64,000 nucleotides of DNA from IMG/VR virus record IMGVR_UViG_3300045961_000282, positions 124,001 to 188,000 of that record; one strand, 5' to 3'. Numbering within the stretch: position 1 is the first letter of the stretch; each line of letters begins with the position of its first letter. The notes beneath the pieces are model-generated. The model had not been told where the DNA came from. It was given only the letters and a program-made list of their open reading frames with translations, and did not search any database. Below, in pieces: positions 1 to 64,000 of this stretch. The translations under genes were made by a program, and so were the position numbers.

Positions 1-8
1 AGCCTCGC

Positions 9-233
9 GTGAAGAAGGCCGAACCGGCACCCGCCGCGAAGAAGCCTGCGCCCAAGCCCGAGCGGGCCGCCGTCCCCGCCACCCCGGCGTCACAGGCAAC
101 CCCCGCCACCCCGGCGTCACAGGCAACCCCCGCCACCCCGGCGACACCACCGCCGCCGCCCGAGCCGCCGAAGCCCCCGGTGACTCCGCCTGCTGGCGAG
201 CCGGTGTCCGACGAGGTCCCCCCGCTGCCCTGA
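9..233 (+). CDS. Pro/Ala-rich low-complexity C-terminus of a protein probably starting left of the window
   Basis: Open frame at the left edge; PATPASQAT repeats; TGATG stop/start overlap with the next ORF. Confidence 0.55.
   Translation: MKKAEPAPAAKKPAPKPERAAVPATPASQATPATPASQATPATPATPPPPPEPPKPPVTPPAGEPVSDEVPPLP
75..143 (+). repeat. 27-bp tandem repeat (~2.5 copies) encoding PATPASQAT
   Basis: cccgccaccccggcgtcacaggcaacc repeated directly. Confidence 0.9.
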
Positions 234-709
234 TGAGGCCGCGCCGTCCGCGGGGGATGGTGTTCCGGGCCGACCCGTCGTCGCAGATGGCGGCCTACAT
301 GGCCTACATGCGCTCCCCCGCGTGGCGGGCGTTCCGCGCCGCGTGGTTGGCGACGTACGACAGCAAGTACAAGGTGCGGCGGTGCTATGTCTGTCGCATC
401 TCACAGGCCGAGTTCGGGAAGTCGTTGGATCTGCATCACCGCACGTATGAGCGGGTGGGGGGCAACGAGAGGTTCACGGATCTCGTGTTGGTGTGCCGTC
501 CCTGCCATCGGCGCATCACCCGGGAGTGGCGCGCGCGGGGGAAGACCGGCCTCACCCTGACGCTGTGGGAACTGACGAGCCTGCACCGCGCGAGGGCGGG
601 TAGCCCAAAATCCGGCGGCACTCATCGTCGTTCTTCGGGTGCCCCTTCCCCCGCGGGATCCCCAGCGCGTCGCAGCAGTGGGCGCAGCGCGGGGCGGAAA
701 GCCGGGTGA
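233..709 (+). CDS. HNH endonuclease
   Basis: CYVC ... LHHRTY ... LVLVCRPCH zinc/HNH pattern; the C-terminal tail overlaps the convergent ORF. Confidence 0.75.
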   Translation: MRPRRPRGMVFRADPSSQMAAYMAYMRSPAWRAFRAAWLATYDSKYKVRRCYVCRISQAEFGKSLDLHHRTYERVGGNERFTDLVLVCRPCHRRITREWRARGKTGLTLTLWELTSLHRARAGSPKSGGTHRRSSGAPSPAGSPARRSSGRSAGRKAG

Positions 710-893
710 ACAGGCCGGGCAGCGTCAGGTGCCCTGAGCGCCCACAGACGGTCACGCCGGGGCCTGAGGTCCAGTAGTCATCGGGGTCGTAGTGGTAGTC
801 CTCGGCGCTGCGCACGGCGTGGATGGCACGCCAACTGGGCAGCATGGCCCACTCGGGCCACGTCGTGTCCCGGGCGGCGAGGAACGTGGCCAT
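552..893 (-). CDS. hypothetical Cys-containing protein (leaderless)
   Basis: TGC-TAACCT -10 element 6 nt upstream of the ATG; VCG..CAHC pattern. Confidence 0.5.
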   Translation of the reverse strand: MATFLAARDTTWPEWAMLPSWRAIHAVRSAEDYHYDPDDYWTSGPGVTVCGRSGHLTLPGLFTRLSAPRCAHCCDALGIPRGKGHPKNDDECRRILGYPPSRGAGSSVPTASG

Positions 894-923
894 GCCCAAA
901 GGTTAGCATGCTAAGATTCAAGA

Positions 924-1127
924 ATGGATCTGGTGCAGGAAGCCAAGGCTGCGGTCAAGGAACTGTGGGACCGCCACTGGGACGACAGGGACATCTATCC
1001 GCCGCCCACCGACCACGACATCGTTGTGGCAATTGTGCAACGGATCGAGCCGGTGATCCGTGCCAGCGAGCGGCAGCGGATCGTGGACGCGCAGTATGGG
1101 CCCGATGGGAGCCGGTGGAATGGCTGA
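924..1127 (+). CDS. hypothetical protein (leaderless)
   Basis: TGC-TAAGAT -10 element 6 nt upstream of the ATG; overlaps the next gene. Confidence 0.6.
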   Translation: MDLVQEAKAAVKELWDRHWDDRDIYPPPTDHDIVVAIVQRIEPVIRASERQRIVDAQYGPDGSRWNG

Positions 1128-1311
1128 GTACACGTGGAACCAGCCGATGTGCGATGCCTGCTGGCGGCGCGAGCGCGGCGAGCGCACCCCCGTGCGGGTC
1201 CGTGAGTCCGAACTGGAGCAGTGCGCCTTCTGTGGGTTCGGCACGTCGAGCGGCATCTACGTGCGACAGGACCCGCTGACCGTCAAGTATCCGCGGATCA
1301 AAGAGGACTGA
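1120..1311 (+). CDS. small zinc-ribbon-like protein
   Basis: CDAC and CAFC pairs; coupled start/stop overlaps on both sides. Confidence 0.6.
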   Translation: MAEYTWNQPMCDACWRRERGERTPVRVRESELEQCAFCGFGTSSGIYVRQDPLTVKYPRIKED

Positions 1312-1574
1312 TGATCGAGTTCTGGTGGGAGGTCTTTCTGGGAATGCTGCTGGTCGCCTCACCTTTCCTGCTCATCTACGGCGGCGTCGCCATCTGGGCA
1401 GTGGTCGACCTGATCATCCAGCGGCGCCGATGTCCCGCATGCAAGGGTCACACCGCCGCCGTTCTGGCGGTCGGCCCCGACCTCTCCCTGTTGTGCAGTT
1501 ACCACAGGACTCGCCTGCGCATCATCGAGCGCAAGGAGGCTGAGGTGCTCGGCGAGTGGCCGAACATCTCCTGA
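1311..1574 (+). CDS. small membrane protein with a CPAC motif
   Basis: Hydrophobic N-terminal segment; TGATG overlap. Confidence 0.6.
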   Translation: MIEFWWEVFLGMLLVASPFLLIYGGVAIWAVVDLIIQRRRCPACKGHTAAVLAVGPDLSLLCSYHRTRLRIIERKEAEVLGEWPNIS

Positions 1575-1575
1575 C

Positions 1576-2700
1576 CTACTCCATCGTCGCGGCGACGGCG
1601 TCCAACTGATCCGCCGAAGCCCGCAGCGCAGCCGCCTTGGCGCGCAGGTCCGCCACCGCTGGGTGCGGCTTGGACGTCTCCGGCTGCGGCTCGGGTTCCC
1701 ATGCGACCGAGCGCAGGAACTGGTCGCGGGCGATGACGCCCCATGAGGTCGGCTTGACGTTGCTCCCGTCGGTCAGGGCATTGACGTCGAACCACGGGCC
1801 GAACAGGAACGGGATGGCCCCGGCGAAGTTGGGTGAGTCCTTGAACCTGCTGGCGAAGAACGCACAGGCGTCCTTGGTCCACTGCTCGCTGACCGTGTCC
1901 GGCGTTCCGTTGTAGTTGCCGAACTCGCTCTCTTCCATGACGTGCTTGGTCGAGGTGCCGCCGTTGTCGGCGATCCACTTCGCCCGATCCCACTTCTTGT
2001 CCTTGAACTCGTTGGCGTAGTCATGGCGGCAGAACATCAGTTGGTGTGTGCCGTTCATCCCCGGCTGCGCTGCGTCGTGGGCCTCCAGTTCCGACATCCG
2101 CCCGTCGTCATAGGAGTGGCTCCAGTGAATCGTGTTGATTGCCAGCACGCCGCGGTAGCCGATACTGCGCCAGTGGCTGACGGCGGCCTTCATCGACGGC
2201 GTCCACTGAGCCCACGTCACGTTGTTGGGCTCATTGAAGGGCTCGTAGATGACCGCCGGGTTGTCCTTGAACAAGGCGTTCACCTTGGCCATCATGTCGA
2301 AAGCCTCGGTTGCTCGGCCGGGCCATGCCGACCCTTGGCTCAGGGAATCCCACCAGCAGATCTGCGTGTACATGCCCGCCTTGGTGGCCAGATCGACCCA
2401 CTCCTTGGTGCGGTCGAGGTACTGCTGCTTGGTCAGCCCCCACTTCTGCCCGTTGTAATCGGTCGCATCGAGGCGAAGTCGCACGAGGTTGGCACCCCAC
2501 GACCTGATGGTGTCGATGACCGTCGTGCGGCCCTTCCACTGATGCTCGGCGTGCTGCGCATGCCACTGGTCGTACCCGGGCACCCCCCACACGCAGACGC
2601 CCGCGACCTGCAGGCGGGGACCCTTGGCCGATCCACGGCGCAATGAAGCGGGCGAGGATGAGGTGGCGGGGACGATGACGGGGCGTTCGAGGGCTGCCAT
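1576..2700 (-). CDS. glycoside hydrolase family 5 (cellulase-type)
   Basis: NLVRL; IYEPFNEP acid/base motif; SEFG nucleophile motif; leaderless TACCGT promoter before MAALERP; no signal peptide. Confidence 0.8.
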   Translation of the reverse strand: MAALERPVIVPATSSSPASLRRGSAKGPRLQVAGVCVWGVPGYDQWHAQHAEHQWKGRTTVIDTIRSWGANLVRLRLDATDYNGQKWGLTKQQYLDRTKEWVDLATKAGMYTQICWWDSLSQGSAWPGRATEAFDMMAKVNALFKDNPAVIYEPFNEPNNVTWAQWTPSMKAAVSHWRSIGYRGVLAINTIHWSHSYDDGRMSELEAHDAAQPGMNGTHQLMFCRHDYANEFKDKKWDRAKWIADNGGTSTKHVMEESEFGNYNGTPDTVSEQWTKDACAFFASRFKDSPNFAGAIPFLFGPWFDVNALTDGSNVKPTSWGVIARDQFLRSVAWEPEPQPETSKPHPAVADLRAKAAALRASADQLDAVAATME

Positions 2701-2728
2701 GCGTCCACGGTAGCCCACGGGTCAACCG

Positions 2729-3727
2729 TCAGGAAGCAAGAGACGCCGCAGCCTGCGGCCACCACACTCCTGCGGGCGGCTCGCCCCGGCCGCACTCGCC
2801 ATCAGAGTTTCCGGGCTGCTTGATCCACAGGTAGGCGTCGGCGCCGGGCTCATCGGTGCCAGTGGTGGGGCTCTTCCCCAGCCGCGCCGTCATGCTGTTG
2901 CACCAGTCGCCCGGTTCGACGGGGGCGCCGTTGCGGCTGACGTCGATCACGTAGCGCGTGACGCCAACCCGACGGCCCATCTCGCGTGCATATTCGGCGC
3001 TGCGGGCCGTGGAAACGTGGTTGGACACGTTCACTGCGATGCCGGTGGCCCGACGAACTCCGGAACGCCCCAGCGCCCGCGCGAGTTCTGTGCGATCCAG
3101 TTTCCATGTCGCGTTTCCTGCGTCGAGGTAGACACGGGTTTCCCCCTCGGTCAACAACGTCACCGCCTCGGACAGCAGGGCGTACCGATTCTTCGTCCCA
3201 CCTTGGACCTGACATCCGTCGACGGCCTGCGCGACCGCATCTGGCTCAATGATCACGATGGCCCGACGACCCCCGATGCCAGCCGCGATCTGCTGAACCC
3301 AGCGCAGGTACTGCGCGTCCGTCCGAGCCCCGCCCTTGGAGTACAGGCCGCAGTCGCGATCAGGGATCCCGTAGACGACGATCATCGGGACCTGCCGGGC
3401 GACGGCAGCCTCATCGACCAAGCGATCCACGGCTGCGGTGGGATCTCGGAAGGGATCGGTGAACCATACGGCCGTCGGTTGGGCGGCTATCCGGGCAGTT
3501 GCTTGCACCAGTTCCGACGGCGCATCGTCGGGCAGGTTGTTCAGTGCCCAGACCGCCGAGCCCTGCGGACTTCGGTACAGCGTTGCCCCAGCCAGCGGAT
3601 TGCTGACCGACTCGGGAGCGTTGGCCACCTCCGCCGATGGGCGGCACGCCGTCATCGCGAGGGTGGCAACAACAACGAAGGGCACCCAGAAGGGTGCCCT
3701 TCGTTGGTTTCGATCAACTCTCGACAC
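2729..3727 (-). CDS. cslZ: GH6 endoglucanase lipoprotein, CslZ-like
   Basis: AQPTAVWF, VYGIPDRDC, IEPDA, YLDAGN, VIDVSRNG, DAYLWIKQPGNSDGEC; lipobox-like LAMTAC; GTG start overlapping the glxA stop. Confidence 0.85.
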   Translation of the reverse strand: MSRVDRNQRRAPFWVPFVVVATLAMTACRPSAEVANAPESVSNPLAGATLYRSPQGSAVWALNNLPDDAPSELVQATARIAAQPTAVWFTDPFRDPTAAVDRLVDEAAVARQVPMIVVYGIPDRDCGLYSKGGARTDAQYLRWVQQIAAGIGGRRAIVIIEPDAVAQAVDGCQVQGGTKNRYALLSEAVTLLTEGETRVYLDAGNATWKLDRTELARALGRSGVRRATGIAVNVSNHVSTARSAEYAREMGRRVGVTRYVIDVSRNGAPVEPGDWCNSMTARLGKSPTTGTDEPGADAYLWIKQPGNSDGECGRGEPPAGVWWPQAAASLAS

Positions 3728-5624
3728 GGACCCACTTCGCAATCGAGGGCACTCCGTTGCTGTCGATGGCGAACAGCATGTAGTAGCCGGAGGGCACCAT
3801 CCCGAGGGAGTCGGGCACGATGCCGGTGGCGATTCCATCCTTGACGGCAAGGTCCTCCAGCGCGATCGAGCGCTGCTCGGGGTCGGTCAGGTGAGTCACC
3901 GCGCTGGGGCGGATCAACCGCATCCGATCGATGTCGCCCGTGACCTCGACGCTGATCCGCTCCCCGCGCTCCACGCTGGCCGGGGCCGCAAGGATCTCGG
4001 GCCGCGGCGTCCCCGTGAACAGGTACGGCGGGCGGTAGACCTCGATGCGGGTCTCGAACGTGCCCGGCGTGTGATTGTGCTCGTCGCCGAACAGCGGGTC
4101 AGACCCAATCGTCATCACCGAGCCGTCAGGCAGCAGCGCCGCCGTCGAGTGGTAGTTGCGCCCGATGTGGTTCGGCGCCGCCTCGATCAGCGTGTTGGTC
4201 GCCGGGTCCAGCATCATGGTCAGGCGCAGGTCGGACAGGCTCCTGCCCCGGTAGTCCCGCGAGCCGCCCGTGAGCAGAGTCTTGTCGTCAGGCAGGGTCA
4301 CGGCGCTGATGTACCGGCCCGGCTCAGGGTAGTCCGGTCCCGGCTCGTAGCGCGGCGTGTCGCTGGCATCGAGGTCGACGATGTCGATCCGGTTGGTCGA
4401 CTTGTCGCTCTCGCCCACGCCGCCGCCGCCGATAATCGCCACGCGCTGATCCTGTGCTGGGGCGAGCATGACCGACGACGACGTCTCGTTCATCTCTGGA
4501 TCGCGCAGTCCATCGACGTCCTGCCATGAGTTGTCCGACACGTCCCACAGGCCGGGCTGGCGGCCCTCATCGGCAGCGCCGTAGCCCGTGCTCGACCCGG
4601 AGTAGAACAGCCGCCCATCGGCCATGCGGAACAGTGACGGGTAGGTCGGGAAGAACCGATCCACCTTCCCGTCGTAGTGCCACGTCCCGTCACCGACGTT
4701 GAAGACCTCGTTCTGCCCCTCAAGGATGTAGCCGTGCTCGTCGAGGCCGGACACCGCGATGATGTTGTCGCCGTTGAGCGACACGAGCGTCGGATACCAG
4801 CGGGCGAAGTTCATGTCCTCGGTCTTGATGTACTTGCGCTGCTCGACGGAGTAGATGTAGGACGAATCCAGCCCGGCGTAGTTCTGCTTGTCCATCGTGA
4901 TGACGTTCGACCAGCCGTACAGGTTCTGCTGCTCGGCGTTCGAGAGGCGGGTCAGGTCGATGCGCTCAGCGTGCTCGGTCATGGCGTATTCCTTGCCCTC
5001 TTCGACCGCCTCGACCCACACGTTGGCCTGCCCCGAGGTCCACTTCCCATCCACGTCGCGGGCAGCGGGGATCACCCGATCCTCGGTGGTCACGTACTCC
5101 ATGCCGTTGGCGCGGCGCCAGACGTCGCCCTTCTTGACCTCGAACGGCTCTCCGGACTCGTTCTTGATCCACAGCGCCCCCGCAGCCTTCTTGACGTTGT
5201 CGGGCAGCACCTCGTACTTGGAGGTTCCTCCGGCCACCAGTAGGTCGCCGTTGGGCAGGTAGGCGTGGCCACCGCAGAACAGGTCCTCGGGGGTGTCGAC
5301 CTTGGTCGTGTCTCCGGTGACCGGGTTCCACAGAACGGTCTCGAACGTGCCTGCCTCGAACGCCTTGCGGCTGTTCCCCGAGCCAGCCAGCAGCAGCACT
5401 TCGCCGGAATACAGCAGGGCCGTGTGGATCGCCCGCACGCGGTACTCGTCAGGCAGTTCGATGGTCTGCCACTGGCCGTGCTCGCGGATGTAGTCCGGGC
5501 GTCCCTCGCGGTAATCCTGATAGGCGCGGGCCCCTGCGGGCCCGATGACGACGGCGTTGATCGACAGAATTCCGACCACGGCGACCGCGGTCACTATCCG
5601 ATTTCTGGTCCGGGCTGAGATCAT
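3714..5624 (-). CDS. glxA: galactose oxidase-like copper radical oxidase (AA5), GlxA-like
   Basis: DLFCGGH (Cys), RWYPTL (Tyr), RNYHS (Tyr-His) and VTH (His) ligands; N-terminal membrane anchor; ATGA overlap with cslA. Confidence 0.9.
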   Translation of the reverse strand: MISARTRNRIVTAVAVVGILSINAVVIGPAGARAYQDYREGRPDYIREHGQWQTIELPDEYRVRAIHTALLYSGEVLLLAGSGNSRKAFEAGTFETVLWNPVTGDTTKVDTPEDLFCGGHAYLPNGDLLVAGGTSKYEVLPDNVKKAAGALWIKNESGEPFEVKKGDVWRRANGMEYVTTEDRVIPAARDVDGKWTSGQANVWVEAVEEGKEYAMTEHAERIDLTRLSNAEQQNLYGWSNVITMDKQNYAGLDSSYIYSVEQRKYIKTEDMNFARWYPTLVSLNGDNIIAVSGLDEHGYILEGQNEVFNVGDGTWHYDGKVDRFFPTYPSLFRMADGRLFYSGSSTGYGAADEGRQPGLWDVSDNSWQDVDGLRDPEMNETSSSVMLAPAQDQRVAIIGGGGVGESDKSTNRIDIVDLDASDTPRYEPGPDYPEPGRYISAVTLPDDKTLLTGGSRDYRGRSLSDLRLTMMLDPATNTLIEAAPNHIGRNYHSTAALLPDGSVMTIGSDPLFGDEHNHTPGTFETRIEVYRPPYLFTGTPRPEILAAPASVERGERISVEVTGDIDRMRLIRPSAVTHLTDPEQRSIALEDLAVKDGIATGIVPDSLGMVPSGYYMLFAIDSNGVPSIAKWVRVES

Positions 5625-7342
5625 GGAGCGGCCCTTTCAAGGCTTTGGGTGCTGATGATGTCGTCGTTGGACTTGCTGAGGTTCATGACCACCGGAGCAA
5701 GGCAGACGACGATCGCCAGCATCGCCCACATGCGCATCATGAAGTGGTCGTGGCCCAACGGAACGGATGCCACAAACGCGGAGGTCAGCAGTGCCCCCCA
5801 TGCCAGATGACGCGTCCGCCAGAACGTGGACATCCTCTCACGGCCCTGCGGTGCCGGTCCCTTCGGAGTGACATTGAACGCGCCGGGCTTGCGGCTGACT
5901 GCGTGCCACAGAGCCGTGACGTACAGCGGGGCCGACAGAATGGACACGGCCATCCCCGACATGCCGGACGAACCATGCTCCTCGTGCGGGGACACGTTGT
6001 GGCGGCGGTTCCAGAAGTAGATGCCCAACTGCAGTGCAGCGGCGTTGAGGTACAGCATCAGCCACAGACCCGCGGTGACCACGACGCTGCCGATGCCGGT
6101 GAGCAGGTACATCACGAGGTTGAAGGTGCCGATGATCCACGTCAGGGCGGCAGTCGGGTAGTAGGACATCAACATCATGTAGTGCACCCGGCGCCGCCAC
6201 GGCAGGGTAGGCATCAGGGTGCGGAACTGCCGGACCACCACGTCGTCGGTGCCGCGCGACCAGCGCACCTGCTGAGTGAAGTAATCGCCCCAAAGCGATG
6301 GACCTTCGCCGACTGCAAGCACGTCGGGGGTGTAGACCGACTTCCACTTGTTCCCTGTCGCCGGGTTGACCGACGCGTGCCAGACGATGCTGGTCGCGGC
6401 GTCCTCGGTGATGGAGTCCTGCAGCCCGCCGATCTCCATGAGTGCCGAGATCCGCACGGCGTTGTTGGTTCCGACGAACATTGCGCAGTCCCACGTGTTG
6501 GCCGCGCGCTGCAGCACGGAGTGGAACAGGTACTGCTGGCTCTCCGCGGCGCGGGTCACGAAGTTGTCGTAGTTGCCGTAGACCTGCGGGCCGACCACGA
6601 ACGCGACGTCGGGGTCACGGAAGTAGCCCAGCAACCGCTCGGCGAAGTTGGGCAGCGGCACGTGGTCAGTGTCGACCGAGATCCAGTAGTCGTAGTTGTA
6701 CCCGTGGGTGAACAGCCACGAGTTGTAGTTGCCGTGCTTGGTCTTGGCCTTGTACCGACCCTCAGCGGTGTTCCACTCCTCGATGCCCTTGCGCGAGAAG
6801 TGCCGCACGCCGATCTCGGCGCACATCGCCTTGACCTCGTCGTCGTCGCCCTCGTCGAGCACCCAGACGTCCAGAACACCGGAGTGCCTGATCTGCAGGG
6901 CGGCCTCGAGGGTCCGCCGCAGCATGTGCAGCGGTTCCTTGCCGGGCACGATTGTGGTGATAAAAGCCACTCGGCTGTCGGTTTCCGGCAGGACCGGAAT
7001 CGGGTCACGGGCGTGCACGGTGGCCATCGCCAACGTGCCGACGTTGATCAAGCGGAACGTCTCGATGGCTCCGATGAACACGATCATCGTGACGCTGACG
7101 GCGAGTTGCCAGCCACTCTGCCCCTGCGGGTAGTGACTGGGCCACATGAGCCAGATCAGGAACACCGACTGGAACAGCAGCGCTGCGCTGACCAGAAGGA
7201 TGGACCACAGGCGAGCCCTGCCGTGATTGAGTCGACGGTACTCAACAGTGTGCTCAGGACCTGCCTCAACGGGCTCACCGGCCAACTCGCTGTACCGGTC
7301 GTAGTCGTAGTGATACGTCTGCACGGTCCCCTCTTCCTGCAT
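5621..7342 (-). CDS. cslA: cellulose synthase-like processive GT2, CslA-like
   Basis: LDEG, KHGNYN, VDTDH, FVVGPQVYGN, ITED, QQVRW; multiple TM helices; N-terminal YDYDRYSELAG resembles Streptomyces CslA; start approximate. Confidence 0.9.
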   Translation of the reverse strand: MQEEGTVQTYHYDYDRYSELAGEPVEAGPEHTVEYRRLNHGRARLWSILLVSAALLFQSVFLIWLMWPSHYPQGQSGWQLAVSVTMIVFIGAIETFRLINVGTLAMATVHARDPIPVLPETDSRVAFITTIVPGKEPLHMLRRTLEAALQIRHSGVLDVWVLDEGDDDEVKAMCAEIGVRHFSRKGIEEWNTAEGRYKAKTKHGNYNSWLFTHGYNYDYWISVDTDHVPLPNFAERLLGYFRDPDVAFVVGPQVYGNYDNFVTRAAESQQYLFHSVLQRAANTWDCAMFVGTNNAVRISALMEIGGLQDSITEDAATSIVWHASVNPATGNKWKSVYTPDVLAVGEGPSLWGDYFTQQVRWSRGTDDVVVRQFRTLMPTLPWRRRVHYMMLMSYYPTAALTWIIGTFNLVMYLLTGIGSVVVTAGLWLMLYLNAAALQLGIYFWNRRHNVSPHEEHGSSGMSGMAVSILSAPLYVTALWHAVSRKPGAFNVTPKGPAPQGRERMSTFWRTRHLAWGALLTSAFVASVPLGHDHFMMRMWAMLAIVVCLAPVVMNLSKSNDDIISTQSLERAAP

Positions 7343-7445
7343 GACGTGAGTATGGACGGTTGCGCCAGCAGGCCTTCCCTGTCTGACGAGTTGCCAAACC
7401 CTACCACGATTTGGATCCCTGCTAGTCCGTGCTAGGGTTTGCCCC

Positions 7446-7658
7446 GTGAGTGACATGGACCGCGACGCAGCGGTGGCCGGGGCCCTGTTCCTTGGATTCG
7501 TCGGAACCATCAGCCTGACAGTGGGGATCGCCATACTGTTCGGAGCCGGGTGGGCGTTCGTCGCCTTCGGGGGGATCACCTTGGTCAATGCATGGCTCAT
7601 GGGGGTGCGGAAGAGCCGCAGCAACGAAACCCTGCTTTTCGCCAACACCAACAACTAG
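7446..7658 (+). CDS. small two-TM membrane protein (leaderless)
   Basis: TAGGGT -10 element 7 nt before the GTG; hydrophobic. Confidence 0.6.
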   Translation: MSDMDRDAAVAGALFLGFVGTISLTVGIAILFGAGWAFVAFGGITLVNAWLMGVRKSRSNETLLFANTNN

Positions 7659-7669
7659 GAGCAAGTCTC

Positions 7670-8020
7670 ATGGCACGTGAAGTTCAGATCATGACGTGGT
7701 GCGACCACTGTCTCAATGAGGAGAACCTGCAGGTCGAGGGCATGACGTACGTCGGGCTGAACAGCGCCGGGGCGCGCGTCGAGATCGACCTGTGCGCCGA
7801 GTGCGCCGAGTCCTTCCTCACCCCCGCCCTGTCGGCGCTGGACGCCTACGGGCGCGATGAGCCCAAGCCAAAGCGGCGCAAGCGCGTCGAGAGCCCGGCG
7901 CCCGCGGGCGGCCAGTGTCCCGACTGCGACAAGACCTTCCCGACCAAGCAGGCGCTGGGCATGCACCGCTGGCGTGCGCACAACGTCCCGGGCGAGGGTA
8001 AGGGCAAGAAGTCGGCCTGA
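7670..8020 (+). CDS. Lsr2-like dimerisation domain fused to a C2H2 zinc finger
   Basis: VEIDLCAEC..FL...LDAYGR resembles the Lsr2 N-domain; CPDCDKTFPTKQALGMHRWRAH is a canonical C2H2; RBS AGGAG. Confidence 0.7.
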   Translation: MAREVQIMTWCDHCLNEENLQVEGMTYVGLNSAGARVEIDLCAECAESFLTPALSALDAYGRDEPKPKRRKRVESPAPAGGQCPDCDKTFPTKQALGMHRWRAHNVPGEGKGKKSA

Positions 8021-8052
8021 CCAACACAACCACCACCTACAAGGGGGGATCT

Positions 8053-8670
8053 ATGCGTTTGATCGTTGCACCGCACGCCGATGACGAAGTGCTGGGATGT
8101 GGCGGCCTGCTGGCCAAGTACCCAGACGAGTGCTGGGTCGCCGTACTCTCGGACAAGAACGATGGTCGGATGACGGAGTTCTACCGGGCCAAGGGTGTTC
8201 TCAGGTACAAGCACAGCACCAAGGCTGACTTCGTCACCGGGGAACTGGCGGCACGGTCCCGTGAGGTCACGACGTGGCTGGATCAGTTGATCAAGCAGAT
8301 CAAGCCGAATGAGTTGTACCTGCCGACGCCGGGTGCACATCAGGACCACATCGCGGCCTACGAGTCGGGCGTCCGGGCGGCACGCCTGTCCTACACCAAT
8401 GGGGCGTGGTTCGTCCCCGCGGTGTTCCTGTACGAGATCCCGTCATACAGCACGGACCTGTACACGATCCCGTACCCGTGGAACCGCTTCGAGGTGCTCA
8501 CCGAGGAGCACATGGATGCCAAGGCGAAGGCCATCGAGGCCTACGCCTCACAGATGAACGGCGCGTTCAATCCTGCGCACTTCGCCCGCGAGCACGCTCG
8601 ATTCATCGGGGCGCAGCGCAATGTCGCTTATGCCGAACAGTTTGCGGTGGTCAGGGAGGTCCGCGCATGA
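8053..8670 (+). CDS. PIG-L/LmbE family N-deacetylase
   Basis: APHADDEVLGCGG and HQDH metal-binding motifs. Confidence 0.9.
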   Translation: MRLIVAPHADDEVLGCGGLLAKYPDECWVAVLSDKNDGRMTEFYRAKGVLRYKHSTKADFVTGELAARSREVTTWLDQLIKQIKPNELYLPTPGAHQDHIAAYESGVRAARLSYTNGAWFVPAVFLYEIPSYSTDLYTIPYPWNRFEVLTEEHMDAKAKAIEAYASQMNGAFNPAHFAREHARFIGAQRNVAYAEQFAVVREVRA

Positions 8671-9323
8671 TTCTTGCGGCACATCAGTTGAACTTCATGC
8701 CGTATTCCGGTTTCTGGTACAAGATGGAGAAGGCCGATCTGTTCGACCTTCGCTATCAGGCCCAGTACACCGAGAAGGGGTACATCCGCCGGGTCAAGAT
8801 GCGCGACGCGTGGTGCGCAGTTCCTGTTGTCGACAAGCCGAAGTACGAGCCGACCAATGAGGTCCGCATCGACATCGCCAAGGCGCGAACGCAGATCTGC
8901 AACACCATCAAGGGTCGGTACGCAGGCGCCCCGTACTACAAGCAGCGTGGCGGCGACCTGATCGATCGGATCCAGAGTCTGGACACCGGCTACCTGTGGG
9001 AGTTCAACCTCGAACTCATCCTGTACCTGCGCGATGTTCTCGGGATCCAAACCCCCCTGACACTTGGAGTGGATACCATCGGCGGCAAGGCCGAGGGGGT
9101 CCTGAGTTTCATGCGGGTTTACCCCGGGGTAGAGACTTACCTGTCAGGGATCGGCGCCAAGGCGTATATGGAGGACACGTCGATCTTCGACGAGGCGGGG
9201 ATCAAGATCGAGTGGTCGAGGCACCGCGCGGTCACGCACGATTCGGTCGTCACCCTTCTGATGGACTACGCCGACCCCATGGAAATCATCATGCTTGAGA
9301 ATGAAGGGGACCAGAATGTCTGA
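8667..9323 (+). CDS. WbqC-family protein
   Basis: AHQLNFMPYSGFWYKM..AD and YLSGIGAKAYM motifs; ATGA overlap. Confidence 0.8.
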   Translation: MILAAHQLNFMPYSGFWYKMEKADLFDLRYQAQYTEKGYIRRVKMRDAWCAVPVVDKPKYEPTNEVRIDIAKARTQICNTIKGRYAGAPYYKQRGGDLIDRIQSLDTGYLWEFNLELILYLRDVLGIQTPLTLGVDTIGGKAEGVLSFMRVYPGVETYLSGIGAKAYMEDTSIFDEAGIKIEWSRHRAVTHDSVVTLLMDYADPMEIIMLENEGDQNV

Positions 9324-9402
9324 TTCGTGCGCCCGTGGGTGCCGCGTGTTCTCGCGCAAGGAAAAGACGCAGGTGTGCATTGTCTGTGGAAAAGCAGAGT
9401 GA
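9316..9402 (+). CDS. 28-aa Cys-rich mini-ORF
   Basis: Overlaps the wbqC stop and the next GTG; CARGC and CIVC. Confidence 0.35.
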   Translation: MSDSCARGCRVFSRKEKTQVCIVCGKAE

Positions 9403-9536
9403 GTGATCGCCTGCACGTTTATGGTCACACTGAGGATTGCGCGTGTCTTGCGTGCTCCTTCCTGAATGCCATAGCCGCCGCGCCCGGGGAGCGGACGTCG
9501 GACAAGATCAAATACGTTTTAGGAGACAGTGAATGA
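9399..9536 (+). CDS. 45-aa Cys/His mini-ORF
   Basis: GTGA and ATGA overlaps bridge it to the dehydrogenase; HTEDCACLAC. Confidence 0.4.
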   Translation: MSDRLHVYGHTEDCACLACSFLNAIAAAPGERTSDKIKYVLGDSE

Positions 9537-10777
9537 GCAAGGTGCTGATAGTTGGGATGGGCTACGTCGGCCTGCCTATCGCCGTACGTGCCGCCGAGGT
9601 TGGCCACGAGGTCATCGGCGTGGACGTGAGTCAGGACAAGATCGACTCGATCGCCACTGGGATGTCCTACATCGAGGACGTCAGCGACGAGCGGCTGCAG
9701 GCCGTGGTTGCATCAGGGGCCCTGCGGGCCACCGACCTCAGTGAGCGACACTCCTTCGAGATCGCGCTGATCACCGTGCCGACGCCGGTCGACGCGATGA
9801 AGCGGCCCGACCTGCAGTTCATCGAGGCGGGGGCGAACTACGTCGCCTCCTGCATGAACGGCGGCGAGGTTGTAGTGCTGGAGTCCACCACGTACCCCGG
9901 CACCACCGAGGATGTCGTCGCCGAGCGCATTCGCCGGATCGCTGGGCTGGAGCCGGAGCGCGACTACATGCTCGGGTACTCGCCTGAGCGCATCAATCCC
10001 GGCGACTCGGTGAACACCTTCGACACGGTTCCCAAGATCGTGTCCGGCACCGATGCGGCCTCGCTGGCGAGGATCCAGTCGTTCTACGACACGCTGGTCC
10101 AGCGGACCGTCCCCGTGTCCTCGCCGCGCGCGGCCGAACTGGCCAAGGTGTTCGAGAACACGTTCGCTCAGGTCAACATCGCGCTGGTCAACGAACTGGC
10201 ATTGGTCTGCTCCGAGTTGGGCCTCGACGTCGATGAGGTTCTCGACGCCGCCGCCACCAAGGGGCACTCGATCATGCGGTTCCGTCCCGGCCCCGGTGTC
10301 GGTGGGCACTGCATCAGCGTCGACCCGCTGTACCTGACGTGGATGCGGCGCAACATGGCGGGCAAGGCGTTCCGGTTCGCCGAACTGGCCGATGAGATCA
10401 ACGGCGGCATGCCCGAGCACGTGGTTCACCGGGCCCGCTCGGTGCTCAACGACCACGGGGTTCCGATCTGGAACTCGCGCATCGGCGTGCTGGGGGTTGC
10501 CTACAAGCCCAACGTCGCCGACATCCGGGAGTCTCCGGCTCTGGTTCTGGTTGAGCGACTGCGCGAGACCGGCGCGGAAGTCTCCGTGTTCGATCCGCAC
10601 GTCAACACCGCTGAGGATGCTGAACTGGCGGCAAAGTCCGCGGGGTCGTTCGACCTGATGATCGTGGCCACCGATCACGACGACTTCGACTACGAGGCCA
10701 TCCACAAGGGTGCCCGTGTCATCCTCGACACACGCAACCGCTACCCTCGGGGCACGGCGCGGGTCCACAAGTTGTGA
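9533..10777 (+). CDS. nucleotide-sugar (UDP-HexNAc/UDP-Glc) 6-dehydrogenase, WecC/WbpA/TviB-type
   Basis: GMGYVG Rossmann motif, ESTTYPGTT, KVFENTF..VNIALVNE, GGHCI catalytic Cys. Confidence 0.92.
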   Translation: MSKVLIVGMGYVGLPIAVRAAEVGHEVIGVDVSQDKIDSIATGMSYIEDVSDERLQAVVASGALRATDLSERHSFEIALITVPTPVDAMKRPDLQFIEAGANYVASCMNGGEVVVLESTTYPGTTEDVVAERIRRIAGLEPERDYMLGYSPERINPGDSVNTFDTVPKIVSGTDAASLARIQSFYDTLVQRTVPVSSPRAAELAKVFENTFAQVNIALVNELALVCSELGLDVDEVLDAAATKGHSIMRFRPGPGVGGHCISVDPLYLTWMRRNMAGKAFRFAELADEINGGMPEHVVHRARSVLNDHGVPIWNSRIGVLGVAYKPNVADIRESPALVLVERLRETGAEVSVFDPHVNTAEDAELAAKSAGSFDLMIVATDHDDFDYEAIHKGARVILDTRNRYPRGTARVHKL

Positions 10778-10820
10778 CCGCTTCCAAGGGGGGGTGTCTG
10801 CTGTGACCCAAGAATTCCTC

Positions 10821-10931
10821 ATGTCCTACGGACAGATCACCATCATCGGCCTCGGGTCGTTGATAGGGCTGAGCGCGGTCCTGATCCATCGCGTGCGCAC
10901 TCGCCATCACAAGTACGGGAAGGGATCATGA
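10821..10931 (+). CDS. 36-aa single-TM peptide
   Basis: Hydrophobic segment followed by a basic tail; ATGA overlap with the GT2. Confidence 0.45.
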   Translation: MSYGQITIIGLGSLIGLSAVLIHRVRTRHHKYGKGS

Positions 10932-12265
10932 CTCCGATAGGTCGCAACACCCCGGCTCGCGGTCTGGGCATGGTGGCCAGCCTGATCTTCATCGGGCTGT
11001 TCATCGGCTACTTCTCATGGTCGGCCATGGGCTGGATCAACCAGAGCGGCGCATGGTTGCTGGTCGGTTTCTTTGCCTTCTTCGCCACCATCACGCTGGG
11101 GAACATGATCTCCGGGCTGTTCTGGAAGTCGTTCACCGACCTCCCGGTCCCCGACGCCCGCGTGGTGGCCATCGTGCCGATCTATGCGGAAAAGACCGAG
11201 CGGGTCCACAAGGTGGTGCTCTCGCTGATCCATCAGACTCGCCCGCCGGACCACATCTACGTGGTCGACGACGGCTCCGAGCCACCGCTGGTGGGCTTCG
11301 AGCACCCGCTGGTGACGTGGATCCGACAGGAGAACGCAGGCAAGCGCCACGCGCAGGCACGCGCACTGGCCGAGTTCGACCGCGATGAGTACGACCTGAT
11401 CCTCACTGTCGACTCGGATTCGGTGTTCGACGCCGATGCGGTTGAGCACCTGATGCGCCCGTTCAACCACTCGGACATCCATGCCTCGACGGCGATGATC
11501 TACACGTCGAACTGGCGGGCCAACCTGATGACCCGGTTCACCGACATCAACCTGCAGATCTCGTGCTTGCAGATGCGGATGCTCCGCTCGTGGATGGGTA
11601 TTGTTACGCCGACCTCGGGGGCCATCGCCATCTACCGGCCGTGGGTGTTCTTCGACAACCTCGACGACTACCTGACCTCAGGCAACATCGGCGACGACCG
11701 ACGGCTGTCGTTCTACGCGCTCATGAAGGGCCGTGTCGTCACGGTCAACGAGGCGGCCTGCGAGACGCACCTGCCCGAGACGCCGCGCGGCATTTTCAAG
11801 CAGCGCACCCGTTGGGCCAAGTCGGCATGGCTGGGAACTCCCTTCGTGTGGACCAACCTCAAGCCGCTGGTGGTGTTCTTCTACACCTACCCGCTGCTGT
11901 TCGCCCTGCTGTGGCCGCTGTCGGTGGCGTTCCTGTCGTGGATCTGGATCGCCTACGGCATCCCGTCGCTGATGTACGGCGTCGCCTTCTGGTTCGTCAC
12001 GTCGTTCACGATGACCGGGGCTGCCTATGCCCAGCGGCCCTCGATGCCGTTCGGGCAGAAGGTGCTGCAGGTCGGGCTGTCCCTGCTCTACCCGATCTGG
12101 GGTCTGATCCTGCTGCGTCCCGCGGCGTACAAGGCGCTGGCCACCGTCCGCGATCAGAGTTGGGGGACCCGTGGAGCCGATGCTCCTGAGCCTGAGATGG
12201 ACGGCGTGGCCCCGGCCCCATCTGGTGGGCGCGTGATCGGCCTGCCCAAGAGGACTGCCGCCTGA
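10928..12265 (+). CDS. processive GT2 of the hyaluronan synthase/NodC type
   Basis: DDGS, GKRHA, VDSDS, GDDRRL and QRTRW motifs; N- and C-terminal TM helices. Confidence 0.85.
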   Translation: MTPIGRNTPARGLGMVASLIFIGLFIGYFSWSAMGWINQSGAWLLVGFFAFFATITLGNMISGLFWKSFTDLPVPDARVVAIVPIYAEKTERVHKVVLSLIHQTRPPDHIYVVDDGSEPPLVGFEHPLVTWIRQENAGKRHAQARALAEFDRDEYDLILTVDSDSVFDADAVEHLMRPFNHSDIHASTAMIYTSNWRANLMTRFTDINLQISCLQMRMLRSWMGIVTPTSGAIAIYRPWVFFDNLDDYLTSGNIGDDRRLSFYALMKGRVVTVNEAACETHLPETPRGIFKQRTRWAKSAWLGTPFVWTNLKPLVVFFYTYPLLFALLWPLSVAFLSWIWIAYGIPSLMYGVAFWFVTSFTMTGAAYAQRPSMPFGQKVLQVGLSLLYPIWGLILLRPAAYKALATVRDQSWGTRGADAPEPEMDGVAPAPSGGRVIGLPKRTAA

Positions 12266-12323
12266 GCGCTCACGGGGCTACTGTGGACGTACCAGAACGG
12301 TCACCTCACCAAGGAGTACACCC

Positions 12324-13526
12324 ATGCCCTCATTTCGCGAGGTCATCACGTCCATCTCGGGCTTGACCCACTACTACGCGCTGGACGACAAGACCAAGGC
12401 CACTGACTTGGTCGGCAAGATCAACGGCAAGGTCAACGGCAACGTCATGTTCGGCGCCAACGGGGCGACGTTCGACGGCAAGTCCAGCATCGAACTGGCC
12501 AACAGCGCCGACTTCTCCCCGGCTGGCACGGCGTCCAAGGCCCTGACCATCATCGCCTTCCACACCGTCACCGACTGGAAGCGCCAGTCGCACAACAACG
12601 AGTACGTCCACTGGATGGGCAAGGGCCGCACAGGCGCCCACGAGTGGGTGTTCCGGTACTACATCGACGGTGGCAGCGGTGAGGCGGCGACCCGCAAGCG
12701 GCGCACCTCGTTCTACTCGTTCAACCCGGCGGGCGGTCTGGGCACCGGCTCGTACTTCCAAGACGACGACGCCGCGGGCGTCGAGCGGGTGATCGGCGGC
12801 ATGGTCTGGGGCAACTCAGCCAGTGGCTCGACGCAGATGTGGAAGAACGGCGTGATCCGCGACACCGACGCGCTGAGCACCTACTCGGTCAACCCCAAGC
12901 ACACCGACGCCCCCGTGTTCCTCGGGTCGCGTGGGGACAACACGGGCTTCCTCGTTGGTCGGCTGCGCCGGGTGGCCTTCTTCAACCGCCGCCTCACCGA
13001 GGCTGAGATGAAGAAGATCTACGACGCCCGCAACTTCGTCGAGGTCGAGGAGGCCGTGACGCCTCCGCCGGTCGTGACTCCTCCGGCGGTGCTCGGCGAT
13101 GTCTACGTCGGCGCCAGCAAGCGGGCGTACAACGGGAAGAACGCAGCGCGCGCCGCGGACACGCTGGTCGTCTTCGACGATGCGTATGGTTCGAAGACCG
13201 ACACCAACGAGTGGGGGGCCGAAGTCCTGATCGAGAAGGGCAAGGTCACCGCCGTCCTCGACCAGCGCACGGGCGCAGAGGGAGCCAAGAACCTCGCCAT
13301 CCCCAAGGGCGGGGTCGTGCTGTCCGGCCACGGAGAGGCTCGCACGTGGCTGCTGGAACACGCGAAGGTCGGTGTGGTGGCTTCGGTGGGGTCCCCGCCC
13401 GTGGCGCCCGCTCCTGACCTCTCCGCGCAGGCCAAGGCAATCCGGGCGCAGGCCGCCGCGCTGCGCAAAACCGCGGATGAACTGGATGCCACTGCGGCGT
13501 CCATCGAGAAGGAGACGAGTGGCTAG
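12324..13526 (+). CDS. LamG/concanavalin-A-like domain protein with a second carbohydrate-associated module and a coiled-coil tail
   Basis: YYALDD, FDGKSSI, FLVGRLRRVAFFNRRLT LamG pattern; IPKGGVVLSGHG module; no signal peptide. Confidence 0.65.
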   Translation: MPSFREVITSISGLTHYYALDDKTKATDLVGKINGKVNGNVMFGANGATFDGKSSIELANSADFSPAGTASKALTIIAFHTVTDWKRQSHNNEYVHWMGKGRTGAHEWVFRYYIDGGSGEAATRKRRTSFYSFNPAGGLGTGSYFQDDDAAGVERVIGGMVWGNSASGSTQMWKNGVIRDTDALSTYSVNPKHTDAPVFLGSRGDNTGFLVGRLRRVAFFNRRLTEAEMKKIYDARNFVEVEEAVTPPPVVTPPAVLGDVYVGASKRAYNGKNAARAADTLVVFDDAYGSKTDTNEWGAEVLIEKGKVTAVLDQRTGAEGAKNLAIPKGGVVLSGHGEARTWLLEHAKVGVVASVGSPPVAPAPDLSAQAKAIRAQAAALRKTADELDATAASIEKETSG

Positions 13527-14382
13527 GAGCACCATCCTGCGGGTGGGGGCGGCGACAGGCGCCGCCCTCGCCCTGCTGCTCACCCTGACCGCAGGCGTCT
13601 GGTCGCATCAGGACCGCACCGACGCCTTCAGCATCACGAACCTGTACCGCTCAGACCCCACAGGGCAGCGCTGGGCCGCCGACTGGACCCGGGAGTGGTC
13701 CAATGACCCATGGGTCGAGCGCGGCAGCAACAACGTGCGCTACCGCACCGAGAACGGTGTGCTGACCGTCACTGGGCCGACCAGTCGGCTCTACGTGCGC
13801 AATCCCGACATGAAGACCCAGTGGGGCAACGTCGAGGTGACCGTATACGGATACCGGGTCGCCGACGAGAACATCGGGTACTCCGGAATCGTCACATCGG
13901 CACGCACCAACCACGGCGTCTCGGATCCACTGGAATCCGCCCCGTGCGACTCTCGGGCCATCGCGGCACGGATGCGCTTCGATGGTTCCATTGACTTCGG
14001 AAAGGAAACCTCACATCCGACATGGGAGGCCGTTCCAGCCGGGATATTGTTCCCCGGCGGTCTGCCGTACAACAAGTGGATCGGCTACAAGCACGTCGTC
14101 TATGACATCCCCGGCGGGACCCGGCAGGAACTGTGGGTCGACCTCACCGAGGGCCGCAATGGCGGGACGTGGCGAAAGGTGGCGACCCACGACGACACCG
14201 GTCAGGTCGGCGAAGTCGCCTGTGCGCCCGACGTCGATCCCGCCCTGCCGCTGACCCTTGGCAAGCGCGACGGCTCCGAGAGTGGGCTGCCCAACCTCTC
14301 CGTGCTGTTGCGTGCCGATGGCGTGGATGACCTGCGCTACAAGTGGTTCTCCGTGCGCGACATCATTCCGCCGCGCGGCTGA
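13519..14382 (+). CDS. secreted Trp-rich beta-sandwich protein (possible carbohydrate-binding or lyase-like)
   Basis: Signal peptide; KWIGYKHVVY..ELWVD..WRKV; GTG start overlapping the previous stop. Confidence 0.55.
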   Translation: MARSTILRVGAATGAALALLLTLTAGVWSHQDRTDAFSITNLYRSDPTGQRWAADWTREWSNDPWVERGSNNVRYRTENGVLTVTGPTSRLYVRNPDMKTQWGNVEVTVYGYRVADENIGYSGIVTSARTNHGVSDPLESAPCDSRAIAARMRFDGSIDFGKETSHPTWEAVPAGILFPGGLPYNKWIGYKHVVYDIPGGTRQELWVDLTEGRNGGTWRKVATHDDTGQVGEVACAPDVDPALPLTLGKRDGSESGLPNLSVLLRADGVDDLRYKWFSVRDIIPPRG

Positions 14383-14392
14383 GATATGGGGC

Positions 14393-14428
14393 GGCCCCCC
14401 CTCGCATATCCGACGAGGAGGGGCCTTT
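14393..14428 (+). terminator. intrinsic terminator between convergent units
   Basis: ggccccccctcg..cgaggaggggcc followed by ttt. Confidence 0.6.
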
Positions 14429-14479
14429 GGTTATCCCATTAGCAGTGGGTTCCTGCTTCATCGTCCCGACGGCACTTGA

Positions 14480-14615
14480 AGTGACGGATCATTTTCAAGG
14501 TCGCGGCGCCCTGCCATTAGGCCACCGAGACATGGGGTGTTGCTGCGGTCGCACAGGGCAACCAGAGTCTCGGACAGGAATTGAACCTGCATCTCCGCGA
14601 GGAGAGTCCGTCACT
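14480..14615 (-). ncRNA. circularly permuted tRNA-like RNA #2 (YrlA/Y-RNA-like)
   Basis: Order is T-arm (GCAGG TTCAATT CCTGT), acceptor CCGAGAC/GTCTCGG closed by a loop, then D-arm; TCGCGG/CCGCGA stem; 9-bp terminal stem AGTGACGGA/TCCGTCACT. Confidence 0.75.
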
Positions 14616-14634
14616 ATTCGATTCGGGTCGTACA

Positions 14635-14797
14635 GGTGGTGCTAAGACTGGAGCGAGAGCCTGAATCTGATGGGGGTCGCTGCCTCTACCGATTGGGCTA
14701 CGGACCCATGTGGTGGGCCCCGCAGGATTCGAACCTGCACTGTCACGACGTGTCCCTGAGTCTGAGCCTCAGCCTGAGTCTGTGCTCCATACCCACC
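14635..14797 (-). ncRNA. circularly permuted tRNA-like RNA #1 (YrlA/Y-RNA-like)
   Basis: T-arm GCAGG TTCGAAT CCTGC; GGGGCCC-A-CCA-CAT-GGGTCCG acceptor hairpin; Leu-like D-arm TAGCCCAATCGGTAGAGGC; GTCGT/GCGAC stem; outer TGGAGC/GCTCCA pairing; ends approximate. Confidence 0.75.
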
Positions 14798-14842
14798 CCC
14801 CACGGCCCGTGCAATACGGCGCAGGGGGAGTCTGTGTAGTTG

Positions 14843-15139
14843 TTACTCGCCGCACCAACCGTTCGGCGCGTCCCATGAGGGTACCGGCTGCAGCGCCGCC
14901 GCGGAGGCATCGCGCGACGTGCTGATGAAGCCCGCCCCTTCGATGCACAGGGCGACCATGGTCGGGTGCAGGTTCACGTTGGCGACCATCCGCACCTTGT
15001 CCGGGTCGGTGATAGGGACGCCCTTGAGGTCGCGGGCCTCCTGCGCGCTGCCGATCGGGCCGCCATCAGCGCAGGCGGCCACAGTCAGGCCGACCAGAGC
15101 GATGAGGGCTCCCGCGGCGACCGTGCGTGCGCGGTTCAT
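14843..15139 (-). CDS. small lipoprotein
   Basis: Signal peptide with lipobox VAAC; ATGA overlap. Confidence 0.7.
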   Translation of the reverse strand: MNRARTVAAGALIALVGLTVAACADGGPIGSAQEARDLKGVPITDPDKVRMVANVNLHPTMVALCIEGAGFISTSRDASAAALQPVPSWDAPNGWCGE

Positions 15140-15873
15140 CAGGCGCCCAGCAGGTAGTCGAAGATCTTCTTGCCGACGTGCACGTCGGTGATCTCCATCG
15201 AGTTGGCCTGCTCGCGGGCGAACTTGACCGCGTCCATCAGGGTGTCGACGCGAACGAGCAGTTCGGCGACCCGATCGGCCGGAACGGCACCGGAGAACTT
15301 GGTGGTCGACCAGTAGCCGACGACCTGATCCTCGTAATACATCTCGACCTGCGCCGGGTGCTTGTCGGTGGCCGGGGCCTTGACGTGGTTCTGCGGCACC
15401 TTCTTGGTCCGGGTGGTCTCGGTGACCTCGGTCGCCCACGCGCCCGCGGCGGCGTCGTGGTGCCACTTCTCTGAGGGATCCAGCGTCGGCAACTTCGAGA
15501 TGAAGGTGCGGATGTCGGTGATCTGCTTCTCGAGGAACAGCAGGCCGGTCACCGGGACATCGGCCAGCACGACGGTGCCGTCGACGACCACGTCGGCGCG
15601 GGCCTGCTGATTGGCGGCCTCCTTGGTCATGGTGACGTCGAAGAGCCGGGTCAGGTCGCGGCCGAGGTTGGCGAGGATCGTCTCGGCGTTCAACTGCACC
15701 AGCGTGGACTCCGAGGGCAGCCGGTCGCCCTCGTCGTCCTTGGGCCGGTAGGTGCGCGAGATGCCCGCGAACCGGGCTTCCTTCTGCAGCGCGTGGTAGG
15801 CGTCGGAGACTGCGCGGTGCGCGTGGGCCCGCACGCCCTTCTCGACAGCGAGGATCTGGTTCAACTTGGTCAC
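15139..15873 (-). CDS. conserved hypothetical protein (KLNQI.AVEKG / KHPAQVE family, common in actinobacteria)
   Basis: Recognisable family motifs GISRTYRPKDDEG, LLFLEKQ, TKKVP.NHVKA.AT.KHPAQV; own promoter and RBS. Confidence 0.8.
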   Translation of the reverse strand: MTKLNQILAVEKGVRAHAHRAVSDAYHALQKEARFAGISRTYRPKDDEGDRLPSESTLVQLNAETILANLGRDLTRLFDVTMTKEAANQQARADVVVDGTVVLADVPVTGLLFLEKQITDIRTFISKLPTLDPSEKWHHDAAAGAWATEVTETTRTKKVPQNHVKAPATDKHPAQVEMYYEDQVVGYWSTTKFSGAVPADRVAELLVRVDTLMDAVKFAREQANSMEITDVHVGKKIFDYLLGA

Positions 15874-15917
15874 TGTGTCATTCCTCTTTCAGGTGGTGCT
15901 GGGAACTGTATCACGGC

Positions 15918-16520
15918 TCAGGGGGTGGCAATCACCGAGGTGTCCGTGGTGATCACCGAGGTGTCCACCGAGGCCGTCTCGCCCAGCACATAGGACGACA
16001 CCGAGCGGGTCAGCCCGGCATAGGTGCTCGACGTCTCCGTGGCGGAGTAGGACACCGGGGCGAACCCGACCGACGCGCCGGTCCGAACCGCCGAGAGGTC
16101 TGAGGCGAGGAACACGAACTCCCACCCGTCGGCCTTCGCGGCGTCGATCAGGTCGGACACGGACTCCTTGGTGTACTCCCGTGAGGCGTTCTCGCCGCCG
16201 TCGGTGACGATGACCATCACGACCTTCTCGGCCGGGTTCTTGGCCACGTGCTTGCGGGTGGAGGACACCGCCTTGCCGATCGCGTCCAGCAGCGCCGTGG
16301 CGCCGCGCGGCGTCAAGGTGTAGCCCGGCCACGCCGAGGCAACCACGGGCTTCACGGCTTCGGTGATCTTGTCGTCGAAGTCCCACAGGGCGATCGACAC
16401 GTCGTCGTTGCCCGCGAACTCCGCGACGAACGACTCGATGCCGCCCTGCGCGTCCTCGCGGGTCATCTGCATCGACCCAGAGCGATCGATCACCAAGCAC
16501 ACGTGCGCGGATGCTGTCAT
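15918..16520 (-). CDS. stand-alone von Willebrand factor A domain protein
   Basis: MIDAS DRSGS, TALLDAIG, TDGGENAS. Confidence 0.85.
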   Translation of the reverse strand: MTASAHVCLVIDRSGSMQMTREDAQGGIESFVAEFAGNDDVSIALWDFDDKITEAVKPVVASAWPGYTLTPRGATALLDAIGKAVSSTRKHVAKNPAEKVVMVIVTDGGENASREYTKESVSDLIDAAKADGWEFVFLASDLSAVRTGASVGFAPVSYSATETSSTYAGLTRSVSSYVLGETASVDTSVITTDTSVIATP

Positions 16521-16864
16521 TGCGTCTCCTCGAATATCTCCACTGGGATTCCCGCCTCGCGGGCCAGATCGATGGTCATGTTGGTCCCCCGGGAACCGGG
16601 GCGCGGGAAGGCCAGCACCACATCGGGGCGCAGGGCGACCATCTCTGCGTTGCGCAGGTAGCCCGCCCGCTTTCCGAACTGGTTCCAGTCTGCCGGATGA
16701 GGGTCCTCGGGGACCCCGGTCATCTCACACCACTCGTGGGCGTACTGGTCGGCGCCGGTCGGGCACCGGCCGTTGATCACCAGCGTCGGGCTCTTGGCAG
16801 CCAGCGCGTCGTGCACGGTCTGGATGTCCGTCCAGTCCCGTGAACCAGTCACCATCACCCGCAT
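16517..16864 (-). CDS. SLOG-family (DUF2493/YspA-like) protein
   Basis: VTGSRDW, TGAD, ADW..GKRAG.LRN.EM, SRGT. Confidence 0.85.
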   Translation of the reverse strand: MRVMVTGSRDWTDIQTVHDALAAKSPTLVINGRCPTGADQYAHEWCEMTGVPEDPHPADWNQFGKRAGYLRNAEMVALRPDVVLAFPRPGSRGTNMTIDLAREAGIPVEIFEETQ

Positions 16865-16920
16865 TTGCAATCCTTTTGAAATCACTACCCCCACTCACCC
16901 CACATGCTACGGGCCGTGTC

Positions 16921-16954
16921 AAACACCCCCGGCTCGGAGGAACCGGGGGTGTTT
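16921..16954. terminator. intrinsic terminator hairpin
   Basis: aaacacccccgg..ccgggggtgttt. Confidence 0.7.
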
Positions 16955-16967
16955 GGGTGGATCGAGG

Positions 16968-17243
16968 TCAGACGGGGCGATCCGGGGACTTCAGGGCGAT
17001 GTAGCCCGCCACCACCGAGGACAGGGTGACCCCTGCCCACGCGACAGCCGTGTAGACCACGGCGCCGAGTACGGCGAACAGGGCGGGCCACGCATCGCCG
17101 AAGCCGCGGTCGAACAGCACGCTCAGCCACGTGATCAGCCCACCGAGGATGAACAGTGCGCCCACCACGACGACGACGGTGGCCAGTGTGCGGAAGATCC
17201 GCGACACCGCCTCGGCGCGACTGGCCACATTCAGTTCTGCCAT
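16968..17243 (-). CDS. two-TM membrane protein
   Basis: Hydrophobicity pattern; RBS AGGAGG. Confidence 0.7.
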   Translation of the reverse strand: MAELNVASRAEAVSRIFRTLATVVVVVGALFILGGLITWLSVLFDRGFGDAWPALFAVLGAVVYTAVAWAGVTLSSVVAGYIALKSPDRPV

Positions 17244-17286
17244 GACAACCTCCTAGGGGAAATGTTGGTCACGACTTTATGGCATT

Positions 17287-18753
17287 TCAGCGCTTCAAGT
17301 ACACGGCTTCCGACACCACGCCGAGGTAGCCGTACTTGCCCTTGACCACCACGCGGTACGAGCCCTTGGGCAGATTGATGGTGCGCGTTTCCGCTGAGCC
17401 CTTCGTCCGGTAGGTGCCGCCGCGGTACTTCCACGTCGAGCCCGTCCACTTCTGGACCCGGAAGGTCCAGTAGCCCTTGCCCTTGTTGGGGTTCACGTCG
17501 ACGTACAACTTGCTGGCCTTCGATCGCGCCGCGACGTAGACCGATGCCTGAGGAGTCGGTGGAGTCGCCACGGGCGGCTGTGGGGCCGGTGGGGTCACTG
17601 TCACCGTCGGGGTCGGTGTTGGGGTCGGGGTGGGAGTCGGTGTCGGGGTTGGGGTCGGTGTGACCGTCGGAGTCGGAGTCGGGGTTGGGGTCGGTGCAAC
17701 CGCCCTGGTCCTCGCCAGAATCGAGGTCCTTGCGCTGCGACCATTCTCATTCACGGCTTCGATCCAGACCGTGTAATCAGTATCAGCAGCGAGTTTCGTG
17801 AACGTGAAAGGATCAGGCACACCATTGCTGGTCGGAAAGGAATCTTCCCATGCGGGAACTGGCTTGCCTGAGGGGGTGCTCCAACCGAATCGATAAGCCG
17901 AAATGGTTCCGTTTGGGTCAGCGGGAACCGACCAGTTCAACGAAATCGTGCTTGCTGTGGTATCGCTGATGAATGCGCTGGGCGCTGACGGGGGCTTGGT
18001 CATCACCGTCTTCGGGATGAGGTTGATCACCGCTGGGTTGCTGGCCTTCGCTGCTGCCCAGTCCGTCTGCTGGTAGTAGTACCGATAGTCCACCGATTTC
18101 GTCGGCTGGTAGATGAAGGAGAACTCGTCACCGTTGACATCGACCGTGTCCACAGTCTTCCACGTGGTGCTGTCCAGAACTTGTAGGTCGATCCTCTCTG
18201 CCTTCTCCAGAACGACAGACAGGTACCCAGTGAGTCCAACCTTGTCGCCCTCGTTGACGGTCTGGGTGGCAGGAGAAGGGTTCGACAAATAGGGGGTTGA
18301 TCGACTGTAGAAGGTAAATGCAGTTCCGGGGTACAGGTATTTCTCTACCAATCTCACGTCGGCTGACTTCTGCTTGTAGTACACGACGATGTATGGGTAG
18401 TAGAACTTTCCGTACTGATCCTTGTACAGAATCGAATTTCTTCCTGCCAATGTCGCAGTGATTCCGTTGTCTGAGGTTTTGAGCATCGGGACGGTGCTGT
18501 AGCCACCAGTGGAGGCGTTGTACGCGTAGGCGAGCGCTGATGTGATAACTCCACAGGTCGTTGTCACCGACGCGGTGCTGCTCATGGTGGGAGCACTTGT
18601 GCCCGCCCCAGCCACGGACCCGCTGGCTGCAGTCACGGTGAGCGTGGGGCTCTGGGTGGCATCACAGTCCGCCGCCGACGCAGGGGGAACCACCACCACC
18701 CCCACCATCACCAGAGCAGCGGACAGGGCAAGGGCAAGGCGGCGGCGGATCAT
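17287..18753 (-). CDS. secreted surface protein with a fibronectin type III domain and a Pro-Thr linker
   Basis: Signal peptide; ISLNWSVP..TDYTVWIEAVN FN3 pattern; PT repeat; compact C-terminal domain. Confidence 0.8.
   Translation of the reverse strand: MIRRRLALALSAALVMVGVVVVPPASAADCDATQSPTLTVTAASGSVAGAGTSAPTMSSTASVTTTCGVITSALAYAYNASTGGYSTVPMLKTSDNGITATLAGRNSILYKDQYGKFYYPYIVVYYKQKSADVRLVEKYLYPGTAFTFYSRSTPYLSNPSPATQTVNEGDKVGLTGYLSVVLEKAERIDLQVLDSTTWKTVDTVDVNGDEFSFIYQPTKSVDYRYYYQQTDWAAAKASNPAVINLIPKTVMTKPPSAPSAFISDTTASTISLNWSVPADPNGTISAYRFGWSTPSGKPVPAWEDSFPTSNGVPDPFTFTKLAADTDYTVWIEAVNENGRSARTSILARTRAVAPTPTPTPTPTVTPTPTPTPTPTPTPTPTPTVTVTPPAPQPPVATPPTPQASVYVAARSKASKLYVDVNPNKGKGYWTFRVQKWTGSTWKYRGGTYRTKGSAETRTINLPKGSYRVVVKGKYGYLGVVSEAVYLKR
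17585..17700 (-). repeat. (Pro-Thr)n hexanucleotide repeat
   Basis: Imperfect ggggtc/ggagtc/ggtgtc tandem units. Confidence 0.85.
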
Positions 18754-18809
18754 GGAACTCACGGTAGCCCACGAAGGGCCGTGAACCATACGGTACCGAC
18801 GAACTTTCT

Positions 18810-19238
18810 TCAGCAGCCGCCCACGGCTCCATCACCCAAGTACCCACTGCTGTACTGCTGGATGTCCGCGACGTCCACGCGCGTCCAGCCGATGGCCGTC
18901 ACATCCGGTGGCTCTCCGACGATGGGGTAGATCACGAACTCTGTCCCGTCGGGGAAGACCTCCTGCGTCCCTGCGGCGCGCGACCCGTCGATGGTCAACC
19001 ACTGCTGAACCGACTCGGAGAAGATCGTCCCAGTCAGACCATCGACGTTCTTCCCGCGAACGGCCCAGACCATGAAGTCAAACGAATGTTCGACAAACTC
19101 TCCGGGATGCTCCACGAGGTTGCTGATCATGTAGATGCACCGCAGATCCTCAACCACTGGTTCCGATGTCGGCTGCGGTGCTACGGGAACCACGGAGCAG
19201 CCGGTCAGCAGCAGCACGGCCACCCATGTCTCACGCAT
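18810..19238 (-). CDS. lipoprotein
   Basis: Lipobox LTGC after a short signal peptide. Confidence 0.65.
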   Translation of the reverse strand: MRETWVAVLLLTGCSVVPVAPQPTSEPVVEDLRCIYMISNLVEHPGEFVEHSFDFMVWAVRGKNVDGLTGTIFSESVQQWLTIDGSRAAGTQEVFPDGTEFVIYPIVGEPPDVTAIGWTRVDVADIQQYSSGYLGDGAVGGC

Positions 19239-19599
19239 CGCTGTCCATCCTCGGCAGGACGTAGAACTCCGTGCGCCGCAGCACCTCTTGGGCACGCAGC
19301 ACCTCGATGGAGATCCGCTGAGCGGTCTCCCGCTTCTCCCACATGAACAATTGCTTTCGCGCGACCCGGCACAGATCCATTGCCTTCGCCAGCGATTTCA
19401 GTGCTACAGCACGTACCTCATCCTCGACGTAGGTCGGACCAGCAATGAACGCCCCGCGGGAGATGGTGTCGCTGACTTCGGCCAGCATCATCTCCGCCGC
19501 CCACACCTGCGCGTCGGAGTCGGCCGTAGTCAGTTCACCGAAACTCAGCAGCCCAGTAGCCGTGTCCAACTGCGCCACCAGCGCTGCGCTGTCGTTCAC
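19231..19599 (-). CDS. hypothetical helical protein
   Basis: GTGA overlap chain. Confidence 0.55.
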   Translation of the reverse strand: MNDSAALVAQLDTATGLLSFGELTTADSDAQVWAAEMMLAEVSDTISRGAFIAGPTYVEDEVRAVALKSLAKAMDLCRVARKQLFMWEKRETAQRISIEVLRAQEVLRRTEFYVLPRMDSDA

Positions 19600-20093
19600 G
19601 CTCCACTCCTGAATGCCCGATGCGCTCCGCCGATCCCTGCACCCTTCCACGCCTGCACCACTGCAGCGACGGATTCGGAGTCCACCGTCAGTTGCTGGCC
19701 AGAGGAGGAGCGATCAAGGGCAGGCATCGGATGGAACTCCACCGAGGAGCAGCGCTCCAGAGCCATCTCAGTCCACGACGACAGCATCCGAATTCGACTG
19801 AACAACATCTCCCCGTTCCGCGGGTAGGTCGCCGCCGCCCGCGGAAGTTGCTCGATCTGCTCGATGATGGAGGCCAGCAGTTTGTCCATGTGCACCTCCG
19901 TCTCCCGCGGTGCTACGTGGTGTTCGGCCTGCCAGATCTGCTGCGCCTTGGAGGAGTCCACAGCCAGATGCACGGCGTGACGGGAGACCGCAGCGGCGAT
20001 GATTTCCTCAGCGGCCTGTGGATCATGGATGGTCGCCGACACCACTGCCAGCCGATCGCGCATGTCGTTCATCGCTCGATAGAAGGCGCTCAC
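19596..20093 (-). CDS. hypothetical protein
   Basis: Overlap chain with neighbours. Confidence 0.6.
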   Translation of the reverse strand: MSAFYRAMNDMRDRLAVVSATIHDPQAAEEIIAAAVSRHAVHLAVDSSKAQQIWQAEHHVAPRETEVHMDKLLASIIEQIEQLPRAAATYPRNGEMLFSRIRMLSSWTEMALERCSSVEFHPMPALDRSSSGQQLTVDSESVAAVVQAWKGAGIGGAHRAFRSGA

Positions 20094-20686
20094 AGGGCCA
20101 CCTTGTAGACGTGCCGGGTCCCGTCCGGCTCGGTCAGGATGTAGGTGATCGTCCCCGTTGCGGAAGAGGTCTGCACGTCACACGTGGTCCCGCGCGGCAA
20201 CTCCCTGCCGTCGAGGTGGTAGATCGGAACCGACGGCGGCAGGACCACAGCAGCCATGCCGTCGACGTCGATGACCCGTTCCTCCTCGTCGGAGAACGAC
20301 ACCATCAGCGACGGCGCAGCAGGCATCGGACGAGGCGCGGACTTCGGCGCCTGAGGCAGGGGGTAGGAATCCACATTCCTCAACAGGGCTTCAAGGGTGG
20401 CGATCTGCGCGACGATCGACCACAGCGACCGCCGGGCCACATCTGCGGGGACCACCGGCAGTTCGCGTGCGCAGGACAGGATCGAGTGCACCGCTGCATC
20501 GATGGAGTCGACCACCTCAGGATCGCCGACCATCACCACCCGAGCGCTGACGACCGGCGAGAGTCGGGCAACCAACGCATCCACCTCGTGGGTGATCGAC
20601 TCTCCAGAGATGATCCCCTGCACCATTCGTTGCGCATCCAGCGTTGCGCGATGCAGCACTGGTTGCCAGTCGATGGCAGCGGTCAT
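20090..20686 (-). CDS. hypothetical protein (leaderless)
   Basis: TAGGCT -10 element 6 nt upstream of the ATG. Confidence 0.65.
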   Translation of the reverse strand: MTAAIDWQPVLHRATLDAQRMVQGIISGESITHEVDALVARLSPVVSARVVMVGDPEVVDSIDAAVHSILSCARELPVVPADVARRSLWSIVAQIATLEALLRNVDSYPLPQAPKSAPRPMPAAPSLMVSFSDEEERVIDVDGMAAVVLPPSVPIYHLDGRELPRGTTCDVQTSSATGTITYILTEPDGTRHVYKVAL

Positions 20687-20699
20687 CGCCAAAGCCTAT

Positions 20700-21300
20700 C
20701 AACCTATCCACCCATGCCCCCTCCGGTGCTACGCAGCGTATCGGTGCGGGCACCCCCGCTAGGGGGTGGGTGGACCCGAGGGTTCGACAGCGACGAGGCG
20801 GCACCGCGGGTCCCGCGGGTTCCGCGGGTTCGACAGGCGGGGCGGGACTCTTCCCGGGGGCGGATACGTGGCAAAGGCGAAATCGCAGATTTCGGCTGAT
20901 GGTGGAGCCGTTCCGCAGGAACGGATACGTTACGTAGCAGGACTTGAATTTTTTGATAGGTGGGGAGGGGGGACCCCCTAGGTATCCCACCGCCCCCCCA
21001 AACGTTTCCTGAAAGTGCCGGGGGGGTTCGGTCCAACGGTGCGTTTCGGTCCAACGGTGGCAACGGTGCAACGGCCCCCACCGACCCCGGTCGCGCGCAC
21101 GGGAGGCGGGGGGATCGTTTCGGTTCGAGGGTTTCGGACGGTTCCGGTCCCCATCGGCCCAACGGGACAACCGGACGTCAATCGTGTTCGTCGAATCACG
21201 TCGGGGCCAATGGATGCATGGCCCCCAAGCCAAGGGGCAGGCAAGGGGGGCCTCAGGGGGGCGAGGGAGCCTAGGGGCAGGCACAGGGGCTGGGCAGGAC
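20700..21300. other. non-coding repeat-rich region; candidate packaging, terminus or origin site
   Basis: No credible ORF; ccgcgggtt x3, caacggt x4, G/C runs and a prominent AATTTTTT tract; lies near the gene strand switch. Confidence 0.4.
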
Positions 21301-21350
21301 AAGCAAAAGGCCCCTAGGACCTGTGGGGTCCTAGGGGCCTCTGCTGGGGG

Positions 21351-21506
21351 CTACCAGTCACTCTGGGGGGCGTTGGGGCTGCCCAGAACCCAGAACGTGG
21401 CTTCGCGATCACTCATGCCTGCCCTGCGCGCCCTGCGAATCGCGAACAAGTCGCGCCAGCGCACGTGGGGCCAGACCTCGCCAGTCGCGCTGTTGATGAT
21501 CTCCAT
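21351..21506 (-). CDS. 51-aa ORF in a class-II leader cassette (not in the ORF track)
   Basis: TATAGT -10, TGAGCAGGGGAGAGTCCCC leader, AAGGAG RBS, terminator at 21308-21340. Confidence 0.65.
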   Translation of the reverse strand: MEIINSATGEVWPHVRWRDLFAIRRARRAGMSDREATFWVLGSPNAPQSDW

Positions 21507-21729
21507 GGGGGCTATCTCCTTTGCGTGGGGGGTCAGGGGACTCTCCCCTGCTCACCTAGATAACTATACATGATTGGACTAGCAAAGGCTACCTTGGCAG
21601 GGGGCTGGGAGCCTGCGCCCCCACAGGAGTGGTGCTCACCTGAGGCAGGTTTGACACGTAACAATATCTAGTGCTAAGGTTGTACCAACAGCCCGGGGAA
21701 AGGCCCCGGGGACCTGAAAGGAAACACTC

Positions 21730-22056
21730 ATGGACTTCCTCGTCACCATCCTCGCGATCGTCGTTCTGTTCAAGGTTCTGGCGTGGATGTTCGACAAGGT
21801 GCTTGGCCCCTTCCTGCTGGCCATTCCGATTGGCATCGTGATCTACCCGTTCGTGCTGCTCTGGCAGTTCAGCCCCGTGCTGTTCGTGATCCTCGTTGTG
21901 GTCGTGCCCGCGCTGGTCGCCAAGCCCGCGTGGAACGCCTACAAGGAGAACCGCGAGATCAAGGCGCAGGCCAAGGCCATCGCATGGCGGCGCATGATGG
22001 AGAAGCATCAGGAGACCGTCCGCGAACTGGAGAGCAAGGGCATCCAGTTCAAGTGA
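21730..22056 (+). CDS. membrane protein
   Basis: TTGACA/TAAGGT promoter, GAAAGGA RBS, hydrophobic N-terminal two-thirds. Confidence 0.75.
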   Translation: MDFLVTILAIVVLFKVLAWMFDKVLGPFLLAIPIGIVIYPFVLLWQFSPVLFVILVVVVPALVAKPAWNAYKENREIKAQAKAIAWRRMMEKHQETVRELESKGIQFK

Positions 22057-22064
22057 TGCACCAA

Positions 22065-22103
22065 CAGAACCCCCACCGTCCACGGTCGACGGTGGGGGTT
22101 CTG
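22065..22103. terminator. intrinsic terminator hairpin
   Basis: cagaacccccaccgtc / gacggtgggggttctg perfect 16-bp stem. Confidence 0.8.
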
Positions 22104-22134
22104 CCGTCTCCACCGCGCTTGCTATGGTTCCCCC

Positions 22135-22635
22135 ATGAGCGACCTTCCCGTGACCCCGTACCCCGACCCGACCGGCATCAACACGGCGGGGTGGTCGGGA
22201 AGCGAGACCTCGCATGAGGCGGCATTGCATGCCGTGGTTTCCGGCGATGACCGTCGGGTGCAGGCCCGGGCCCTTCGCATGCTGGCCGCGGCCGGGCCCG
22301 ATGGGCTGACCTCGAAGGAGTTCGGCATCGCCACGGGCATCCATCACGGTCGCTCGTCCGGCGCGATGAGCGTGCTGCATCAGGCCGGACTGGTCGCCCG
22401 GCTCAGGGATCGCCGTGGCCGCTATGAGATCTACGTGCTGCCCGATGAGGTGCGAGGCCGCAAGGTGTCGACCCGGCGGCACAACAAACCCAAGAGCGCC
22501 GCGGACTACAAGCGGGGATGGGATGAAGGTCGCGCCGAACTGCTGTCGATCCTCGCCGGGATGTCTCAGGAGGAGCGGGACTTCATCATCGAGCGGGCCG
22601 CGGCGCTGCATGACTCCCAGCCGCCGCTGTTCTGA
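22135..22635 (+). CDS. winged-helix DNA-binding protein
   Basis: GLTSKEFGIATGIHHGRSSGAMSVLHQAG HTH-wing; leaderless TATGGT promoter. Confidence 0.7.
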   Translation: MSDLPVTPYPDPTGINTAGWSGSETSHEAALHAVVSGDDRRVQARALRMLAAAGPDGLTSKEFGIATGIHHGRSSGAMSVLHQAGLVARLRDRRGRYEIYVLPDEVRGRKVSTRRHNKPKSAADYKRGWDEGRAELLSILAGMSQEERDFIIERAAALHDSQPPLF

Positions 22636-22716
22636 GCGTTTTGATTCTGCGCACCGCTAGTGCTATGCTTGATCCATGAGCGAGGGAGAGTCCCCCGCCT
22701 AGCGAAAGGGAACCCG

Positions 22717-22806
22717 ATGAACCCGTACACGATGGACCGAAGCCTGATCCGCTGGCTGGAAGGCCGCGAGGAGCCCGCCGAAGTGGAGCAGGACTGGGAG
22801 GACTGA
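22717..22806 (+). CDS. 29-aa acidic peptide in a class-II leader cassette
   Basis: Own promoter, leader, RBS and terminator (22815-22849). Confidence 0.55.
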   Translation: MNPYTMDRSLIRWLEGREEPAEVEQDWED

Positions 22807-22876
22807 TTCCCCCGGAAAGCCCCGGTTCCCGAAAGGGACCGGGGCTTTCGTATGCCCACCGCCGTATGATTGCCTG

Positions 22877-23794
22877 ATGACCAACGACACCCCCCGCAAG
22901 GCGCCCAAGATTGCCGCGGCGCGCGAGATTCTCTGGAACGCGGGATACAGCGGCCTGACGTGGCGCGACTACGCCGATGCGACCGGCGCCCACCATGGTG
23001 CGGCCTCCGGGATGCTGTCCCGGCTGCATCGCGATGGCGATGCCCTGCGGCTGGCCGAGAAGCGGGGCGCGGATTCGGTCTACGTCGCGCCGGAGTTCCG
23101 AATCAACCGGGATATTGTTCCGCCGAAGAAGCGCGCCGCGGAGCCGATCGCTCCCCTCCCCGTGGCTTCCGAGACTCCCCCGGCCATCGACATGGACGCC
23201 GTGTGGCGCGATGCCTACGCCGAGGGCGTGGCCGCCGGTCGCGCGCACGAGCGGACGATGGCCGAGAACGCCCGGGCTGAGCACGATGAGGCGATCCGGC
23301 TGGCCGGGTTCGCCGAGGGCGTGGCGCAGGGGGTGGCCGACCTCGAGGCCGCCCGAAGCGCGGCGTTCGCCGACGGGGTGGCCAAGGGCCGAGCCGACGC
23401 CCCGCCAACCGAGGATGCCGAGGCGGCCCGCCGGGAAGGCTTCGAGGCCGGTCGCGCGCAGGCCGAGGCCGAGTGGCAGGCCGGGTATGACGAGGGCGTC
23501 AAGGTCGGCGGCGACATCGCAATCGCGGAGATGAAGCAGCGGATGGTCGACGCCGGGGGCGAGCCGTACCTCAAGGGCCGCGCCGTGGGGCGCAAGGAGG
23601 GCGAGGAGGCGCTTCGGCGCCATGCGACCAAGGTGGCTGCCGAGATCGCCCGGGCCATCCGGGCCAACGGGTCTCCGGTCAAGACGCACCACAGCACGTG
23701 CTGGATGCAGCACCCGGAGTGCGCCGTGAAGGCCGTGGTGCAGGGCATCGGGGTGACGCCGGATCGGTTCCGCTCCGAGGTCAATGTCGCCTGA
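22877..23794 (+). CDS. winged-helix protein (paralog of 22135) with AxxxG coiled-coil repeats
   Basis: GLTWRDYADATGAHHGAASGMLSRLHRDG; repeated YAEG/FAEG/FEAG. Confidence 0.7.
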   Translation: MTNDTPRKAPKIAAAREILWNAGYSGLTWRDYADATGAHHGAASGMLSRLHRDGDALRLAEKRGADSVYVAPEFRINRDIVPPKKRAAEPIAPLPVASETPPAIDMDAVWRDAYAEGVAAGRAHERTMAENARAEHDEAIRLAGFAEGVAQGVADLEAARSAAFADGVAKGRADAPPTEDAEAARREGFEAGRAQAEAEWQAGYDEGVKVGGDIAIAEMKQRMVDAGGEPYLKGRAVGRKEGEEALRRHATKVAAEIARAIRANGSPVKTHHSTCWMQHPECAVKAVVQGIGVTPDRFRSEVNVA

Positions 23795-23854
23795 CTTGAC
23801 GCCGTTCCAGGAGTCGTGCTAAGGTTGTACCAACACCACGACGAAGGGAACATC

Positions 23855-23983
23855 ATGAAGACCTGCTACAACTGCGACGAGGCCCTCACCGGCCCGGTCA
23901 AGACGATCGGCGACTACGTGTGGGACGAGGTGGACGGCGAGGTGCACGAGGAGTTCCTCGTGCACGTCACCTGCCCCGCCTAG
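23855..23983 (+). CDS. 42-aa CxxC peptide
   Basis: TTGACG/TAAGGT promoter, A/C leader, RBS and terminator (23991-24032). Confidence 0.6.
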   Translation: MKTCYNCDEALTGPVKTIGDYVWDEVDGEVHEEFLVHVTCPA

Positions 23984-24038
23984 CGGGCACGCAAAAGGCC
24001 CCGGAACCCGAAAGGGAACCGGGGCCTTTTGCGTTGCC

Positions 24039-24389
24039 TCAGGCCTCGACGTGCTCCGGGGCCGGGGGGTTGTTCACGATGTAGGCATCCATGACGTGCT
24101 TCGGGATGCGGCCCCGATCCGGGACCGGCAGGCCGTTGGCCCGTGCCCACTGCCGGACCTCGCTGCCACCCTTCGAGCGGCGCTTGCCCGTGCGTGCGCG
24201 ACCGGCGATCGGGGTGCTGGTGGTCGGGCGGCCCGCGGCGATGAACGGGGCCAGCGCGTTGGCCAGCATCTCGCGGTTCGCCGCGCCGAGGTCGATCTCG
24301 TAAGACTTCCCGTCAAGGGCGAACGTCACGAGACGAACGCCGTCCTCGCTTCCATCGAGGTCGTCGATCTTCACCTGTCGCATTGCCAT
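24039..24389 (-). CDS. lsr2: Lsr2 nucleoid-associated protein / xenogeneic silencer
   Basis: DDLDG, FALDGKSYEIDL, VRQWARANG..V.DRGRIP. Confidence 0.95.
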   Translation of the reverse strand: MAMRQVKIDDLDGSEDGVRLVTFALDGKSYEIDLGAANREMLANALAPFIAAGRPTTSTPIAGRARTGKRRSKGGSEVRQWARANGLPVPDRGRIPKHVMDAYIVNNPPAPEHVEA

Positions 24390-24884
24390 CGTCATTCTCC
24401 TGTCGCTTTTTGGTGGGTGGTGGAGAAACAATATCGGACCCCACTGACATCGCGCGAGATGACATCACCACTTCAGCAGGATTCCGAGGAACAGGAACAC
24501 CCCCCATCCGAGCAGGAACACGGTCAGCAGGGCCATGTCGTCCTCGTGGTCGCGCTTCATGGACCGGAACCCTACACGCGCTGCTATGCTGGTGCCTTAA
24601 TTTGATTGGTTGGGCGAACCGGGACAGGCTTGGCTCCGCGTGTAGGAAGCCGGAGCGCTTTGCAAGGTCAGAGCATTTGACGTTTGACCTAGATTCCCGC
24701 CGCTCCCCGGGGAGCCAAGGCCCCGGCGCCTCATTCGAACGAGGTTGCCGGGGCCGCCTCATGCGCGCGACCGGCCCCGGTGGGGCAAACAAGCATTGGA
24801 CACCGATCCCGAACCCTCCCTAGAGTGAGTGCTGCCCGCGCTGGAACGCGGGCAGCACGAGCCCACCTAGGCAGAGGTGAACTG

Positions 24885-25586
24885 ATGACCAGTATGACCT
24901 GTTCGATCGACGGGTGCGACAAGCAAGCGCAGAAGCGCGGGTGGTGTATGGCGCACTACTCTCGATGGCACCGTCACGGGGACCCGCTCAAAGGCGGTCC
25001 CTCTAGGCAGTCGAGCGATGCTGTGACCTGTTCGGTCGATGGATGCGAGAAGAAGGTCCAGAGGCGCGGGTGGTGCGCGGCGCACTACACGCGATGGCGT
25101 CGCCATGGTGACCCGCTCAAAGGTGGCCCGACGATGCGTCCCAAGGACGTGCTCATCGAGGAGTGGTTTTGGACGCAGACCAAACCAAACGGCGACTGCC
25201 TTGACTGGACGCTGGAGACGAACAATCAAGGCTACGGACACTTCACATGGGACGGCGAAAACTGGCGCACCCATGTGTTCTCATGGCTCGTCACCAACGG
25301 ATCTACCAACGGCCTACAGGTTCTCCATCGCTGTGACCGACCGATGTGCGTGAACCCCGATCACCTGTGGCTTGGCACCATCTCCGACAACATGCGGGAC
25401 AAGGTGGAAAAGGGGCTTCAAGCACGAGGTTTCGCCCTGCCTCACACCAAACTATCCGATGATGATGTGCGCGAACTTCGCCTGCTGTGGGCGACCGGAA
25501 CGCTGTCGCAACAAGAAATAGCCTCCCAGTTCAGGATAACCGCGCCCTACGTATCTTTGATCGTGAACATGAAGCGGCGCCGGTAA
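24885..25586 (+). CDS. HNH homing-type endonuclease with a duplicated N-terminal zinc module and a C-terminal HTH
   Basis: CSIDGC..RGWC..HY.RW.RHGDP x2; VLHRCDRPMCVNPDHLWLGT..DN. Confidence 0.9.
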   Translation: MTSMTCSIDGCDKQAQKRGWCMAHYSRWHRHGDPLKGGPSRQSSDAVTCSVDGCEKKVQRRGWCAAHYTRWRRHGDPLKGGPTMRPKDVLIEEWFWTQTKPNGDCLDWTLETNNQGYGHFTWDGENWRTHVFSWLVTNGSTNGLQVLHRCDRPMCVNPDHLWLGTISDNMRDKVEKGLQARGFALPHTKLSDDDVRELRLLWATGTLSQQEIASQFRITAPYVSLIVNMKRRR

Positions 25587-25587
25587 G

Positions 25588-27432
25588 TTACCGCCTGCCC
25601 TTGTACGGAGAACGTTTTCCGAGGTTCGCTGCCCCTAGTGGCGGCAACCGATAGGCAGACATTGAGCGGGCACGCAGATTAGAATTGACGGCAAATGAAG
25701 CGCCCTTGACCTTGGTGGTGAGGGCCAGCGACGCCCAGACCATCGCGTCGAGACGTCCCGGAGATACCTTGGATTCCGCGGGGACCCATGAGGTGATCTC
25801 GGATTCCAACAGCGGGTGGTAGTTCAGCATATGCAGGCGGCCCTGCTCAGCAAGGGCCGCCACCGGCTCGGCGCGGGTTGCCTTGCCTGCTCGGGCGTGC
25901 ACGATGTAGACCGGCACGTTGGCATTCACCTGTCCGATGGCCATGCGGACCAGTTCGCCGCCCTGATTCCCCTCGGCCACCACTGGGCCGCCCCACTTGA
26001 TCGCCATGTCCACGACCCGCTTGGCCCAGACCGCCGGGCTGCCCAGCACGGTCGCATCCTCCACGACGTAGAGTTGGCGGCGGTAGAAGTCCCGCTCGGC
26101 GGTTCCCTTCACCACCACGATGCCCGCCTCGTCCTTGGGGCGCTCAGCAACACTGGGATCGACCCCGATCACCGTGTGCATCTTGATCCCGCCCGGCAGT
26201 TCGGTCACCCGTGCCGCATCGAGGTCGGACTGCATGAACAGCGCGCCCTCGATGTCGTGCAGCATCTCGCCCATCAGTTCCTGCTGGCCGATCCGGGTCC
26301 CTTCGTACAGGCCGAGGATCGTGGCGCGGAAGGACTGCGCAAGGTTGGCGAGGTTGTCATATGTCGTTCCACGGGTGATGACGATGCCGAACTCAGGATT
26401 CTCGGATTCCTCCAGCAGTTGGAACATCGAGGGAACGCGTCGCGGCGTGGTCGTGGCAACCATACGCGGCATGTCGCCATCAACCGGAAGTCGTAGACCC
26501 AGCCGCAAGTTGGCGAACGCCGTCAGACCATCGGCGCCGGAGACCTGCGGGTAGGAAGCAAACTCGTCGCAGTTGTGAATCAAGACTCCGGCGGCATAGA
26601 ACTCCGGCGCTCCGTTGATCGTGAGGTCATAGACATTGGCTCGACCCGCCGGGCGCACGGAAGCAACAGGAAACAGGGTGGTGCTCGAGTCTGTGCTGAG
26701 GCGGACGTGAACCATATCCCCGGCCTCGAGGTCGGCGGCCTGAACCCACGTGTCCCGCCTCGATTCGCTCGCCACCAACACGAGGTGATCGGGGGTGCAG
26801 CGCAATGTCGTCGGCCCGGCCTCGATCTCCACCACCTCGCGGTCGGTTCCCGTGCGCTGTGCGCGCGCGACCGGCCAGAAGCCGGAACGGGTGAGCACTT
26901 TCATCCCCGGCTGGATCTGTTCGATGGGCAGCGGCCCCAGCGAGGTGAGTACCGGCTCCCCTTCGGCTACGCACCACGCGGTGTCGAACTGGGGACCACG
27001 CAACTGGTCCGGCTCGTCGGCGGAGAAGGCCAATGCATACGCGCCGTTCGGCCACGACACCCGGCGCTTGGATGGCTCCCAGACGGGTACCTCGCCGGGT
27101 CGGGAGGACTCGATGATCCCCGACGGGCCGTTGACCATGACATCGCGGACGTCAGCAGCGGTGCGGCCCAGCAGCGCGATTCGCCTGCCGTGGCCATCGC
27201 GGACCCGTTCATTGATCCACTCAGCGGCGGTTCTCGTTTTCCCCCAACCCCGCCCTGCCATCGCCAGCCAAAGCACCCAGTCTCCGGACGGAGGGGTCTG
27301 GGAGGGCCTCCTCCAGAAGGCCCAATCGTGTATCAGCGACTCGGCATCAACCCCTTCAAGGGTCGCCTCGCGCTCCTCAGGGGGAAGCAGGGCGATGCGT
27401 TGGGCCATCGAGAGTTCGTGGCCGTAGGTCAT
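25588..27432 (-). CDS. terL: terminase large subunit (intein-containing)
   Basis: Walker A AGRGWGKT; LRGPQF..W-[intein]-CDEFA Walker B; TTTP; nuclease GVDPS, DEAGIVV and DAMVWA; leaderless TATGGT promoter. Confidence 0.92.
   Translation of the reverse strand: MTYGHELSMAQRIALLPPEEREATLEGVDAESLIHDWAFWRRPSQTPPSGDWVLWLAMAGRGWGKTRTAAEWINERVRDGHGRRIALLGRTAADVRDVMVNGPSGIIESSRPGEVPVWEPSKRRVSWPNGAYALAFSADEPDQLRGPQFDTAWCVAEGEPVLTSLGPLPIEQIQPGMKVLTRSGFWPVARAQRTGTDREVVEIEAGPTTLRCTPDHLVLVASESRRDTWVQAADLEAGDMVHVRLSTDSSTTLFPVASVRPAGRANVYDLTINGAPEFYAAGVLIHNCDEFASYPQVSGADGLTAFANLRLGLRLPVDGDMPRMVATTTPRRVPSMFQLLEESENPEFGIVITRGTTYDNLANLAQSFRATILGLYEGTRIGQQELMGEMLHDIEGALFMQSDLDAARVTELPGGIKMHTVIGVDPSVAERPKDEAGIVVVKGTAERDFYRRQLYVVEDATVLGSPAVWAKRVVDMAIKWGGPVVAEGNQGGELVRMAIGQVNANVPVYIVHARAGKATRAEPVAALAEQGRLHMLNYHPLLESEITSWVPAESKVSPGRLDAMVWASLALTTKVKGASFAVNSNLRARSMSAYRLPPLGAANLGKRSPYKGRR
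26572..26973 (-). mobile_element. 134-aa mini-intein (no homing endonuclease)
   Basis: Starts CVAEG; block B CTPDH; ends VYDLT...IHN followed by Cys+1. Confidence 0.92.
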
Positions 27433-27504
27433 GGGGCGAACCATATCCCGCCGTCTCGGGTGTCAACCGCGGTTCATGCTCGATTCACGCGCGATGAATC
27501 CCGC

Positions 27505-28464
27505 TCACCAGTCCCGCACCGGCACCATCGCTCGCCCGATCAAGTAGGTCCCCGCCTCGGTGTGGATGTCGACGTACTCCTTGGGTTCGATGTCGGCGCT
27601 GGCATGGACGTAGTAGGCCGGGCGCACCTCGTTCGGGCGCTTGTTCGGCGCCGCCGCGCGGGCCACGGCGAGGTCGATGTCCCGCAGGTACATCCGCACC
27701 GGGTCGATCAGCACGCGGGTCAACGACTGGGTTGAGTTGTGCACCGCCGAGGACCGCCAGCCCAGTGAGGTCGCCACCTCGGCCAGTGCGTTGACGATCT
27801 CAGGGCGCCGGGAGCGGATCACGACGTGGCGGCGCAGGCCGCGGTTGAACACACCCTTGCCATCGAGCGCCCCGGCCATCAAGTCACGGCGCACCTCCAC
27901 AGGCGCCCGCCGGTACGCGAGCGCGACCGGCTCGGAGAAGGCGTCGATGCGATGCAGCCGCTCCAGCAGCCCATCGACGTAGAGGTAGGCGTGCTTGCCG
28001 TGGGCAGTGCGGCGGCGAACCTTCAGGCCGCGGGCCTCGATCATCTCGGCGGCCCGGTCGGCGAGATTGGCCGGAACCGACACCGCATCCTCGATGCCGG
28101 TGGTCCGCCACAAACCATACGTCCACGGATCGAGCGGCGGCCCGGCCTCGAGCCAGTCCTCGGGGATCTCCCCGATGAGCGCGATCCGCTCGGTCACCAC
28201 CGGGTCGCGGCGCTCGGCCTCGCCGGGCCACGCCTTCATCGACACCCACGCAGTTCCCAGCACGAGGTCGTGGTCGGTCGAGCAGCGGATCGGCGGGCCG
28301 GAGATCCGCAGTTCGGTGGCTCGGGGCGGGGTCTCGCGGGCTACGCGCGCGACCGGGGTCGGCTTGCCGGAGGAGTCATAGAGCAGGTCGCCGGGAGCCG
28401 CGCGCCACGCCTCGATCCATCCGGTCGGGGAGACCAGCGGGGTCTCGGGATGGATGCTCGGCAT
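27505..28464 (-). CDS. free-standing intein-like Hint + degenerate LAGLIDADG protein without exteins
   Basis: Block A SIHPETPLVSPTGW..GDLLYD..GKPT; block B STDH; LDPWTYGLW and RRDLMAGALDGKG; TYLIGRAMVP block F/G; own leaderless promoter. Confidence 0.75.
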   Translation of the reverse strand: MPSIHPETPLVSPTGWIEAWRAAPGDLLYDSSGKPTPVARVARETPPRATELRISGPPIRCSTDHDLVLGTAWVSMKAWPGEAERRDPVVTERIALIGEIPEDWLEAGPPLDPWTYGLWRTTGIEDAVSVPANLADRAAEMIEARGLKVRRRTAHGKHAYLYVDGLLERLHRIDAFSEPVALAYRRAPVEVRRDLMAGALDGKGVFNRGLRRHVVIRSRRPEIVNALAEVATSLGWRSSAVHNSTQSLTRVLIDPVRMYLRDIDLAVARAAAPNKRPNEVRPAYYVHASADIEPKEYVDIHTEAGTYLIGRAMVPVRDW

Positions 28465-28482
28465 GAGCGAACCATAGCAATG

Positions 28483-28641
28483 TCAGCCCAGCACGGCGTG
28501 GATGGTGTGCCTGTCTCCAACTGTCATTCGGCTGATCTTCACCACCTCGATGTCGCGGCGCGCGTTGAGGGACTCAAGGATGTCGCCCAGCGCGATCTCG
28601 GCCTGCGCCTCGGTCCCAGTGATGTCCACGTTGATCTGCAT
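28483..28641 (-). CDS. 52-aa hypothetical protein (not in the ORF track)
   Basis: Open frame MQINVDITG..HAVLG with GC3-rich codons. Confidence 0.45.
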   Translation of the reverse strand: MQINVDITGTEAQAEIALGDILESLNARRDIEVVKISRMTVGDRHTIHAVLG

Positions 28642-28743
28642 GAGGAAGGAGGCTACCTGCTCGTGTTGATTCTGTCAGCCCCCTTGTGCTATGCTTATTC
28701 CTGTGAGCGAGGGAAAGTCCCTCCCCAACGAAAGGAAACCCCC

Positions 28744-28923
28744 ATGCAGGTGAACGTCCCGGTCCCCTTCCCCGGCACTGCCGAGGAACGCGCCGCCAAC
28801 CGCGCGACCCACTTCTTCGGCGGGATCGACGGGCGGTGCTTCGACTGCGACAGCCGCCCCACTCACGTGGCCGCCGACTACCCGTGCTGTGTCGAGCCGC
28901 CACGGATGTGGATCACCCGCTGA
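28744..28923 (+). CDS. 59-aa Cys-containing peptide in a class-II leader cassette
   Basis: Promoter, leader, RBS and terminator; CFDCD. Confidence 0.6.
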   Translation: MQVNVPVPFPGTAEERAANRATHFFGGIDGRCFDCDSRPTHVAADYPCCVEPPRMWITR

Positions 28924-28998
28924 CCCGATAGAGAACCCCCTCGACCAGATACCGGTCGGGGGGGTTTTCTGTGCTCGCCTCCGTGAGCCGCCGCCAGC

Positions 28999-30042
28999 CT
29001 ACCGCCAGAACTCGGGCACGGAGTGGTCGTGGTCCGTGCGGCGACACCACGGCGACGCCTCGCGCCACTTGTGGGCGTAGGACAGCGGCTCGTCGGTGTA
29101 GTCGTCGTAGTCCATCCCTTGGTGCTCGCACCACGCTCGATGCGCCGCCCGCGTGCACTCGGGGCGGGTCCACTGGCCCAGCCCCCGCAGCAGCGCCCGC
29201 ACCTCACGTGCGCGCGACCGGTGGGCTGGGGTGAACGTGCACGCCTCGACCACCAGTTCGTGGTGCATCGACCCCGGGATGGGCCGGGTGTCGGATTCCT
29301 CCCAGTTATAGCAGTCCGGCGGCAGGGCGCCCTTGCGCCACATCGTCACCGCCGTCATCCGGCTCGGCCCCCACTCGTGGTGCAGCCGCATGAACAGGGC
29401 GTCCACCGCGTCGAACGTGTTGCGGTTGACCCACTTGTTCTCCTTGCGCGGGATGGTCATGCCCGCCCGCTCCTCGAGGATGTCCTCGGTCCAGCCCAGC
29501 GCCATCAGTGCGCGGACCTGCCACAGCGTCCACTCCGCCGGGAACCGCTTGGCGTCGCGAACCATAAGGGCCGGGTTGGACTTCACCTTCTCGACCGTCA
29601 GCAGCAGCGTGCGTTCCGTGCTGCGCGCGACGTTGACCCGGCCCGGCGTGAGCACGCGGTCCAGCGCCCGGCGCTCCATCCCGGAGATGGCCTCGATCTG
29701 GGTCCACCGCAGGCCCTGCCCCCGCAGCCACGTCAGGGCCTCGACCGACGTCGCTGCCGGAACCCGGTCGTAGTCGCTGGGTATCCCCGCCTTCAGGCGC
29801 GCCCGACGCGCTCGCCACGTTTCCGCGTGGGCGTCCTTGCAGGGGCGACAGCGGCAGCCAAGTGAGTAAGAACTCTGTGACGGTGCGCTACATGTAAAGT
29901 CTTCATCTGTGCTCAAAGTTCCCCAACCTACTTTCTCTGGTCTGAACTTGTGTACGCTATCGTTGCCGCTGTTCACAGTGAAACAGGAGGTCGGCCATGA
30001 GTTATCCATGCGAGGTCGAAGGTTGCCATCGGGGAGATGCAT
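28999..30042 (-). CDS. phage DNA-binding protein (GCRC..C zinc motif plus HTH-like segments); true start probably near 29.9 kb
   Basis: YSLGCRCRPCK, WTQIEAISG and QVRALMALGW pattern seen in actinophage proteins. Confidence 0.6.
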   Translation of the reverse strand: MHLPDGNLRPRMDNSWPTSCFTVNSGNDSVHKFRPEKVGWGTLSTDEDFTCSAPSQSSYSLGCRCRPCKDAHAETWRARRARLKAGIPSDYDRVPAATSVEALTWLRGQGLRWTQIEAISGMERRALDRVLTPGRVNVARSTERTLLLTVEKVKSNPALMVRDAKRFPAEWTLWQVRALMALGWTEDILEERAGMTIPRKENKWVNRNTFDAVDALFMRLHHEWGPSRMTAVTMWRKGALPPDCYNWEESDTRPIPGSMHHELVVEACTFTPAHRSRAREVRALLRGLGQWTRPECTRAAHRAWCEHQGMDYDDYTDEPLSYAHKWREASPWCRRTDHDHSVPEFWR

Positions 30043-30812
30043 CCCGCCTCAGGGGAACGGAGGGCCCCCGCTTGTGCACCACCCACAAGCGGCAAATCAA
30101 GACGCGGGGCGAGGTGTGGCTGGTGGAAAAGTGGGTGAAGCCGCCCACCTGCGAAGGACCGGAATGCGACCGGGAGCCGAGGTTGCGCATCAAGGAAAGC
30201 GGGATCTGGCTGTGCAACTCCCACCGAATGCAACTGGCGAACGGGAAGCCGCTGACTCCGATCGGATCGACAGTTCATCGCGCCCCTGCGCGACCGGAAC
30301 GCCTCGCCCGAGAGTCCGACAAGGATCTGGCCCTGCGGCAGATGGTGGTCACCCCCGAACTGATCGGGAGGTTCTGGAGCAAGGTGGACGTTCGGGGAAG
30401 GGATGAGTGCTGGGAATGGAAGGCGTCGTTGACGGCGAGCGGATATGGGCAGTTCAGCCTTCGCTTCAAAGGCAAGTCCGTTCCTGTACCCGCCCACCGC
30501 GTGGCCAGAAGGTTCACCGAGGACGTGTCGGGGAAATGGGTGCTCCACTCCTGCGACAACCCCCCGTGCGTGAATCCTCAACACCTGCGGGTGGGGACGT
30601 CGAGCGACAACAACTCGGACATGGTCAAACGTGATCGTCATGTCTACGGCTCACGCAATCCCGTGGCCAAGGTGTCCGAAGAGCAGGTCAGCGAGATCAA
30701 GGCGCGCATCCGTGCCGGAGAACAGTTCACGGTGATCGCCGAGGACTACCCGATCTCTGCAGCGGGAATCGGGCACATCGCCGCTGGTCGCTCGTGGCGC
30801 CACGTCGAGTGA
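29997..30812 (+). CDS. HNH homing-type endonuclease
   Basis: CEVEGC, RFWSKVD, VLHSCDNPPCVNPQHL..GT..DN, C-terminal HTH. Confidence 0.9.
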   Translation: MSYPCEVEGCHRGDASRLRGTEGPRLCTTHKRQIKTRGEVWLVEKWVKPPTCEGPECDREPRLRIKESGIWLCNSHRMQLANGKPLTPIGSTVHRAPARPERLARESDKDLALRQMVVTPELIGRFWSKVDVRGRDECWEWKASLTASGYGQFSLRFKGKSVPVPAHRVARRFTEDVSGKWVLHSCDNPPCVNPQHLRVGTSSDNNSDMVKRDRHVYGSRNPVAKVSEEQVSEIKARIRAGEQFTVIAEDYPISAAGIGHIAAGRSWRHVE

Positions 30813-30843
30813 CTGGGTTCCACACGCGGGCAACGGCGGCCTC

Positions 30844-31269
30844 CTACTGGGCGAAGGGCATGAAGTAGACCTCGATGAGTTCGTGCTCCAACAGGTGGAG
30901 GACCTGATCGAGAACCGAGAGCGTAGTGGACAGGTGAGCCCGGGCGCGCGACACGTCCATCGGGTTCGGGTTGCTTCCGTCGCGCATCAGCCGACCGATG
31001 GCGTCGTCGGCCTTGATCACCCGGATGCGCGCACGCGAGAAGGTGTCGGCGACGAACTGGGGATGGTGGCCCGCGGCGATCTCGAGGCTGTCGTCGCCCG
31101 CCTCCTCGAGTTTGGTCATCAGGGTCACCACCCCGGCCAGTCGGTACCCGGCGTCGGCGAGGATGCGCTCGTTGGCCAGCGCGGCGTAGGTGTCCAGATG
31201 CAGCAGGGCGCTGGTGATCCCCTCCACCGCCTCGCGGATCAACGGGAGGAGGATGCGGTTGTCGGTCAC
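30844..31269 (-). CDS. hypothetical helical protein
   Basis: Overlap chain of minus-strand ORFs. Confidence 0.6.
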   Translation of the reverse strand: MTDNRILLPLIREAVEGITSALLHLDTYAALANERILADAGYRLAGVVTLMTKLEEAGDDSLEIAAGHHPQFVADTFSRARIRVIKADDAIGRLMRDGSNPNPMDVSRARAHLSTTLSVLDQVLHLLEHELIEVYFMPFAQ

Positions 31270-31655
31270 CGCAGGGCAGTCCTCGGAAGTGCGTACACCT
31301 CGGATCCAGCGAGGAGCGTCCCGGCGTAGGCAACCGAGCGGGCGAGGATGTCGACCTCGTCGCGCAGCGATCCGACCGGGACGATGCGGTCGGTCAGGTG
31401 CCGATGCGCCATGTACGCGCGCGACCGGAGATCGGTGAGCAGCGAGGTCGGGTCGAACGGGCTGACCACGACCGCCCCGCCAAGGAGCACCACGACGTTC
31501 GACAGGGACTCATGGGCGATCTGTACCTGCTTGTGCGCTTCGGTCCAATCGGCCTCGTCACCGCGACGGGTGTAGGCGTTCAGCAGCGCTCCTGCCCCGC
31601 TCAGCCTGATCTCGGCGCGGGCCACCAGTTGCTCGATCTCGTCGCCGAGCCTCAT
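31266..31655 (-). CDS. hypothetical helical protein
   Basis: Overlap chain. Confidence 0.6.
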   Translation of the reverse strand: MRLGDEIEQLVARAEIRLSGAGALLNAYTRRGDEADWTEAHKQVQIAHESLSNVVVLLGGAVVVSPFDPTSLLTDLRSRAYMAHRHLTDRIVPVGSLRDEVDILARSVAYAGTLLAGSEVYALPRTALR

Positions 31656-32137
31656 CGCATCGGCCCCCAGACCTCGCGGACCGACCCGTCGGGCAACTCG
31701 ATGCGCTCGTGGGACATCCAGCGCACCGGGCAGCGCAGCGGGTAGTGCGGGATGGGGCGCCCCATGCTGTGCACGGCTCCTCGTGCGGTGTCGACGGAGA
31801 TCCACTCGGTGAACATCCCGTCGGGCATCAAGTGGACCTCGATCCGCTCGGCGGCGTGGATCGTGCCGTTCAGGTAGTGGCGCATGTCCCCGACGGTGAT
31901 CCTCCCGTGGATCACCGCGTCGATCTCGATCTTGGCCTGGGACAGGCCGAACCGGAAAAGCATCAGGTCGTTCGGGTAGCCGATGTAGGTCACACCCTGC
32001 GGATCACGCAGCACATCGAGGTCGTCGGCCAGTTGGACAAACTCCTCGTGGCGAGCCGGTCCGTTGGGCATCCGGAAGATCATGTCCATCCGCTCCAACA
32101 GCGGGACTGTGAAGTCCGCGGCGTTCAGCGCGCCCAT
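31652..32137 (-). CDS. hypothetical protein
   Basis: ATGA overlap; GC3 bias. Confidence 0.65.
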   Translation of the reverse strand: MGALNAADFTVPLLERMDMIFRMPNGPARHEEFVQLADDLDVLRDPQGVTYIGYPNDLMLFRFGLSQAKIEIDAVIHGRITVGDMRHYLNGTIHAAERIEVHLMPDGMFTEWISVDTARGAVHSMGRPIPHYPLRCPVRWMSHERIELPDGSVREVWGPMR

Positions 32138-32490
32138 ACGGGTCCCCCATCACTCAGCGTCGGGAACCGCGAATCCGGCGGCATGGCATGACCCTCGACC
32201 CGGCGCGCGAGGTTGAGGGCGGCTTGGACGAAGGTGAGCGCCCACACCCCGGTGGTGGGGTCGAAGCGGTTCTCGAGGATCGCGCGGATCTCCTCCTCGG
32301 CCCGGTACAGGTGCGCGCACATCTCCTCCAGCACCTCAGCCGGGGCGACGTAGTGCACCCGCCTCCCCTCGCGGACGCGCCGCAGGTCGTCGGCGATGGC
32401 GCGAAGTCGAACCGGGTCGTTGGGCAGGGTGTTCAGCGCCGCCTGCAGGTCGTCGGCCAGCGGCTCGATCTGCCGGTAGACGCTCGTCAT
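32125..32490 (-). CDS. hypothetical helical protein
   Basis: ATGA overlap with the upstream gene. Confidence 0.6.
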   Translation of the reverse strand: MTSVYRQIEPLADDLQAALNTLPNDPVRLRAIADDLRRVREGRRVHYVAPAEVLEEMCAHLYRAEEEIRAILENRFDPTTGVWALTFVQAALNLARRVEGHAMPPDSRFPTLSDGGPVWAR

Positions 32491-32870
32491 GCCCACTCCC
32501 GGCCCTTCTGGTCCACGGCGATGATCCAGTTCGTCCTCGGCAGGACATGGACCTCGATCTCGGTCGCGGCGGCGTACGCCTCGGTGAGGAAGTGCATCGC
32601 CCAGTGCTGGGCCTCCTCGACCTCAGTGCCGTTGCGGGCGGTCATCAGCAGGGAGATCTCTCTCTTGGTCCGATCGAGGTTGATCCGCAGGGTCCGCTCC
32701 CGACCGAGCGGCCCGACGTAGACGAAGGACGATCCCTGAGCCAGCCGGTAGAGGGTGTCAACAATGGCATACAGCGGAGTCTTATCGTTGTGGCACACCT
32801 TGAAGGCCGAGCGCAGGTCCTCGATGATCGGACCCACCATCGAGTCGGCAGTGGTAGTAGTGGTGATCAT
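32487..32870 (-). CDS. hypothetical protein (leaderless)
   Basis: TGC-TATGCT -10 element 6 nt before the ATG. Confidence 0.65.
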   Translation of the reverse strand: MITTTTTADSMVGPIIEDLRSAFKVCHNDKTPLYAIVDTLYRLAQGSSFVYVGPLGRERTLRINLDRTKREISLLMTARNGTEVEEAQHWAMHFLTEAYAAATEIEVHVLPRTNWIIAVDQKGREWA

Positions 32871-33500
32871 CCCCAAAGCATAGCAGGCCGGTCGCGCGCA
32901 CCCGGGGGGCTCGAATCCACGACCCGACATGACAGAGGCCCCGAACCGCTTGACACGGGTCGGGGCCTCTGAAAAGGTTTGGTCCGTCTACGACAACCTC
33001 TGGGTCCCATGGTAATCCCGAACCGTGGCGCACGTCAAGCGTATTGACGCCCTGAGCGCGATGATCTGGGGCAGACCGTGGATATGCAGAGAGACCCTCC
33101 TGCATACAGGGAGCCGGGGATAGCAAGGGACCTCCGTCTTTGATCGGGAGGCCCCCCTACGAAATAGGGGGAGAAGGCCGTCAGAGGGCTAGTCAAGTTG
33201 AGCGTCCACCCGAGCGGGTTTCAGGAGCACCATCCCGCCACAGGCACAGAGGTGGGCGCATTGTTATGGCCCCGCAGGGATGCGGGATCCCAGCAGACCG
33301 TGCTGGCAGGGAGTAATCGCCCTGTCTATGGGCGCACCCGAGAGGTGCGTGCGGAACATCCGCCCTTGAGAATCCTCAGTTGCCGTACCCAGTTCAACGA
33401 TTGCTAATCCGCGAACTGGGTCGGCTCCTTGAGGATCGACCAGAACCCGCAGATCAAGGCCTCCCATGGGTTCCACAGATACAGGGAACTGCGGGACCCG

Positions 33501-33737
33501 CTAGATCTGCAGGTGCTTCCTGATATTGCTTTCCGTAACAGCCTTCCCACTCATCTCAAGTTCCATCGCCGCCATCAGCACGGCTCGATCAAGTGGGTCC
33601 ATGGCGAGGAGCGCGTCCAAGGTTGGTCCTCCGCCCGCTTGAATGTCGGCTAGTAGCGCTCTGTTCCGCTCCTTGTTCGTCTCCATCCGAACCTCTCGGC
33701 TGGGTGGACGCTTGCGCTTCTTGCTCTTTGGACTCAC
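33501..33737 (-). CDS. hypothetical protein with a basic N-terminus
   Basis: 78-aa ORF with lower-GC codon usage. Confidence 0.45.
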   Translation of the reverse strand: MSPKSKKRKRPPSREVRMETNKERNRALLADIQAGGGPTLDALLAMDPLDRAVLMAAMELEMSGKAVTESNIRKHLQI

Positions 33738-33983
33738 GTGGAAATCTTATCAACCGACCCACCTCGCGTAGGGGCGCGCGACCGGAAAGCGATCGCTCGA
33801 GGTCCTCCGTCTTCACTGAACATCGGGATATGGTTCGCCCATGTCTTCTCCGCCGCGCCTGTCCATCCAGCGCCCCGGCCAGCAGCCGACCTACTGTGCT
33901 GGCTGCGGGAAGTGGCCAGCCGATCACAACGGCCCTGATGGCGCCCGCTACTGCGGCGACTGCCATAAGCGACTGTTCGGGTC

Positions 33984-34637
33984 CTAGGAGGAGAACAACT
34001 GCCCCTGCGCCACAGCCTCGCGGGCGGCGGCGTTGACCTGCTTGGCCAGTTTCCGCGCCTCAGCAGCCGTCAGGTGCAGCGGGCCGTTGGAGGTGTGCAC
34101 CAGAACCTCACCATCGACAGCAGCGGCGTGGAAGTGCGCCCGCCCCGGCAGCACCTCGAAGCAGGTGTCGGGGCCGTCGGGCACCACCACCCGCAGGCCG
34201 GTCGCGCGCAGGGCGGCGGCGATCTCCTCGGGGTCGCCGATCCAGTGCAGGAACAGCGAATCCACCAAGTCGTTGTAGACCGTCAGTCGGGCGGTGATGG
34301 AGTCGGCAGCAGCCTCCTCGGCGTGGGCCTCCATCCACTCCAGCGCCGCCTCATCGTCCTCGGGAAGGCGGTCCCAGAAGTCGTCGGTCTGCGGCATCGC
34401 ATCGGCGTCGCCCAAGAAGGCTCGGGAGTCCGTCTGCTCGTGCCACCAGATCGTCTTGAGGTCCTCGGGGAACTCGCCGTCGGCGCCGACCTGCCGGGCG
34501 ATCTCAGTCCATCCGCACGTCGCGCAGCACATCTCCCACGCGGCGGGCATGATCAGGTAGTCCCGAAGGGCCAGTTCCGCCAGCGCCGCGGCGAGACGCT
34601 CGCGGTCGTTCGCATGTTCGCGCGACCGGTTGCTCAT
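33984..34637 (-). CDS. hypothetical protein with a CCxxC motif (DUF6891-like)
   Basis: MCCATCG..WWHEQTD; leaderless TACCGT promoter. Confidence 0.6.
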   Translation of the reverse strand: MSNRSREHANDRERLAAALAELALRDYLIMPAAWEMCCATCGWTEIARQVGADGEFPEDLKTIWWHEQTDSRAFLGDADAMPQTDDFWDRLPEDDEAALEWMEAHAEEAAADSITARLTVYNDLVDSLFLHWIGDPEEIAAALRATGLRVVVPDGPDTCFEVLPGRAHFHAAAVDGEVLVHTSNGPLHLTAAEARKLAKQVNAAAREAVAQGQLFSS

Positions 34638-34754
34638 GGGCAGCACGGTAACCCAGCGTCGTGACCCAAGGGTTTGCTTTCTTGCAACCAGATTCCGTTG
34701 ACACGGGCGCGGCGAACTTGCAGTGCTGCACCAATTGGTCCAATCTGGTGTCCC

Positions 34755-35156
34755 ATGACGGTGACGGTTATGGTTGTTCAGCAGGATCTGACCCTCTGGC
34801 ACCTGCACAGTGCGTGCGCCGACCCGGACATCTCCGCCGACATATGGTTTGACGACGCCGACACCGCGCGCCGGATCTGTGGTCGCTGCCCCGTGCGCAA
34901 CGCCTGCCTGCAATATGCGATGGACGTCGAGGCTGACGGCGAACGGCTGCATGGAGTGTGGGGCGGATTGAGTCCCATCCAACGGCAGCGACTGCGCGAG
35001 AATCCCGAATCGCTGGATCGAATGCGCCGCGTGAGGTCCAAGACCCGGCTGCGCTCCCTGCCCTCACCGCGGATCAAAGCCGAGCAGCCACAACCGAAGC
35101 ACGAACTCCACCCCGTCCAACTGACCCTGATTGATTTGACTCAGCACACCGCCTAG
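34755..35156 (+). CDS. whiB: WhiB-family Fe-S transcription factor
   Basis: C...ARRICGRCPVRNACL.YA...GVWGG. Confidence 0.92.
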   Translation: MTVTVMVVQQDLTLWHLHSACADPDISADIWFDDADTARRICGRCPVRNACLQYAMDVEADGERLHGVWGGLSPIQRQRLRENPESLDRMRRVRSKTRLRSLPSPRIKAEQPQPKHELHPVQLTLIDLTQHTA

Positions 35157-35217
35157 CGTATAGTTGTTCCTGTGAGCGAGGGAAGGACCCTCGCCCGAAT
35201 GAAAGGGAACAACCACC

Positions 35218-35364
35218 ATGAGCAACAACAACCGCCGCCCGCAGGCCTCCAAGCGCAACCGCGACGAGGCCTACCACAAGGCCTACGACCTCTGGGCCGC
35301 CGAGCAGGCCTACCAGCAGATGCTGGAGGAGTGGGAGCAGGACCTGCTCTACACCGAGCACTGA
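35218..35364 (+). CDS. 48-aa peptide in a class-II leader cassette
   Basis: Promoter, leader, RBS and terminator (35373-35408). Confidence 0.6.
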   Translation: MSNNNRRPQASKRNRDEAYHKAYDLWAAEQAYQQMLEEWEQDLLYTEH

Positions 35365-35413
35365 GGCAAAAAGCGAACCCCCCGTACCGAACTGGTACGG
35401 GGGGTTCGTCGTC

Positions 35414-35809
35414 TCAGCGGTTCGGCGAGAAGTGCGGGTCCTCCGTGAGCAGCACGCCCGCCATCCACGCGGCCATCGCGCCGGGCTGGGGTTCGATGTA
35501 TCCCCGCCACGGCCTGTCGAAGATCATGGCATCTCCTTCATCGCGATAGCGGCTTGCCCCCATCAGCACTTCGCGCCGCCCGTCCGGCAGGCCGGTGCCC
35601 ACCTTGTCGAGCACGGCCACGACGTAGAAGCGCCCCGACCCCCGCATCGGCGAGCGAGCGCGCACGCCCACGTGGCCGTCGGAGAAGGTCTCGACCTTGG
35701 TGACCTCGGCGCCGGGGACCAGCAGCGGGATCAATCGCTTGAGCAGCCAGTAGGGCGGCTCCTCAGCATCCACCGGAGCAGCGGCGCGAAGATCGGCGAG
35801 AAGGCTCAT
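35414..35809 (-). CDS. hypothetical protein
   Basis: ORF with GC3 bias. Confidence 0.6.
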   Translation of the reverse strand: MSLLADLRAAAPVDAEEPPYWLLKRLIPLLVPGAEVTKVETFSDGHVGVRARSPMRGSGRFYVVAVLDKVGTGLPDGRREVLMGASRYRDEGDAMIFDRPWRGYIEPQPGAMAAWMAGVLLTEDPHFSPNR

Positions 35810-35970
35810 GGGTCCTCACGGGAAAAGGGGAGAGCCCCAGTCTACGGGGGGGTCGACTGGGGCTCTCAGGCCGGACGAACGAAGTGTCCCTGATCGACGG
35901 GGGAGCAGATCTGGGTCCTTCATGAGTTCGTGCCGAACAAAAGGAATGCTAACCGAACCCCGCGCTGGGG

Positions 35971-36216
35971 TCAAGCCAGCACGTCGCCGGGCAGCACGGG
36001 GCCAGCGATCCGCTCGCCGTTGACGTCGAGGATCACGATGGGGTTGGGCGCCTCGGAGAACATCGCCGGGCGCACAACGGTGACCAGCGTTCCCTCGATG
36101 GCGAAGTCGCCGCTGTTCAGCCGGATGTACGAACCGACCATCGTCTGGAGCAGGGCGAAGCGCGTCGCTGGGTCATGGGGAAGGACCAGCGGAGCCCGGC
36201 AAGCCGTGGTGCTCAT
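35971..36216 (-). CDS. hypothetical protein
   Basis: RBS GAGAGG before MSTTAC. Confidence 0.6.
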   Translation of the reverse strand: MSTTACRAPLVLPHDPATRFALLQTMVGSYIRLNSGDFAIEGTLVTVVRPAMFSEAPNPIVILDVNGERIAGPVLPGDVLA

Positions 36217-36320
36217 GGTTCCCACCTCTCTCCTTCTCGAGGCTCGAGTCTGATCTCGTGCCCGACAAACCATACTGTCACACAAGAAAAGACCCATGTC
36301 AAGAACAGGCGCGCCAACTT

Positions 36321-36527
36321 TCAACAATCCGATTCCGGCTCCTCGAGCCCCTTCTCAGGCGCGCGCGACCGGCGCCGATTCCACCAGAGACGGATCGGGA
36401 CGATGGCGAAAACGCCGATGGCTAGGGCGATCTCGGCCAGCAGCGACCACACAAGGGTTGCAAACTGATCTGGAGTCAGGGCCAAAGGAAAAGCCCCCTC
36501 GACCAGCAGGTCGAGGGGGCTTTCCAT
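36321..36527 (-). CDS. small membrane protein
   Basis: Hydrophobic helix; RBS GGAG. Confidence 0.5.
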   Translation of the reverse strand: MESPLDLLVEGAFPLALTPDQFATLVWSLLAEIALAIGVFAIVPIRLWWNRRRSRAPEKGLEEPESDC

Positions 36528-36539
36528 GCTTGCTCCGGG

Positions 36540-36689
36540 TTATCGCTCTTTCAGGCCGACGATTGCGAGGACTCCGGCGAACCCAAGGGTGAGCGCGGCG
36601 TCCATGTCGTCAATGACATCGAGGATGCCCAGAACGGATGCTCCAACGCCCATCACCACCGCGGAGATGGTGACGTAGGCAGGTCTCAC
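36540..36689 (-). CDS. small two-TM protein
   Basis: GTGA overlap; hydrophobic. Confidence 0.5.
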   Translation of the reverse strand: MRPAYVTISAVVMGVGASVLGILDVIDDMDAALTLGFAGVLAIVGLKER

Positions 36690-36868
36690 AGTTCTTCGTC
36701 CAGCGTCACCGAGACGACGCGCTGGATCGGGACGGCCAGAACGACGACCCCGACCTCGGGGTCGATGATCTTGGCCCACGCCGGATCAAGGCTGACCTTG
36801 CCCGGTGCGGACTCGGCGAGGATCTTTCCATCACCCTGCTCGTACTCGATGGTCCATGACTGATTCAT
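36686..36868 (-). CDS. 60-aa hypothetical protein
   Basis: A/C-rich leader and AAGGAG RBS. Confidence 0.65.
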   Translation of the reverse strand: MNQSWTIEYEQGDGKILAESAPGKVSLDPAWAKIIDPEVGVVVLAVPIQRVVSVTLDEEL

Positions 36869-37528
36869 TGGGGTGCTCCTTCGTTGGTAGTGGTTGTTGT
36901 TTCACGCAATAGTAGCACCCCGCGCGAGGTCAGGACGAGGAGGCCCTCGCCGCCAACCGTGCCGCGCGCTCAGCCAACTGCGCCTCTCGAGCCGCCCGGC
37001 GCGTCTCGCGCTCCTTCTGCTCGCGCAGTGCGGCGGACATCGATGGGGACTTGGGATCCCACGAACGGACATTGGGAGAGGTGCTGACGGCCATGTTCGA
37101 CTCCGATGCGTGGAAGGTGGGGCGTCCCTGCGTCAGGTCAAGGATACGGATGTCGGGGACGCTGCACCCGGCGATTCCCTACCCTGCCGTGCATGAAGCC
37201 ACAGGATCTGGCCGCCGATGTCCTGTACCTGTCCCTTGCCGTCCCGGTCGCGCTCGCGATGCACGTGGCCATCGGCGCAGTGGAGGGGATCGAGTGGCTC
37301 AAGAGCCTGCGTCCCTGACTGCCGCCGGGGTCGGCGCGCTGGCCGGAGTGATCGCCGCCGCCCTCGCTGGGTACGTCGTGGCCGAGCGGGTGACGACGTG
37401 GATGAGTTCTGTCATGTCCCCGTCGCAGACTGGTTCCAGCACGGATTAGGTGATCCGCACTAGTTCGTGTAGTCTTATTCCTGTGAGCGAGGGAAGTGCC
37501 CCGCTCCTGATCCCTGAGGAGGGACCCC

Positions 37529-37801
37529 ATGTACGAGACCTACGAGGCCGCGATCGACGCGATTCAGGCGCTCATCGACGAGCCGTCCGTCCGTGACGAC
37601 GAGGTTGCCCAGTGCGAGGACTGCCTCCGCTACGGCGACGCTGAGAGCGACGACATGCGCTACGAGGACGAGCCGGGCGTCTGGCAGTGCGAGGAGTGCG
37701 CCGAGGCGTGGCACCGCCAGTGCATCGCGGACGCGCTCTACGACGTGCGCGGTCGCCTCGACTGGCAGGAGCGCACGGGGCGGCTGACTCTCTCCGTCTG
37801 A
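37529..37801 (+). CDS. acidic zinc-ribbon protein in a class-II leader cassette
   Basis: CEDC and CEEC; promoter, leader, RBS and terminator. Confidence 0.7.
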   Translation: MYETYEAAIDAIQALIDEPSVRDDEVAQCEDCLRYGDAESDDMRYEDEPGVWQCEECAEAWHRQCIADALYDVRGRLDWQERTGRLTLSV

Positions 37802-37886
37802 CCCCCCACGGCCCCCCGCTTCGGCGGGGGGCTTTCCCGTGCCCGCCTCGCGTGTGTGCGCGACCGGCGTTGCTAGGCTGCCGAGC

Positions 37887-38117
37887 ATGGCGCACCTCGA
37901 ATACTCCGAGCACTGGGCACGGCTGACTGAGCAGCGGCACGACGCCTACATGGACGCCCTGTACCAAGCGGCGCAGGACGGCGAGGACATGGAAACCCTG
38001 AGCGGCATCCCGTTCTGCGGCGAATGCTCAGAGTGCGAGCGCAGGGAGTCATGGGTGTTCCTGATGATGGAAGCCGTGAAGGCGCACCGCTGCGGGATAT
38101 TGAATCTCGTCGAATAG
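37887..38117 (+). CDS. hypothetical CxxCxxC protein (leaderless)
   Basis: TGC-TAGGCT 7 nt before the ATG. Confidence 0.6.
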   Translation: MAHLEYSEHWARLTEQRHDAYMDALYQAAQDGEDMETLSGIPFCGECSECERRESWVFLMMEAVKAHRCGILNLVE

Positions 38118-38136
38118 GCGTGCTAATATTGTTCCC

Positions 38137-38598
38137 ATGACCACCACCACCATCACCCTCGTCGACGCACCCGAGGTCACCTTCATCTCCGTCGGGGCGC
38201 CCGACGAGGACCTCGTGCAGCCGCTGAAGAACGCCTACTGGCACAAGCCTGAGGGCGGGATCTGGACCTGCCCCGCTGGCGCCGAGGAGAACTGGGCCAA
38301 CTGGTGCGCCACCGAGATGCCCGAGTGGATCGAGGGCACGGACACCTACCGCCTGACGCCGCGCGCCGGGACGCAGGTGGCGGTCATCGACTCGTTCGAT
38401 GACCTGCGCGCCCTGATCGAGGCCTACCCGCTGCGCGACGCGCTGAGCGGGACTGGCCTGAACTTCGAGGCCATGGCCCGCGACTTCGATGGGATCTGGC
38501 TGACCGCCCGTGGCCAGTGGGCCACCCGGTTCACGACCCCCGGCCTGTACGGGTGGGACGTCGAGACCGTGCTTTTCTTCCGGTGGAGTTTCCAGTGA
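38137..38598 (+). CDS. hypothetical protein (leaderless)
   Basis: TGC-TAATAT 7 nt before the ATG; GGIWT and FDGIWLT..G motifs. Confidence 0.7.
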   Translation: MTTTTITLVDAPEVTFISVGAPDEDLVQPLKNAYWHKPEGGIWTCPAGAEENWANWCATEMPEWIEGTDTYRLTPRAGTQVAVIDSFDDLRALIEAYPLRDALSGTGLNFEAMARDFDGIWLTARGQWATRFTTPGLYGWDVETVLFFRWSFQ

Positions 38599-38810
38599 TC
38601 CGCCCTGAGCAGCCCGAGCCCATCGAGGGGCTCTACGACGCCTTCTACGCCGTTGCCCTGCGCGGCAGGGAACTGGGCTCCGGCCCCTTCGATGGCGCGC
38701 TGTCCACCCTGCCCGATGGAGTGGTGGAGTACCTCGTTGCCATGAACATCCCCGTCGAGAACGCCAAGGGGATCGCCATGGGCATCGCCATCGGGCGGCT
38801 GCTTCCATAG
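38595..38810 (+). CDS. hypothetical protein
   Basis: GTGA overlap. Confidence 0.55.
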   Translation: MIRPEQPEPIEGLYDAFYAVALRGRELGSGPFDGALSTLPDGVVEYLVAMNIPVENAKGIAMGIAIGRLLP

Positions 38811-38993
38811 GCGCACACACGCGCGCACCACCGTCAAGAGCGCCCGCACCGTCAAGGTGAAGTGACCCTGAACCTTCCCAAGAAGGCCCCCGCTTCGGCG
38901 GGGGCCTTCGTCGTCTCCGAGAGTTGCTGTTCCTGAGGTTCCTGTGCTATGGTTTACCTACCAACACAACCACCACCACGAAAGGAGGCCCTC

Positions 38994-39443
38994 ATGAGGG
39001 ACGCAGTGATCATCGACGTTGATGGCACCCTTGCGAACGTCTCCGGCATTCGACATCACGTTCGTAAAACTGCGGATCATCCCTTCAAGGACTTCTCGAA
39101 GTTCCATGCCGAGAGCGTCGATTGCCCGCCGAACGAGCAGGCCGTGGCCATCGCCCGCGAGGCGCACGAGGCCGGGCTGGCCGTGCTGATCGTCACCGCC
39201 CGCCGAGCGATGTGGCGCCACCACACCGCGTGGTTCCTCGCCCTGCACGACATCCCCAGCGACGCGCTGTTCATGCGCGGCAACGACGACCACCGCCGCG
39301 ATGTCGAGGTCAAACGCGACATCCTCGCCCAGATCCGCACCCGGTGGAACCCGGTGCACGCCGTGGACGACAATCCAAGCATTTTGGCGCTCTGGGCCTC
39401 CGAGGGGATTCCGACCACCGTGATCCCCGGCTGGGAGGACTGA
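38994..39443 (+). CDS. HAD-family phosphatase (PseT/polynucleotide 3'-phosphatase-like)
   Basis: IIDVDGTLA, IVTAR, LFMR..D.R.D..VK, AVDDNP. Confidence 0.85.
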   Translation: MRDAVIIDVDGTLANVSGIRHHVRKTADHPFKDFSKFHAESVDCPPNEQAVAIAREAHEAGLAVLIVTARRAMWRHHTAWFLALHDIPSDALFMRGNDDHRRDVEVKRDILAQIRTRWNPVHAVDDNPSILALWASEGIPTTVIPGWED

Positions 39444-39456
39444 GTACCATATCTTT

Positions 39457-40029
39457 ATGGACCGAGTCGTTATGTGTTCCTACTGTGGCGAAAAGCCAAT
39501 AAAGGCTAATGGTCTGTGCTCTGGACATGCAGAGCAAATGCGATTAGGCAAGGAACTTAGGCCACTAGGCCGCAGGCGGCTCTGGTGGAATCCTGAATCC
39601 GTTCTGATCGACTACTCCAAACGCGATGCAGAAACAGGTTGTCTCATCTGGACCGCTGTCAAGAATCAGGCTGGATATGGCCTCTGCACCCTCGGCCTCG
39701 CTCACCGCGTCTCCTACAGAACATGGGTTGGCCCGATCCCCGAGGGCCTCTACGTCCTTCATCACTGCGACAACCCGCCATGCATCGAGCCGACTCACCT
39801 CTACGCCGGAACGCAGGCCGACAACATGCGGGACATGTACGCGCGCGACCGGCAACGACACTCTCCCCGACCCGGCGAAGCGAACCCCGCCGCGAAACTG
39901 ACCGAGGCGCAGGTGCTTGCCATCCGTGCCGACACCCGACCACAGCGCGCCATCGCGAAGGACTACAGGATCACGCAAGCGATGGTCAGTCTCATCAAGC
40001 GTCGAGAGAAGTGGACACACCTGCCATAG
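39457..40029 (+). CDS. HNH homing-type endonuclease
   Basis: AHRVSY, VLHHCDNPPCIEPTHL.AGT.ADN, KLTEAQV.AIR. Confidence 0.9.
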   Translation: MDRVVMCSYCGEKPIKANGLCSGHAEQMRLGKELRPLGRRRLWWNPESVLIDYSKRDAETGCLIWTAVKNQAGYGLCTLGLAHRVSYRTWVGPIPEGLYVLHHCDNPPCIEPTHLYAGTQADNMRDMYARDRQRHSPRPGEANPAAKLTEAQVLAIRADTRPQRAIAKDYRITQAMVSLIKRREKWTHLP

Positions 40030-40082
40030 ACGTGCTATGGTTTACCTACCAACACAACAACCACCAGAAAGAAGGAACTTCA

Positions 40083-40217
40083 ATGAAGTGGACTGGGGCA
40101 GATGATGTCCTTGCCGAGATACGCCGCGTCAACATCGCCTACCTCGAACACGAACTGCTCGACCCCCCGTACCTGCACACGGACCTGTGCAGGATCTGCT
40201 TCCCGCGCATCCGCTGA
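40083..40217 (+). CDS. 44-aa peptide
   Basis: Promoter and leader nearly identical to those at 38945; RBS. Confidence 0.55.
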   Translation: MKWTGADDVLAEIRRVNIAYLEHELLDPPYLHTDLCRICFPRIR

Positions 40218-40236
40218 CTCGACTGAGAGGAGTGAC

Positions 40237-40431
40237 ATGAAAACCGGCTTCGAGAACTACCACACCGATGCCCTCGCGTGGTGGGTGTGGCACATGGACA
40301 ACGACGGCTGCGAACGCTGCCCGGACGGCACCTCCCCCGAGGTCGCCGAGCGGGTCCGCGCCGAGTGGGCCACCCGCTCACAGGTCCTGCCCCGGCACCT
40401 GCGGGACGGGCGGTTCGACCGCATCCGCTGA
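40237..40431 (+). CDS. 64-aa hypothetical protein
   Basis: RBS GAGGAG. Confidence 0.55.
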   Translation: MKTGFENYHTDALAWWVWHMDNDGCERCPDGTSPEVAERVRAEWATRSQVLPRHLRDGRFDRIR

Positions 40432-40612
40432 CCAGCGCCCCGGCTTCCTCACGGAGGTCGGGGCGCTCTCGTGTGTACGTGCGCGCGACCGGCTCGTCGA
40501 TCGCTCGAGCCCCACCTCGACGACTTCGGGGGTCGTATGGTTCGGTTTGCATTAGGGCACCGCGGTCTGTATAGTTGTAGCCATCACCACCACCACGACG
40601 AAAGGAACTGAC

Positions 40613-40843
40613 ATGGTGAAGATTGAGTTCGAGACGAACAACGAGGCGTTCGCCGACGCCCCCGGCATCGAGATCGCCCGCATCCTGCGGCGGCTCGCCG
40701 ACACGCTGGAGCCTGCCATGGGCGGCGACTGGGGACCCCTGCTCATCAAGGACACCCTCGGCAACACGGTGGGCGCCGCGCGGGTGCAGGTGTGCCGCTC
40801 CGACTGCCTGCTGGCCGACGGTCACCCCGGCGAGTGCGTCTGA
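40613..40843 (+). CDS. hypothetical protein
   Basis: TTGCAT/TATAGT promoter, A/C leader, RBS; NEAFAD..EIARIL..D.LGNTVG pattern. Confidence 0.7.
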   Translation: MVKIEFETNNEAFADAPGIEIARILRRLADTLEPAMGGDWGPLLIKDTLGNTVGAARVQVCRSDCLLADGHPGECV

Positions 40844-40918
40844 GTTTGACATGGGCAGGCGATAGGCGTAATGTTAGTCATGTAAGAACAACAACACCAC
40901 AGAGAGAGCGAGAATGAG

Positions 40919-41146
40919 ATGACGTTCACGATGGACCTGCGCGGTTCGGGGGTCTACTCCTACGACGAGGAAGTCGCCATCGAGTGTGAGTGCGGCTCCA
41001 CGGAGGGCACCCGGTTCGTTGACGACTGGAAGGTCGCAGTAGTCACCTGCGACAACTGCCAGATGGAGCAGCCCGAGGAGGACGACGAGGACCCCGACTA
41101 CGCGCGGGACCTTTGGTTGGAGCAGGAGTACGAGGACCGCTACTGA
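40919..41146 (+). CDS. acidic zinc-ribbon protein
   Basis: CECG and CDNC; TTGACA promoter. Confidence 0.65.
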   Translation: MTFTMDLRGSGVYSYDEEVAIECECGSTEGTRFVDDWKVAVVTCDNCQMEQPEEDDEDPDYARDLWLEQEYEDRY

Positions 41147-41256
41147 CCCCGAAGGCCCCCGGGAAACCGGGGGCCTTCGTCATTGCCGCGTTTGACGTTT
41201 GACACAACGGGCATACTGGAATGAGCACGACCACCAACAACACGAAAGGACCACCT

Positions 41257-42222
41257 ATGAGCATCCGCACTGACACCTATGCGCTGGCCACGTCGGCTGG
41301 CCGCAAGCCCGGCACGCCGGGCCACGACGACGCGGTGGCCTACCTGCGCTGCCGCTTCGCCGACCTCGACCTGCTTCCCTACAGGGACACCGACGACTGG
41401 GAGCACTCCTACACCGCCAAGGCGCGCGGCAGGCGCGTCACCATGACCAACCTGATCGGCGTGATCCCCGGCACCGACCGCACGCTGGCGCCCATCGTGA
41501 TCGGCGCGCACTATGACTCGGTGATCGAGTCCTACTGCGCCGACGACAACGCCTCGTCCGTGGCAGTCGTCCTCAACGTGGCCGAGCGCCTGAGCGCCGC
41601 GCCCCTGCGCCGCGACGTGGTGATCGCCGCGTTCGATGGTGAGGAACCGCCGTTCTTCCACTCTCCCGCGATGGGATCGACCCGTCTGGTGGAGGACGTG
41701 CTGGGCGAGGTCCACCTTGCCATCGTCATGGACCTGATCGGCCACCCGACCACACTACCCGGCACCGACCCGCACCTGTCCGTGGTGACCGGCGTCGAGT
41801 CGCACCCGAACCTGCGCAGCGCGCTGATCGGGGTTGACCTGCCGCTGCTGGTCGTGGACAACAAGCGGGTCGGCGACATGAGCGACCACCACGCCTTCCG
41901 GCTGGCGGGCAAGCCGTTCCTGTTCCTGTCCTCCGGCGAGTGGGAGCACTACCACACCGAGGACGACCTGCCCGAGTACCTCGACTACACGAAGTTGCAG
42001 CGGGTCGCCGATGCTGTCGAGCGGTTCGCCCGCAACGCCGACGTGGTGGAACTGGGCGCTGCGCAGCCGCACGACATTGAGGACTTGGAGGCGGCGCGCT
42101 TCGACACCCACCTGCCCGCCGACCTCATCGAGCCGCTGCGCCACGGGGTGTCCACCCGCGAGGCCCTGCCGTACATCATCGGCGGACTGCGGGCGTCGAT
42201 GTGGGGCGAGCGGTTCGCCTAA
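41257..42222 (+). CDS. M28-family metallopeptidase
   Basis: GAHYDS, ADDNASS, FDGEE, MDLIG, SDH..F, YHT.DD. Confidence 0.88.
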   Translation: MSIRTDTYALATSAGRKPGTPGHDDAVAYLRCRFADLDLLPYRDTDDWEHSYTAKARGRRVTMTNLIGVIPGTDRTLAPIVIGAHYDSVIESYCADDNASSVAVVLNVAERLSAAPLRRDVVIAAFDGEEPPFFHSPAMGSTRLVEDVLGEVHLAIVMDLIGHPTTLPGTDPHLSVVTGVESHPNLRSALIGVDLPLLVVDNKRVGDMSDHHAFRLAGKPFLFLSSGEWEHYHTEDDLPEYLDYTKLQRVADAVERFARNADVVELGAAQPHDIEDLEAARFDTHLPADLIEPLRHGVSTREALPYIIGGLRASMWGERFA

Positions 42223-42301
42223 CTTGCTCTCTGCCACTGGCAGCGGTATAGTTGTCGGTGTGAGCGAGGGAGAGTCCCCCGCCGAACCGGAAGGAAACCT
42301 C

Positions 42302-42466
42302 ATGGCGAAGAACAGGGTGCCCGCGGGCGCCACGGCCAAGACGCCCGCGCAGGTGCAGGCCACTCTGGCCCTGCGCACCAGCGGAGCCAGCGGGCGGCAC
42401 GACTCGCGCCCGAAGCGGGCCAGAACCCGCGCCGCCAGCAAGCGTGCGGCCCTGCGGGAGTTCTAG
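42302..42466 (+). CDS. 54-aa basic peptide in a class-II leader cassette
   Basis: Promoter, leader, RBS and terminator; R/K-rich. Confidence 0.6.
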   Translation: MAKNRVPAGATAKTPAQVQATLALRTSGASGRHDSRPKRARTRAASKRAALREF

Positions 42467-42579
42467 TCCCCCCAGCCAGAAGCCCCAGCGAAACCCGCTG
42501 GGGCTTCTTGACTTTTGGGGCCAGAATCGGTATCGTAGATACGCGATAGAGAACACGACCAACACGAAAGGACAACGAC

Positions 42580-43326
42580 ATGACGACGACTGAACGCAAC
42601 GAGCGGATCGTTCAACTGGCCGCTGACGGCTGGACCCTAGCAGCGATCGGCACCGAGGTCGGGCTGACTCGCGAACGAGTGCGCCAGATCCTCAACGACC
42701 ACGGCACGCGCACCCTGCGCCACGACGACCTGCTGGCCAAGGCAGCCGCCGACTGGCGGGCGAGCGGGCAGGTCAGGCACGCGCACGACGTGCTGCGCGA
42801 GCACCGCCTCGCAGCCAACAGCCGCAACATCGCGATGCTGCGCCGGGCCGTGCCGGAACTGTGCCTGCCCGCCAGCCGCGAGCAGGCCACGACATGGACC
42901 GAGGGCGCCATCGTCTCCGCGGTGCGTGACCTCGCCCGCCAGCACGGGTTCGACTTCGCGGGCGGCTGGATGCGGCTGAAGGACTACACCCGCCTGCGCG
43001 GCCCGCACGACCCCGCCCCGGCGACCATCGGTGCGAACTTCCTGTGGAGCGATATCGCGGTGAAGGCGGGCTTCAACCCGGCCAACGCCCCGCGGCGCGG
43101 GCGGCGCGGCGGCACGCGGCCCCGGCAGATCGCGCAGGCCGACCTCGACAACGCCGTGCTGGACTACATCGGCAGCGGCGAGCGGCTGAGCGCGGCGGGC
43201 TTTGAGCAGTACCTGAAGGACCGCCCCCACCTGCCGTCGATGGCCACGATCCGCAACCGCTTCCGCGCGGAGGGGATCAACACCATCGCCGGAATCTTCA
43301 CCGACGTGCAGGAACGGCTCGGCTGA
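42580..43326 (+). CDS. DNA-binding protein: sigma70 region-4-like HTH plus homing-endonuclease-associated repeats
   Basis: TLAAIGTEVGLTRERVRQI; WTEGAIVSAV..PATI..W..AG; PSMATIRNRF. Confidence 0.65.
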   Translation: MTTTERNERIVQLAADGWTLAAIGTEVGLTRERVRQILNDHGTRTLRHDDLLAKAAADWRASGQVRHAHDVLREHRLAANSRNIAMLRRAVPELCLPASREQATTWTEGAIVSAVRDLARQHGFDFAGGWMRLKDYTRLRGPHDPAPATIGANFLWSDIAVKAGFNPANAPRRGRRGGTRPRQIAQADLDNAVLDYIGSGERLSAAGFEQYLKDRPHLPSMATIRNRFRAEGINTIAGIFTDVQERLG

Positions 43327-43565
43327 TCCGAACCGAACGCCCCCGACTCCGGTGAGAAGTCGGGGGCGTTCGCGTATACGCGCGCGACCGGCGCTCGAGG
43401 ACGTCCGGCCGCCGAAGTCGACGAGTTCGGCGGCCGTATGGTTTGCGGACCCTTCGGCCCTTCAGGGCCCTTCGGTCCTTTGGGACCCTTTTTGACAGGG
43501 CCAGCCGCATCCCGTATTGTTGTAGTCACAACAGCACGACCAACAACACCACAGAGGAGAACGAC

Positions 43566-43808
43566 ATGGCACGCATCACGTGCGCCCACTGCAAGCAGAC
43601 CCACGCCACGGTGGCCGAGGTTCGCGAATGCGCCTACGAGCAGTACGAGGGCGAGGCACAGGCCCGCGCCGAGCACGAGGCCGAGATGGCCATCGAGCGG
43701 TACTTCGAGGATCGCGGGTGGTACGAGGCGGCGTTGCAGGAGGAGATGGAGGCCCGCATGGGCGTCATCGGATTCGCCGAAGCAATGGCCTTGGCCGAAG
43801 GCCGCTGA
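43566..43808 (+). CDS. hypothetical zinc-binding protein
   Basis: CAHC..H...EVREC; promoter and RBS. Confidence 0.65.
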   Translation: MARITCAHCKQTHATVAEVRECAYEQYEGEAQARAEHEAEMAIERYFEDRGWYEAALQEEMEARMGVIGFAEAMALAEGR

Positions 43809-43903
43809 ACAGCACGGAGCCCCGGTTCCCCATCAAGGGAACCGGGGCTTCGTCGTTGGTGCAGGAGCCCGGCACTGTCGCTTCAATGCCGGGCTCCTGC
43901 GGC

Positions 43904-44230
43904 CTACTTGGCGAACAGCCGCAGGATGTTGGTGCGGCGCATCAGCGCCTTGTCGTCGCGGTCCATCCGCCCCAAGCCGGTGAAGGTGTAACCCTTCTCG
44001 TAGGCGTAGGTGCCAGTCACGATGTAGCCATTGCGATCCAGAATCTGCTTGCGCCGCGACTCGCACACGGTGCAGACCAGCACGCGCTCAACGTCGCCGC
44101 CCGGCAGCCATGCCGCCGAGTCAGGCTTCCAGTTGTGGCCCATGTCCCGACAGGCGAGGAATGGATCGGGGTAGCGCTTGAGAATGTCAGCGACCTTCTG
44201 CGAATGCAGGTTCTTCTTCGGGGAAGCCAT
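43904..44230 (-). CDS. hypothetical zinc-binding protein (leaderless)
   Basis: CRD.GH.W and CTVC; TAGCAT -10. Confidence 0.65.
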   Translation of the reverse strand: MASPKKNLHSQKVADILKRYPDPFLACRDMGHNWKPDSAAWLPGGDVERVLVCTVCESRRKQILDRNGYIVTGTYAYEKGYTFTGLGRMDRDDKALMRRTNILRLFAK

Positions 44231-44254
44231 GAGCGTGATGCTATCACAGGCCTA

Positions 44255-45037
44255 TCAAGGCTCCACGCTGGTCAGCCACGCCCACGACTTGCCGTTCTTG
44301 ATGTTGCTAACCGTCGCCTGAGATACCTCGAAGTTCCTTGCGATGACGGGTTGTAGGTCCGTCGAACGATAGATCGCCAGAACCACATCTTCAGTCAGTT
44401 TTGCCCGACTGCGCTTCGGCTTCGGTGCACCGGTCGGTCTGGTCAAGTGTGCCCACGTGTTTCCGTAACGGATGTTTTTGACCGTTGATAATCCAATCCC
44501 GTAGGACTGCGCGATGTTTGCATGAGAGTCGGGCGAGTGATAAATCGCCAGCACGATCTCATCGGTGAGTTTGGCCCGAGGGCTGCGTCCGCCTCTCAGG
44601 ATGTTTCCATCAGCCTCTCGGTCCGCCATGTTCTCAAGGACTGTCCCCCACGCGAGATGGTTCGGATTGACGCACCAGCGGGTCTCGGACCCGCACTTGT
44701 GTAACGCCTGCTTGCCTTCCGGGCAGGGCCCATTGAGGAGAGTGCATGCATACCGGTGGGCGCGATGCTTCTCGTTCTTATAGGAGAAGGACGAGTACCC
44801 ATCCTGATCCACCTTGCCGGTCCAAACCCAATGGTCCTCGGGCTCATCACCGGGCTGCGCGTAGAACCAGAATGCCTCCTCGATGGAGGTAAACGCGGGA
44901 TGGAGCCGCTCGAAACCATCTCCCTCATGCCATCGCCACCGCTGGTAGTGCTTCTTGCACATCCCCCGAGCCTCGTGCGGCAGCGCGCAGGGCCGTCCAT
45001 CTGTAACAACCTCACATGCACGGGATGCTCTCGCCAT
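44255..45037 (-). CDS. HNH homing-type endonuclease with a duplicated C-terminal HTH
   Basis: GMCKKHYQRW, AHRY, ALHKC..WCVNPNHL.WGT..EN, KLT..V.AIY x2. Confidence 0.9.
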   Translation of the reverse strand: MARASRACEVVTDGRPCALPHEARGMCKKHYQRWRWHEGDGFERLHPAFTSIEEAFWFYAQPGDEPEDHWVWTGKVDQDGYSSFSYKNEKHRAHRYACTLLNGPCPEGKQALHKCGSETRWCVNPNHLAWGTVLENMADREADGNILRGGRSPRAKLTDEIVLAIYHSPDSHANIAQSYGIGLSTVKNIRYGNTWAHLTRPTGAPKPKRSRAKLTEDVVLAIYRSTDLQPVIARNFEVSQATVSNIKNGKSWAWLTSVEP

Positions 45038-45079
45038 GGGCTCTACCGTACATTACAGTCCGATGGATCGCCAGAACCA

Positions 45080-45361
45080 CTAAAGCCCAATGATGCCTCC
45101 TGCTCCCCGCAGTTCCACTGTCGCGACTCCGACTGCGACTCCTTGGAAGCCCATCTCATTCACCACGTCTGCAAGCGATTGGACGACTTGATACGGGTCC
45201 ACGTCATTGCCGTGGGCCACCGTCATGGTGATGGTGGTGACATACGCCTCGACGTTCGGGTCGGCAACGAACTCCCCGCCCTCGTACCCGCGCGCGACCG
45301 GCTCGTGCTCGTGCGGCTCGCCGCTGTCGTGACTGTGCTCGTGCTGCCAGTTCTTCGTCAT
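45080..45361 (-). CDS. hypothetical protein with a His-rich N-terminus
   Basis: Leaderless TAGGCT promoter. Confidence 0.55.
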   Translation of the reverse strand: MTKNWQHEHSHDSGEPHEHEPVARGYEGGEFVADPNVEAYVTTITMTVAHGNDVDPYQVVQSLADVVNEMGFQGVAVGVATVELRGAGGIIGL

Positions 45362-45370
45362 GGTCGCAGC

Positions 45371-45859
45371 CTAGAACTTCGTGCCCGGCGCCCACGCCGC
45401 CGACAGGCGCAAACAGAACTCGACGGCGGGCGACATCGGCCAGACTTCGGAGGGGGCGAACCATATGTCGGTCGCCAACGGGCTGCGAACGTGGTCGACC
45501 GGCACCTCGGGCAGCGCAGGCCCCGGCCCCTCGGGCGCGAAGGCGTGCGGGCGGCCCCACATGTCGAGCACCGCCTCGACGTTGCGCGGGTCGCCCGTCT
45601 GGAAGGTCACGCCGCTCGGCTTGGCGTAGAGCCACGCATAGCGCTCGCCCGGCACCGCGCAGGTGACGTAGTGCGTCTTGAAGCCCGGCTGGACGTTGAA
45701 CTTCAGGTCCGGCTCGTACTCGGGCAGCCAGCACAGGAAGTCCCGCACCTCACTGGGCAGGGACTCGACCCCCTCGACGCGGTTGGCCTCGAAGAACTCG
45801 ATGGCTTCCTCGGGGGTGTCGAACAGGTGGGGGGTGCGGAACAAACGTGGCTTGCTCAT
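45371..45859 (-). CDS. hypothetical protein
   Basis: AAGGA RBS; GC3 bias. Confidence 0.6.
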   Translation of the reverse strand: MSKPRLFRTPHLFDTPEEAIEFFEANRVEGVESLPSEVRDFLCWLPEYEPDLKFNVQPGFKTHYVTCAVPGERYAWLYAKPSGVTFQTGDPRNVEAVLDMWGRPHAFAPEGPGPALPEVPVDHVRSPLATDIWFAPSEVWPMSPAVEFCLRLSAAWAPGTKF

Positions 45860-45966
45860 GGGAAACATCCTTTCTGTCGATGGCAGGACCCCTTTGGTCC
45901 CGTCCGTGTGTGAAGGGTACGCGAAAGGCCCGACCCCCCATAGGGAGCCGGGCCGTGACGAGGCCG

Positions 45967-46479
45967 TCAGGCGGCTGCGTGCACGCGGCGCAGACGCGCC
46001 TCGCACACCGGGCCGATCCCCCGCGCCGCGCTCTGCGTCGCAGTCAGGGACCGCCCGCAGACCACGCAGAAGCCGTAGCCGTTGGACAGCCGCCCAGCCT
46101 CCTCGACCGTCAGGGGCGTGAGGCCCTCGGCGGCGAGGTTGCGCCCGGCACCCGGGGCGTAGACCCACCGGCCCCGGCGAGCGCCGGACTCGGTGACGTG
46201 GGCCTCCAGCCGCTTGGCGTAGGTGGCCGTGCCCGCCTTGTTGGGCACGACGACGAACACCTCCTCGCCGCGGACGTAGTAGCCCTCGGTCGCGGCCTGC
46301 GCCGGGGCGGCAGCCACGCGCGGCGCGGCCATCAGGCGGTCGATGAACCGGCTCGCGTTGCGAGCAGTCATGTCGGCACGGGCGTCGAACAGCACCTGAG
46401 CCTCGGCGTCGAGCACGCGCTCGGTGGCGAGGCGCTCAAGAAAAGCGAGTTGGCGGGGGGTGATCATCTTGACGGGCAT
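45967..46479 (-). CDS. DUF6011-like zinc-finger protein
   Basis: C-terminal CVVCGRSLT...S.ARGIGPVC; A/C leader and RBS. Confidence 0.75.
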   Translation of the reverse strand: MPVKMITPRQLAFLERLATERVLDAEAQVLFDARADMTARNASRFIDRLMAAPRVAAAPAQAATEGYYVRGEEVFVVVPNKAGTATYAKRLEAHVTESGARRGRWVYAPGAGRNLAAEGLTPLTVEEAGRLSNGYGFCVVCGRSLTATQSAARGIGPVCEARLRRVHAAA

Positions 46480-46740
46480 TGTCAGTTCCTTTCGGTTGGT
46501 GGTGGTGGTGGCTGACAGACCTAAGCATAGCACCAGAATCAGGGGGAGTTCAAATCGACAGACTCGGCGGAGCGGGGTCCCGGGCGGCCCTCGAGGTCGT
46601 CGACCGAACCATACGGACCCCCGGCGGCCCTCGAGGGCGGGCCTACGACTTTCCTCGGCGAGCACTTCGAGCCCGGCCCGCCGGTCGCGCGCACACACGA
46701 GAAGGCCCCGACCCCCGAAGGGGCCGGGGCCTCCCCCCGA

Positions 46741-47088
46741 TCAGAACGAGAAGTCGAAGAACTTGTCCCGGTAACCGATGGCCAGCGTGCCGCCGTTGCC
46801 CTCGAAGCGCCCGCTCTTGCGCAGCGCGAAACGCTCGACCGAACGGTTCGGGTTCGGCAGGAACACGTACTCCTGCGACTCCGACATGCCGTTGCGGTCC
46901 ACCCGCTGGGTGTCGTCGCGCTGGGCGAGCACGGCCTTGACCTGCCCGGCGCAGGCACCGGACTTGAACCGCTCGACCCCGACGATCGTGTACGGGAGAC
47001 GGTCGGACCACATCAGCAGCGTGGCGCCCATGCCCACCTCGGGCTCGGGGGCGCCGATGGTGCTGGCGGCGAGAATGTTGTTGATCAC
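46741..47088 (-). CDS. conserved phage hypothetical protein
   Basis: PEVGMGAT..WSDR motif; promoter and RBS. Confidence 0.7.
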   Translation of the reverse strand: MINNILAASTIGAPEPEVGMGATLLMWSDRLPYTIVGVERFKSGACAGQVKAVLAQRDDTQRVDRNGMSESQEYVFLPNPNRSVERFALRKSGRFEGNGGTLAIGYRDKFFDFSF

Positions 47089-47367
47089 TTGCTTCCTCCT
47101 TGGTGGTCGTCGTTGTGGTACAACCATACCACCGCATTAGTAGTGATGTCCAACTGGCTGGGTGATCGCAGACCCTCGCGCCTCACGTGTGCGCGCGACC
47201 GGCGGGCCGGGCTACGGACTAGCCCGCCGAGTTTGTGTCAGACCCCCGTCGCATGATGGAGGCACAACAGAACAGGGAGCACGGATTATGCGATCCGCAC
47301 TAGGTTGTGTATTGTTATCCATGTGAACAGGGACAGGCCCTGATCCGCTCAGTAGGAAGGACTCGCC

Positions 47368-47601
47368 ATGAGGCCCCGTCGCACGATCACCTTCTCCACC
47401 CACACGCCGATCCGCGTGAACGCCTTGGAGGCGTACATGCCCTTCGTCGTCGAGACCTCGCCCATCGGCCCGGCCTACGCCGTGACCATGGCGCCGACCG
47501 CGACCCTCAACGGACTCGACGATGAGGACACCCGTCGCGGGATCGTCTGCCCGCTCTGCTTCGTGGAGCAGGGACTCACGGGAGTCTGCGACTCCCACTA
47601 G
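47368..47601 (+). CDS. hypothetical protein with a C-terminal CPxC..CD motif
   Basis: RBS GAAGGA. Confidence 0.6.
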   Translation: MRPRRTITFSTHTPIRVNALEAYMPFVVETSPIGPAYAVTMAPTATLNGLDDEDTRRGIVCPLCFVEQGLTGVCDSH

Positions 47602-47685
47602 GGGGGAGGGGCCGGTTTGACAAAGGCCGGCCCCAACCCTCATACTTGAACTACTACCGAACACCACCACTAGGAGGAACCCAGA

Positions 47686-48213
47686 ATGACCGAGAACACC
47701 ACCACCACCCCCGCCGTCGCTGACGCCCTTGTCGCCGCGGCCACCGCCCCCACGACCCCCGTGGTCGTCCCCACCGCCCTGTCGCCCGAGGCGCAGGCGT
47801 ACCTCGACGCGATCAACGCGCCGGGCGTGAACGTCCTGCACGTCGCGTGGGTGTCGCCCGAGAAGAAGGTCGCTGCCGCGTTCCGTGGGCACGTCCTGAC
47901 CAAGGAGTCCACCGCGACGGTCATGACCGGCGTGGAGTACCAGAGCCTGTCGGTCAACAACGACCGCGAAACGGGGGAACTCCCGTGGGGCGAGTGGGTG
48001 CCCGAGCACTACCCGTACCTGATCCAGCACAAGGGATCGTTCTACGCCCGGCTCTACACGGTGGACGGCACGATCCGCACCACCTACAAGATCGACGGGC
48101 GGATCGTGAAGCGCGAGGACTACCTCGCCATGCTGGTGCCCAGCGCCCGCGAGCCCAAGCGCCCGAACGGCGGGTGCATCACGGTTCACGTTGAGGGCTT
48201 GACCGTTTTGTAG
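47686..48213 (+). CDS. hypothetical protein
   Basis: Hairpin promoter, RBS; GELPWGEW..YPYLI.HKG..Y.R. Confidence 0.7.
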   Translation: MTENTTTTPAVADALVAAATAPTTPVVVPTALSPEAQAYLDAINAPGVNVLHVAWVSPEKKVAAAFRGHVLTKESTATVMTGVEYQSLSVNNDRETGELPWGEWVPEHYPYLIQHKGSFYARLYTVDGTIRTTYKIDGRIVKREDYLAMLVPSAREPKRPNGGCITVHVEGLTVL

Positions 48214-48299
48214 CGGGATGGCACGGGGGGCCGATTGCCACGGCGTCGGCCCCCCGTGCTATGATTCACCCATCACCACCACCACGAAGGAGAATGACC

Positions 48300-48647
48300 A
48301 TGGGAAACACAACCACGCAAGGACTGGCCGAGGCTGTGGCCGAGGGCATCGCGTCGCGGCGACAGGCCCTGACGGCCCACGTCACGACCGGCTTCTTTCC
48401 ACCGCTTCCCCGCGAGTACGTCGCCGTGGCCGAGGCCGTGCTCGACGCGCTGGAGGACGCCGGGGTCGTTGAGGACGACGACTTGGGATGGGACGTGATC
48501 GACCCGAGCGTCTGGCAGCGCGATATCGACCTGCCCGCGCTGAACCCGATGCCGCGCGAGGCGCGCGTCTACGACGACGGCACGGGCACCGCCACGGTCG
48601 CCGCCCTGTTCCGCGCCCTGCGGCTGGAGTACCTCGTCGGCGTCTGA
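48300..48647 (+). CDS. hypothetical protein
   Basis: Hairpin promoter, A/C leader, RBS. Confidence 0.65.
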   Translation: MGNTTTQGLAEAVAEGIASRRQALTAHVTTGFFPPLPREYVAVAEAVLDALEDAGVVEDDDLGWDVIDPSVWQRDIDLPALNPMPREARVYDDGTGTATVAALFRALRLEYLVGV

Positions 48648-48701
48648 CCGGCCCAAGGAACGCCCTCACCACGGTGGGGGCGTTTCTGCATGTCTGGACC
48701 C

Positions 48702-48992
48702 ATGACGGCCACTAGCCTGCCGCCTATGGACACCCCCAACGTCGTCAAAACCGTTGTCGCCGCCGTCATGGCCGCGGGCGGCGCCTTCCTGCTGGCATGG
48801 GAGGACGGCGTGATTGAGCCGTCCGAGTGGAGCACGATCCTGCTGGCGGGCTTCTCTGTGCTCACGGGCGGCGCCGCGCTAGCCGAACGATCCCGCGCCG
48901 AGAACGCCGAGGGCGAGGTGCTGCGCCTACGGATGCGCGAGGTGGCAGACTCGCCCATGCCCGAGGACACCGAGACGAAGGAAGCCCAATGA
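48702..48992 (+). CDS. two-TM holin-like membrane protein
   Basis: Two TM helices joined by DGVIEPSEW, resembling actinophage holin-like proteins; no endolysin nearby. Confidence 0.4.
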   Translation: MTATSLPPMDTPNVVKTVVAAVMAAGGAFLLAWEDGVIEPSEWSTILLAGFSVLTGGAALAERSRAENAEGEVLRLRMREVADSPMPEDTETKEAQ

Positions 48993-49336
48993 CCGACGAC
49001 ACGACGACCACTGAGGCCCCCGAGGCCCCCGCAGGCGACTCCTTCGAGGTGTCCATGCGCGCCGGAGACGACACGCGCACCGTCGCCTTCGCGGGGCGTG
49101 CGCTGTTCCGCGACGTGCGCCTGACGTGGGTGGCCGAGGTGCGTTCCGATGGCATCGCCATCCACCCGACCTATGACGGCGAGGCCCCCGAGGGCGCCGA
49201 GGCGCTGCTCGACGGCATGGCCGACATTCTGGGCCGCACCGTGGCGCAGGCCAACGCAAGCGCCGCCAACGCCTACCGGGCCGCCATCACCGAGTCGCTG
49301 GGCGAACTCACGGTGCAGCGGGCGCTGTTCCTGTGA
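48989..49336 (+). CDS. hypothetical protein
   Basis: ATGA overlap. Confidence 0.6.
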   Translation: MTDDTTTTEAPEAPAGDSFEVSMRAGDDTRTVAFAGRALFRDVRLTWVAEVRSDGIAIHPTYDGEAPEGAEALLDGMADILGRTVAQANASAANAYRAAITESLGELTVQRALFL

Positions 49337-49632
49337 GCCGCTCCATGCTGCTTGCCATGCTGATCGGCGCGCTTCTGGCCGTCACGGTCTCCATCGTGCT
49401 GGTGCGCGTCCTCGCGTAACGCGCGCGCGACCGGCGGCCCTCGAGGGTCCCGAGGATTTGGGGATCCCTAAACTCGACGAGTTCGAGGCTTCGTATGGTT
49501 CGCGCCGAGTTGTGTCATGCCCTCGATGCACACTGGTGGAACAACAGAACAGCGGGACGGTCGATTGGACTTGCATCACCCCATCCCGTAAACTAGTTGC
49601 TACAACAACCACCACAACAGAAAGGCGCTGAC

Positions 49633-49920
49633 ATGAACGAGCCGACCATCACCGGAGTCATCTCCGAGGGCACCCTGCGCAACTCCGACCTGATCCCGGC
49701 GTTCGCCCGTGTGCTGGCCACACTGGACCCCAACCACCCGAGCGGGCCGGAGTTCGTGGTCCAGATCGAGAAGATCGCCCGCACGGCGGCGTGGGACTCC
49801 GAGGAGGCTGACTTCCTCCTCGCTGACCTGCAGGACGGAATCGCCGAGGCGATGCCCGAGGGCTGGCACTTCGGTACCCACGAGGGCGACGGGGCGTGCT
49901 TCGGGATCTTTCAGGACTGA
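49633..49920 (+). CDS. conserved phage hypothetical protein
   Basis: GTLR..DLIPAF and FGTHEGDGA.FG motifs. Confidence 0.7.
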   Translation: MNEPTITGVISEGTLRNSDLIPAFARVLATLDPNHPSGPEFVVQIEKIARTAAWDSEEADFLLADLQDGIAEAMPEGWHFGTHEGDGACFGIFQD

Positions 49921-50009
49921 TCCCCACCACAGCGGGCCGATCTGACAAGGGTCGGCCCGCTGTGGTATGCTTGATCCACAACAACCACCACTACCGAAAG
50001 GAATCACTC

Positions 50010-50270
50010 ATGCAGTTCACTGACACCTACTTCGAGGGGCGCATCGGCACCACGCTCGTCATCTTCGACTCGATCTACGAGGTCGAGTTCGACATCTCCA
50101 CGGGTGACGTGGAAGGCCTGCGCTTGCAGGGGGAGTCCGTCGACTTCGACCACGCCCTGCTCGCCATCCTGTCCGAGACGGTCGACTTCGAGCGGATCGG
50201 CGACCGGCTGATCGACGCACTGGAAGCAGCCAAGGCCGATATCGAGGCCGCGCTCAACGAGGGCGACTGA
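50010..50270 (+). CDS. acidic hypothetical protein
   Basis: Hairpin promoter, leader, RBS. Confidence 0.65.
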   Translation: MQFTDTYFEGRIGTTLVIFDSIYEVEFDISTGDVEGLRLQGESVDFDHALLAILSETVDFERIGDRLIDALEAAKADIEAALNEGD

Positions 50271-50272
50271 CC

Positions 50273-50635
50273 ATGCTCAACACTCCGAGCGACCGCGCCA
50301 TCGCGGCCAACGCGATGCTGCACTGCGCCCTGTGGTCATCCACGGACGAGGACAGTGAGCCGCTGGATGCGTCCTACGACCCGCGCGACATCGCGCCCGC
50401 CACGGTGGCGGCGCTGACGGGCGACCTGTTCGACTTCATCGACGCCGAGATTGCCGACCTGATCGACCTTGACGCCAGTCAGGTCGGCCATGACTTCTGG
50501 CTCACGCGGAACCACCACGGAGCCGGATTCTGGGACCGTGGACTGGGCGAGGTCGGCAAGCGCCTGACCACGGCCGCGCAGGCGTTCGGCGAGGTCACCC
50601 TCTACATCGGCGACGACGGCTGGATCTACGCCTGA
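50273..50635 (+). CDS. conserved phage hypothetical protein
   Basis: GHDFWLTRNHHGAGFWDR motif. Confidence 0.75.
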   Translation: MLNTPSDRAIAANAMLHCALWSSTDEDSEPLDASYDPRDIAPATVAALTGDLFDFIDAEIADLIDLDASQVGHDFWLTRNHHGAGFWDRGLGEVGKRLTTAAQAFGEVTLYIGDDGWIYA

Positions 50636-50700
50636 CTTGACGAAACTCGGGCTGACAAGGTAAGGTTGTACCAACACCACAACGACGAAAGGAAACAACA

Positions 50701-51033
50701 GTGATTCTTCCCGAGATCAACAAGAGGCGCCGCGGCCATCGGTTCTACCCGATCTGGACCGACGAGGTGCCCGCCCTACGCAGCACCGAGGGTCAGGATG
50801 ACCCGATGGTCCGCGCCCACTACTTCGTGGGCTCGTGGGACTGGTACGTCGTCGAGTGGGACCCCGAGACGGGCGAGGCGTTCGGCTTCGTCAAGGGCCT
50901 CGATGAGGAACTGGGCTACTTCTCGCTGGTCGAGATGGAGGCCACCCTCGCCCGCGGCCTGTTCCCCATCGAGCGTGACCTCTACTGGGACCCGGTGCCG
51001 CTGAGCACCATCACCCGAACGGTGCGTGCCTGA
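50701..51033 (+). CDS. DUF2958-like protein
   Basis: WDWYVVE.DP....FG.V.G...ELGYFSL.E. Confidence 0.75.
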   Translation: MILPEINKRRRGHRFYPIWTDEVPALRSTEGQDDPMVRAHYFVGSWDWYVVEWDPETGEAFGFVKGLDEELGYFSLVEMEATLARGLFPIERDLYWDPVPLSTITRTVRA

Positions 51034-51090
51034 CCCCACGCGCAAAGGCCCCCCGCATCCGACATGGGATGCGGGGGGCCTTTGCCGTGC

Positions 51091-51258
51091 CTAACCCTTG
51101 GGCAGGATGCGGGTCATCTTCGTGCCGCACGCCGGACAGGTCCCCTTGGCCAAGCGAGTGGTCCGGTTGCCCTTCACCGACAACTCGATGGCACCCGTGA
51201 ACTCCCGCTTCGCCTTGCACTTCACGCAGTAGGCCTCGCCTGTGTAGGTGTCGCTCAT
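51091..51258 (-). CDS. DUF5679-like zinc-ribbon protein
   Basis: AYCVKCKAKRE...KGTCPACGTKM.RI. Confidence 0.75.
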   Translation of the reverse strand: MSDTYTGEAYCVKCKAKREFTGAIELSVKGNRTTRLAKGTCPACGTKMTRILPKG

Positions 51259-51413
51259 CAGCATCTCCTTCGTGTGTGCGTGCACACTACACGCGCGCGC
51301 GACCGGCTCGAGCCGCCGCCGGAGCCTCACCAGACCTCGATTGGGTGGGTGTCCTAGCGGCGTGCTATGCTTTGCAGGCAACAACCACCAACACAACCTG
51401 AAAGGAGAACAAC

Positions 51414-51605
51414 ATGACTCGACTTCCCGCAGGAGGAGAAACTCCCGCAGAGCGCATCGCCGTCCTTGAGGAGTTCATGGCGCTGGAGGAGCAGATTGCT
51501 CCCGCCGCGGACCCTGCCGCTCGCATGGAGGCGCTGCTGCTACTCGATGCCATGTCCGGGGGACTACCCCGGCACCCCAATGCCGCTGGCCCCCTGAACG
51601 TCTGA
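51414..51605 (+). CDS. 63-aa hypothetical protein
   Basis: Promoter, A/C leader, RBS. Confidence 0.6.
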   Translation: MTRLPAGGETPAERIAVLEEFMALEEQIAPAADPAARMEALLLLDAMSGGLPRHPNAAGPLNV

Positions 51606-51703
51606 GAGCACGACGCAGCGGATTTGCAAGATTTCGCTGCGTCGTGCTAGTGTTATTCCATAACCACCTAGCAACACCACCACCACCTGAAAGGATCACC
51701 ACC

Positions 51704-54226
51704 ATGACCACTGCTGCTGACCGCGCCAAGGCGCTCGCCGCGAAGTACGCCGCCACCACGAGTGAGCGCCAGCATGACCAGAACTTCATCCGCGACTTCG
51801 TGGGCGTGTTCACCGACCGCGACCCCGCGGACATCTTCCGGTTCCAGTACCCCGTCGAGACCCCGCGCGGCACGACTGGCGCGATCGACGCCCTGTGGGA
51901 GAGCCACATCCTGTTCGAGATGAAGTCGGCGGGCAAGGACCTGCACGCAACCCTCAAGGATCAGGTGCGCCCCTACGTCGCCCATCTGGCCCCGGCGAAG
52001 CACCCGCAGATGTACATCATCAGCGACTTCCAGAACTTCCTCGTCGTGGACCCCGACGGCACCAAGCACGAGTTCCCACTGGCGGACCTGCACGCCCACG
52101 TGTCCCTGTTCACCCCGATCTTCGACGGCCTCCCGGCCTACCTGCGCAGCCACGGCACCGTGAACGAGCAGGCGGCATCGCTGCTGAGCGCGGTCCTCAA
52201 GGGCCTGCGGAAGAACGGCTACTCCGAGACGGACCTGCCCGCGCTGGCCACCCGGTTGCTGTTCGCCCTGTACGCCGACGACAACTACGTCTGGAAGAAC
52301 GGCACGTTCCACGGCGACGTGCTGGGCACCCCGGCTGACGGGGCCACCCTTGGCCGTGTGATCGACGGCATCTTCCGACTGCTCGACAGCCCGAACGCCG
52401 ACGCAACAGACTACTGCTACATCAACGGCAGCATGTTCGCCGGGGACATCGCGGTGCCCGTGTTCGACGCGGATACCCGTGAGGCGCTGCTGGAGGCCTG
52501 CGAGTACGACTGGCGCGGCTTGGACCCGATGATCTTCGGGACGATCTACCAGTCAGCGATGGACGCCGACGAGCGCCACGCGGAGGGCGCGCACTACACC
52601 CACGAGCAGGACATCCTCGACGTGCTGGGTCCGGCGTTCCTCGACAACCTGAAGGCGCAGTATGCCGCCGCACAGGGGAGCGCGACCAAGTTGCGCAACT
52701 TCCTCAAGCGCCTGTCGGAGATCGAGGTCCTCGACCCGTCGTGTGGATCGGGCAACTTCCTCATGGTGGCCTACCGCGAGTTGCGCGCGCTGGAGACCGC
52801 CGCGTCGCTCGACCTCGCGGCGGGCGGCGCCAAGACGATCCCGGCGCAGCGCGTGTCACTGGCGCAGTTCCACGGCATCGAGTACAACGCCCTGTCGGCA
52901 TCGGTGGCCCGCACGAGCCTGTGGCTCACGCTGCACGCCGCCGATCAGCGGCACACCGAGGCAATGGGCGAGTTGATGTGGGACACGTTCCCGCTCAAGG
53001 ACGTGGCCGACATCCGGCACGCGAACGCGGTCACGACCGACTGGAACGCCGAGTTCCCGAACCTGACGGCCATCGTCGGCAACCCGCCGTACATCAGCGC
53101 GAAGAAGGAGCGCGACGGCGGACAGAATGCCCAGCAGGTCGCGGAACGCAAGGCGCTGGGCATCAAGGGCGGGATGATGGACTACGCCCACATCTGGATG
53201 GTCAAGTCTGCGCAGTACATCGCCGAGTTCCCCGATACCCGGTCAGGTCTCGTGGTGACGGATTCCGTCGCACAGGGCACGCAGGCATCGGGCCTGTGGT
53301 CACACCCGGCCATGCAGGACGTGTACCCGATCTTCGGGCGGCAGTCCTACGTCTGGCCCGGCGATGCATCGGTGCGCGTGGTGAACTACGGCCTTGGCTC
53401 CAAGCCTGAGGCAGTCGAGTTGCGCGCCGAGGATCGCAGCATGATCCCGGCTGCCTACCTGACCCCCTACCTCACGCCGACCGACATCCCCTCGCGGGCC
53501 ACGGCCAACGTGTCGCGCACGGCCCCGGCGTGGATGGTGAACCTGAAGAACGGTACTTCGTATGCCGACTTCGGCCACTACGCCAAGTTGGGCGACGACC
53601 TCGCGGTCATCCAGCGCGACCATCCCGAGATGCTGGTGAACAAGGTGTCATCCTCGAACCTGCTGTCAGGCAAGGATGATCCGGTGCTGTGGTTCGGAAA
53701 CCGAACCTCGAAGGCTGTGGCTCACAAGGCCATCGCGCCACGGCGCGAGGCTGTGCGGATCAAGCGTGGCGCCGGGCACCCGAAGGGACCGGAGTGGGTT
53801 CCGTCGTCCGTGGTCACCGGGACGTTCATGGTGGTGCCCGCGACGTTCAGCAAGAGTTACGAGCGCACGCCCGTCGTGATCCTGTCGGGCACGAACTACA
53901 TGACCCAGAAGGTCTACTACGCCCCGGTGGATTGGTTCATGGCCGGGCTGGTCATGTCCAAGCGCGCGATGGACGCCCAGATCGCAGGCGGCAGCAAGAT
54001 GGGCAAGGGCGGCGACGTTCAGTACGGCACCGGCTACCTGTACGGGATGCCTGCCCCGACCAACGACACCCCCGAGTTGCGGGCCAAGATCGCGGCCAAG
54101 GCACAGGAGTGCATCGCCGCCCGGCCCGGCCCGGCAGCCGAGTGCATGAAGGTCACCAACATGCCCGAGTCGCTGGCGAAGTTGCACCGCGAGTTGGACG
54201 CGCTGGTCGATGAGTGGTGGGGCTGA
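51704..54226 (+). CDS. MmeI-like type IIL restriction-modification enzyme (endonuclease-m6A methyltransferase fusion)
   Basis: IDALWESHILFEMKSAGKDL (PD-ExK), YINGSMF, DPMIFG, GAHYT, LDPSCGSGNFL, GIE, IVGNPPY. Confidence 0.88.
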   Translation: MTTAADRAKALAAKYAATTSERQHDQNFIRDFVGVFTDRDPADIFRFQYPVETPRGTTGAIDALWESHILFEMKSAGKDLHATLKDQVRPYVAHLAPAKHPQMYIISDFQNFLVVDPDGTKHEFPLADLHAHVSLFTPIFDGLPAYLRSHGTVNEQAASLLSAVLKGLRKNGYSETDLPALATRLLFALYADDNYVWKNGTFHGDVLGTPADGATLGRVIDGIFRLLDSPNADATDYCYINGSMFAGDIAVPVFDADTREALLEACEYDWRGLDPMIFGTIYQSAMDADERHAEGAHYTHEQDILDVLGPAFLDNLKAQYAAAQGSATKLRNFLKRLSEIEVLDPSCGSGNFLMVAYRELRALETAASLDLAAGGAKTIPAQRVSLAQFHGIEYNALSASVARTSLWLTLHAADQRHTEAMGELMWDTFPLKDVADIRHANAVTTDWNAEFPNLTAIVGNPPYISAKKERDGGQNAQQVAERKALGIKGGMMDYAHIWMVKSAQYIAEFPDTRSGLVVTDSVAQGTQASGLWSHPAMQDVYPIFGRQSYVWPGDASVRVVNYGLGSKPEAVELRAEDRSMIPAAYLTPYLTPTDIPSRATANVSRTAPAWMVNLKNGTSYADFGHYAKLGDDLAVIQRDHPEMLVNKVSSSNLLSGKDDPVLWFGNRTSKAVAHKAIAPRREAVRIKRGAGHPKGPEWVPSSVVTGTFMVVPATFSKSYERTPVVILSGTNYMTQKVYYAPVDWFMAGLVMSKRAMDAQIAGGSKMGKGGDVQYGTGYLYGMPAPTNDTPELRAKIAAKAQECIAARPGPAAECMKVTNMPESLAKLHRELDALVDEWWG

Positions 54227-54497
54227 CCTACCCCACGCCCCCGAAACCCCCCGGTTCCCCTGTGGAGCCGGGGGGTTTTGCGTGCTCGCCTCACGCGTAC
54301 GCGCGCGCGACCGGCAACCCTCGAGCGTTGATCGAGACTCCTCGAGACTCCTCCGGGAGGCCGTATGGTTCGCCGCCGGTGTTTGTGTCAGACCCCTGCC
54401 GCACACTGCCTGCACCAAACAGGATTTGGCGCAGGCAGGAAACTGCTGCTATGCTTGACCCACAACAGCACGACCACCACTACCGAAAGGACACACC

Positions 54498-54893
54498 ATG
54501 ACCACACATGCCGTTGCCCTCCCCGATGCGACCCTCGACCGGATCGCCGACGACCGCTCGATTGCCTACCGCTGGGAGCGCCCCGACGTTGACGTGCCCG
54601 ACAAGATGGACGACCACGGCGTCCGGTACGCGGAGTTGTACGTCTACCACTCCAAGCACAGCAAGGAGTACGTCGCGATGCTGCACATCATCGACGTGTT
54701 CCCGGGGTGGATCCAGTCGCACATCTCCCCGCGCCACGGCATCACGATCCTCAAGCGCCCCGTTGCGCGTCACAGCGCCAAGGCGCTGCAGCAGCACGCC
54801 AACGAGGCCATGCAGGTGATGATCGACCACATGGACGACAGCCGCGTGGCGACCCTGTTCAGCGGCCACCCGCTGCCGGACTCCCGCGCCTGA
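54498..54893 (+). CDS. hypothetical protein
   Basis: A/C leader and RBS. Confidence 0.65.
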   Translation: MTTHAVALPDATLDRIADDRSIAYRWERPDVDVPDKMDDHGVRYAELYVYHSKHSKEYVAMLHIIDVFPGWIQSHISPRHGITILKRPVARHSAKALQQHANEAMQVMIDHMDDSRVATLFSGHPLPDSRA

Positions 54894-54977
54894 TCCCACC
54901 ACGGAGGGCCGATTCGACAAGGGTCGGCTCCCCGTGGTAAGGTTCTACCAACACCACAACGACGAAAGGACACCGAC

Positions 54978-55304
54978 ATGAGCACGACGATCATCACGTT
55001 CGGCCCCGACCAGCGCCCCGAGCCCGGCGCCTACTTCGTGATTCGCGGCTGCGACCACGAGGCCGCCCGTGCCATCGCGTTCGCCCTGTTCGGCCCCGAG
55101 TTCTGCACGTCCTACGACGGCGACTCCGAGCGCGGGGCGAACATCCTCGACAACCCCGAGCGCACCATGATCGGCGGCGTCGAGGTTCACCTGCCCCCGA
55201 CCGGCGACCTGCCCGGCGAGTCCTCGCCGCTCATCGACGCCATGCGCCGCGGCGAGGCCCTGTTCATCGACGAGGCTGTCCTGACTGACGGGGACGACCA
55301 GTGA
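54978..55304 (+). CDS. hypothetical protein
   Basis: Hairpin promoter, leader, RBS. Confidence 0.65.
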   Translation: MSTTIITFGPDQRPEPGAYFVIRGCDHEAARAIAFALFGPEFCTSYDGDSERGANILDNPERTMIGGVEVHLPPTGDLPGESSPLIDAMRRGEALFIDEAVLTDGDDQ

Positions 55305-55867
55305 CCCGCCGCCTGAGCGAGTTCGCCAGCAACGGCGCCAACCGCTCGTGGAAGGTCGAGGACGACGGGCGGACCACGACGGTCACCCTGTGGACCATCG
55401 CGCTGCACGAGCCGACGTGTCGGTTCGCCAAGACCAACAGCCGCGGCGGGCCGTATCAGGTCCACGACTACCTGCCCAACTACGGGCAGGACAACCTGAA
55501 CTGGCTCAAGGTGCGCGGCGTGGACGGCCCGGCAGCCAGCGACCGCACCGTCGCGTGGACCGGCTGCAAGGTGTGCGGCACCGCCTCCATTCCCCGCGCT
55601 GAGTGGGGGGCGATGGTCGACGTCATGCGCGACGAGTGGGCCGAGGCCGACCGCCGCGAGCGGCTCGAGTACGCGGCCAAGCGAGCCGTCGAGGATGCCC
55701 GCGACGCCCGCAACCGCTACATCGCTGAGGCCGAGGCCGATGCCTACGACGCGGAGTTCCGCGACACAGTGGAGGCCCGCATGGCCGTGGTCCGTGCTGC
55801 CGCCCGCGCCAAGTGGGAGGCCGACAACGCCGAACTGGCGATGCTGCTGGGGGGCGACCATGCGTGA
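55301..55867 (+). CDS. hypothetical protein (Cys/His motifs, coiled-coil tail)
   Basis: GTGA overlap. Confidence 0.6.
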   Translation: MTRRLSEFASNGANRSWKVEDDGRTTTVTLWTIALHEPTCRFAKTNSRGGPYQVHDYLPNYGQDNLNWLKVRGVDGPAASDRTVAWTGCKVCGTASIPRAEWGAMVDVMRDEWAEADRRERLEYAAKRAVEDARDARNRYIAEAEADAYDAEFRDTVEARMAVVRAAARAKWEADNAELAMLLGGDHA

Positions 55868-56060
55868 GCGCCCCGGCCCGTCGTGGCCGTCGTTCTCCTT
55901 CGGCCTGCTGGTGCTGGTCGCCCTGCTCGTCACGGCGATGTACCGCGCTGAGCAGCGGCACCTGACCGAGACCCGCGACATGTGTCTGGCCGCAGCGGAC
56001 ACCGAGTACCAGAAGGACTCGTGCATCCGCGAGTACGAGATCAACTCCGGCTGGTTCTGA
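55860..56060 (+). CDS. small membrane protein
   Basis: TM helix; overlaps the previous stop. Confidence 0.55.
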   Translation: MRERPGPSWPSFSFGLLVLVALLVTAMYRAEQRHLTETRDMCLAAADTEYQKDSCIREYEINSGWF

Positions 56061-56118
56061 GTCCCGACGGGGATTTGACAGAACCGACGGGGAGCGCATA
56101 TGCTTTTACTAGAAGCGG

Positions 56119-56190
56119 ATCCGAGAGCGCAGGTTGAGCCGGACGGTCTCCAAAACCGTCTTCGTGAGAGTTCGAATCTCTCCTCGGGTG
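56119..56190 (+). tRNA. trnW: tRNA-Trp(CCA), short atypical D-arm, no encoded CCA
   Basis: Acceptor ATCCGAG/CTCGGGT, G73, anticodon arm ACGGT-CTCCAAA-ACCGT, T-arm GAGAG-TTCGAAT-CTCTC; TTGACA/TATGCT promoter. Confidence 0.8.
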
Positions 56191-56325
56191 CTGGCGCGAG
56201 TCAGGCGCGGAATCGGCAGCGAATGAGTCTGCAACGGCGCTGAAAGCCGAGAAAAGGGTCCCCTCGACCGCAGACCGGGGGGACCTGCCTGACACCACCA
56301 TCACCATCACGACGAAAGGAGCGAC

Positions 56326-56529
56326 ATGATGAAGGTCACGCACGGGATCCCCGTGCTCAACGGCAGGATCGAACTGAGCATCGACGAGTTCGACGGCACG
56401 CCGATCATCAAGATCCGCAGCGATGAGGACTGCTGCGACGACCAGACCATCCTGCACCTGAACGACAGTCAGGCTCGAATCCTGCTGGCGAGCCTGCGGA
56501 TGGCGCTGCGCGACCTGAAGGAGGGCTGA
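56326..56529 (+). CDS. hypothetical protein
   Basis: Leader and RBS. Confidence 0.6.
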   Translation: MMKVTHGIPVLNGRIELSIDEFDGTPIIKIRSDEDCCDDQTILHLNDSQARILLASLRMALRDLKEG

Positions 56530-56532
56530 GCA

Positions 56533-57141
56533 GTGGGTCAGTATTGGACCCCTGTGCTGAGTTCCGCCGCGTCCGCCGCCGACTTCACCGAGCGCATCGA
56601 CGGCTGGGCCTACTCCCACGACTGGAAGAACGGCCTCAAACTCATGGAGCACTCATGGGTCGGCAACAAGTTCGTGGACGCCATCGTGCGCGATCTGGTG
56701 TCCCGCCCGCGGCGCCTCGTGTGGGCGGGCGACTACGCAGACCCTGAGCCGGGCGTGCTCGTCAACGGAGATCTCGCGACCCTGTACCACTACGTCTACG
56801 AGACGGTGCACCTCGCGCCGTACCAGATCAAGCCCGCCGACCACGACAGGGTCTACCCGGCGCGCTATCTGGTCAATCACGACCTGAAGGTGTTCGTGGA
56901 CATGAAGAACCTGCCCGAGGACCGCGAGGGCTGGCAGATCCACCCGCTGCCGCTGCTGACCGCCGAAGGCAACGGGCGCGGCGGCGGCGACTTCGGCGGT
57001 CATGGCGGGCGGCACTCCAAGGATGCGGTCGGCTCATGGGCGCGCCACGAGATCAGCGTGCTCCCTGCGTCATCGTGGAAGCGCTTCGAGAGCCTGAAGC
57101 GCATGGGGTACGCCGAGGTCGTCCCCGAGTTCATGGAGTAA
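56533..57141 (+). CDS. conserved phage hypothetical protein
   Basis: MGQY, GLKLMEHSWVGN.FV, VWAGDYAD, HPLPLLTAEGNGRGGGD. Confidence 0.75.
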   Translation: MGQYWTPVLSSAASAADFTERIDGWAYSHDWKNGLKLMEHSWVGNKFVDAIVRDLVSRPRRLVWAGDYADPEPGVLVNGDLATLYHYVYETVHLAPYQIKPADHDRVYPARYLVNHDLKVFVDMKNLPEDREGWQIHPLPLLTAEGNGRGGGDFGGHGGRHSKDAVGSWARHEISVLPASSWKRFESLKRMGYAEVVPEFME

Positions 57142-57357
57142 TCCCCCGAACAAGAACCCCCGGCGTGCCCCTCGCGTCGGGGGTTCTTCGTGTGTACGCG
57201 CGCGCGACCGGCGGCTCGAGGTGAGGCTATGACTTTCTCGAGCCTCCTCCGGTGGGCCGTATGGTTCGCCCCGTTCCCTCGATTTGTTACGTTCCGAATC
57301 CACGTGCTATGCTTGGGGCAACACCGCACCACCACCACTACGACGAAAGGACTTCTC

Positions 57358-57666
57358 ATGGCACTCACCACCCTGCACACCGAGTACGGTCGGATGGACC
57401 AGTCGCTCGTGATGACCACCGTGGCCCGCCGCTCGGACGACAAGCGCTTCCGCGTGCGGATCAGGCGCAACGCCTACGACCACCAGAGCCACGCCATCGC
57501 TGAGGTCTGGACGGCCAACGGCTGGACCGAGGTCACCCGGCGGCTGGACTTCGCCTCCCTGAAGGTGGCGGAGTTCTCCTACGTCCACAAGGGCGAGACG
57601 TGGCACTACGCCGCAGACACCGACGCCCGCGCCCTCATGAAACTCGCGATGGAGTTGGTCCCGTGA
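57358..57666 (+). CDS. hypothetical protein
   Basis: Leader and RBS; NAYD.QS.A.AEVW. Confidence 0.7.
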   Translation: MALTTLHTEYGRMDQSLVMTTVARRSDDKRFRVRIRRNAYDHQSHAIAEVWTANGWTEVTRRLDFASLKVAEFSYVHKGETWHYAADTDARALMKLAMELVP

Positions 57667-57890
57667 CGCCCGATGAACTGTTGCAGCGGATCAACTACCC
57701 CCTGCTGCGCCAGCAGCGGGCCACCCTGAGCCAGATCATCGACGTCCTCGACGAGGCCGACCAGAACCCCGCAGCGATGGAGGCGGCGGTCAACCTGACC
57801 GGCCTGCGCTCCCTGATCTACGCGATCATGGACGTGGCCGACGACGCGGGCTACATGCCCGAGGACGACGATTTGGCGGACTCCGCATAG
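57663..57890 (+). CDS. hypothetical protein
   Basis: GTGA overlap. Confidence 0.6.
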   Translation: MTPDELLQRINYPLLRQQRATLSQIIDVLDEADQNPAAMEAAVNLTGLRSLIYAIMDVADDAGYMPEDDDLADSA

Positions 57891-57939
57891 CCGTGCTATG
57901 CTTCTGCTACCACCACAACAACGACGAAAGGAAGCGACT

Positions 57940-58383
57940 ATGACCTTCACGATCAAGAATGTCCGCGACACGGCGGGCGGGGCGTACTCGTTCTCGCTCT
58001 ACGAGGACGGCGAGCGCGTCGCCGTCATCACCAACGACGGGCGCGGCGGGCCTGACAACATCGAGCCCGTCCTGACCGAGGGCAAGGTCTGGCGCGATGA
58101 GGTCGCCCGCTTGGAGGCCACGCTGACCGCGTGGGCCGAGGCCGTCGTGCCCGAGTGGTACCTGACCGACCACGGCAACTACCCGCGCCTGACCCCCAGT
58201 TGGGAGTTGGCTCTGGGCTACCTGAGCGAGTCGGCGGAGTACGACCGCATGGCCCGCACCGCCGGGCCGGGGCGCTACCTGCTCCGCCTGCCCGACGGGC
58301 GCATGGGCTACGGCCTGCCCAACCACCCCAGCAACCGCGCTGCGCTGCGCTGGGAGGCAGGGGATTGGATTCCCGCCGCCTGA
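57940..58383 (+). CDS. hypothetical protein
   Basis: Leader and RBS; NDGRGG motif. Confidence 0.7.
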   Translation: MTFTIKNVRDTAGGAYSFSLYEDGERVAVITNDGRGGPDNIEPVLTEGKVWRDEVARLEATLTAWAEAVVPEWYLTDHGNYPRLTPSWELALGYLSESAEYDRMARTAGPGRYLLRLPDGRMGYGLPNHPSNRAALRWEAGDWIPAA

Positions 58384-58475
58384 CCATCGTGACCCCCGTC
58401 GGGTTGATTTGACAGATTGATCCGACGGGGATTGTGATTCCATCACCACCACAACAACGACAGAAAGGAACCGAC

Positions 58476-58940
58476 ATGCTGAACCCCATCGTGCTCGACG
58501 AGGCCGCGCTGCGTGCCCGCTTCGAGCAGACCGACGACTACGACGGCTTCTCGGAGTTCGACCCGATCAACTCGGGGGAGTTCGACTCCATGCTGGTCGC
58601 CATCATGACCGCGGTCAACGAGGCGCTGCCGGTGACCAACGCCGACCGGGCAGGCACCCGCCAGCACCCGTGGAGCAACTCGCTCGACCCGGTGCTGCCC
58701 ACCGAGAGCATCGACGTGTGCCTGATCGCTGACCTCGACGGCACGGTCGCTGGGTACATGTGGACCTACGACCTGTACGGCGCGCGACGCCTGTCGCTGG
58801 CCACCGGCTTCACGGAGTGGAAGAACATGCAACCCGAGGGCGAGGGCATCGACGCCTGCGTCGAGATCGCGAAGATCGTGATCGGCCACGTCAACCGCGC
58901 CATCGCCGACTTCACCGAGTTCGTCGGGGGTGCCAAGTGA
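58476..58940 (+). CDS. hypothetical protein
   Basis: Hairpin promoter, leader, RBS. Confidence 0.65.
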   Translation: MLNPIVLDEAALRARFEQTDDYDGFSEFDPINSGEFDSMLVAIMTAVNEALPVTNADRAGTRQHPWSNSLDPVLPTESIDVCLIADLDGTVAGYMWTYDLYGARRLSLATGFTEWKNMQPEGEGIDACVEIAKIVIGHVNRAIADFTEFVGGAK

Positions 58941-59497
58941 CCGAGATCATCGAGCGCGTGCTCGTGTCCGAGGGCTCGACGCTGACCGTGTGCGACCCCT
59001 GCTACCTGATCGACAGGTCCGATCCGAACGACCGGCTGGTCTACGGCCACACCGAGGCCCTGCCCGACCACGGACCGTTCGCCCTGTCGGCGATCACCGA
59101 GGCGCCGCTGCACCCCGGAACGTGGGAGGTCTACGCCCACGAGGCCGTGGAGGGTGGATGGGGACCGCGCATCTGGCACGCCGGGCTGCGTATGGTTCGC
59201 CCCCCGGCGGCGGACGACGCGACGACCACCGAGCAGGGCGTCGATGCGGGGATGGTTGGCTTCTTCGTCAACCGCCCCCGCATGACGTACAACGACACGT
59301 GGACCACCGACGACGGGGCGACCACGCTGGAACTGACCCGTCTGTTCCAGAAGGGTCACACCTTCGCGTGGATCACCGACTCGGGCTACGGCGACGGCGC
59401 CTACCCGGTCACGGCCATCTGGTCGCAGGGCCGGATCATTCAGGTCGAAGCCACCTACATCGGCTTCGACGGGGATGACGATAACGACGGGATTTGA
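58937..59497 (+). CDS. DUF4241-like protein
   Basis: DPCY, GVDAGM.GFF, SGYGDG.YPV. Confidence 0.6.
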   Translation: MTEIIERVLVSEGSTLTVCDPCYLIDRSDPNDRLVYGHTEALPDHGPFALSAITEAPLHPGTWEVYAHEAVEGGWGPRIWHAGLRMVRPPAADDATTTEQGVDAGMVGFFVNRPRMTYNDTWTTDDGATTLELTRLFQKGHTFAWITDSGYGDGAYPVTAIWSQGRIIQVEATYIGFDGDDDNDGI

Positions 59498-59557
59498 CCT
59501 AGATCCGACGGGGATGCTAGGCTTCTACCAACACCACCACAACAGGAAGGAACAGCC

Positions 59558-59827
59558 ATGCAGAAGATCATCTACGGGACCGACACGGGTTCCATCGAGG
59601 CATACGACCAATGCGTCGTGCTGCTCGTCTCCGACGACGCCGCGATGGACGACCTCATGGAGGGGGCCGATCCCGACATGCTGGAGGGCGTCACCGAGCA
59701 GAGCCTCGTGACGTGGGAGGACGTGCGCGACGCGCTCGTCCTCGCCATGCGGGCCGAGGGCATCGACCCCGTGACGCAGGCCAAGGTCGTGCTCACAGTT
59801 CTCGACGCAATCGACAACAACGACTGA
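59558..59827 (+). CDS. acidic hypothetical protein
   Basis: Promoter, leader, RBS. Confidence 0.6.
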   Translation: MQKIIYGTDTGSIEAYDQCVVLLVSDDAAMDDLMEGADPDMLEGVTEQSLVTWEDVRDALVLAMRAEGIDPVTQAKVVLTVLDAIDNND

Positions 59828-59836
59828 GGGGGAACC

Positions 59837-59992
59837 ATGGCGACATACCTTCGTGAGGACGACGGCTCGCTGAGCCTGCTGTCGAGGACCTTCCCCATGG
59901 GCAAGTCCGAGTTCGTCTGCTGCGTCCGCGAGGACGGCACGGTCATCATCGCCGCGCCCGAGGATGTGTTGGAGAAGGAGGACGTGGCATGA
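59837..59992 (+). CDS. 51-aa hypothetical protein
   Basis: RBS; ATGA overlap with the next ORF. Confidence 0.5.
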   Translation: MATYLREDDGSLSLLSRTFPMGKSEFVCCVREDGTVIIAAPEDVLEKEDVA

Positions 59993-60141
59993 GCGACAAG
60001 ATCAAGGTCGAGTACGCGGATGGCACCACGGGCGAGTTGTCCGTGCCGTCCGGTCCGCCGGACCGCAGCGCGTTCGATGCGGTCATGAGCATGTTCGGCG
60101 CGCTCGGCGCGTTCGATGTCATCCGCGAGGAGGAGGAGTGA
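59989..60141 (+). CDS. 50-aa hypothetical protein
   Basis: Overlap chain. Confidence 0.5.
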   Translation: MSDKIKVEYADGTTGELSVPSGPPDRSAFDAVMSMFGALGAFDVIREEEE

Positions 60142-60326
60142 GCGAGTACCGAACCCTTGGGTTCTACCTGCGGCTCGACTTCGCGCCCGACGGCGTGCTG
60201 GCGCGGCTGTTCGACATTGACGACGTGAGCGAGTCCGACCCGCTGGCCGAGGCCACCGGACCCACCGCTGACGCGGCGGTCGCCGAACTGGTCAGCACCA
60301 TCACCTTCGACACCACCGACTTGTAG
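60138..60326 (+). CDS. 62-aa hypothetical protein
   Basis: GTGA overlap. Confidence 0.5.
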   Translation: MSEYRTLGFYLRLDFAPDGVLARLFDIDDVSESDPLAEATGPTADAAVAELVSTITFDTTDL

Positions 60327-60337
60327 AGAGGAACGAC

Positions 60338-60601
60338 ATGACCACCAACGACGACAAGGGGCCGATCAACCTCGTGTGTCCCCGCTGCTCGAGGTTTGTC
60401 CCCAACAACGAGACGCCCGGCGCCTACCCCGGCGCGATGACCCGGTGGGGTGGCCGTCAGATCGAGATCTGCTCGCAGTGCGGGCAGGACGAGGCGATGG
60501 CCCAGTTCACCGTCATCGGCACGAACACCGACCCCATGCTGGTCGTCCACCCGACCAAGGGCGTGCGCCCGTGGGACAACCCGCCCAAGGGGCTGACGTG
60601 A
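60338..60601 (+). CDS. zinc-binding protein
   Basis: CPRC..PGA..R....ICSQCGQDEA. Confidence 0.65.
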   Translation: MTTNDDKGPINLVCPRCSRFVPNNETPGAYPGAMTRWGGRQIEICSQCGQDEAMAQFTVIGTNTDPMLVVHPTKGVRPWDNPPKGLT

Positions 60602-60834
60602 TGCCGTGGACCGTCATCTCCTATGACGACGACACCGGGCAGGTGATGGGCGACTGGGTGATGGCGCAGGACCAGTGGGAGGCGTTCGCCGTCGCGCGAG
60701 GCATGCGCAGCGACGTTCTCACCTTCATCACCTTCGTCGCTGCCGTGCCGGGCCACGTCACGGTCGACCCGCCCACGGAGACGGGCGTCGTCTGCGCCGC
60801 CGTGGACTACCCGGATTGGACAGTACCCGCCTAG
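60601..60834 (+). CDS. hypothetical protein
   Basis: TGATG overlap. Confidence 0.55.
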   Translation: MPWTVISYDDDTGQVMGDWVMAQDQWEAFAVARGMRSDVLTFITFVAAVPGHVTVDPPTETGVVCAAVDYPDWTVPA

Positions 60835-60884
60835 GTGTTATACACTTGGGCTACCAACATCACCACTACGAAAGGAGAACGACG

Positions 60885-61277
60885 ATGCAAGCACGACTCA
60901 TCGACCACGACGTTCGCGCCCTCGCCGAGTTCGAGGGGGTGCGCGTCGAGACGGTGCGTACCTCGCGCGGCTACGACAACGGGTTCGAGGTTGATCGCGT
61001 CGAGGTGCACGCCTTCTGGTGCGCAGCCAACCCGCAGTGGGACGAGCCCGAGGGCTGGTCCGTTCGGGTCAACGTCAAGGGCTGGCCCCTGACGGCCAAG
61101 GGAACCCGCGACAAGCGGGTCAGCGATCGCACGCTCGTCCACGACGTGCCCTCGTGGCCCGAGGTCGTCCACGAGGCCGCCCGCGCTGCCTACGATCTGG
61201 CGCTGAGCCGGGGCATCGCGTGGCGGGAGGTCCTCGGCGACGACGGCCAGCCCGGCACCACCCTGACCCTGCTCTGA
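60885..61277 (+). CDS. hypothetical protein
   Basis: Leader and RBS. Confidence 0.65.
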   Translation: MQARLIDHDVRALAEFEGVRVETVRTSRGYDNGFEVDRVEVHAFWCAANPQWDEPEGWSVRVNVKGWPLTAKGTRDKRVSDRTLVHDVPSWPEVVHEAARAAYDLALSRGIAWREVLGDDGQPGTTLTLL

Positions 61278-61386
61278 CAGCGCAGGGGGCGGATTCGACA
61301 CGGGTCCGCTCCCTGTGCTAGGCTTCTACCAACACAACCACCACCTCTGCTAGAAAAACTGGCAGACCCAAGAAAGGAGCAAGATC

Positions 61387-62118
61387 ATCGGACTCGACAT
61401 CTACCTGCACAGCCGCGGCTACGCCGCCGCCTCCCGCAAGGAGGCTGCGCTCTGGGAGGACTGGAAGGAGGGTGACCCCCATCCGGAGGTCGCCTACCCC
61501 GAGGAGCCCGCCTCCCGCGCCAGCGCGCTGCACCCGGGCAACATCTGCACGCCGACCTACCTGCGCTCGTCCTACAACGAGGGCGGGTTCAATCGGGCGG
61601 TGCCGCGGTTCCTCAAGGACAACGGCACGTCGCTGTACGGCATCTTCGAGCCGCTGATCGGCGGCGAGGATGGCGAGTACCTGTTCGAGGTCACCGACCC
61701 CGGCAAGGTGCTCATGGTCCGCGACCGTGCCCGCGACGTGGCCAAGCGACTGCGTGCGCTGGAAGCGCCGCTGACCACGATGAAGTTCCGCAACTGGCAC
61801 AACCCGTCCATGTCGGAGTTCGATGCCATCGAGTGGACCGAGAAGAACCTCGACAAGGCGAAGAAGGGGACCACCGAGTTCGACAAGATGGCCTTCACGG
61901 CCAAGGAGGGCTTCTTCGACCCCACCGGGGTCAGGGTCCACGGTGTGACGTTCGACCCGAGCGGCGAGGTCATCCTCGTGATCCGCGCGGAGACGGACGG
62001 AAAGCCGTGGTCCACGTCCTACGCCGACTCCGCAGAGATCCTCGCTGAGGAGTTCTGCCAGACCATGCTCGACCTCATCGAGTCCGAGGGCGGCGCAACG
62101 CTCGTCTGGAGCGCCTAG
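61387..62118 (+). CDS. conserved-type phage protein (GLDIYL N-terminus) with an ATC start codon
   Basis: Frame open 213 nt upstream of the annotated GTG; AAGGAG RBS 7 nt before ATC-GGA-CTC-GAC-ATC-TAC-CTG. Confidence 0.6.
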   Translation: MGLDIYLHSRGYAAASRKEAALWEDWKEGDPHPEVAYPEEPASRASALHPGNICTPTYLRSSYNEGGFNRAVPRFLKDNGTSLYGIFEPLIGGEDGEYLFEVTDPGKVLMVRDRARDVAKRLRALEAPLTTMKFRNWHNPSMSEFDAIEWTEKNLDKAKKGTTEFDKMAFTAKEGFFDPTGVRVHGVTFDPSGEVILVIRAETDGKPWSTSYADSAEILAEEFCQTMLDLIESEGGATLVWSA

Positions 62119-62121
62119 GTC

Positions 62122-62317
62122 GTCGTGGTCCGCACGGGGCGCGCCTGACCCGGCGTCCGAGTACGGGAACTTCCATGCCTCGTCATGCCGCGCATGACGT
62201 GACGAGGTATCCCGTGCTCAACCTATCCGCCGGGCGAACGACGCCCTCGACGCCTCCCGTTGGACATGCGGGGCACGGCGGGGAAAGGGTGCATCCGGCC
62301 CCCGTGCGGACCACGAC
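62122..62317 (+). ncRNA. candidate structured RNA (18-bp terminal stem, two long internal arms, U-tract)
   Basis: gtcgtggtccgcacgggg / ccccgtgcggaccacgac perfect pairing; nested stems; followed by TTTT. Confidence 0.55.
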
Positions 62318-62385
62318 TTTTCTTGCACAGGATTCCTGTGCTAGGATTTGAATACAACCACCACAACGACACGAAAGGAATCACA

Positions 62386-62592
62386 ATGACCACCATGAAT
62401 GTGACCCGCGAGCCCCTGCTCACGAAGGCGGACCGCTGCGAGGCCTGTGCTGCCGCTGCGATGGTGCGCGTGCGCACCGAGAACCTCGGCGTCTGGCTGT
62501 TCTGCGGCTCGCACTGGGACCGCAGCAAGGACGCCCTGCCCGGCGTGGTGCACGTCCACGACGAGCGCAACCCCTTGGGGGTGCGGTCATGA
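62386..62592 (+). CDS. small actinobacterial zinc-binding protein (DUF7455-like)
   Basis: LTKADRCEACAAAAMVRV..LFCGSH. Confidence 0.7.
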   Translation: MTTMNVTREPLLTKADRCEACAAAAMVRVRTENLGVWLFCGSHWDRSKDALPGVVHVHDERNPLGVRS

Positions 62593-62942
62593 TCCCGTTC
62601 TCGGTCGCCCGCGGGGCGGCCCAGTTCGTCATCGACCTCGTTGTCGTGGCCAACGAACTGCGCAAGCAGGACAACGAGCCTGAGCACGTCCACAAGTCCC
62701 TGACCCGCCACGAGGCCGGGCGCATCGGGCTGGAGATGGTCATGGTCATGCGGCAGTCCCGCGAGAACCCGGGCACCTTCCAGCCCATGATGCAGGCCAT
62801 CATGGACGACCTCGACTGCACCGAGCAGATCGTGGACGTGGCCATGTCGCTGGCGGGCATGGTCGCGGTTCTGGCCAAGGATGAGGACATGACCCGGTTC
62901 GGCGAGTTCATCCTTCGCCACGAAGTGCAGGAGATGCCATGA
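62589..62942 (+). CDS. hypothetical protein
   Basis: ATGA overlaps. Confidence 0.65.
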   Translation: MIPFSVARGAAQFVIDLVVVANELRKQDNEPEHVHKSLTRHEAGRIGLEMVMVMRQSRENPGTFQPMMQAIMDDLDCTEQIVDVAMSLAGMVAVLAKDEDMTRFGEFILRHEVQEMP

Positions 62943-63409
62943 GCGAGCGGCCCACGGCGGTGCAGATGCTGGAGCCCGCGCGCATCACGCGCGAGCGGGT
63001 GGAGCACTTCGTGCCCCAGATCCTGTACGTCCCGCGCAACGGCAGGCCACAGTTCGTCGCCGCCGATGGTGAGGGCTCTGCGCCCGAGGCTGTCGGCGCG
63101 GTGCTGGCCCAAGTGCGTGCGGCGCACGGCCCCGCCGAGTGGATCGCGGTGACTGTCGATGCCTACGCCAAGAACTTCGCTGAGGACCCCGGCTTCATCG
63201 CGCGCGGCGAACTCAGCGAGGCGTTCGCCGAAGGTGACCCCGCGGTGGTCGAGCAGATGATCGTCATTCTGGTCGACCGCTATAAGGGGGTCGAGGTCGC
63301 CTCGCAGAACTACCGCTACCTGCCCTCCGAGGGCTGGGAGTGGAGTGAGCCGGACACGCGGGGCGAGTTCGATGGCGACCTCATGAAGACCATCAAGTTC
63401 TACATGTAG
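62939..63409 (+). CDS. hypothetical protein
   Basis: ATGA overlap; GC3 bias. Confidence 0.65.
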   Translation: MSERPTAVQMLEPARITRERVEHFVPQILYVPRNGRPQFVAADGEGSAPEAVGAVLAQVRAAHGPAEWIAVTVDAYAKNFAEDPGFIARGELSEAFAEGDPAVVEQMIVILVDRYKGVEVASQNYRYLPSEGWEWSEPDTRGEFDGDLMKTIKFYM

Positions 63410-63551
63410 ATATCCCGAAACGTCCGCGCCTCGCGCGGAGCGCGCTTGTGGTGGGCGCGCGAAGGCCCCGAGCCGGGTTGAGTTTTCCTTTCCTCCCCGG
63501 CCTCGGGGCCTTCCCATGTCTCACGCGCCTACGCGCGCGCGACCGGTGTAG

Positions 63552-63623
63552 AGGCGGAAAAGAGAGTCGAACTCTTGTATGCAGATTTGCAGTCTGCCGC
63601 CTGTGCCGCTCGGCCATTCCGCC
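63552..63623 (-). tRNA. trnC: tRNA-Cys(GCA), no encoded CCA
   Basis: GGCGGAA/TTCCGCC acceptor, U73, GCAGA-CTGCAAA-TCTGC, AAGAG-TTCGACT-CTCTT. Confidence 0.93.
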
Positions 63624-63934
63624 GCTGATCATGATAATGCTGCGCTACCACCACGCCCAAGCCGGTGAACGGTGATTCGTATCACGGAAGGAAAGCCTCG
63701 CCTGCGCGCGCGACCGGCCCCGGCGCGCGCGCTATCTCCCGAACCTTTGGCGAACCATACGAGATATGGTTTATGACCCTGACACCGGCGAGGCCCCCCC
63801 TGCTTCGCCGGACAGACCCCCACCTCGTCAGCGGAGAGACCCCCCTTCGTAACCATAGATTTGACATGTGTCAGGGCTTGGGCTTACTCTTGTGTCAACA
63901 ACGCAACACCACCACCAACCGAAAGGGGAACGAC

Positions 63935-64000
63935 ATGAGCACGATGAGCATCGAGTCCGAGGGCCGCATGTGGGTCCACGCCGAACTGCCCGAGGGCGTC
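63935..64000 (+). CDS. N-terminus of a gene running off the window
   Basis: TTGACA promoter, A/C leader, GAAAGGGG RBS. Confidence 0.6.
   Translation, partial: MSTMSIESEGRMWVHAELPEGV

What the first reader, a model, noticed from the sequence alone, without database searches (positions are those of the whole stretch)
21087..63717. A strand-polarised 11-mer CGCGCGACCGG occurs 22 times, ignoring gene direction
Seen: exact copies start at 21087(-), 24764, 26864, 28346, 29211, 31418, 32888(-), 33775, 34619, 36362, 39842, 40482, 43381, 45291, 46681(-), 47192, 49424, 51296, 54304, 57201, 63536 and 63707. One-mismatch TGCGCGACCGG copies occur at 24195, 30287 and 37857. A rough base-composition expectation is below 1 copy. 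Nineteen of 22 are on the plus strand, inside both plus- and minus-strand genes (including both intein sequences) and just after terminators. Many extend 5' into alternating purine-pyrimidine tracts (GTGTACGCGCGCG). I saw no exact copy in 1-21 kb. Inference: this is a genome-architecture signal, such as a KOPS/Chi-like, priming, packaging or ejection site, a stoperator-like repressor site or a Z-DNA-prone sink behind strong promoters. Its absence would mark the glycan island as a later acquisition or place it beyond a terminus.
Basis: partly seen in the sequence, partly recalled or inferred. Interest (0 to 1): 0.8.

Follow-up and report, generated by a model that had tools for sequence, protein, structure and literature searches.

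The report
Oriented repeated control motif in phage
A 17-base asymmetric DNA word, an alternating pyrimidine-purine run ending in GCGCGACCGG, occurs 30 times in one 43-kb block of small, promoter-rich genes of an uncultivated 206-kb actinobacterial phage. It follows local transcription direction, so it is most likely a protein-binding stop or insulator site for transcription, not a genome-wide replication or packaging signal.

Summary
There are 25 exact CGCGCGACCGG copies (19 plus, 6 minus; three minus copies were missed). The conserved core is the 10-mer GCGCGACCGG, with 30 copies against about 1 expected.

Enrichment survives order 3-5 Markov and codon-aware nulls. The core is preceded by a strictly alternating pyrimidine/purine run, giving YRYRYRY-GCGCG-ACCGG.

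The window is part of a 206-kb viral contig. Of the 110 kb I could read, 30 copies lie in 42.6 kb and 4 in the other 67.7 kb. That 42.6-kb block also holds nearly all sigma-A-type extended -10 promoters.

The motif does not ignore gene direction. Thirteen of 14 intergenic copies point the same way as the downstream gene, mostly just after a terminator hairpin and upstream of a promoter cassette. Two sit inside promoters. Thirteen of 16 intragenic copies are antisense.

The same core is enriched in related metagenomic phages (15 copies in a 13-kb contig) and absent from more distant ones.

Best reading (about 45%): an orientation-dependent operator or "stoperator"-like roadblock bound by an unidentified protein. 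Rivals are site-specific nick sites, a phage-specific promoter and a protein-free Z-DNA element. Chi/KOPS, priming and packaging readings are disfavoured.

The parts
21087..21096 (-). Core copy. Intergenic, co-oriented with gene 20090-20686(-). Sits among GGTCCAACGG iterons at the left edge of the block.
23235..23244 (-). Core copy, antisense inside wHTH/coiled-coil gene 22877-23794(+).
23448..23457 (-). Core copy, antisense inside gene 22877-23794(+).
24196..24205 (+). Core copy (T at position -1), antisense inside the Lsr2 gene 24039-24395(-).
24765..24774 (+). Core copy between promoter 24582 and the HNH gene, whose likely start is 24886. Co-oriented.
26865..26874 (+). Core copy, antisense in the terminase large-subunit gene, at the start of its intein (PVAR).
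27921..27930 (+). Core copy (A at position -1), antisense in Hint-domain gene 27505-28464(-).
28347..28356 (+). Core copy, antisense, 108 nt into gene 27505-28464(-) and 340 nt upstream of the co-oriented promoter at 28687. Same offset in the L138 ortholog.
29212..29221 (+). Core copy, antisense in gene 28999-29679(-).
30288..30297 (+). Core copy (T at position -1), sense, inside HNH endonuclease gene 30072-30812(+).
31419..31428 (+). Core copy, antisense in gene 31266-31655(-).
32888..32897 (-). Core copy 2 nt upstream of the extended -10 TGCTATGCT of leaderless gene 32487-32870(-). The core lies at about -27 to -18, an operator-like position.
33776..33785 (+). Core copy, intergenic, followed by TCGAG and ATATGGTTCG. 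The only intergenic copy not co-oriented with the next called gene.
34198..34207 (-). Core copy, sense, inside DUF6891 gene 33984-34637(-). An exception to the antisense rule.
34620..34629 (+). Core copy in the first 8 nt of the DUF6891 gene, antisense, about 125 nt upstream of the divergent WhiB gene. Positionally conserved in L140 (site 5500).
36363..36372 (+). Core copy, antisense in small gene 36321-36527(-).
37244..37253 (-). Core copy (A at position -1), antisense in 37193-37318(+), upstream of divergent gene 36930-37094(-).
37858..37867 (+). Core copy (T at position -1), after a terminator hairpin and 3 nt upstream of TGCTAGGCT, the -10 of leaderless gene 37887-38117(+).
39843..39852 (+). 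Core copy, sense, inside HNH_3 gene 39538-40029(+), 170 nt upstream of the promoter at 40012-40041.
40483..40492 (+). Core copy in an intergenic cassette: terminator, motif, TCGAG/TCGAC, CGTATGGTTCG, promoter.
43382..43391 (+). Core copy in an intergenic cassette, 55 nt after gene 42580-43326.
45292..45301 (+). Core copy, antisense in gene 45080-45361(-).
46681..46690 (-). Core copy in a minus-strand cassette: terminator of 46741-47088(-), motif, promoter at 46524(-), gene 45967-46479(-).
47193..47202 (+). Core copy at a divergent junction, co-oriented with gene 47368-47601(+).
49425..49434 (+). Core copy in an intergenic cassette.
51297..51306 (+). Core copy 67 nt upstream of promoter 51363. 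Overlaps the 5' end of the divergent DUF5679 gene.
54305..54314 (+). Core copy after the terminator of the MmeI-like gene. Followed by three TCGAG repeats at 10-11 nt spacing, then CGTATGGTTCG, then promoter 54447.
57202..57211 (+). Core copy after terminator 57169-57183, 103 nt upstream of promoter 57305.
63537..63546 (+). Core copy after a terminator, 4 nt from the 3' end of tRNA-Cys(-).
63708..63717 (+). Rightmost core copy of the block, co-oriented with gene 63935(+).

Best explanation
The element is an asymmetric duplex-DNA site of about 17 bp: a 12-nt alternating pyrimidine-purine run ending in GCGCG, followed by ACCGG. It belongs to the transcription-control apparatus of the block that carries the sigma-A-type promoters, which I read as the phage's early region.

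I propose that a sequence-specific DNA-binding protein, not yet identified and probably phage-encoded, binds it and stops or insulates transcription in one direction.
- Between genes, the site sits just past the upstream terminator and ahead of the next promoter cassette, pointing with transcription. There it would catch read-through and shield the next promoter.
- At two leaderless genes it lies within the promoter and would act as an operator.
- Inside genes it is tolerated mainly in the antisense orientation, where it would stop antisense or convergent transcription.

Shown: the enrichment, the extended logo, the confinement to one block, the orientation rules, and conservation in relatives. 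Inferred: protein binding, the polar block, and that this block is transcribed early by host RNA polymerase.
For: Enrichment. There are 30 core copies against about 1 expected under Markov, codon-aware and shuffle nulls. Intragenic copies use all three reading frames, so selection acts on the DNA, not on a peptide.

Distribution. Thirty copies lie in 42.6 kb and 4 in the other 67.7 kb read from the contig. Eighteen of 20 extended -10 promoter matches fall in that same block. All 18 matches within the window are intergenic.

Orientation. Thirteen of 14 intergenic copies are co-oriented with the downstream gene, including the minus-strand cassettes at 32888 and 46681. Eleven of the 14 follow the 3' end of a co-oriented gene, usually after a hairpin. 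Adding relatives gives about 20 of 22.

Promoter overlap. At 32888 and 37858 the core lies 2-3 nt upstream of the extended -10 of leaderless genes, at about -29 to -18.

Intragenic bias. Thirteen copies are antisense and 3 sense, whereas codon shuffling predicts more sense than antisense (0.37 against 0.21). Two of the three sense copies are inside HNH endonuclease genes.

Conservation. L140 (terminase 73% identical) has 15 copies in 13 kb with the same terminator-motif-promoter layout. L138 has 3 copies in 3.2 kb. L137 and L144 have 1 each. More distant L139 and L149 are not enriched. The copy upstream of WhiB is positionally conserved in L140, and the copy in the Hint gene is conserved in L138.

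Precedent. Cluster A mycobacteriophage repressors bind more than 20 asymmetric 13-mers as monomers, at promoters and in intergenic spaces. Site orientation there correlates with transcription, and reversing a site abolishes repression (PMC9283540, read).
Against: No binding protein was identified. No relative of a Cluster A repressor was found. The one candidate I modelled (42580-43326) has no significant structural match, and no L5-type repressor is among its hits.

In L5 the sites point with transcription throughout, whereas here most intragenic copies are antisense. In relative L140 the intragenic antisense bias is weak (about 4 antisense against 4-5 sense).

Almost all copies match the core exactly and near-miss variants are few. 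That pattern is at least as typical of an enzyme recognition site, such as a nickase, as of an operator.

No lysogeny genes were seen, so a repressor would have to act in lytic timing. No transcript data exist: no RNA run was listed.
Confidence: 0.45

Rival explanations
1. The motif is the recognition site of a phage nickase. Packaged DNA would carry localized single-strand interruptions at these sites, as in T5, phiKMV-like phages and Pseudomonas phage tf.
For: The tf paper (PMC3517423, read) reports exact consensus words (tf 5'-TACT/RTGMC-3', 14 sites). It reports very few one-substitution variants in the genome, an uneven distribution (11 of 14 nicks in one half), and the same consensus shared by relatives. 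It gives the T5 nick consensus as R/GCGCRGG, which also contains GCGC.

Here the core is exact in 30 of 30 copies and near-miss variants are few. The copies are confined to one block. The block carries at least four HNH endonuclease genes.
Against: In the known cases all sites lie on one strand. Here only 23 of 30 do, and only 9 of 15 in L140. Orientation switches with local gene direction. The close tie to terminator-promoter cassettes and the two promoter-embedded copies are not expected for nick sites. No read-level data were available: the only run is stored as contigs.
Confidence: 0.17
2. The motif is a promoter, or the core of one, for a phage-encoded or phage-modified RNA polymerase. 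It would drive a second (middle) wave of transcription from just upstream of the sigma-A promoters and produce antisense RNAs over the minus-strand genes.
For: It is a contiguous, highly conserved, asymmetric block of about 20 bp. It is co-oriented with downstream genes in 13 of 14 intergenic cases and sits immediately after terminators. This layout resembles single-block phage promoters such as those of T7, and early transcripts antisense to late genes are known in T4; both comparisons are from my own knowledge.
Against: Distance to the start codon varies from 17 to 400 nt, and complete sigma-A-type promoters lie in between. The sequence is extremely GC-rich with no meltable AT patch. No RNA polymerase or sigma gene was found in the 110 kb sampled, and the 3976-aa protein shows only a DnaQ-like exonuclease match. 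A promoter gives no reason for intragenic copies to be mainly antisense.
Confidence: 0.13
3. The element works without a dedicated protein. The alternating tract flips to Z-DNA under the negative supercoiling generated behind strong promoters, absorbing torsion or blocking polymerases.
For: The R/Y alternation is conserved at positions -1 to -7 in 23-29 of 30 copies, and also in relatives where the bases themselves differ. Together with GCGCG this gives about 12 nt, roughly one Z-DNA turn. Fourteen of the 25 alternating tracts of 12 nt or more in the window are at the motif. Copies sit upstream of strong promoters.
Against: A structural sink needs neither the invariant ACCGG nor a fixed orientation. 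Sixteen of 30 copies have tracts shorter than 12 nt. Alternating tracts as a whole are not more frequent than in shuffles (25 against 21 +/- 4).
Confidence: 0.08
4. The motif is a genome-architecture signal read along the DNA: Chi-like protection from exonuclease, KOPS-like translocase guidance, lagging-strand priming, or a packaging or ejection signal.
For: There is an overall strand bias of 23 of 30 (19 of 25 for the 11-mer). The three leftmost copies are minus and most of the rest plus, as if diverging from about 24 kb. Spacing within 21-57 kb is more even than random (CV 0.62, P about 0.004, from a cut chosen after seeing the data).
Against: The motif is confined to 42.6 kb of a 206-kb contig, with 4 copies in the other 67.7 kb read. 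Orientation flips locally with divergent genes in the window and in L140. The motif is 17 nt long with structure-like flanks, unlike 5-8 nt Chi or KOPS words. Over the whole block the spacing is not significantly regular (P = 0.24).
Confidence: 0.06

Closest known systems
Stoperators and operators of Cluster A mycobacteriophages (L5 gp71, TipsytheTRex repressor)
   Same: Both are arrays of tens of copies of an asymmetric, highly conserved site of 13-17 bp in an actinobacteriophage. Copies occur in promoters and in intergenic spaces. Orientation is tied to the direction of transcription. In L5 the effect is orientation-dependent (PMC9283540, read).
   Different: The sequences are unrelated (GGTGGMTGTCAAG, from my own knowledge, against YRYRYRYGCGCGACCGG). 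No gp71-like repressor or lysogeny module was found. Here the sites are confined to one 43-kb block of a 206-kb genome, most intragenic copies are antisense, and half of the site is defined by R/Y alternation rather than by specific bases.
Localized single-strand interruption (nick) motifs of T5, phiKMV-like phages and phage tf
   Same: Both show an exact consensus word, few near-miss variants, an uneven distribution along the genome, and a consensus shared by related phages (PMC3517423, read).
   Different: Known nick motifs lie strictly on one strand and have no reported tie to terminator-promoter cassettes. Physical nicks could not be tested here.
KorB operator (OB) sites of plasmid RK2
   Same: A single conserved operator word is placed at very different distances from promoters: next to them, up to a few hundred bp away, or far from any promoter (from my own knowledge, not tested here).
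   Different: OB is a palindrome bound by a ParB-type dimer. The motif here is asymmetric and orientation-coupled.
Termination motifs that are rarer on the sense strand and enriched antisense or between genes (yeast Nrd1/Nab3 sites, the mammalian U1-polyA axis)
   Same: The distribution logic is the same: a signal that is rarer on the sense strand of genes and common antisense and between genes polices unwanted transcription (from my own knowledge).
   Different: Those signals are short RNA motifs in eukaryotes. Whether the element here acts in DNA or in RNA is unknown.

Membership tests
Cluster A stoperator / immunity-repressor system | Many copies of one asymmetric site of 13 bp or similar length spread over the phage genome | tested here: met
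   There are 30 copies of an asymmetric element of about 17 bp. They are restricted to one 42.6-kb block.
Cluster A stoperator / immunity-repressor system | Site orientation correlates with the direction of transcription | tested here: inconclusive
   Intergenic copies: 13 of 14 are co-oriented. Intragenic copies: 13 of 16 are antisense, the opposite of the L5 pattern.
Cluster A stoperator / immunity-repressor system | Some copies overlap promoters and act as operators | tested here: met
   At 32888(-) and 37858(+) the core lies 2-3 nt upstream of an extended -10. This is position only; function was not tested.
Cluster A stoperator / immunity-repressor system | A gp71-type repressor (HTH plus stoperator domain) is encoded by the phage | tested here: not met
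   No such protein appears in Pfam, PHROG or PDB searches of the candidates. The model of 42580-43326 has no significant PDB match. Only 110 of 206 kb was examined.
Cluster A stoperator / immunity-repressor system | Site consensus GGTGGMTGTCAAG (from my own knowledge) | tested here: not met
   The consensus here is YRYRYRYGCGCGACCGG.
Phage localized nick (sci) motifs | All sites lie on one DNA strand | tested here: not met
   In the window 23 copies are plus and 7 minus. In L140 the split is 6 and 9.
Phage localized nick (sci) motifs | Physical single-strand breaks at the motif in virion DNA | not testable with these tools
   The only run holding the sequence is kept as assembled contigs, with no read ends.
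Phage localized nick (sci) motifs | Exact consensus with few one-substitution variants | tested here: met
   There are 30 exact cores. Few one-mismatch variants occur in the core (six, four outside the block), with no evident excess over chance.
Chi / KOPS-type polar genome words | Genome-wide distribution with polarity switching at an origin, terminus or DNA end | tested here: not met
   The motif is limited to one block. Polarity flips with local divergent genes.
Single-block phage RNA polymerase promoters (T7 type) | Conserved block of about 20 bp, always co-oriented with and directly upstream of genes, plus a phage RNA polymerase gene | tested here: inconclusive
   A conserved block and intergenic co-orientation are present. 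However, 13 copies are antisense in genes, distances to genes vary from 17 to 400 nt, and no polymerase gene was found in the 110 kb sampled.
Z-DNA-forming tracts | Alternating purine-pyrimidine run of about 12 bp or more, with no orientation | tested here: inconclusive
   The mean tract is 11.2 nt and 14 of 30 are 12 nt or longer. The element also carries an invariant asymmetric ACCGG and a fixed orientation. Z-DNA formation itself is not testable here.

The most novel reading that the evidence does not exclude
The element is a new type of orientation-dependent transcription insulator. In this reading a phage protein reads a one-turn Z-DNA-prone tract together with an ACCGG anchor, effectively a B-Z junction. 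Negative supercoiling behind the strong early promoters would then switch the site on and block read-through and antisense transcription in one direction.
Probability: 0.1. Interest if true: 0.85.

Novelty: new variant of a known kind. Interest (0 to 1): 0.55.

Why it matters
Arrays of asymmetric, orientation-dependent sites that control phage transcription have so far been worked out mainly for Cluster A mycobacteriophages. This would be an independent example, unrelated in sequence, in an uncultivated clade of very large actinobacterial phages. It may act in lytic timing rather than in lysogeny.

Half of the recognition element is conserved as purine/pyrimidine alternation rather than as specific bases. 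That points to shape or Z-DNA-type readout, which is rare in bacterial gene control.

If the site turns out to be a directional stop, a compact 17-bp element working in high-GC actinobacteria would also be a useful genetic part. If it turns out to be a nick site, it would extend the poorly understood T5/tf phenomenon to actinophages.

Tried and rejected
- Close relatives in deposited phage genomes: none. Only tRNA-sized matches were found.
- Whole-collection scans for 15-17-mers of the motif: these returned only this contig plus single chance hits. Other loci with several core copies proved to be collagen-like coding repeats or chance.
- Hairpin-loop presentation of the motif, as in N4-type promoters or single-strand initiation sites: rejected. 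Constrained folding of 50 sites gave a mean z of -0.10, and only 4 sites lie in clear loops.
- N4-like virion RNA polymerase in the neighbouring 3976-aa protein: no support. There was only a DnaQ-like exonuclease match and no polymerase motifs.
- Link to the MmeI-family enzyme at 51704-54226: the single adenine sits in GCGCGAC, a format typical of that family (from my own knowledge). However, CGCGAC as such is neither avoided nor enriched (121 observed against 113-116 expected), so nothing could be concluded.
- Repeat or MITE origin: rejected. Sequence around the copies is only 33% identical in the cassette alignment, and intragenic copies share no flanks.
- Rfam: only the two tRNAs were found.
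- RNA runs: none was listed. Read laying on the only DNA run gave contigs, flat depth and no read ends.
- Candidate binders gave no decisive annotation. These were the wHTH paralogs 22135-22635 and 22877-23794, and the HTH plus homing-endonuclease-repeat protein 42580-43326.
- Searching IMG/VR for relatives of 42580-43326 found only short HTH matches.
- An analogous motif with a different sequence in the more distant relatives L139 and L149: none found.

Full report
**What is there**

A search for CGCGCGACCGG finds 25 exact copies, 19 on the plus strand and 6 on the minus strand. Dinucleotide shuffles give 0.35 on average and never more than 3. Three minus-strand copies were missed, at 23235, 23448 and 34198.

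Five further sites differ only at the first base: T at 24195, 30287 and 37857, and A at 27920 and 37244(-). The invariant core is therefore the 10-mer GCGCGACCGG, with 30 copies. Few other one-mismatch variants occur (six, four of them outside the block), so sites are essentially all-or-none.

The enrichment is robust:
- Order 3-5 Markov models expect 1.0-1.6 copies of the 10-mer and 0.3-0.6 of the 11-mer.
- Inside genes of the 21-64 kb region, synonymous-codon resampling expects 1.2 copies and codon shuffling 0.6. Sixteen are observed, and the maximum in 1000 trials was 5.
- The intragenic copies use all three reading frames (PVAR/L, GRA, RSR), so the DNA is under selection, not a peptide.

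**The real extent of the motif**

I aligned all copies on the core. Positions -1 to -7 alternate strictly between pyrimidine and purine, in 23-29 of 30 copies at each position. C is favoured at -9 and at +10, and nothing else is conserved.

In the related contig L140 the bases in this flank differ (typically ACAT instead of GYGC), but the R/Y alternation is kept. The alternating run that ends at the core's fifth base averages 11.2 nt at motif sites and 5.8 nt at 259 control GCGCG[AG] sites. Fourteen of the window's 25 alternating runs of 12 nt or more are at the motif.

The element is thus YRYRYRY-GCGCG-ACCGG, about 17 bp and asymmetric. It is not generally presented in a hairpin loop (mean z -0.10 over 50 sites). 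It is not part of a longer repeat: flanks are 33% identical.

**Where the window comes from**

The window is positions 124001-188000 of a 206,257-bp metagenomic contig, IMGVR_UViG_3300045961_000282 = Ga0484968_0000006, from freshwater sediment. The contig has the following features:
- a terminase large subunit with an intein, HNH endonucleases, Lsr2, WhiB and two tRNAs;
- an MmeI-family enzyme;
- a neighbouring 3976-aa protein;
- a cslA/glxA/GH6/GH5 glycan gene set.

There is no close relative among deposited phages.

An independent assembly contig of 39.9 kb, at flat depth 20.7, spans window 11341-51242. The glycan island and the motif block are therefore physically joined.

**Distribution along the contig**

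I could read 110.3 kb of the contig (95,960-206,257). Thirty core copies lie in 42.6 kb (window 21087-63717) and only four in the other 67.7 kb. Two of those four are in the 3976-aa gene, one of them in a poor flank context.

The same block holds 18 of the 20 matches to the extended -10 promoter pattern TGYTAWDNT. All 18 matches of this pattern within the window lie between genes. Sigma-70-type promoter matches are about five times over expectation in 37.5-57.4 kb. I read this block as the region transcribed by host RNA polymerase, probably early; that timing is an inference.

**Anatomy of the intergenic copies**

Alignment of 14 intergenic copies shows a modular cassette:
1. a GC-rich terminator hairpin;
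2. 13-36 nt of C/T-rich sequence;
3. the motif;
4. TCGAG/TCGAC words, often as direct repeats 10-11 or 22 nt apart;
5. a second conserved word, CGTATGGTTCG;
6. a TTGAC-N17-TGCTATGCT promoter;
7. a CACCACCAC leader, a GAAAGGA ribosome-binding site and the start codon.

The distance from the motif to the -10 element varies from 2 to about 340 nt. The motif is therefore not a fixed promoter sub-element.

At 32888(-) and 37858(+) the core lies 2-3 nt upstream of the extended -10 of leaderless genes, at about -29 to -18. That is a classical operator position.

L140 and L144 show the same terminator-motif-promoter order.

**Orientation**

I used the public gene calls for the contig.

| Class of copy | Count | Orientation |
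|---|---|---|
| Intergenic | 14 | 13 point the same way as the downstream gene, including the minus-strand cassettes at 21087, 32888 and 46681 |
| Intergenic, after a co-oriented gene end | 11 of the 14 | follow the 3' end of a co-oriented upstream gene |
| Intragenic | 16 | 13 antisense, 3 sense |

Codon shuffling predicts more sense than antisense copies (0.37 against 0.21), so the antisense bias is not a codon effect.

Several antisense copies lie in the first 8-110 nt of a gene at a divergent junction, and so upstream of a co-oriented promoter or gene: 28347, 34620, 37244 and 51297.

Two of the three sense copies are inside HNH endonuclease genes (30288, 39843). A third HNH gene has a copy in its 5' leader (24765).

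The overall plus-strand excess (23 of 30) is therefore largely a consequence of gene layout. Where the two rules disagree for intergenic copies, local gene direction wins three times out of four.

In L140 the intergenic rule holds (5 of 6). The intragenic antisense bias there is weak, about 4 against 4-5.

**Conservation**

| Relative | Terminase identity to window | Length | Core copies |
|---|---|---|---|
| L140 | 73% | 13.2 kb | 15 |
| L138 | not on contig (identified by a 47%-identical ortholog of gene 27505-28464) | 3.2 kb | 3 |
| L137 | 78% | 5.6 kb | 1 |
| L144 | 85% | 1.4 kb | 1 |
| L139 | 67% (GC 71%) | 17.6 kb | 2, near chance |
| L149 | 66% (GC 58%) | 8.4 kb | 0 |

Sources. The element characterises one clade.

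Positions mostly turn over, but two are conserved:
- The copy about 110-125 nt upstream of WhiB, at the 5' edge of the divergent DUF6891 gene, is shared by the window (34620) and L140 (5500).
- The copy 108 nt into the Hint-domain gene is shared by the window (28347) and L138 (2294). It encodes a conserved PVAR, and the closer relative L137 lacks it, so this one is weak evidence.

Copies 26865 and 28347 sit at homologous positions of two Hint domains and may share descent.

**Interpretation**

Four facts tie the element to transcription rather than to replication, recombination or packaging: confinement to the promoter-rich block, coupling of orientation to local transcription, placement between terminators and promoters, and two promoter-embedded copies.

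The closest worked-out system is the Cluster A mycobacteriophage repressor. It binds more than 20 asymmetric 13-mers as a monomer, at promoters and in intergenic spaces. Site orientation follows transcription, and repression is lost when a site is reversed (PMC9283540, read).

I therefore favour an orientation-dependent protein roadblock or operator. It would back up terminators, shield promoters from read-through and stop antisense transcription. I put this at about 0.45.

It is not a member of the L5 system. The sequences are unrelated, no gp71-like protein was found, and the intragenic orientation is opposite.

Candidate binders exist but none is supported by evidence:
- A 248-aa protein (42580-43326) has a sigma-70-region-4-like HTH. 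Sixteen of 35 members of its family match the 'homing endonuclease associated repeat' model PF18780. No nuclease domain was detected. The model has pLDDT 92.9 and no significant PDB match.
- Two paralogous wHTH proteins (22135-22635 and 22877-23794) have relatives encoded next to the terminase gene in L140 and L143.

**Rivals**

- *Nick sites.* The all-or-none exactness, the uneven distribution and the shared consensus among relatives match the nick motifs of phage tf, phiKMV-like phages and T5 (PMC3517423, read). Those motifs are strictly on one strand and are not tied to regulatory cassettes. Nicks could not be tested, because the one run is stored as contigs.
- *Phage-specific promoter.* This fits the intergenic orientation. 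It does not fit the GC content, the variable distances, the intervening complete promoters or the antisense excess.
- *Protein-free Z-DNA element.* This fits the R/Y conservation but not the invariant ACCGG or the orientation.
- *Chi/KOPS, priming, packaging.* These are disfavoured by the block-limited distribution and the local flips. Even spacing is significant only for a sub-range chosen after seeing the data.

**Verdict**

This is a real, strongly selected, lineage-conserved regulatory DNA element of a new sequence type. It is best filed as a new variant of the phage operator/stoperator kind. Its mechanism is unproven.

Noticed in passing
window 1576-12265: The phage carries a glycan gene set: GH5 cellulase, GH6, a GlxA-like radical copper oxidase, a CslA-like family 2 glycosyltransferase, PIG-L deacetylase, WbqC, UDP-glucose dehydrogenase and a second GT2. 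From my own knowledge, this resembles the Streptomyces cslA-glxA-cslZ hyphal-tip glycan locus. An independent assembly contig joins it to the rest of the phage.
   Followed up: partly
window 51704-54226 (+): An 840-aa MmeI-family restriction-modification or methyltransferase protein, with N-terminal, helicase-spacer and methyltransferase domains, lies in the middle of the motif block. The motif's only adenine lies in GCGCGAC, a format typical of MmeI-type sites (from my own knowledge). No link could be shown.
   Followed up: partly
window 40490-40545, 43390-43446, 49433-49503, 54313-54373, 57210-57269: TCGAG/TCGAC words follow the motif, often as direct repeats 10-11 or 22 nt apart, for example three in 54311-54340. 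They are followed by a second conserved word, CGTATGGTTCG. From my own knowledge, the repeat pattern recalls binding sites of SARP-type activators.
   Followed up: no
window 21672-57902 (18 sites, e.g. 51363, 54447, 57305): There is a family of strong sigma-A-type promoters with the extended -10 TGCTATGCT, all intergenic. Many feed a CACCACCAC leader and a GAAAGGA ribosome-binding site. Several drive leaderless genes, at 22120, 22661, 28471(-), 32877(-) and 38121.
   Followed up: partly
window 20686-21730: A region of about 1 kb with almost no coding capacity lies at the left edge of the motif block. It has four GGTCCAACGG-type iterons around the leftmost motif copy, G and C runs, an A/T patch and many inverted repeats. 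It is a candidate origin, packaging site or module boundary.
   Followed up: no
window 25588-27432 (-) and 27505-28464 (-): The terminase large subunit carries an intein. The adjacent 319-aa gene starts with a homologous Hint-like domain and may be a free-standing intein-like protein. Both carry the motif at the same PVAR position.
   Followed up: partly
L148 8762-20692 (contig about 108,008-119,938, left of the window): A 3976-aa Ala/Arg/Asp/Glu-rich protein has a DnaQ-like 3'-5' exonuclease segment at residues 810-902 and no other recognisable domain.
   Followed up: partly
window 24886-25586, 30072-30812, 39538-40029 (+); 44255-44962 (-); 257-709 (+): There are five HNH-type endonuclease genes. 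The three plus-strand ones inside the block each have a sense-oriented motif copy in or just before them, and these account for two of the three sense intragenic copies.
   Followed up: partly
window 23788-23844 and 50629-50685: A 57-nt direct repeat covers two promoter regions, apparently a duplicated promoter cassette. It was seen as a second placement of the Logan contig.
   Followed up: no
L140 (whole locus, 13.2 kb): The related contig carries a second over-represented word that the window lacks: the palindrome CTCAATGCATTGAG, with its central 10-mer CAATGCATTG counted six times over both strands. It looks like a classical dimer operator.
   Followed up: no
window 24039-24395 (-) and 34755-35156 (+): The phage encodes an Lsr2 (dimerisation plus DNA-binding domains) and a WhiB-family protein. 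Lsr2 relatives are encoded in L137 and L140, and WhiB relatives in L139 and L140.
   Followed up: no

What the first reader, a model, noticed from the sequence alone, without database searches (positions are those of the whole stretch)
21351..42466. Six single-peptide cassettes share one 5' stem-loop leader
Seen: TGAGC(G)AGGG(A/G)..AG.CCC starts 7-8 nt after a -10 at 21536(-), 22677, 28704, 35173, 37484 and 42261. The 5' arm is conserved and the 3' arm co-varies (GAGGGA-AAG-TCCCTC; GAGGG-AAGGA-CCCTC; GCGAGGGA-GAG-TCCCCCGC). Each drives one 29-90 aa ORF followed by its own terminator, often inserted against the local gene direction; four of these ORFs are missed or mis-started in the ORF track. 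Inference: a co-regulated regulon of small effectors (host-takeover or anti-defence peptides) with a stabilising or protein-binding 5' hairpin.
Basis: partly seen in the sequence, partly recalled or inferred. Interest (0 to 1): 0.62.

Follow-up and report, generated by a model that had tools for sequence, protein, structure and literature searches.

The report
Shared hairpin leader on phage mini-genes
A 206-kb uncultured phage of actinobacteria carries seven small stand-alone gene units, each with the same short hairpin at the predicted start of its messenger RNA; this resembles known phage promoter-plus-stem-loop cassettes and is probably a 5' RNA element whose action is untested.

Summary
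TGAGCGAGGGA, or a close variant, lies 7-8 nt after a SigA-type -10 hexamer at all six listed sites. A seventh, weaker copy lies at w47310. Each site forms a 6-9 bp G/C hairpin. Each has a 40-49 nt leader with a Shine-Dalgarno sequence, one ORF of 29-90 aa with coding-type GC3, and a strong terminator hairpin.

The window is part of a 206-kb metagenomic actinophage. That genome also has about 19 similar promoters with unstructured CA-rich leaders, so the hairpin marks a subset.

The same leader occurs in two metagenomic relatives. One copy sits on an extra cassette that this genome lacks. A p5 orthologue in the other relative carries the CA-rich leader instead. Similar leaders occur once per genome in a ~60-kb IMG/VR phage group and, more weakly, upstream of gp11 in cultured Arthrobacter cluster AL phages. 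There they drive 120-186 aa proteins. Stems co-vary and loops vary.

Best reading: moron-like or PeSL-like expression modules with a 5'-terminal RNA hairpin that sets mRNA stability or expression. A +1 DNA operator remains a serious rival. The anti-defence effector idea is untested. No RNA data exist.

The parts
21563..21591 (-). s1 promoter: weak -35 (TAGCCT), 17-nt spacer, -10 TATAGT
21507..21555 (-). s1 leader. Predicted +1 is the G at 21555. Hairpin CAGGGGA-GAG-TCCCCTG at 21550-21534. Shine-Dalgarno AAGGAG.
21351..21506 (-). p1, 51 aa, GC3 0.85
21303..21345 (-). p1 terminator hairpin (-36.5 kcal/mol) followed by TTTTGCTTG
22641..22669 (+). s2 promoter TTGATT-N17-TATGCT. It begins 6 nt after the stop codon of the MarR-type gene.
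22676..22716 (+). s2 leader. Hairpin at 22680-22698 with an A.C mismatch.
22717..22806 (+). p2, 29 aa, GC3 0.87
22815..22849 (+). p2 terminator (-31.0 kcal/mol)
28666..28695 (+). s3 promoter TTGATT-N18-TATGCT
28703..28743 (+). s3 leader. Hairpin GAGGGA-AAG-TCCCTC at 28709-28723.
28744..28923 (+). p3, 59 aa, Cys-rich, GC3 0.90. It is opposite in direction to both neighbouring genes.
28928..28972 (+). p3 terminator (-35.2 kcal/mol). It is usable in both directions.
35136..35164 (+). s4 promoter TTGACT-N17-TATAGT. It overlaps the 3' end of a WhiB-like gene.
35172..35217 (+). s4 leader. Hairpin GCGAGGG-AAGGA-CCCTCGC at 35176-35194.
35218..35364 (+). p4, 48 aa, GC3 0.98
35373..35409 (.). Terminator after p4 (-35.3 kcal/mol). 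Its T-run is better on the - strand, so it is shared with the convergent gene.
37446..37475 (+). s5 promoter: GGATTAGGT-type -35 region and -10 TAGTCT
37483..37528 (+). s5 leader. Hairpin at 37485-37506 with a bulged A. A second small hairpin holds the Shine-Dalgarno sequence.
37529..37801 (+). p5, 90 aa, CxxC..CxxC. It has two homologues and dN/dS of 0.39-0.61.
37810..37833 (+). p5 terminator (hairpin within a 60-nt fold of -31.4 kcal/mol)
42224..42252 (+). s6 promoter TTGCTC-N17-TATAGT
42260..42301 (+). s6 leader. Hairpin at 42264-42282, identical to that of s2.
42302..42466 (+). p6, 54 aa, very basic, GC3 0.93
42478..42508 (+). p6 terminator (hairpin within a 60-nt fold of -34.7 kcal/mol)
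47310..47367 (+). Its upstream region is paralogous to that of s5.
47368..47601 (+). p7, 77 aa, GC3 0.92. No homologue was found.
47602..47641 (+). p7 terminator hairpin (-31.1 kcal/mol)
21651..21729 (+). Hybrid unit. The promoter has a CA-rich start, but a similar hairpin CCCGGGG-AAAGG-CCCCGGG lies at about +12. It drives the 108-aa gene and the MarR-type gene.
   Evidence: 14.2 bits

Best explanation
The sites are autonomous expression modules of the moron or PeSL kind in a jumbo actinophage.

Each module has a host SigA-type promoter, a leader whose first roughly 25 nt fold into a G/C hairpin, a Shine-Dalgarno sequence, one fast-evolving ORFan, and an intrinsic terminator. The hairpin has a 3-5 bp outer stem, often an unpaired A, a GGG/CCC inner stem and a loop of 3-5 nt.

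Shown: the anatomy, the copy number, the covariation, the constant position after the -10, and the modular exchange of leader and cassette between related phages.

Inferred: transcription starts at the purine just before TGAGC. On that basis the hairpin lies within about 5 nt of the 5' end and acts in the RNA. It would shield the 5' end from 5'-end-dependent decay (RNase J or RNase E type). Together with the 3' terminator hairpin it would give short, stable single-gene mRNAs. That would set this subset apart from the ~19 promoters with unstructured CA-rich leaders.

The shared promoter-leader sequence probably also serves as a recombination joint that moves such units between phages.
For: - Motif, promoter geometry, ORFs and terminators.
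- The hairpin is present in all 14 compared copies. In the 27-28 nt MFE folds it begins 0-5 nt after the purine that lies 6-9 nt past the -10, and this holds with three different promoter types.
- Pairing and compensatory changes: 77.5% paired against 34-54% when slid, with 4 double-change pairs. In the Laroyevirus orthologues 97.6% are paired against at most 59.5%, with one A-U to G-C change and a G-C to C-G flip, while loops and flanks vary.
- Between the orthologous s5 and L013 leaders the hairpin is 19/23 identical, and the GA/AG swap merely moves the bulged A, while the flanks diverge. dS of the gene is 0.59.
- A leaderless-type gene, w37887 and its L012 orthologue, has its ATG 7-8 nt after its -10. 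That is the same geometry that puts +1 at the purine before TGAGC.
- Bulges, register shifts and strict orientation fit an RNA stem better than a symmetric operator.
- Modularity: L012 has an extra cassette and a swapped leader on the p5 orthologue. The ~60-kb group combines a Laroye-like promoter with this leader.
- The ORFs are ORFans.
Against: - There are no transcript data, so the 5' end is only predicted.
- Single hairpins are modest. z is -0.2 to -2.6 against whole-leader shuffles and p is 0.005-0.11 per site.
- Compensatory changes preserve a DNA palindrome just as well as an RNA stem.
- No G.U pair occurs in the core stem, so nothing is RNA-specific.
- The sequence, not only the pairing, is conserved (GAGC, GGG/CCC). 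A purely passive stabiliser would not require that.
- The hybrid promoter at w21651 carries the hairpin at about +12, too far from the 5' end to cap it.
- The links to the 60-kb group and to Laroyevirus rest on short matches plus context. About 0.5 chance hits were expected for the pattern (my own scaling from the 11 chance hits). The Laroye match scores 13.3 bits, E 0.05-0.3.
Confidence: 0.48

Rival explanations
1. The inverted repeat is a double-stranded DNA operator over +1 to +25. It would be bound by a dimeric phage regulator that switches these seven promoters off or on as a temporal class. One candidate is the MarR-type protein at w22150-22635, which lies between s1 and s2.
For: - The repeat is an inverted repeat of 17-22 bp with similar half-sites (GCGRGGG), found only at promoters.
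- Loops, which would be the operator's central spacer, vary freely while the arms are conserved.
- Sequence, not just pairing, is conserved.
- Regulator genes sit next to cassettes: MarR_2 before s2, a WhiB-like gene before s4, an HTH protein after p6, and a GerE-type protein near the L012 cassette.
- The hairpin of the MarR operon's own promoter lies at about +12. That suits an operator better than a 5' cap.
Against: - Arm spacing is not fixed. Copies differ by a bulged A, an A.C mismatch and one- or two-nt register shifts.
- The element is always in one orientation.
- It stays at the same distance from the -10 across three promoter types.
- The same element occurs in phage groups that share no detectable proteins in the held loci, so a shared phage repressor is not evident.
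Confidence: 0.22
2. The conserved promoter-leader block is mainly a recombination joint, as in the PeSLs of T4-like phages. It would be kept alike by exchange between copies, and the hairpin would have no role of its own beyond being part of a working promoter module.
For: - An extra cassette is present in L012 and absent here.
- The leader class is swapped on p5 orthologues.
- A chimeric promoter-plus-leader occurs in the 60-kb group.
- PeSLs include a subclass with a polyG/polyC stem-loop just downstream of the -10, and they flank ORFans (PMC2839356).
Against: - The -35 to -10 spacers of the copies share no similarity, while the hairpin is kept. Gene conversion alone does not explain the pattern.
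- Stems co-vary.
- The apparent break-points of the L012 insertion lie at the terminators, not at the leader.
Confidence: 0.15
3. The RNAs start with 5'-GUG or AUG and are read as leaderless mini-ORFs (Met-Ser-Glu-Gly...). Translation of the mini-ORF, or its blockage by the hairpin, would control the main ORF.
For: - A purine followed by TG lies exactly where +1 is predicted in all nine copies of the G000 kin and in the 60-kb group.
- Leaderless translation from 5'-RUG is common in mycobacteria (PMC4633059; bioRxiv 10.1101/834739).
- In s6 the GTG is in frame with p6.
Against: - Mini-ORF lengths are 6 to 125 codons, with non-coding GC3 (0.50-0.61) in the long ones.
- The Laroyevirus copies start with AUC or ACC, not RUG.
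Confidence: 0.07
4. The hairpin is a nut/boxB-like site for a small arginine-rich antiterminator. p4 and p6 are basic and would be candidates. Binding would let transcripts pass the cassette terminators.
For: - The hairpin is a short G/C stem with a purine-rich pentaloop near the 5' end of early-type transcripts.
- p4 and p6 have arginine-rich stretches.
- The gene at w22877 has no obvious promoter of its own after the p2 terminator.
Against: - Loop sequence is not conserved.
- No boxA-like partner was seen.
- Read-through from p3 and p4 would run antisense to the neighbouring genes.
- No Pfam match to N-type proteins.
Confidence: 0.04

Closest known systems
PeSL (promoter-early stem-loop) cassettes of T4-like phages (PMC2839356; PMC4122927)
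   Same: Both are repeated composite motifs with a host sigma-70-type early promoter and a G-run/C-run stem-loop. One PeSL subclass has the stem-loop just downstream of the -10. Both are placed upstream of ORFans and interspersed among conserved genes. Both are associated with gain, loss and replacement of single-gene units between close relatives.
   Different: The phage lineage and host are different: an actinophage at 66% GC. There are only 7 copies, with a tightly conserved sequence. The stem-loop here lies inside the transcript start and has no U-run, and separate strong terminators follow each ORF. It is therefore unlikely to be the terminator that PeSL stem-loops were shown to be. Mini-circle formation was not tested.
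Phage morons (independent promoter-gene-terminator units inserted between phage genes; established knowledge)
   Same: Each unit has its own promoter, one small accessory gene and its own terminator. p3 is inserted against the flanking genes. The L012 cassette is present in one relative and absent in the other.
   Different: Morons are defined one by one and share no common leader. Here a family of them shares a 5' hairpin.
5'-terminal stabiliser stem-loops such as E. coli ompA and B. subtilis aprE or ermC (established knowledge, not tested here)
   Same: A stable hairpin lies within a few nt of the predicted 5' end, and a free Shine-Dalgarno sequence lies downstream.
   Different: The 5' end and the half-life effect are unmeasured. 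The sequence is conserved across copies, which a passive stabiliser does not need.
Repeats of actinophages: cluster A stoperators, cluster K start-associated sequences and the cluster O 17-bp palindrome (PMC4351075, PMC3203893)
   Same: All are short conserved repeats in intergenic regions of actinobacteriophages, presumed to be regulatory.
   Different: [quoted passage not shown] Stoperators are asymmetric sites spread through the genome. This element is a hairpin fixed at the transcript start of a few promoters.
Leader upstream of gp11 in Arthrobacter cluster AL phages (Laroye, Salgado, Edmundo, Waltz, Wheelbite, Shrooms, Kovu); unannotated in the records
   Same: TATAGT, about 9 nt, then AGC-A-GGGG/C, a 5-nt loop and CCCC-GCT, followed by a GGCC-AAGGA-GGCC Shine-Dalgarno hairpin as in L013. 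It heads genes inserted after the large terminase gene (PMC5513430 notes these insertions).
   Different: There is one copy per genome. There is no GTG at the start. It drives a protein of about 120 aa. The match to the model is weak (13.3 bits).

Membership tests
PeSL cassettes (T4-like phages) | Sigma-70-type early promoter consensus inside the repeat | tested here: met
   A -35 TTGAYT-like hexamer, a 17-18 nt spacer and a -10 TAnnnT at the six listed sites; s7 lacks a recognisable -35.
PeSL cassettes (T4-like phages) | PolyG/polyC stem-loop within the motif | tested here: met
   A GGG(G)/CCC(C) stem in all copies.
PeSL cassettes (T4-like phages) | The stem-loop acts as terminator for upstream transcription | tested here: inconclusive
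   There is no U-run after the hairpin and it lies downstream of the -10. Separate terminators of -31 to -36 kcal/mol follow the ORFs. Function was not assayed.
PeSL cassettes (T4-like phages) | Preferentially upstream of ORFans, with exchange of units between close relatives | tested here: met
   There are no family hits. p7 has no homologue and p5 has two. L012 has an extra cassette and a swapped leader.
PeSL cassettes (T4-like phages) | Recombination between copies gives mini-circles | not testable with these tools
   This needs inverse PCR or long reads from infected cells.
Moron | Own promoter and own terminator around one accessory gene, present in one phage and absent at the same place in a relative | tested here: met
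   Anatomy. The cassette L012:1914-2200 is absent between p5 and w37887.
5'-terminal mRNA stabiliser hairpin | Hairpin within about 4 nt of the real 5' end | tested here: inconclusive
   Predicted only, from the -10 spacing and from the leaderless geometry of w37887. No RNA run holds this genome.
5'-terminal mRNA stabiliser hairpin | Lengthens mRNA half-life | not testable with these tools
   This needs a decay assay.
Palindromic repressor operator (MarR-type) | Two like half-sites at fixed spacing | tested here: inconclusive
   The half-sites are alike, but spacing differs between copies through a bulge, a mismatch and register shifts.
Palindromic repressor operator (MarR-type) | Bound by a cognate regulator | not testable with these tools
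   Candidate genes lie at w22150-22635, w34755-35156 and w42580-43326.
lambda-type nut (boxB) | Conserved pentaloop sequence read by an arginine-rich peptide | tested here: not met
   The loops are GAG, AAG, AAGGA, AAGUG, ACAGG, AGAGG, AAUGG, AACCG, AGCCC and GCAGG.
Any Rfam family | Score at or above the family's gathering threshold | tested here: not met
   Nothing in w21000-48000 reaches a threshold.
Cluster K start-associated sequence | Short repeat closely linked to the translation start | tested here: not met
   The element sits at the 5' end of 40-49 nt leaders, well upstream of the ATG. The definition is taken from PMC4351075.

The most novel reading that the evidence does not exclude
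The hairpin is a specific cis-regulatory RNA, or RNA-DNA dual site, read by a host or phage factor. It would tag accessory 'moron' transcripts, and it would travel between otherwise unrelated phages of Arthrobacter-like hosts as a portable promoter-leader module. This would be an actinophage counterpart of PeSLs in which the stem-loop works at the 5' end of the message instead of as a terminator.
Probability: 0.22. Interest if true: 0.62.

Novelty: new variant of a known kind. Interest (0 to 1): 0.42.

Why it matters
If the hairpin is functional, it would be a compact expression signal that phages of high-GC actinobacteria attach to newly acquired small genes. It would help find and correctly start tiny genes that ORF callers miss. 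It would flag accessory genes worth screening. It could also serve as a portable leader for expression in Arthrobacter-like hosts. Cultured cluster AL Arthrobacter phages carry a probable copy, so the idea can be tested at the bench, even though the jumbo phage itself is known only from a sediment metagenome.

Tried and rejected
- **Near relatives in the phage collection.** Megablast of w21000-43000 found none. Blastn of the s4 leader also found none.
- **Pattern scans.** Scans of IMG/VR, JGI metagenomes and GTDB genomes gave only chance hits in unrelated, mostly low-GC contigs. The exception is the L012-type pattern, which found the 60-kb group.
- **Related loci by protein.** The p3 neighbour found nothing in IMG/VR. 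The large terminase found only distant 55%-GC phages without the motif.
- **Homologues of the p3 neighbour.** Contigs holding 50%-identical proteins have no such cassette.
- **Covariance model on other records.** The model found nothing in Arthrobacter phage Mimi, Microbacterium phage Big4, phage DSL-LC01, or the L014 and L018 records.
- **RNA evidence.** The only run holding the stretch is the DNA metagenome that is probably its source.
- **Host genomes.** Arthrobacter genomes could not be searched, because no genome handle was obtainable.
- **Shine-Dalgarno switch.** I considered that the C-rich 3' arm could alternate between the 5' arm and the Shine-Dalgarno sequence. Only s2 shows a competing fold, so I dropped the idea.
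- **Terminator for the opposite strand.** Rejected, because there is no T-run on either side.
- **Candidate trans factors.** KH and cold-shock domains and a sigma-70 region 2 protein are all absent.
- **Literature.** Searches for phiC31-type repeats gave nothing usable.
- **Protein-complex prediction.** Not used, because no protein-protein claim is made.

Full report
**Setting.** The window is bases 124001-188000 of a single 206,257-bp virus record with 65.7% GC. CheckV rates it 99% complete. The only sequencing run that holds it is a freshwater-sediment DNA metagenome.

The genome encodes an intein-bearing large terminase. Its nearest relatives are actinophages of Microbacterium, Gordonia and Arthrobacter, at 40-52% identity. 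It also encodes Lsr2-like and WhiB-like proteins. It is therefore a jumbo phage of an actinobacterium. No close relative exists in the cultured-phage collection.

**Check of the observation.** The core TGAGCGAGGG is exact at five + strand sites, and a variant lies on the - strand at w21554. Genome-wide, the 11-mer TGAGCGAGGGA occurs six times against 0.15 expected. Five copies are at promoters and one is an unrelated coding copy.

Each promoter copy lies 7-8 nt after a TAnnnT hexamer, with a -35-like hexamer 17-18 nt upstream. Each is followed by a hairpin, a Shine-Dalgarno sequence and an ATG 40-49 nt from the predicted start.

The six ORFs of 29-90 aa have GC3 of 0.85-0.98, like real genes of this genome. 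Each is followed within a few bases by a hairpin of -31 to -36.5 kcal/mol.

A covariance model built from eight leaders found a seventh, weaker copy at w47310-47355. It drives a 77-aa ORF with its own terminator. The same model gave a 14-bit match to a similar hairpin at about +12 of the promoter at w21651.

The hairpins are individually modest. Shuffling only the 3' tail gives p of 0.005-0.11 per site. They are consistent across sites, however. 77.5% of cells pair in the true register, against 34-54% when the partners are slid. Four pairs change on both sides, which 2 of 500 shuffles reach.

**Genome context.** The same genome has about 19 further SigA-type promoters, nearly all on the + strand. 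Their leaders are CA-rich and unstructured, and they too often head short units ending in terminators. The hairpin therefore marks a subset of otherwise similar promoters. The single-gene layout is not peculiar to that subset.

p3 is clearly inserted against both neighbours. p4 follows a co-oriented WhiB-like gene, and its terminator serves the convergent gene better than it serves p4. s2 begins 6 nt after a MarR-type gene.

**Relatives.** p5 is a real gene. It has two homologues with conserved CxxC pairs and a conserved C-terminal motif, and dN/dS is 0.39-0.61.

- On L013 (70% identity) the leader is of the same hairpin type. 19 of 23 hairpin bases are kept while the flanks diverge, and a GA/AG swap merely moves the bulged A.
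- On L012 the genes are syntenic at 56-86% amino-acid identity. There the p5 orthologue has a CA-rich leader instead. An extra unit follows it and is absent from the window. That unit consists of a promoter, TATAGT, the same 8-nt spacer, a perfect GCGGGG/CCCCGC hairpin, a 62-aa ORFan and a terminator.

A pattern taken from the L012 copy found six IMG/VR contigs of a ~60-kb phage group. These have one copy per genome, behind a different promoter, and it drives proteins of 148 or 186 aa.

The promoter of that group led to the cultured Arthrobacter cluster AL phages. These have a similar hairpin leader upstream of gp11, the first of the genes inserted after the terminase. PMC5513430 describes those insertions. 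In the cluster AL set the stems are invariant or change in compensating fashion, with 97.6% of cells paired, while the loops differ. The three groups share no detectable proteins in the loci I held.

These outside links rest on short matches plus identical context, and I rate them probable, not proven.

**Interpretation.** Across 14 copies the element has three constant features.

- Its first pair lies 0-5 nt from the predicted start in the MFE folds.
- It has an outer stem of 3-5 bp, then an A that is bulged, mismatched with C or paired with U, then three or four G-C pairs.
- Its loop is 3-5 nt long and free to vary.

The constant distance from the -10 under three different promoter types, the single orientation and the tolerance of bulges favour action in the RNA. 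The simplest such action is protection of the 5' end. Together with the terminator hairpin this would give short, stable messages.

A gene with leaderless geometry, w37887 and its L012 orthologue, has its ATG 7-8 nt after its -10. This supports placing +1 at the purine before TGAGC.

Against this reading, nothing seen is specific to RNA. Compensating changes keep a palindrome as well as a stem. Sequence as well as pairing is conserved, and regulator genes sit beside several cassettes. A +1 operator therefore remains a real rival.

The purine-TG at the predicted start would allow leaderless mini-ORFs (PMC4633059). Their lengths are erratic, though, and the Laroyevirus copies lack the start codon. 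A nut-like site is unlikely because the loops vary.

**Comparison with known systems.** Rfam has no match. The nearest described system is the PeSL cassette of T4-like phages. PeSLs combine a sigma-70-type promoter with a polyG/polyC stem-loop. One subclass has the stem-loop just after the -10. They flank ORFans and mediate modular shuffling (PMC2839356).

The present units work like that, and they fit the definition of morons. They are not members of the PeSL family, for three reasons: the lineage differs, the sequence differs, and the stem-loop lies inside the transcript start with no U-run.

The peptides themselves stay unexplained. p5 looks like a small zinc ribbon and p6 is very basic, but these are leads only.

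**Verdict.** The feature is real and was carefully observed. It extends to a seventh copy and to other phages. It is best read as a new actinophage variant of promoter-stem-loop or moron cassettes with a 5'-terminal hairpin. The mechanism is inferred, not shown. The 'anti-defence regulon' idea has no support beyond the small size of the proteins.

Noticed in passing
window ~21096(-), 23244(-), 24765, 28347, 29212, 30288, 31419, 33776, 34620, 36363, 37858, 39843, 40483, 43382, 45292, 46690(-), 47193, 49425, 51297, 54305, 57202, 63537, 63708: A third and more abundant repeat has the core GCGCGACCGG, usually preceded by (GTGT)ACGCGC. There are at least 25 copies. Many lie just after terminators. 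Several are followed after 30-50 nt by GGCCGTATGGTTCGCC, with a CTCGAG-type inverted repeat in between. It may be another promoter class or a small structured element.
   Followed up: partly
window 37858-37889; L012:2225-2270: TAGGCT or TAGGGT, then 6-7 nt, then ATG. This geometry is conserved in both phages and implies a leaderless mRNA for the gene at w37887-38117.
   Followed up: partly
window 21555, 22676, 28703, 35172, 37483, 42260, 47323: Every hairpin leader of this genome would begin with GUG (AUG in s2). In s6 this codon is in frame with p6, 14 codons upstream.
   Followed up: yes
window 25588-27444 (-) and 27505-28464 (-): The large terminase gene is interrupted by an intein (Hint and intein-splicing domain hits). 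The next gene has a weak homing-endonuclease match.
   Followed up: no
window 3714-5624 (-) and 5621-7654 (-): The phage carries a GlxA-like radical copper oxidase gene and a family-2 glycosyltransferase gene side by side. This resembles the cslA-glxA glycan pair of Streptomyces, which is unusual phage cargo (the comparison is from my own knowledge).
   Followed up: no
window 51644-54226 (+): An 860-aa MmeI-type fused restriction-modification enzyme. Distant homologues occur in Leptospira and Ralstonia phages.
   Followed up: no
window 22150-22635 (+), ~34755-35156 (+), 24039-24431 (-), 42580-43326 (+): Four regulator-type genes lie next to cassettes: MarR-type, WhiB-like, Lsr2-like and an HTH/sigma-70 region 4-like protein.
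   Followed up: partly
window 37446-37470 and 47286-47310; L038 promoter: s5, s7 and the 60-kb IMG/VR group share a GGATTAGGT/GGATTATGC block in place of a good -35 hexamer. It may be a binding site for an activator.
   Followed up: no
window 35826-35892 (-): A weak match to the actinobacterial 6C RNA: 30.8 bits against a threshold of 47, E 1.7. It is probably chance.
   Followed up: no
window 28999-30042 (-): Homologues align only from residue ~54 of the longest ORF. The real start is probably near w29880.
   Followed up: no
L018 (IMGVR_UViG_3300037193_000967), position 2033: A 47.7-kb phage contig carries a promoter and CA-rich leader whose -10 and leader are identical to the one at w23796. 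It also carries a further promoter family of its own (TTGACA-N18-TACGTT-AGTTAC/AGATRC).
   Followed up: no

Follow-up and report, generated by a model that had tools for sequence, protein, structure and literature searches.

A phage gene located immediately upstream of terL, the gene for the DNA-packaging enzyme, is a whole intein without any host protein around it. It has lost its splicing and DNA-cutting residues, yet selection has kept it intact in a small family of related phages, so that a selfish element seems to have been recruited for a new function. The gene, ORF319, codes for 319 aa on the minus strand at 27505-28464 of the window, i.e. the whole 64,000-nucleotide stretch of DNA analysed (positions 124,001 to 188,000 of IMG/VR record IMGVR_UViG_3300045961_000282). 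The observation made in the initial annotation, of an orphan intein lacking exteins, the terminal His-Asn and the catalytic acidic residues, was confirmed. Its interpretation as a nuclease-dead DNA-binding protein, possibly a regulator or packaging factor, was only partly supported: intein origin, loss of the catalytic residues and maintenance by selection hold, whereas DNA binding and a specific role are inferred and the proposed analogy to WhiA/WhiB is not supported.

Sequence and predicted structure of ORF319

The features of the region, all on the minus strand, are the following:

27505..28464 (-), ORF319, free-standing, extein-less derivative of a class 3 intein with a LAGLIDADG domain (319 aa plus stop)
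28165..28464 (-), Hint N-lobe, residues 1-100 (model strands 9-62), with block A (invariant Ser3 at intein position 1; TPLVSPTGW) and block B (invariant Ser62-x-Asp64-His65-Asp66; the class 3 Trp is Leu67)
27640..28164 (-), LAGLIDADG-type domain, residues 101-275, with two LAGLIDADG helices (113-122 and 189-203), predicted catalytically dead
28087..28137 (-), LAGLIDADG motif 1, PLDPWTYGLWRTTGIED; the catalytic Asp position is Thr122 (Thr/Ser/Ala/Leu in the family) and Asp126 is invariant
27853..27891 (-), LAGLIDADG motif 2, RRDLMAGALDGKG; the catalytic Asp position is Lys203 (Lys or Arg in all 15 tabulated members) and Asp201 is invariant
27505..27639 (-), Hint C-lobe, residues 276-319, plus stop; block F Cys is Tyr297, block G Thr-His-Asn is Val316-Arg317-Asp318, and one further residue (Trp319) precedes the stop
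28468..28476 (-), TATGGTTCG, a -10-like TATGGT placed 6 nt before the ATG (candidate promoter for a leaderless mRNA)
25588..27444 (-), terL (Terminase_6N/6C), directly downstream; the likely true start is the ATG at 27432, preceded by TTGACA-N15-TATGGT-N7
26572..26973 (-), class 1 mini-intein in TerL (134 aa, Cys1...His-Asn, +1 Cys), inserted just before the Asp-Glu of Walker B
28999..30042 (-), ORF347, the upstream neighbour (phrog_1590, HTH-like)
28483..28641 (-), ORF52, inside a roughly 520-bp insertion

ORF319 starts with MPSIHPETP and ends with VPVRDW. An independent Logan contig of 39.9 kb, which may come from the same sample, covers 25500-29100 with no differences. To test if the similarity to inteins is beyond chance, we searched 1.84 billion proteins with phmmer. 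This gave 375 hits at E<=1e-3, and those beyond the family were inteins inside larger proteins, aligned over query residues 6/7-317. In a tblastn search, TerL inteins of cluster J mycobacteriophages were hit over residues 7-318, and the family profile hit the class 3 MchDnaB1 intein structures 6RIX/6RIY over blocks A-B and F-G at E 7e-10. The homology is therefore far beyond chance and runs the full length. The AlphaFold2 model (pLDDT 87.6, pTM 0.88) matched PI-SceI in Foldseek (E 1e-14, TM 0.71), followed by the TliVMA and PI-PfuI inteins and by I-DmoI (E 7e-6); mini-inteins were matched as well. The model thus contains the predicted Hint fold and a monomeric fold with two LAGLIDADG helices at its core, the latter matching PI-SceI domain II and I-DmoI.

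No exteins are present, since only two residues lie before intein position 1, an in-frame stop lies 6 codons upstream of the ATG (open frame of 325 aa), and the stop codon follows the residue after the intein's last position. ORF52 is in the same frame as ORF319, separated by TGA plus 5 codons, and was considered as an N-extein. This was rejected because a stop intervenes, no homologue was found, and other loci have no such upstream frame. The family member at locus L002 lacks the insertion.

Each catalytic position is replaced. The class 3 residues Trp (B:12), Cys (F:4) and Thr (G:5) are represented by Leu67, Tyr297 and Val316, and by Leu/Gly/Val/Cys, Tyr/Phe and Val/Ala/Ser across the family; in MchDnaB1, the triad is Cys124-His65-Thr143 with Trp67 (PMC7664689). 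The C-terminal His-Asn is Arg317-Asp318, of which Asp318 is invariant in the family, and the +1 position, Trp319 in ORF319, is Trp, Cys, Tyr, His, Ser, Phe or Ala in the family. The acidic residues expected at the C-terminal end of each LAGLIDADG helix are Thr122 (GLWRTTG) and Lys203 (GALDGKG), while canonical relatives have GDG and SDG/TDG at the same alignment columns.

The mini-intein without an endonuclease domain reported in terL by the initial annotation was also confirmed; it is inserted at FDTAW|CDEF. It shows only generic similarity to ORF319 (E 0.008), and ORF319 is not a copy of it. The leaderless promoter is plausible but rests on inference from sequence: TATGGT sits 6 nt before the ATG, the block TTGCTATGGTTCGC is conserved in the L002 orthologue, and locus L003 has TAGCCT at the same spacing. 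This TANNNT-N6-ATG arrangement was found by eye and by motif counts, whereas a simple sigma-70 consensus scan found no promoter. Among sequencing runs, no RNA run was listed, and one DNA run, probably the source sample, holds the region.

Conservation and genomic context of the family

The initial annotation had named neutral decay among homologues, absence of a Hint/LAGLIDADG fold and fusion to an extein as outcomes that would speak against it, and none of these was observed. Sixteen intact metagenomic homologues of 309-319 aa (33-88% identity) without frameshifts share the same boundaries and the same kind of replacement at each site. In the table of 15 members, the boundaries are the same in 14, the exception being a partial entry; of two shorter database entries, one is a mis-called start and the other a partial. 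About 50 invariant positions are spread evenly over both domains. In a phylogeny with 40 canonical class 3 inteins, the family forms a 100/100 clade on a long stem outside them.

Pairwise Nei-Gojobori dN/dS gave values of 0.2-0.97 across all pairs, lowest (0.20-0.29) among the closest pairs, but is unreliable here because synonymous sites are saturated. A codon model was fitted instead, giving an omega of 0.106 and rejecting omega = 1 (2dlnL 1061), although with saturated synonymous sites omega is model-dependent. The Hint part (0.110) and the endonuclease part (0.106) are equally constrained; the TerL N-terminus gives 0.04. GC3 of ORF319 is 0.90, among the highest in the region and typical of resident genes, against 0.69 and 0.77 for the flanking HNH genes.

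terL follows directly in all 9 loci that can be read, while the upstream neighbour changes three times. The ORF347 family lies upstream in L002 and L004 but not in the second sub-clade. There, the start of the gene overlaps the upstream stop (TGATG), and terL follows within 8 to about 20 nt. Locus L004 has the gene but an intein-less terL (GW|ADEF), so the gene does not depend on the terL mini-intein.

Further relatives were sought in several collections. A pattern search plus tblastn in IMG/VR found none beyond the source genome, and none was found in 185,579 species genomes. Megablast of the region against isolated phages gave no match. In tblastn searches of 50,697 phage records with ORF319, a sub-clade 2 member and two extein-less intein-like proteins from other phages, P0062 (locus L090) and P0129 (locus L092), the listed hits all lie in intein-bearing genes and none is free-standing; a Microcystis phage hit lies inside an 886-aa gene. 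A scan seeded with P0062 and P0129 returned 80 loci, all canonical inteins inside open frames of at least 617 aa. The best of them, L135, is a TerL P-loop intein, and the Arthrobacter FB24 intein Arth_1007 was not among them. A TerL-seeded search of IMG/VR gave 80 loci with TerL mostly 38-48% identical overall (best segments up to 60%); none holds a homologue of ORF319, ORF347, the glycosyltransferase or Lsr2, so that they say nothing on presence or absence. A profile search with the intein alignment was swamped by candidates and gave no new free-standing members.

Interpretation and alternative explanations

We propose that ORF319 is a domesticated intein. In this view, an ancestral class 3 intein carrying a LAGLIDADG homing endonuclease came to stand alone just upstream of terL and then lost the Trp-Cys-Thr triad, the terminal His-Asn and both endonuclease Asp residues, while purifying selection on both halves kept the whole fold. 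The protein would act as a non-catalytic binding module built on the PI-SceI-like surface formed by the Hint lobe and the LAGLIDADG saddle, recognising a specific DNA site in or next to terL without cutting it. The obvious candidate is the ancestral homing site of class 3 TerL inteins, the P-loop-coding segment, where binding would either shield the site from incoming intein endonucleases or modulate terL. The analysis itself shows the full-length homology, the modelled Hint plus LAGLIDADG architecture, the replacement of the catalytic residues, the intact and constrained family with resident-type GC3 and its own clade, the adjacency to terL, the presence beside an intein-less terL, and two independent extein-less derivatives upstream of terL in other phages. 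By contrast, DNA binding, absence of cleavage and any function are inferred. Binding is suggested by analogy with PI-SceI, whose Asp mutants bind but do not cut, and a Lys or Arg in place of the metal-binding Asp would face the phosphate backbone.

That ORF319 is an intein derivative kept by selection is very likely, DNA binding is tentative, and any one specific role is doubtful; the proposal as a whole is only somewhat more likely than not. The endonuclease-like domain of ORF319 is basic (net +8), but the other 15 family members have a median of -2, against +5 for canonical class 3 inteins, so that most have lost the positive charge and are neutral or acidic. On present evidence no target site can be named, and adjacency to terL, the only evidence for a regulatory or packaging role, could be inherited linkage within one phage lineage rather than functional coupling. 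A complex prediction for the L004 protein with its TerL fragment scored 0.00, which for this method is no evidence either way.

Among the alternatives, a terminase accessory or small-terminase-like factor, acting through contact with TerL or recognition of the pac site in the slot where terS usually lies, is possible but unlikely. It would fit the position directly 5' of terL in 9 of 9 loci and the tight spacing in the second sub-clade, and the loss of positive charge would fit a protein partner better than DNA. Moreover, in L090 and L092 an extein-less intein-like gene is the only gene between divergent or regulatory genes and terL, with portal-like and MuF-like genes following terL in L092. 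No recognisable terS was found, since PF03592 is absent from the genome and Pfam, PHROG and NCBIfam scans of the neighbours gave none. However, terL is followed here by Lsr2 and not by portal, so the module is not canonical. ORF347, with Terminase_5-like look-alikes, could itself be terS in sub-clade 1, and a 223-aa gene upstream in L092, with motifs similar to those of terS proteins but a single PHROG match of unknown function, could be terS there. ORF319 has no Pfam, PHROG or NCBIfam TerS match, and its predicted fold is unlike any known TerS; only its position fits. Also unlikely is a still selfish free-standing homing endonuclease or nickase with a non-canonical active site, kept next to terL as its target. 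Free-standing endonuclease genes typically sit beside their target, the region is a hot spot with two HNH genes and a terL intein, P0062 and P0129 keep both Asp residues, and Asp126, which would lie just after LAGLIDADG helix 1, and Asp201 are invariant. Nevertheless, both metal-binding positions are replaced in all 15 tabulated members, no active LAGLIDADG enzyme is known to lack both, and strong, even purifying selection and resident-type codon usage are not what a homing cycle of invasion and decay predicts.

The remaining explanations are very unlikely. A decaying relic, with an ORF open only because stop codons are rare in 65% GC DNA, would agree with the loss of the catalytic residues, with the pseudogene status assigned to Arth_1007 (PMC3196547) and with the many long spurious ORFs in the window, but is close to refuted by the intact homologues down to 33% identity, the omega of 0.106, the GC3 and the evenly spread invariant positions. 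Collaborative homing, as happens for some phage group I introns, in which ORF319 would mobilise the endonuclease-less terL mini-intein lying about 0.5 kb from its 3' end, is contradicted by the lost nuclease residues, by a complete Hint domain of another class and by L004, and is the least likely of all. The initial annotation also suggested a WhiA-like factor working with the phage WhiB. WhiA is a nuclease-dead LAGLIDADG protein, a WhiB gene lies at window 34797-34994 (+), and WhiB genes lie near the family in loci L007 and L097. However, WhiB is widespread in actinophages, and the gene here lies 6 kb away on the other strand. A Pfam scan of ORF319 at E<=1 gave only Hom_end (E 0.0065, below the cut-off) and a stray weak hit (Spo7_2_N, E 0.094), with no WhiA_N, LAGLIDADG_WhiA or HTH_WhiA match and no HTH. 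ORF319 has a Hint domain, which WhiA lacks, its relatives are inteins, and it is not related to WhiA beyond the LAGLIDADG fold.

Comparison with related systems

Class 3 inteins with LAGLIDADG endonucleases occur in actinophage TerL, Cas4-like exonuclease, RecT/Rad52 and DnaB proteins (MP-Be DnaB, MchDnaB1; PMC2807308, PMC7664689, bioRxiv 10.1101/2025.01.02.630785). ORF319 shares with them full-length homology at 21-31% identity, architecture and block order, the phage setting and the association with terL, but lacks exteins, the triad, the His-Asn end, the +1 nucleophile and both endonuclease Asp residues, and belongs to a separate long-stemmed clade. [quoted passage not shown] It is a single locus in a prophage remnant that keeps its endonuclease Asp residues (Asp123 and Asp219, mutated for the experiments) and lacks the block B His, whereas ORF319 keeps this His, has lost both Asp residues and belongs to a 16-member family under purifying selection. 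Yeast HO, a domesticated relative of the VMA1 intein PI-SceI, is likewise a free-standing Hint plus LAGLIDADG protein derived from an intein and recruited by its host. HO is an active nuclease with a C-terminal zinc-finger domain, while ORF319 lacks the nuclease residues and ends at block G with no extra domain. WhiA and LAGLIDADG maturases also keep a LAGLIDADG fold as a binding scaffold after losing the catalytic acids, but have no Hint domain and do not derive from inteins, and WhiA has a C-terminal HTH, absent here.

Inteins are usually treated as purely selfish elements that are either active or decaying, and HO, the only well-known recruited intein, still cuts DNA. A family that has lost the residues for both activities yet is strongly conserved at a fixed place next to terL would be the first case of an intein scaffold reused for a non-catalytic job. 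If the protein binds a long DNA site without cutting, it would also be a natural 'dead meganuclease' scaffold. A bolder reading, which we consider doubtful, is that a whole intein has been exapted as a catalytically inert specificity factor for the terminase gene or enzyme, either as a DNA-site guard that blocks homing endonucleases of incoming TerL inteins or as a new kind of packaging-site or TerL-binding subunit in the terS slot. In this reading, the appearance of extein-less intein-like genes upstream of terL at least twice independently, and of unnamed viral clusters of 310-351 aa with the same fold in the ESM Atlas, would make this a general, overlooked fate of inteins in viruses.

The family also gives a testable route from TerL intein, to free-standing endonuclease gene beside terL, to inert binding protein, with P0062 and P0129 as natural intermediates. 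Both are extein-less class 3 derivatives with dead splicing residues located directly upstream of terL, and their nearest relatives are TerL P-loop inteins. Unlike ORF319, they keep both LAGLIDADG Asp residues and a basic charge (pI 9.5-9.9), and they branch among canonical inteins and not with the ORF319 family. The L090 TerL is 52% identical to the L004 allele of this TerL family.

An intein-derived ORF without a host protein

The window (C1:124001-188000 of a 206-kb viral record with 65% GC, estimated to be 99% complete) carries WhiB and Lsr2 genes and, therefore, looks like part of a large actinobacterial phage. One DNA run, from a freshwater sediment metagenome, holds the region. The features relevant to this study are, in window coordinates:

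24039-24431 (-): Lsr2 gene, with dimerisation and DNA-binding domains
24780-25586 (+): HNH_3 / His-Me finger endonuclease gene
26572-26973: mini-intein within terL
27505-28464 (-): ORF319, the intein-derived ORF, 319 aa
28465-28998: intergenic region between ORF319 and ORF347, with about 520 bp that locus L002 lacks
28483-28641 (-): ORF52
29997-30812 (+): second HNH_3 / His-Me finger endonuclease gene
30844-32930 (-): four consecutive small ORFs
34797-34994 (+): WhiB-family gene

The GC3 of ORF319 is 0.90, which is among the highest in the region. An independent Logan contig of 39.9 kb, probably from the same sample, covers positions 25500-29100 without a single difference.

In order to identify relatives of ORF319, we performed a phmmer search against 1.84 billion representative proteins, which gave 375 hits at E<=1e-3. 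Four hits below 1e-30 are proteins of about the same length, namely the query itself and three relatives, of which the 264-aa entry P0002 has a mis-called start. From 4e-14 downward, the hits are larger proteins in which residues 6/7-317 of the query align to an internal segment. The hosts checked are RecT, Rad52-like and PD-(D/E)XK proteins, while in isolated phages the hosts are TerL, Cas4-type exonuclease and DnaB. In alignment with ORF319, these relatives carry the class 3 signature: a non-nucleophilic first residue, His-x-Trp in block B, Cys in block F and Thr-His-Asn at the end. The family profile hits the structures 6RIX/6RIY of the class 3 MchDnaB1 intein at E 7e-10, over blocks A-B and again over blocks F-G. 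The catalytic residues of that intein are Cys124, His65, Thr143 and Trp67 (PMC7664689).

An AlphaFold2 model built on the same alignment has a pLDDT of 87.6 and a pTM of 0.88. Its best PDB matches are PI-SceI (E 1e-14, TM 0.71-0.73), the TliVMA, PhoVMA and PI-PfuI inteins, and then I-DmoI. Nearly all matches in BFVD and the ESM Atlas are intein-bearing viral proteins, many of them terminases. However, ORF319 begins only two residues before intein position 1 and ends one residue after the last intein position, and an in-frame stop lies six codons upstream. These results indicate that ORF319 is a whole intein without a host protein.

Next, we checked the positions required for splicing and for DNA cleavage. 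As shown in the table, the canonical residue is replaced in ORF319 at each of them, and both activities are predicted to be lost. Canonical relatives have GDG and S/TDG at the two helix-end columns, and, in the model, both positions are the last helical residue before a Gly, which is the canonical geometry.

Table. Residues at the splicing and endonuclease positions (canonical residue; ORF319; 15 tabulated family members)
Block B, B:12: Trp; Leu67; Leu/Gly/Val/Cys
Block F, F:4: Cys; Tyr297; Tyr/Phe
Block G, G:5: Thr; Val316; Val/Ala/Ser
Block G, G:6: His; Arg317; Arg (Trp once)
Block G, G:7: Asn; Asp318; Asp (invariant)
LAGLIDADG helix 1 end: Asp; Thr122; Thr/Ser/Ala/Leu
LAGLIDADG helix 2 end: Asp; Lys203; Lys/Arg

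Conservation of the family and its position next to terL

To test if ORF319 is a relic or a conserved gene, we collected its homologues. Sequence and profile searches found 16 members in all (proteins P0001-P0006 and P0166-P0175), which all come from metagenomes. Full-length members are 309-319 aa long and their pairwise identity runs from 33% to 88%. Two database entries are shorter, since P0002 has a mis-called start (the full ORF is L002:442-1383) and P0175 is partial. Fourteen of the 15 tabulated members, all except the partial P0175, start with M-x-S-[IVL]-[HR], and their C-termini all follow [PA]-x-[RW]-D, then one residue (four in P0005) and the stop. Fifty positions are invariant among the nine aligned members, and they are spread evenly, with 15-16% of each of the Hint N-lobe, the endonuclease-like domain and the Hint C-lobe.

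A codon model (IQ-TREE GY+F3X4, 10 sequences, 297 codons) gave an omega of 0.106 for the whole gene, and fixing omega at 1 costs 2dlnL = 1061. Omega was 0.110 for the Hint part and 0.106 for the endonuclease part, while the first 89 codons of TerL from the same loci gave 0.04. Pairwise Nei-Gojobori values ranged from 0.20 to 0.97 and were lowest among the closest pairs, although dS is saturated. In a tree with 37 canonical class 3 intein segments and three other extein-poor proteins, the family forms a 100/100 clade on a long stem, which fits a burst of change followed by constraint. Therefore, ORF319 belongs to a conserved gene family and is not a relic.

In all nine readable loci (the window and the homologous loci L002, L004, L005, L006, L007, L008, L097 and L098), terL follows directly, while the upstream neighbour varies. 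It is an HTH-like phrog_1590 protein (the ORF347 family) in the window, L002 and L004, and a beta-1,4-glycosyltransferase (phrog_13126), whose stop overlaps the start of the ORF (TGATG or TAATG), in L005-L008, L097 and L098. Divergent genes are found in L003. The TerL exteins are 72-83% identical among these loci, while the ORF drops to 33-36%.

The TerL mini-intein (134 aa, class 1, at FDTAW|CDEF) is polymorphic. It is present in the window, L002, L007 and L098, and absent in L004, where the junction reads GW|ADEF and the +1 Cys is Ala, so the ORF does not depend on that intein. The two share only generic Hint similarity (E 0.008). The mini-intein evolves faster than the exteins (49-71% against 72-83% identity; pairwise dN/dS about 0.3).

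In the window, L002 and L003, a TANNNT hexamer lies exactly 6 nt before the ATG of the ORF, and it is TATGGT within a conserved TTGCTATGGTTCGC block in the window and L002. The same arrangement is found for terL in the window and in four of five sub-clade 2 loci whose junction was read, while in L002 and L097 the hexamer lies further upstream. TATGGTTCG occurs 13 times in the window (27437-27445, 28468-28476 and 11 other sites) against 0.11 expected, which is about 100-fold over-represented, and 37 times in the genome. Several intergenic copies follow a CTCGAG-containing upstream block and look like a phage promoter class, although others are coding (Met-Val-Arg). A leaderless promoter is therefore plausible from sequence alone. 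Since terL has TTGACA-N15-TATGGT-N7-ATG, its real start is probably 27432, not 27444.

Two other proteins from the same search stand free and lie directly upstream of an intein-less terL. One is P0062 (370 aa) in locus L090, whose TerL is 52% identical to the L004 allele of this TerL family, and the other is P0129 (372 aa) in locus L092, where terL is followed by portal-like and MuF-like genes. Both have lost the splicing residues but keep both LAGLIDADG Asp residues and a basic charge, and they branch among canonical inteins, apart from the ORF319 family. Their nearest relatives are TerL inteins, for example a P-loop intein in a Micromonospora prophage (E 2e-57). So, extein-less class 3 derivatives have settled upstream of terL at least twice, and only the ORF319 line has lost the nuclease residues. 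The ESM Atlas also lists clusters of unnamed viral proteins of 310-351 aa (52-204 members; one cluster is mostly Nucleocytoviricota) which resemble ORF319 by language-model features, and one of them also matches by structure, aligning over 299 residues at TM 0.78/0.76. They could be further extein-less intein derivatives, or intein fragments called as genes.

Inferred function and comparison with known inteins

The observation made in the initial annotation, an orphan and apparently domesticated intein beside an intein-containing terminase gene, is confirmed. Its interpretation is supported only in part: domestication is well supported by the analysis, while DNA binding and any specific role remain inferences, and the suggested analogy with WhiA working together with WhiB has no support. 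The scaffold in PI-SceI binds a long DNA site with both lobes, and replacing a metal-binding Asp with Lys or Arg would suit binding without cutting. However, the net charge of the endonuclease-like domain speaks against a general DNA-binding role. It is +8 in the window protein, but the median is -2 in the other 15 family members, compared to +5 in canonical class 3 inteins and +6 in the three other extein-poor proteins (P0062, P0129 and P0087). A complex prediction of the L004 protein with its TerL fragment returned no answer, and no terS could be recognised in the genome or among the neighbours, so that a packaging role can be neither excluded nor supported beyond position. The residues around the former splicing centre are invariant in non-canonical form, namely Ser3, Ser62-x-Asp64-His65-Asp66 and Asp318.

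A recent survey of actinophage inteins describes class 3 TerL and Cas4 inteins and unusual endonuclease arrangements but, in the passages searched, mentions no extein-less intein (10.1101/2025.01.02.630785). Our literature searches found no description of a conserved, doubly inactive, free-standing intein. The closest precedent is Arth_1007, a class 3-like intein with exteins of 52 and 14 aa that does not splice and was called the first decayed intein pseudogene (PMC3196547). It keeps its endonuclease Asp residues and is a single locus. HO is the known recruited intein, but it cuts DNA, while WhiA and the maturases are dead LAGLIDADG proteins that do not derive from inteins.

Other elements of the region and the genome

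The two HNH_3 / His-Me finger endonuclease genes contain repeated N-terminal zinc-ribbon motifs, lie on the opposite strand and bracket the ORF347-ORF319-terL block. Their GC3 is lower (0.69 and 0.77), as expected for recent mobile invaders, and the second one overlaps the 5' end of ORF347 by 46 nt. ORF52, within the approximately 520 bp that L002 lacks, is in frame with ORF319 and separated from it by TGA plus 5 codons. The same stretch may also hold a Cys-rich small ORF on the + strand ending at 28923. No homologues were found.

Downstream of terL, an Lsr2 gene and not a portal gene is located in the window, where an HNH gene lies in between, and in L002 (L002:3476-3793). The ORF in L007 (L007:11129-11620) is Lsr2-like as judged by eye from its sequence only. 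WhiB-family genes lie within a few kb of the ORF319-terL pair in three loci, the window, L007 (L007:5022-5390, -) and L097 (L097:71-454, -). The L007 gene was identified by eye from its sequence, while the other two have Pfam hits. This is probably just typical actinophage content.

Outside the window, the genome holds a second canonical intein (G000:C1:43548-45608; L094:1036-3096), which is of class 1, Cys1...Thr-His-Asn|Thr, inside a 686-aa protein at ...VLDLK|C. Judged by eye from its sequence alone, the host protein is taken to be a PD-(D/E)XK / Cas4-like exonuclease. The LAGLIDADG motifs of this intein look degenerate (LLGLLAAVQ, WLSGFSAMA), so its endonuclease seems to be decaying. Finally, the four consecutive small ORFs at 30844-32930 (141, 161, 123 and 147 aa) have no Pfam or PHROG match, and they seem to share a C-terminal E-x-H-x-[ML]-P motif, which suggests a tandem paralogue array.
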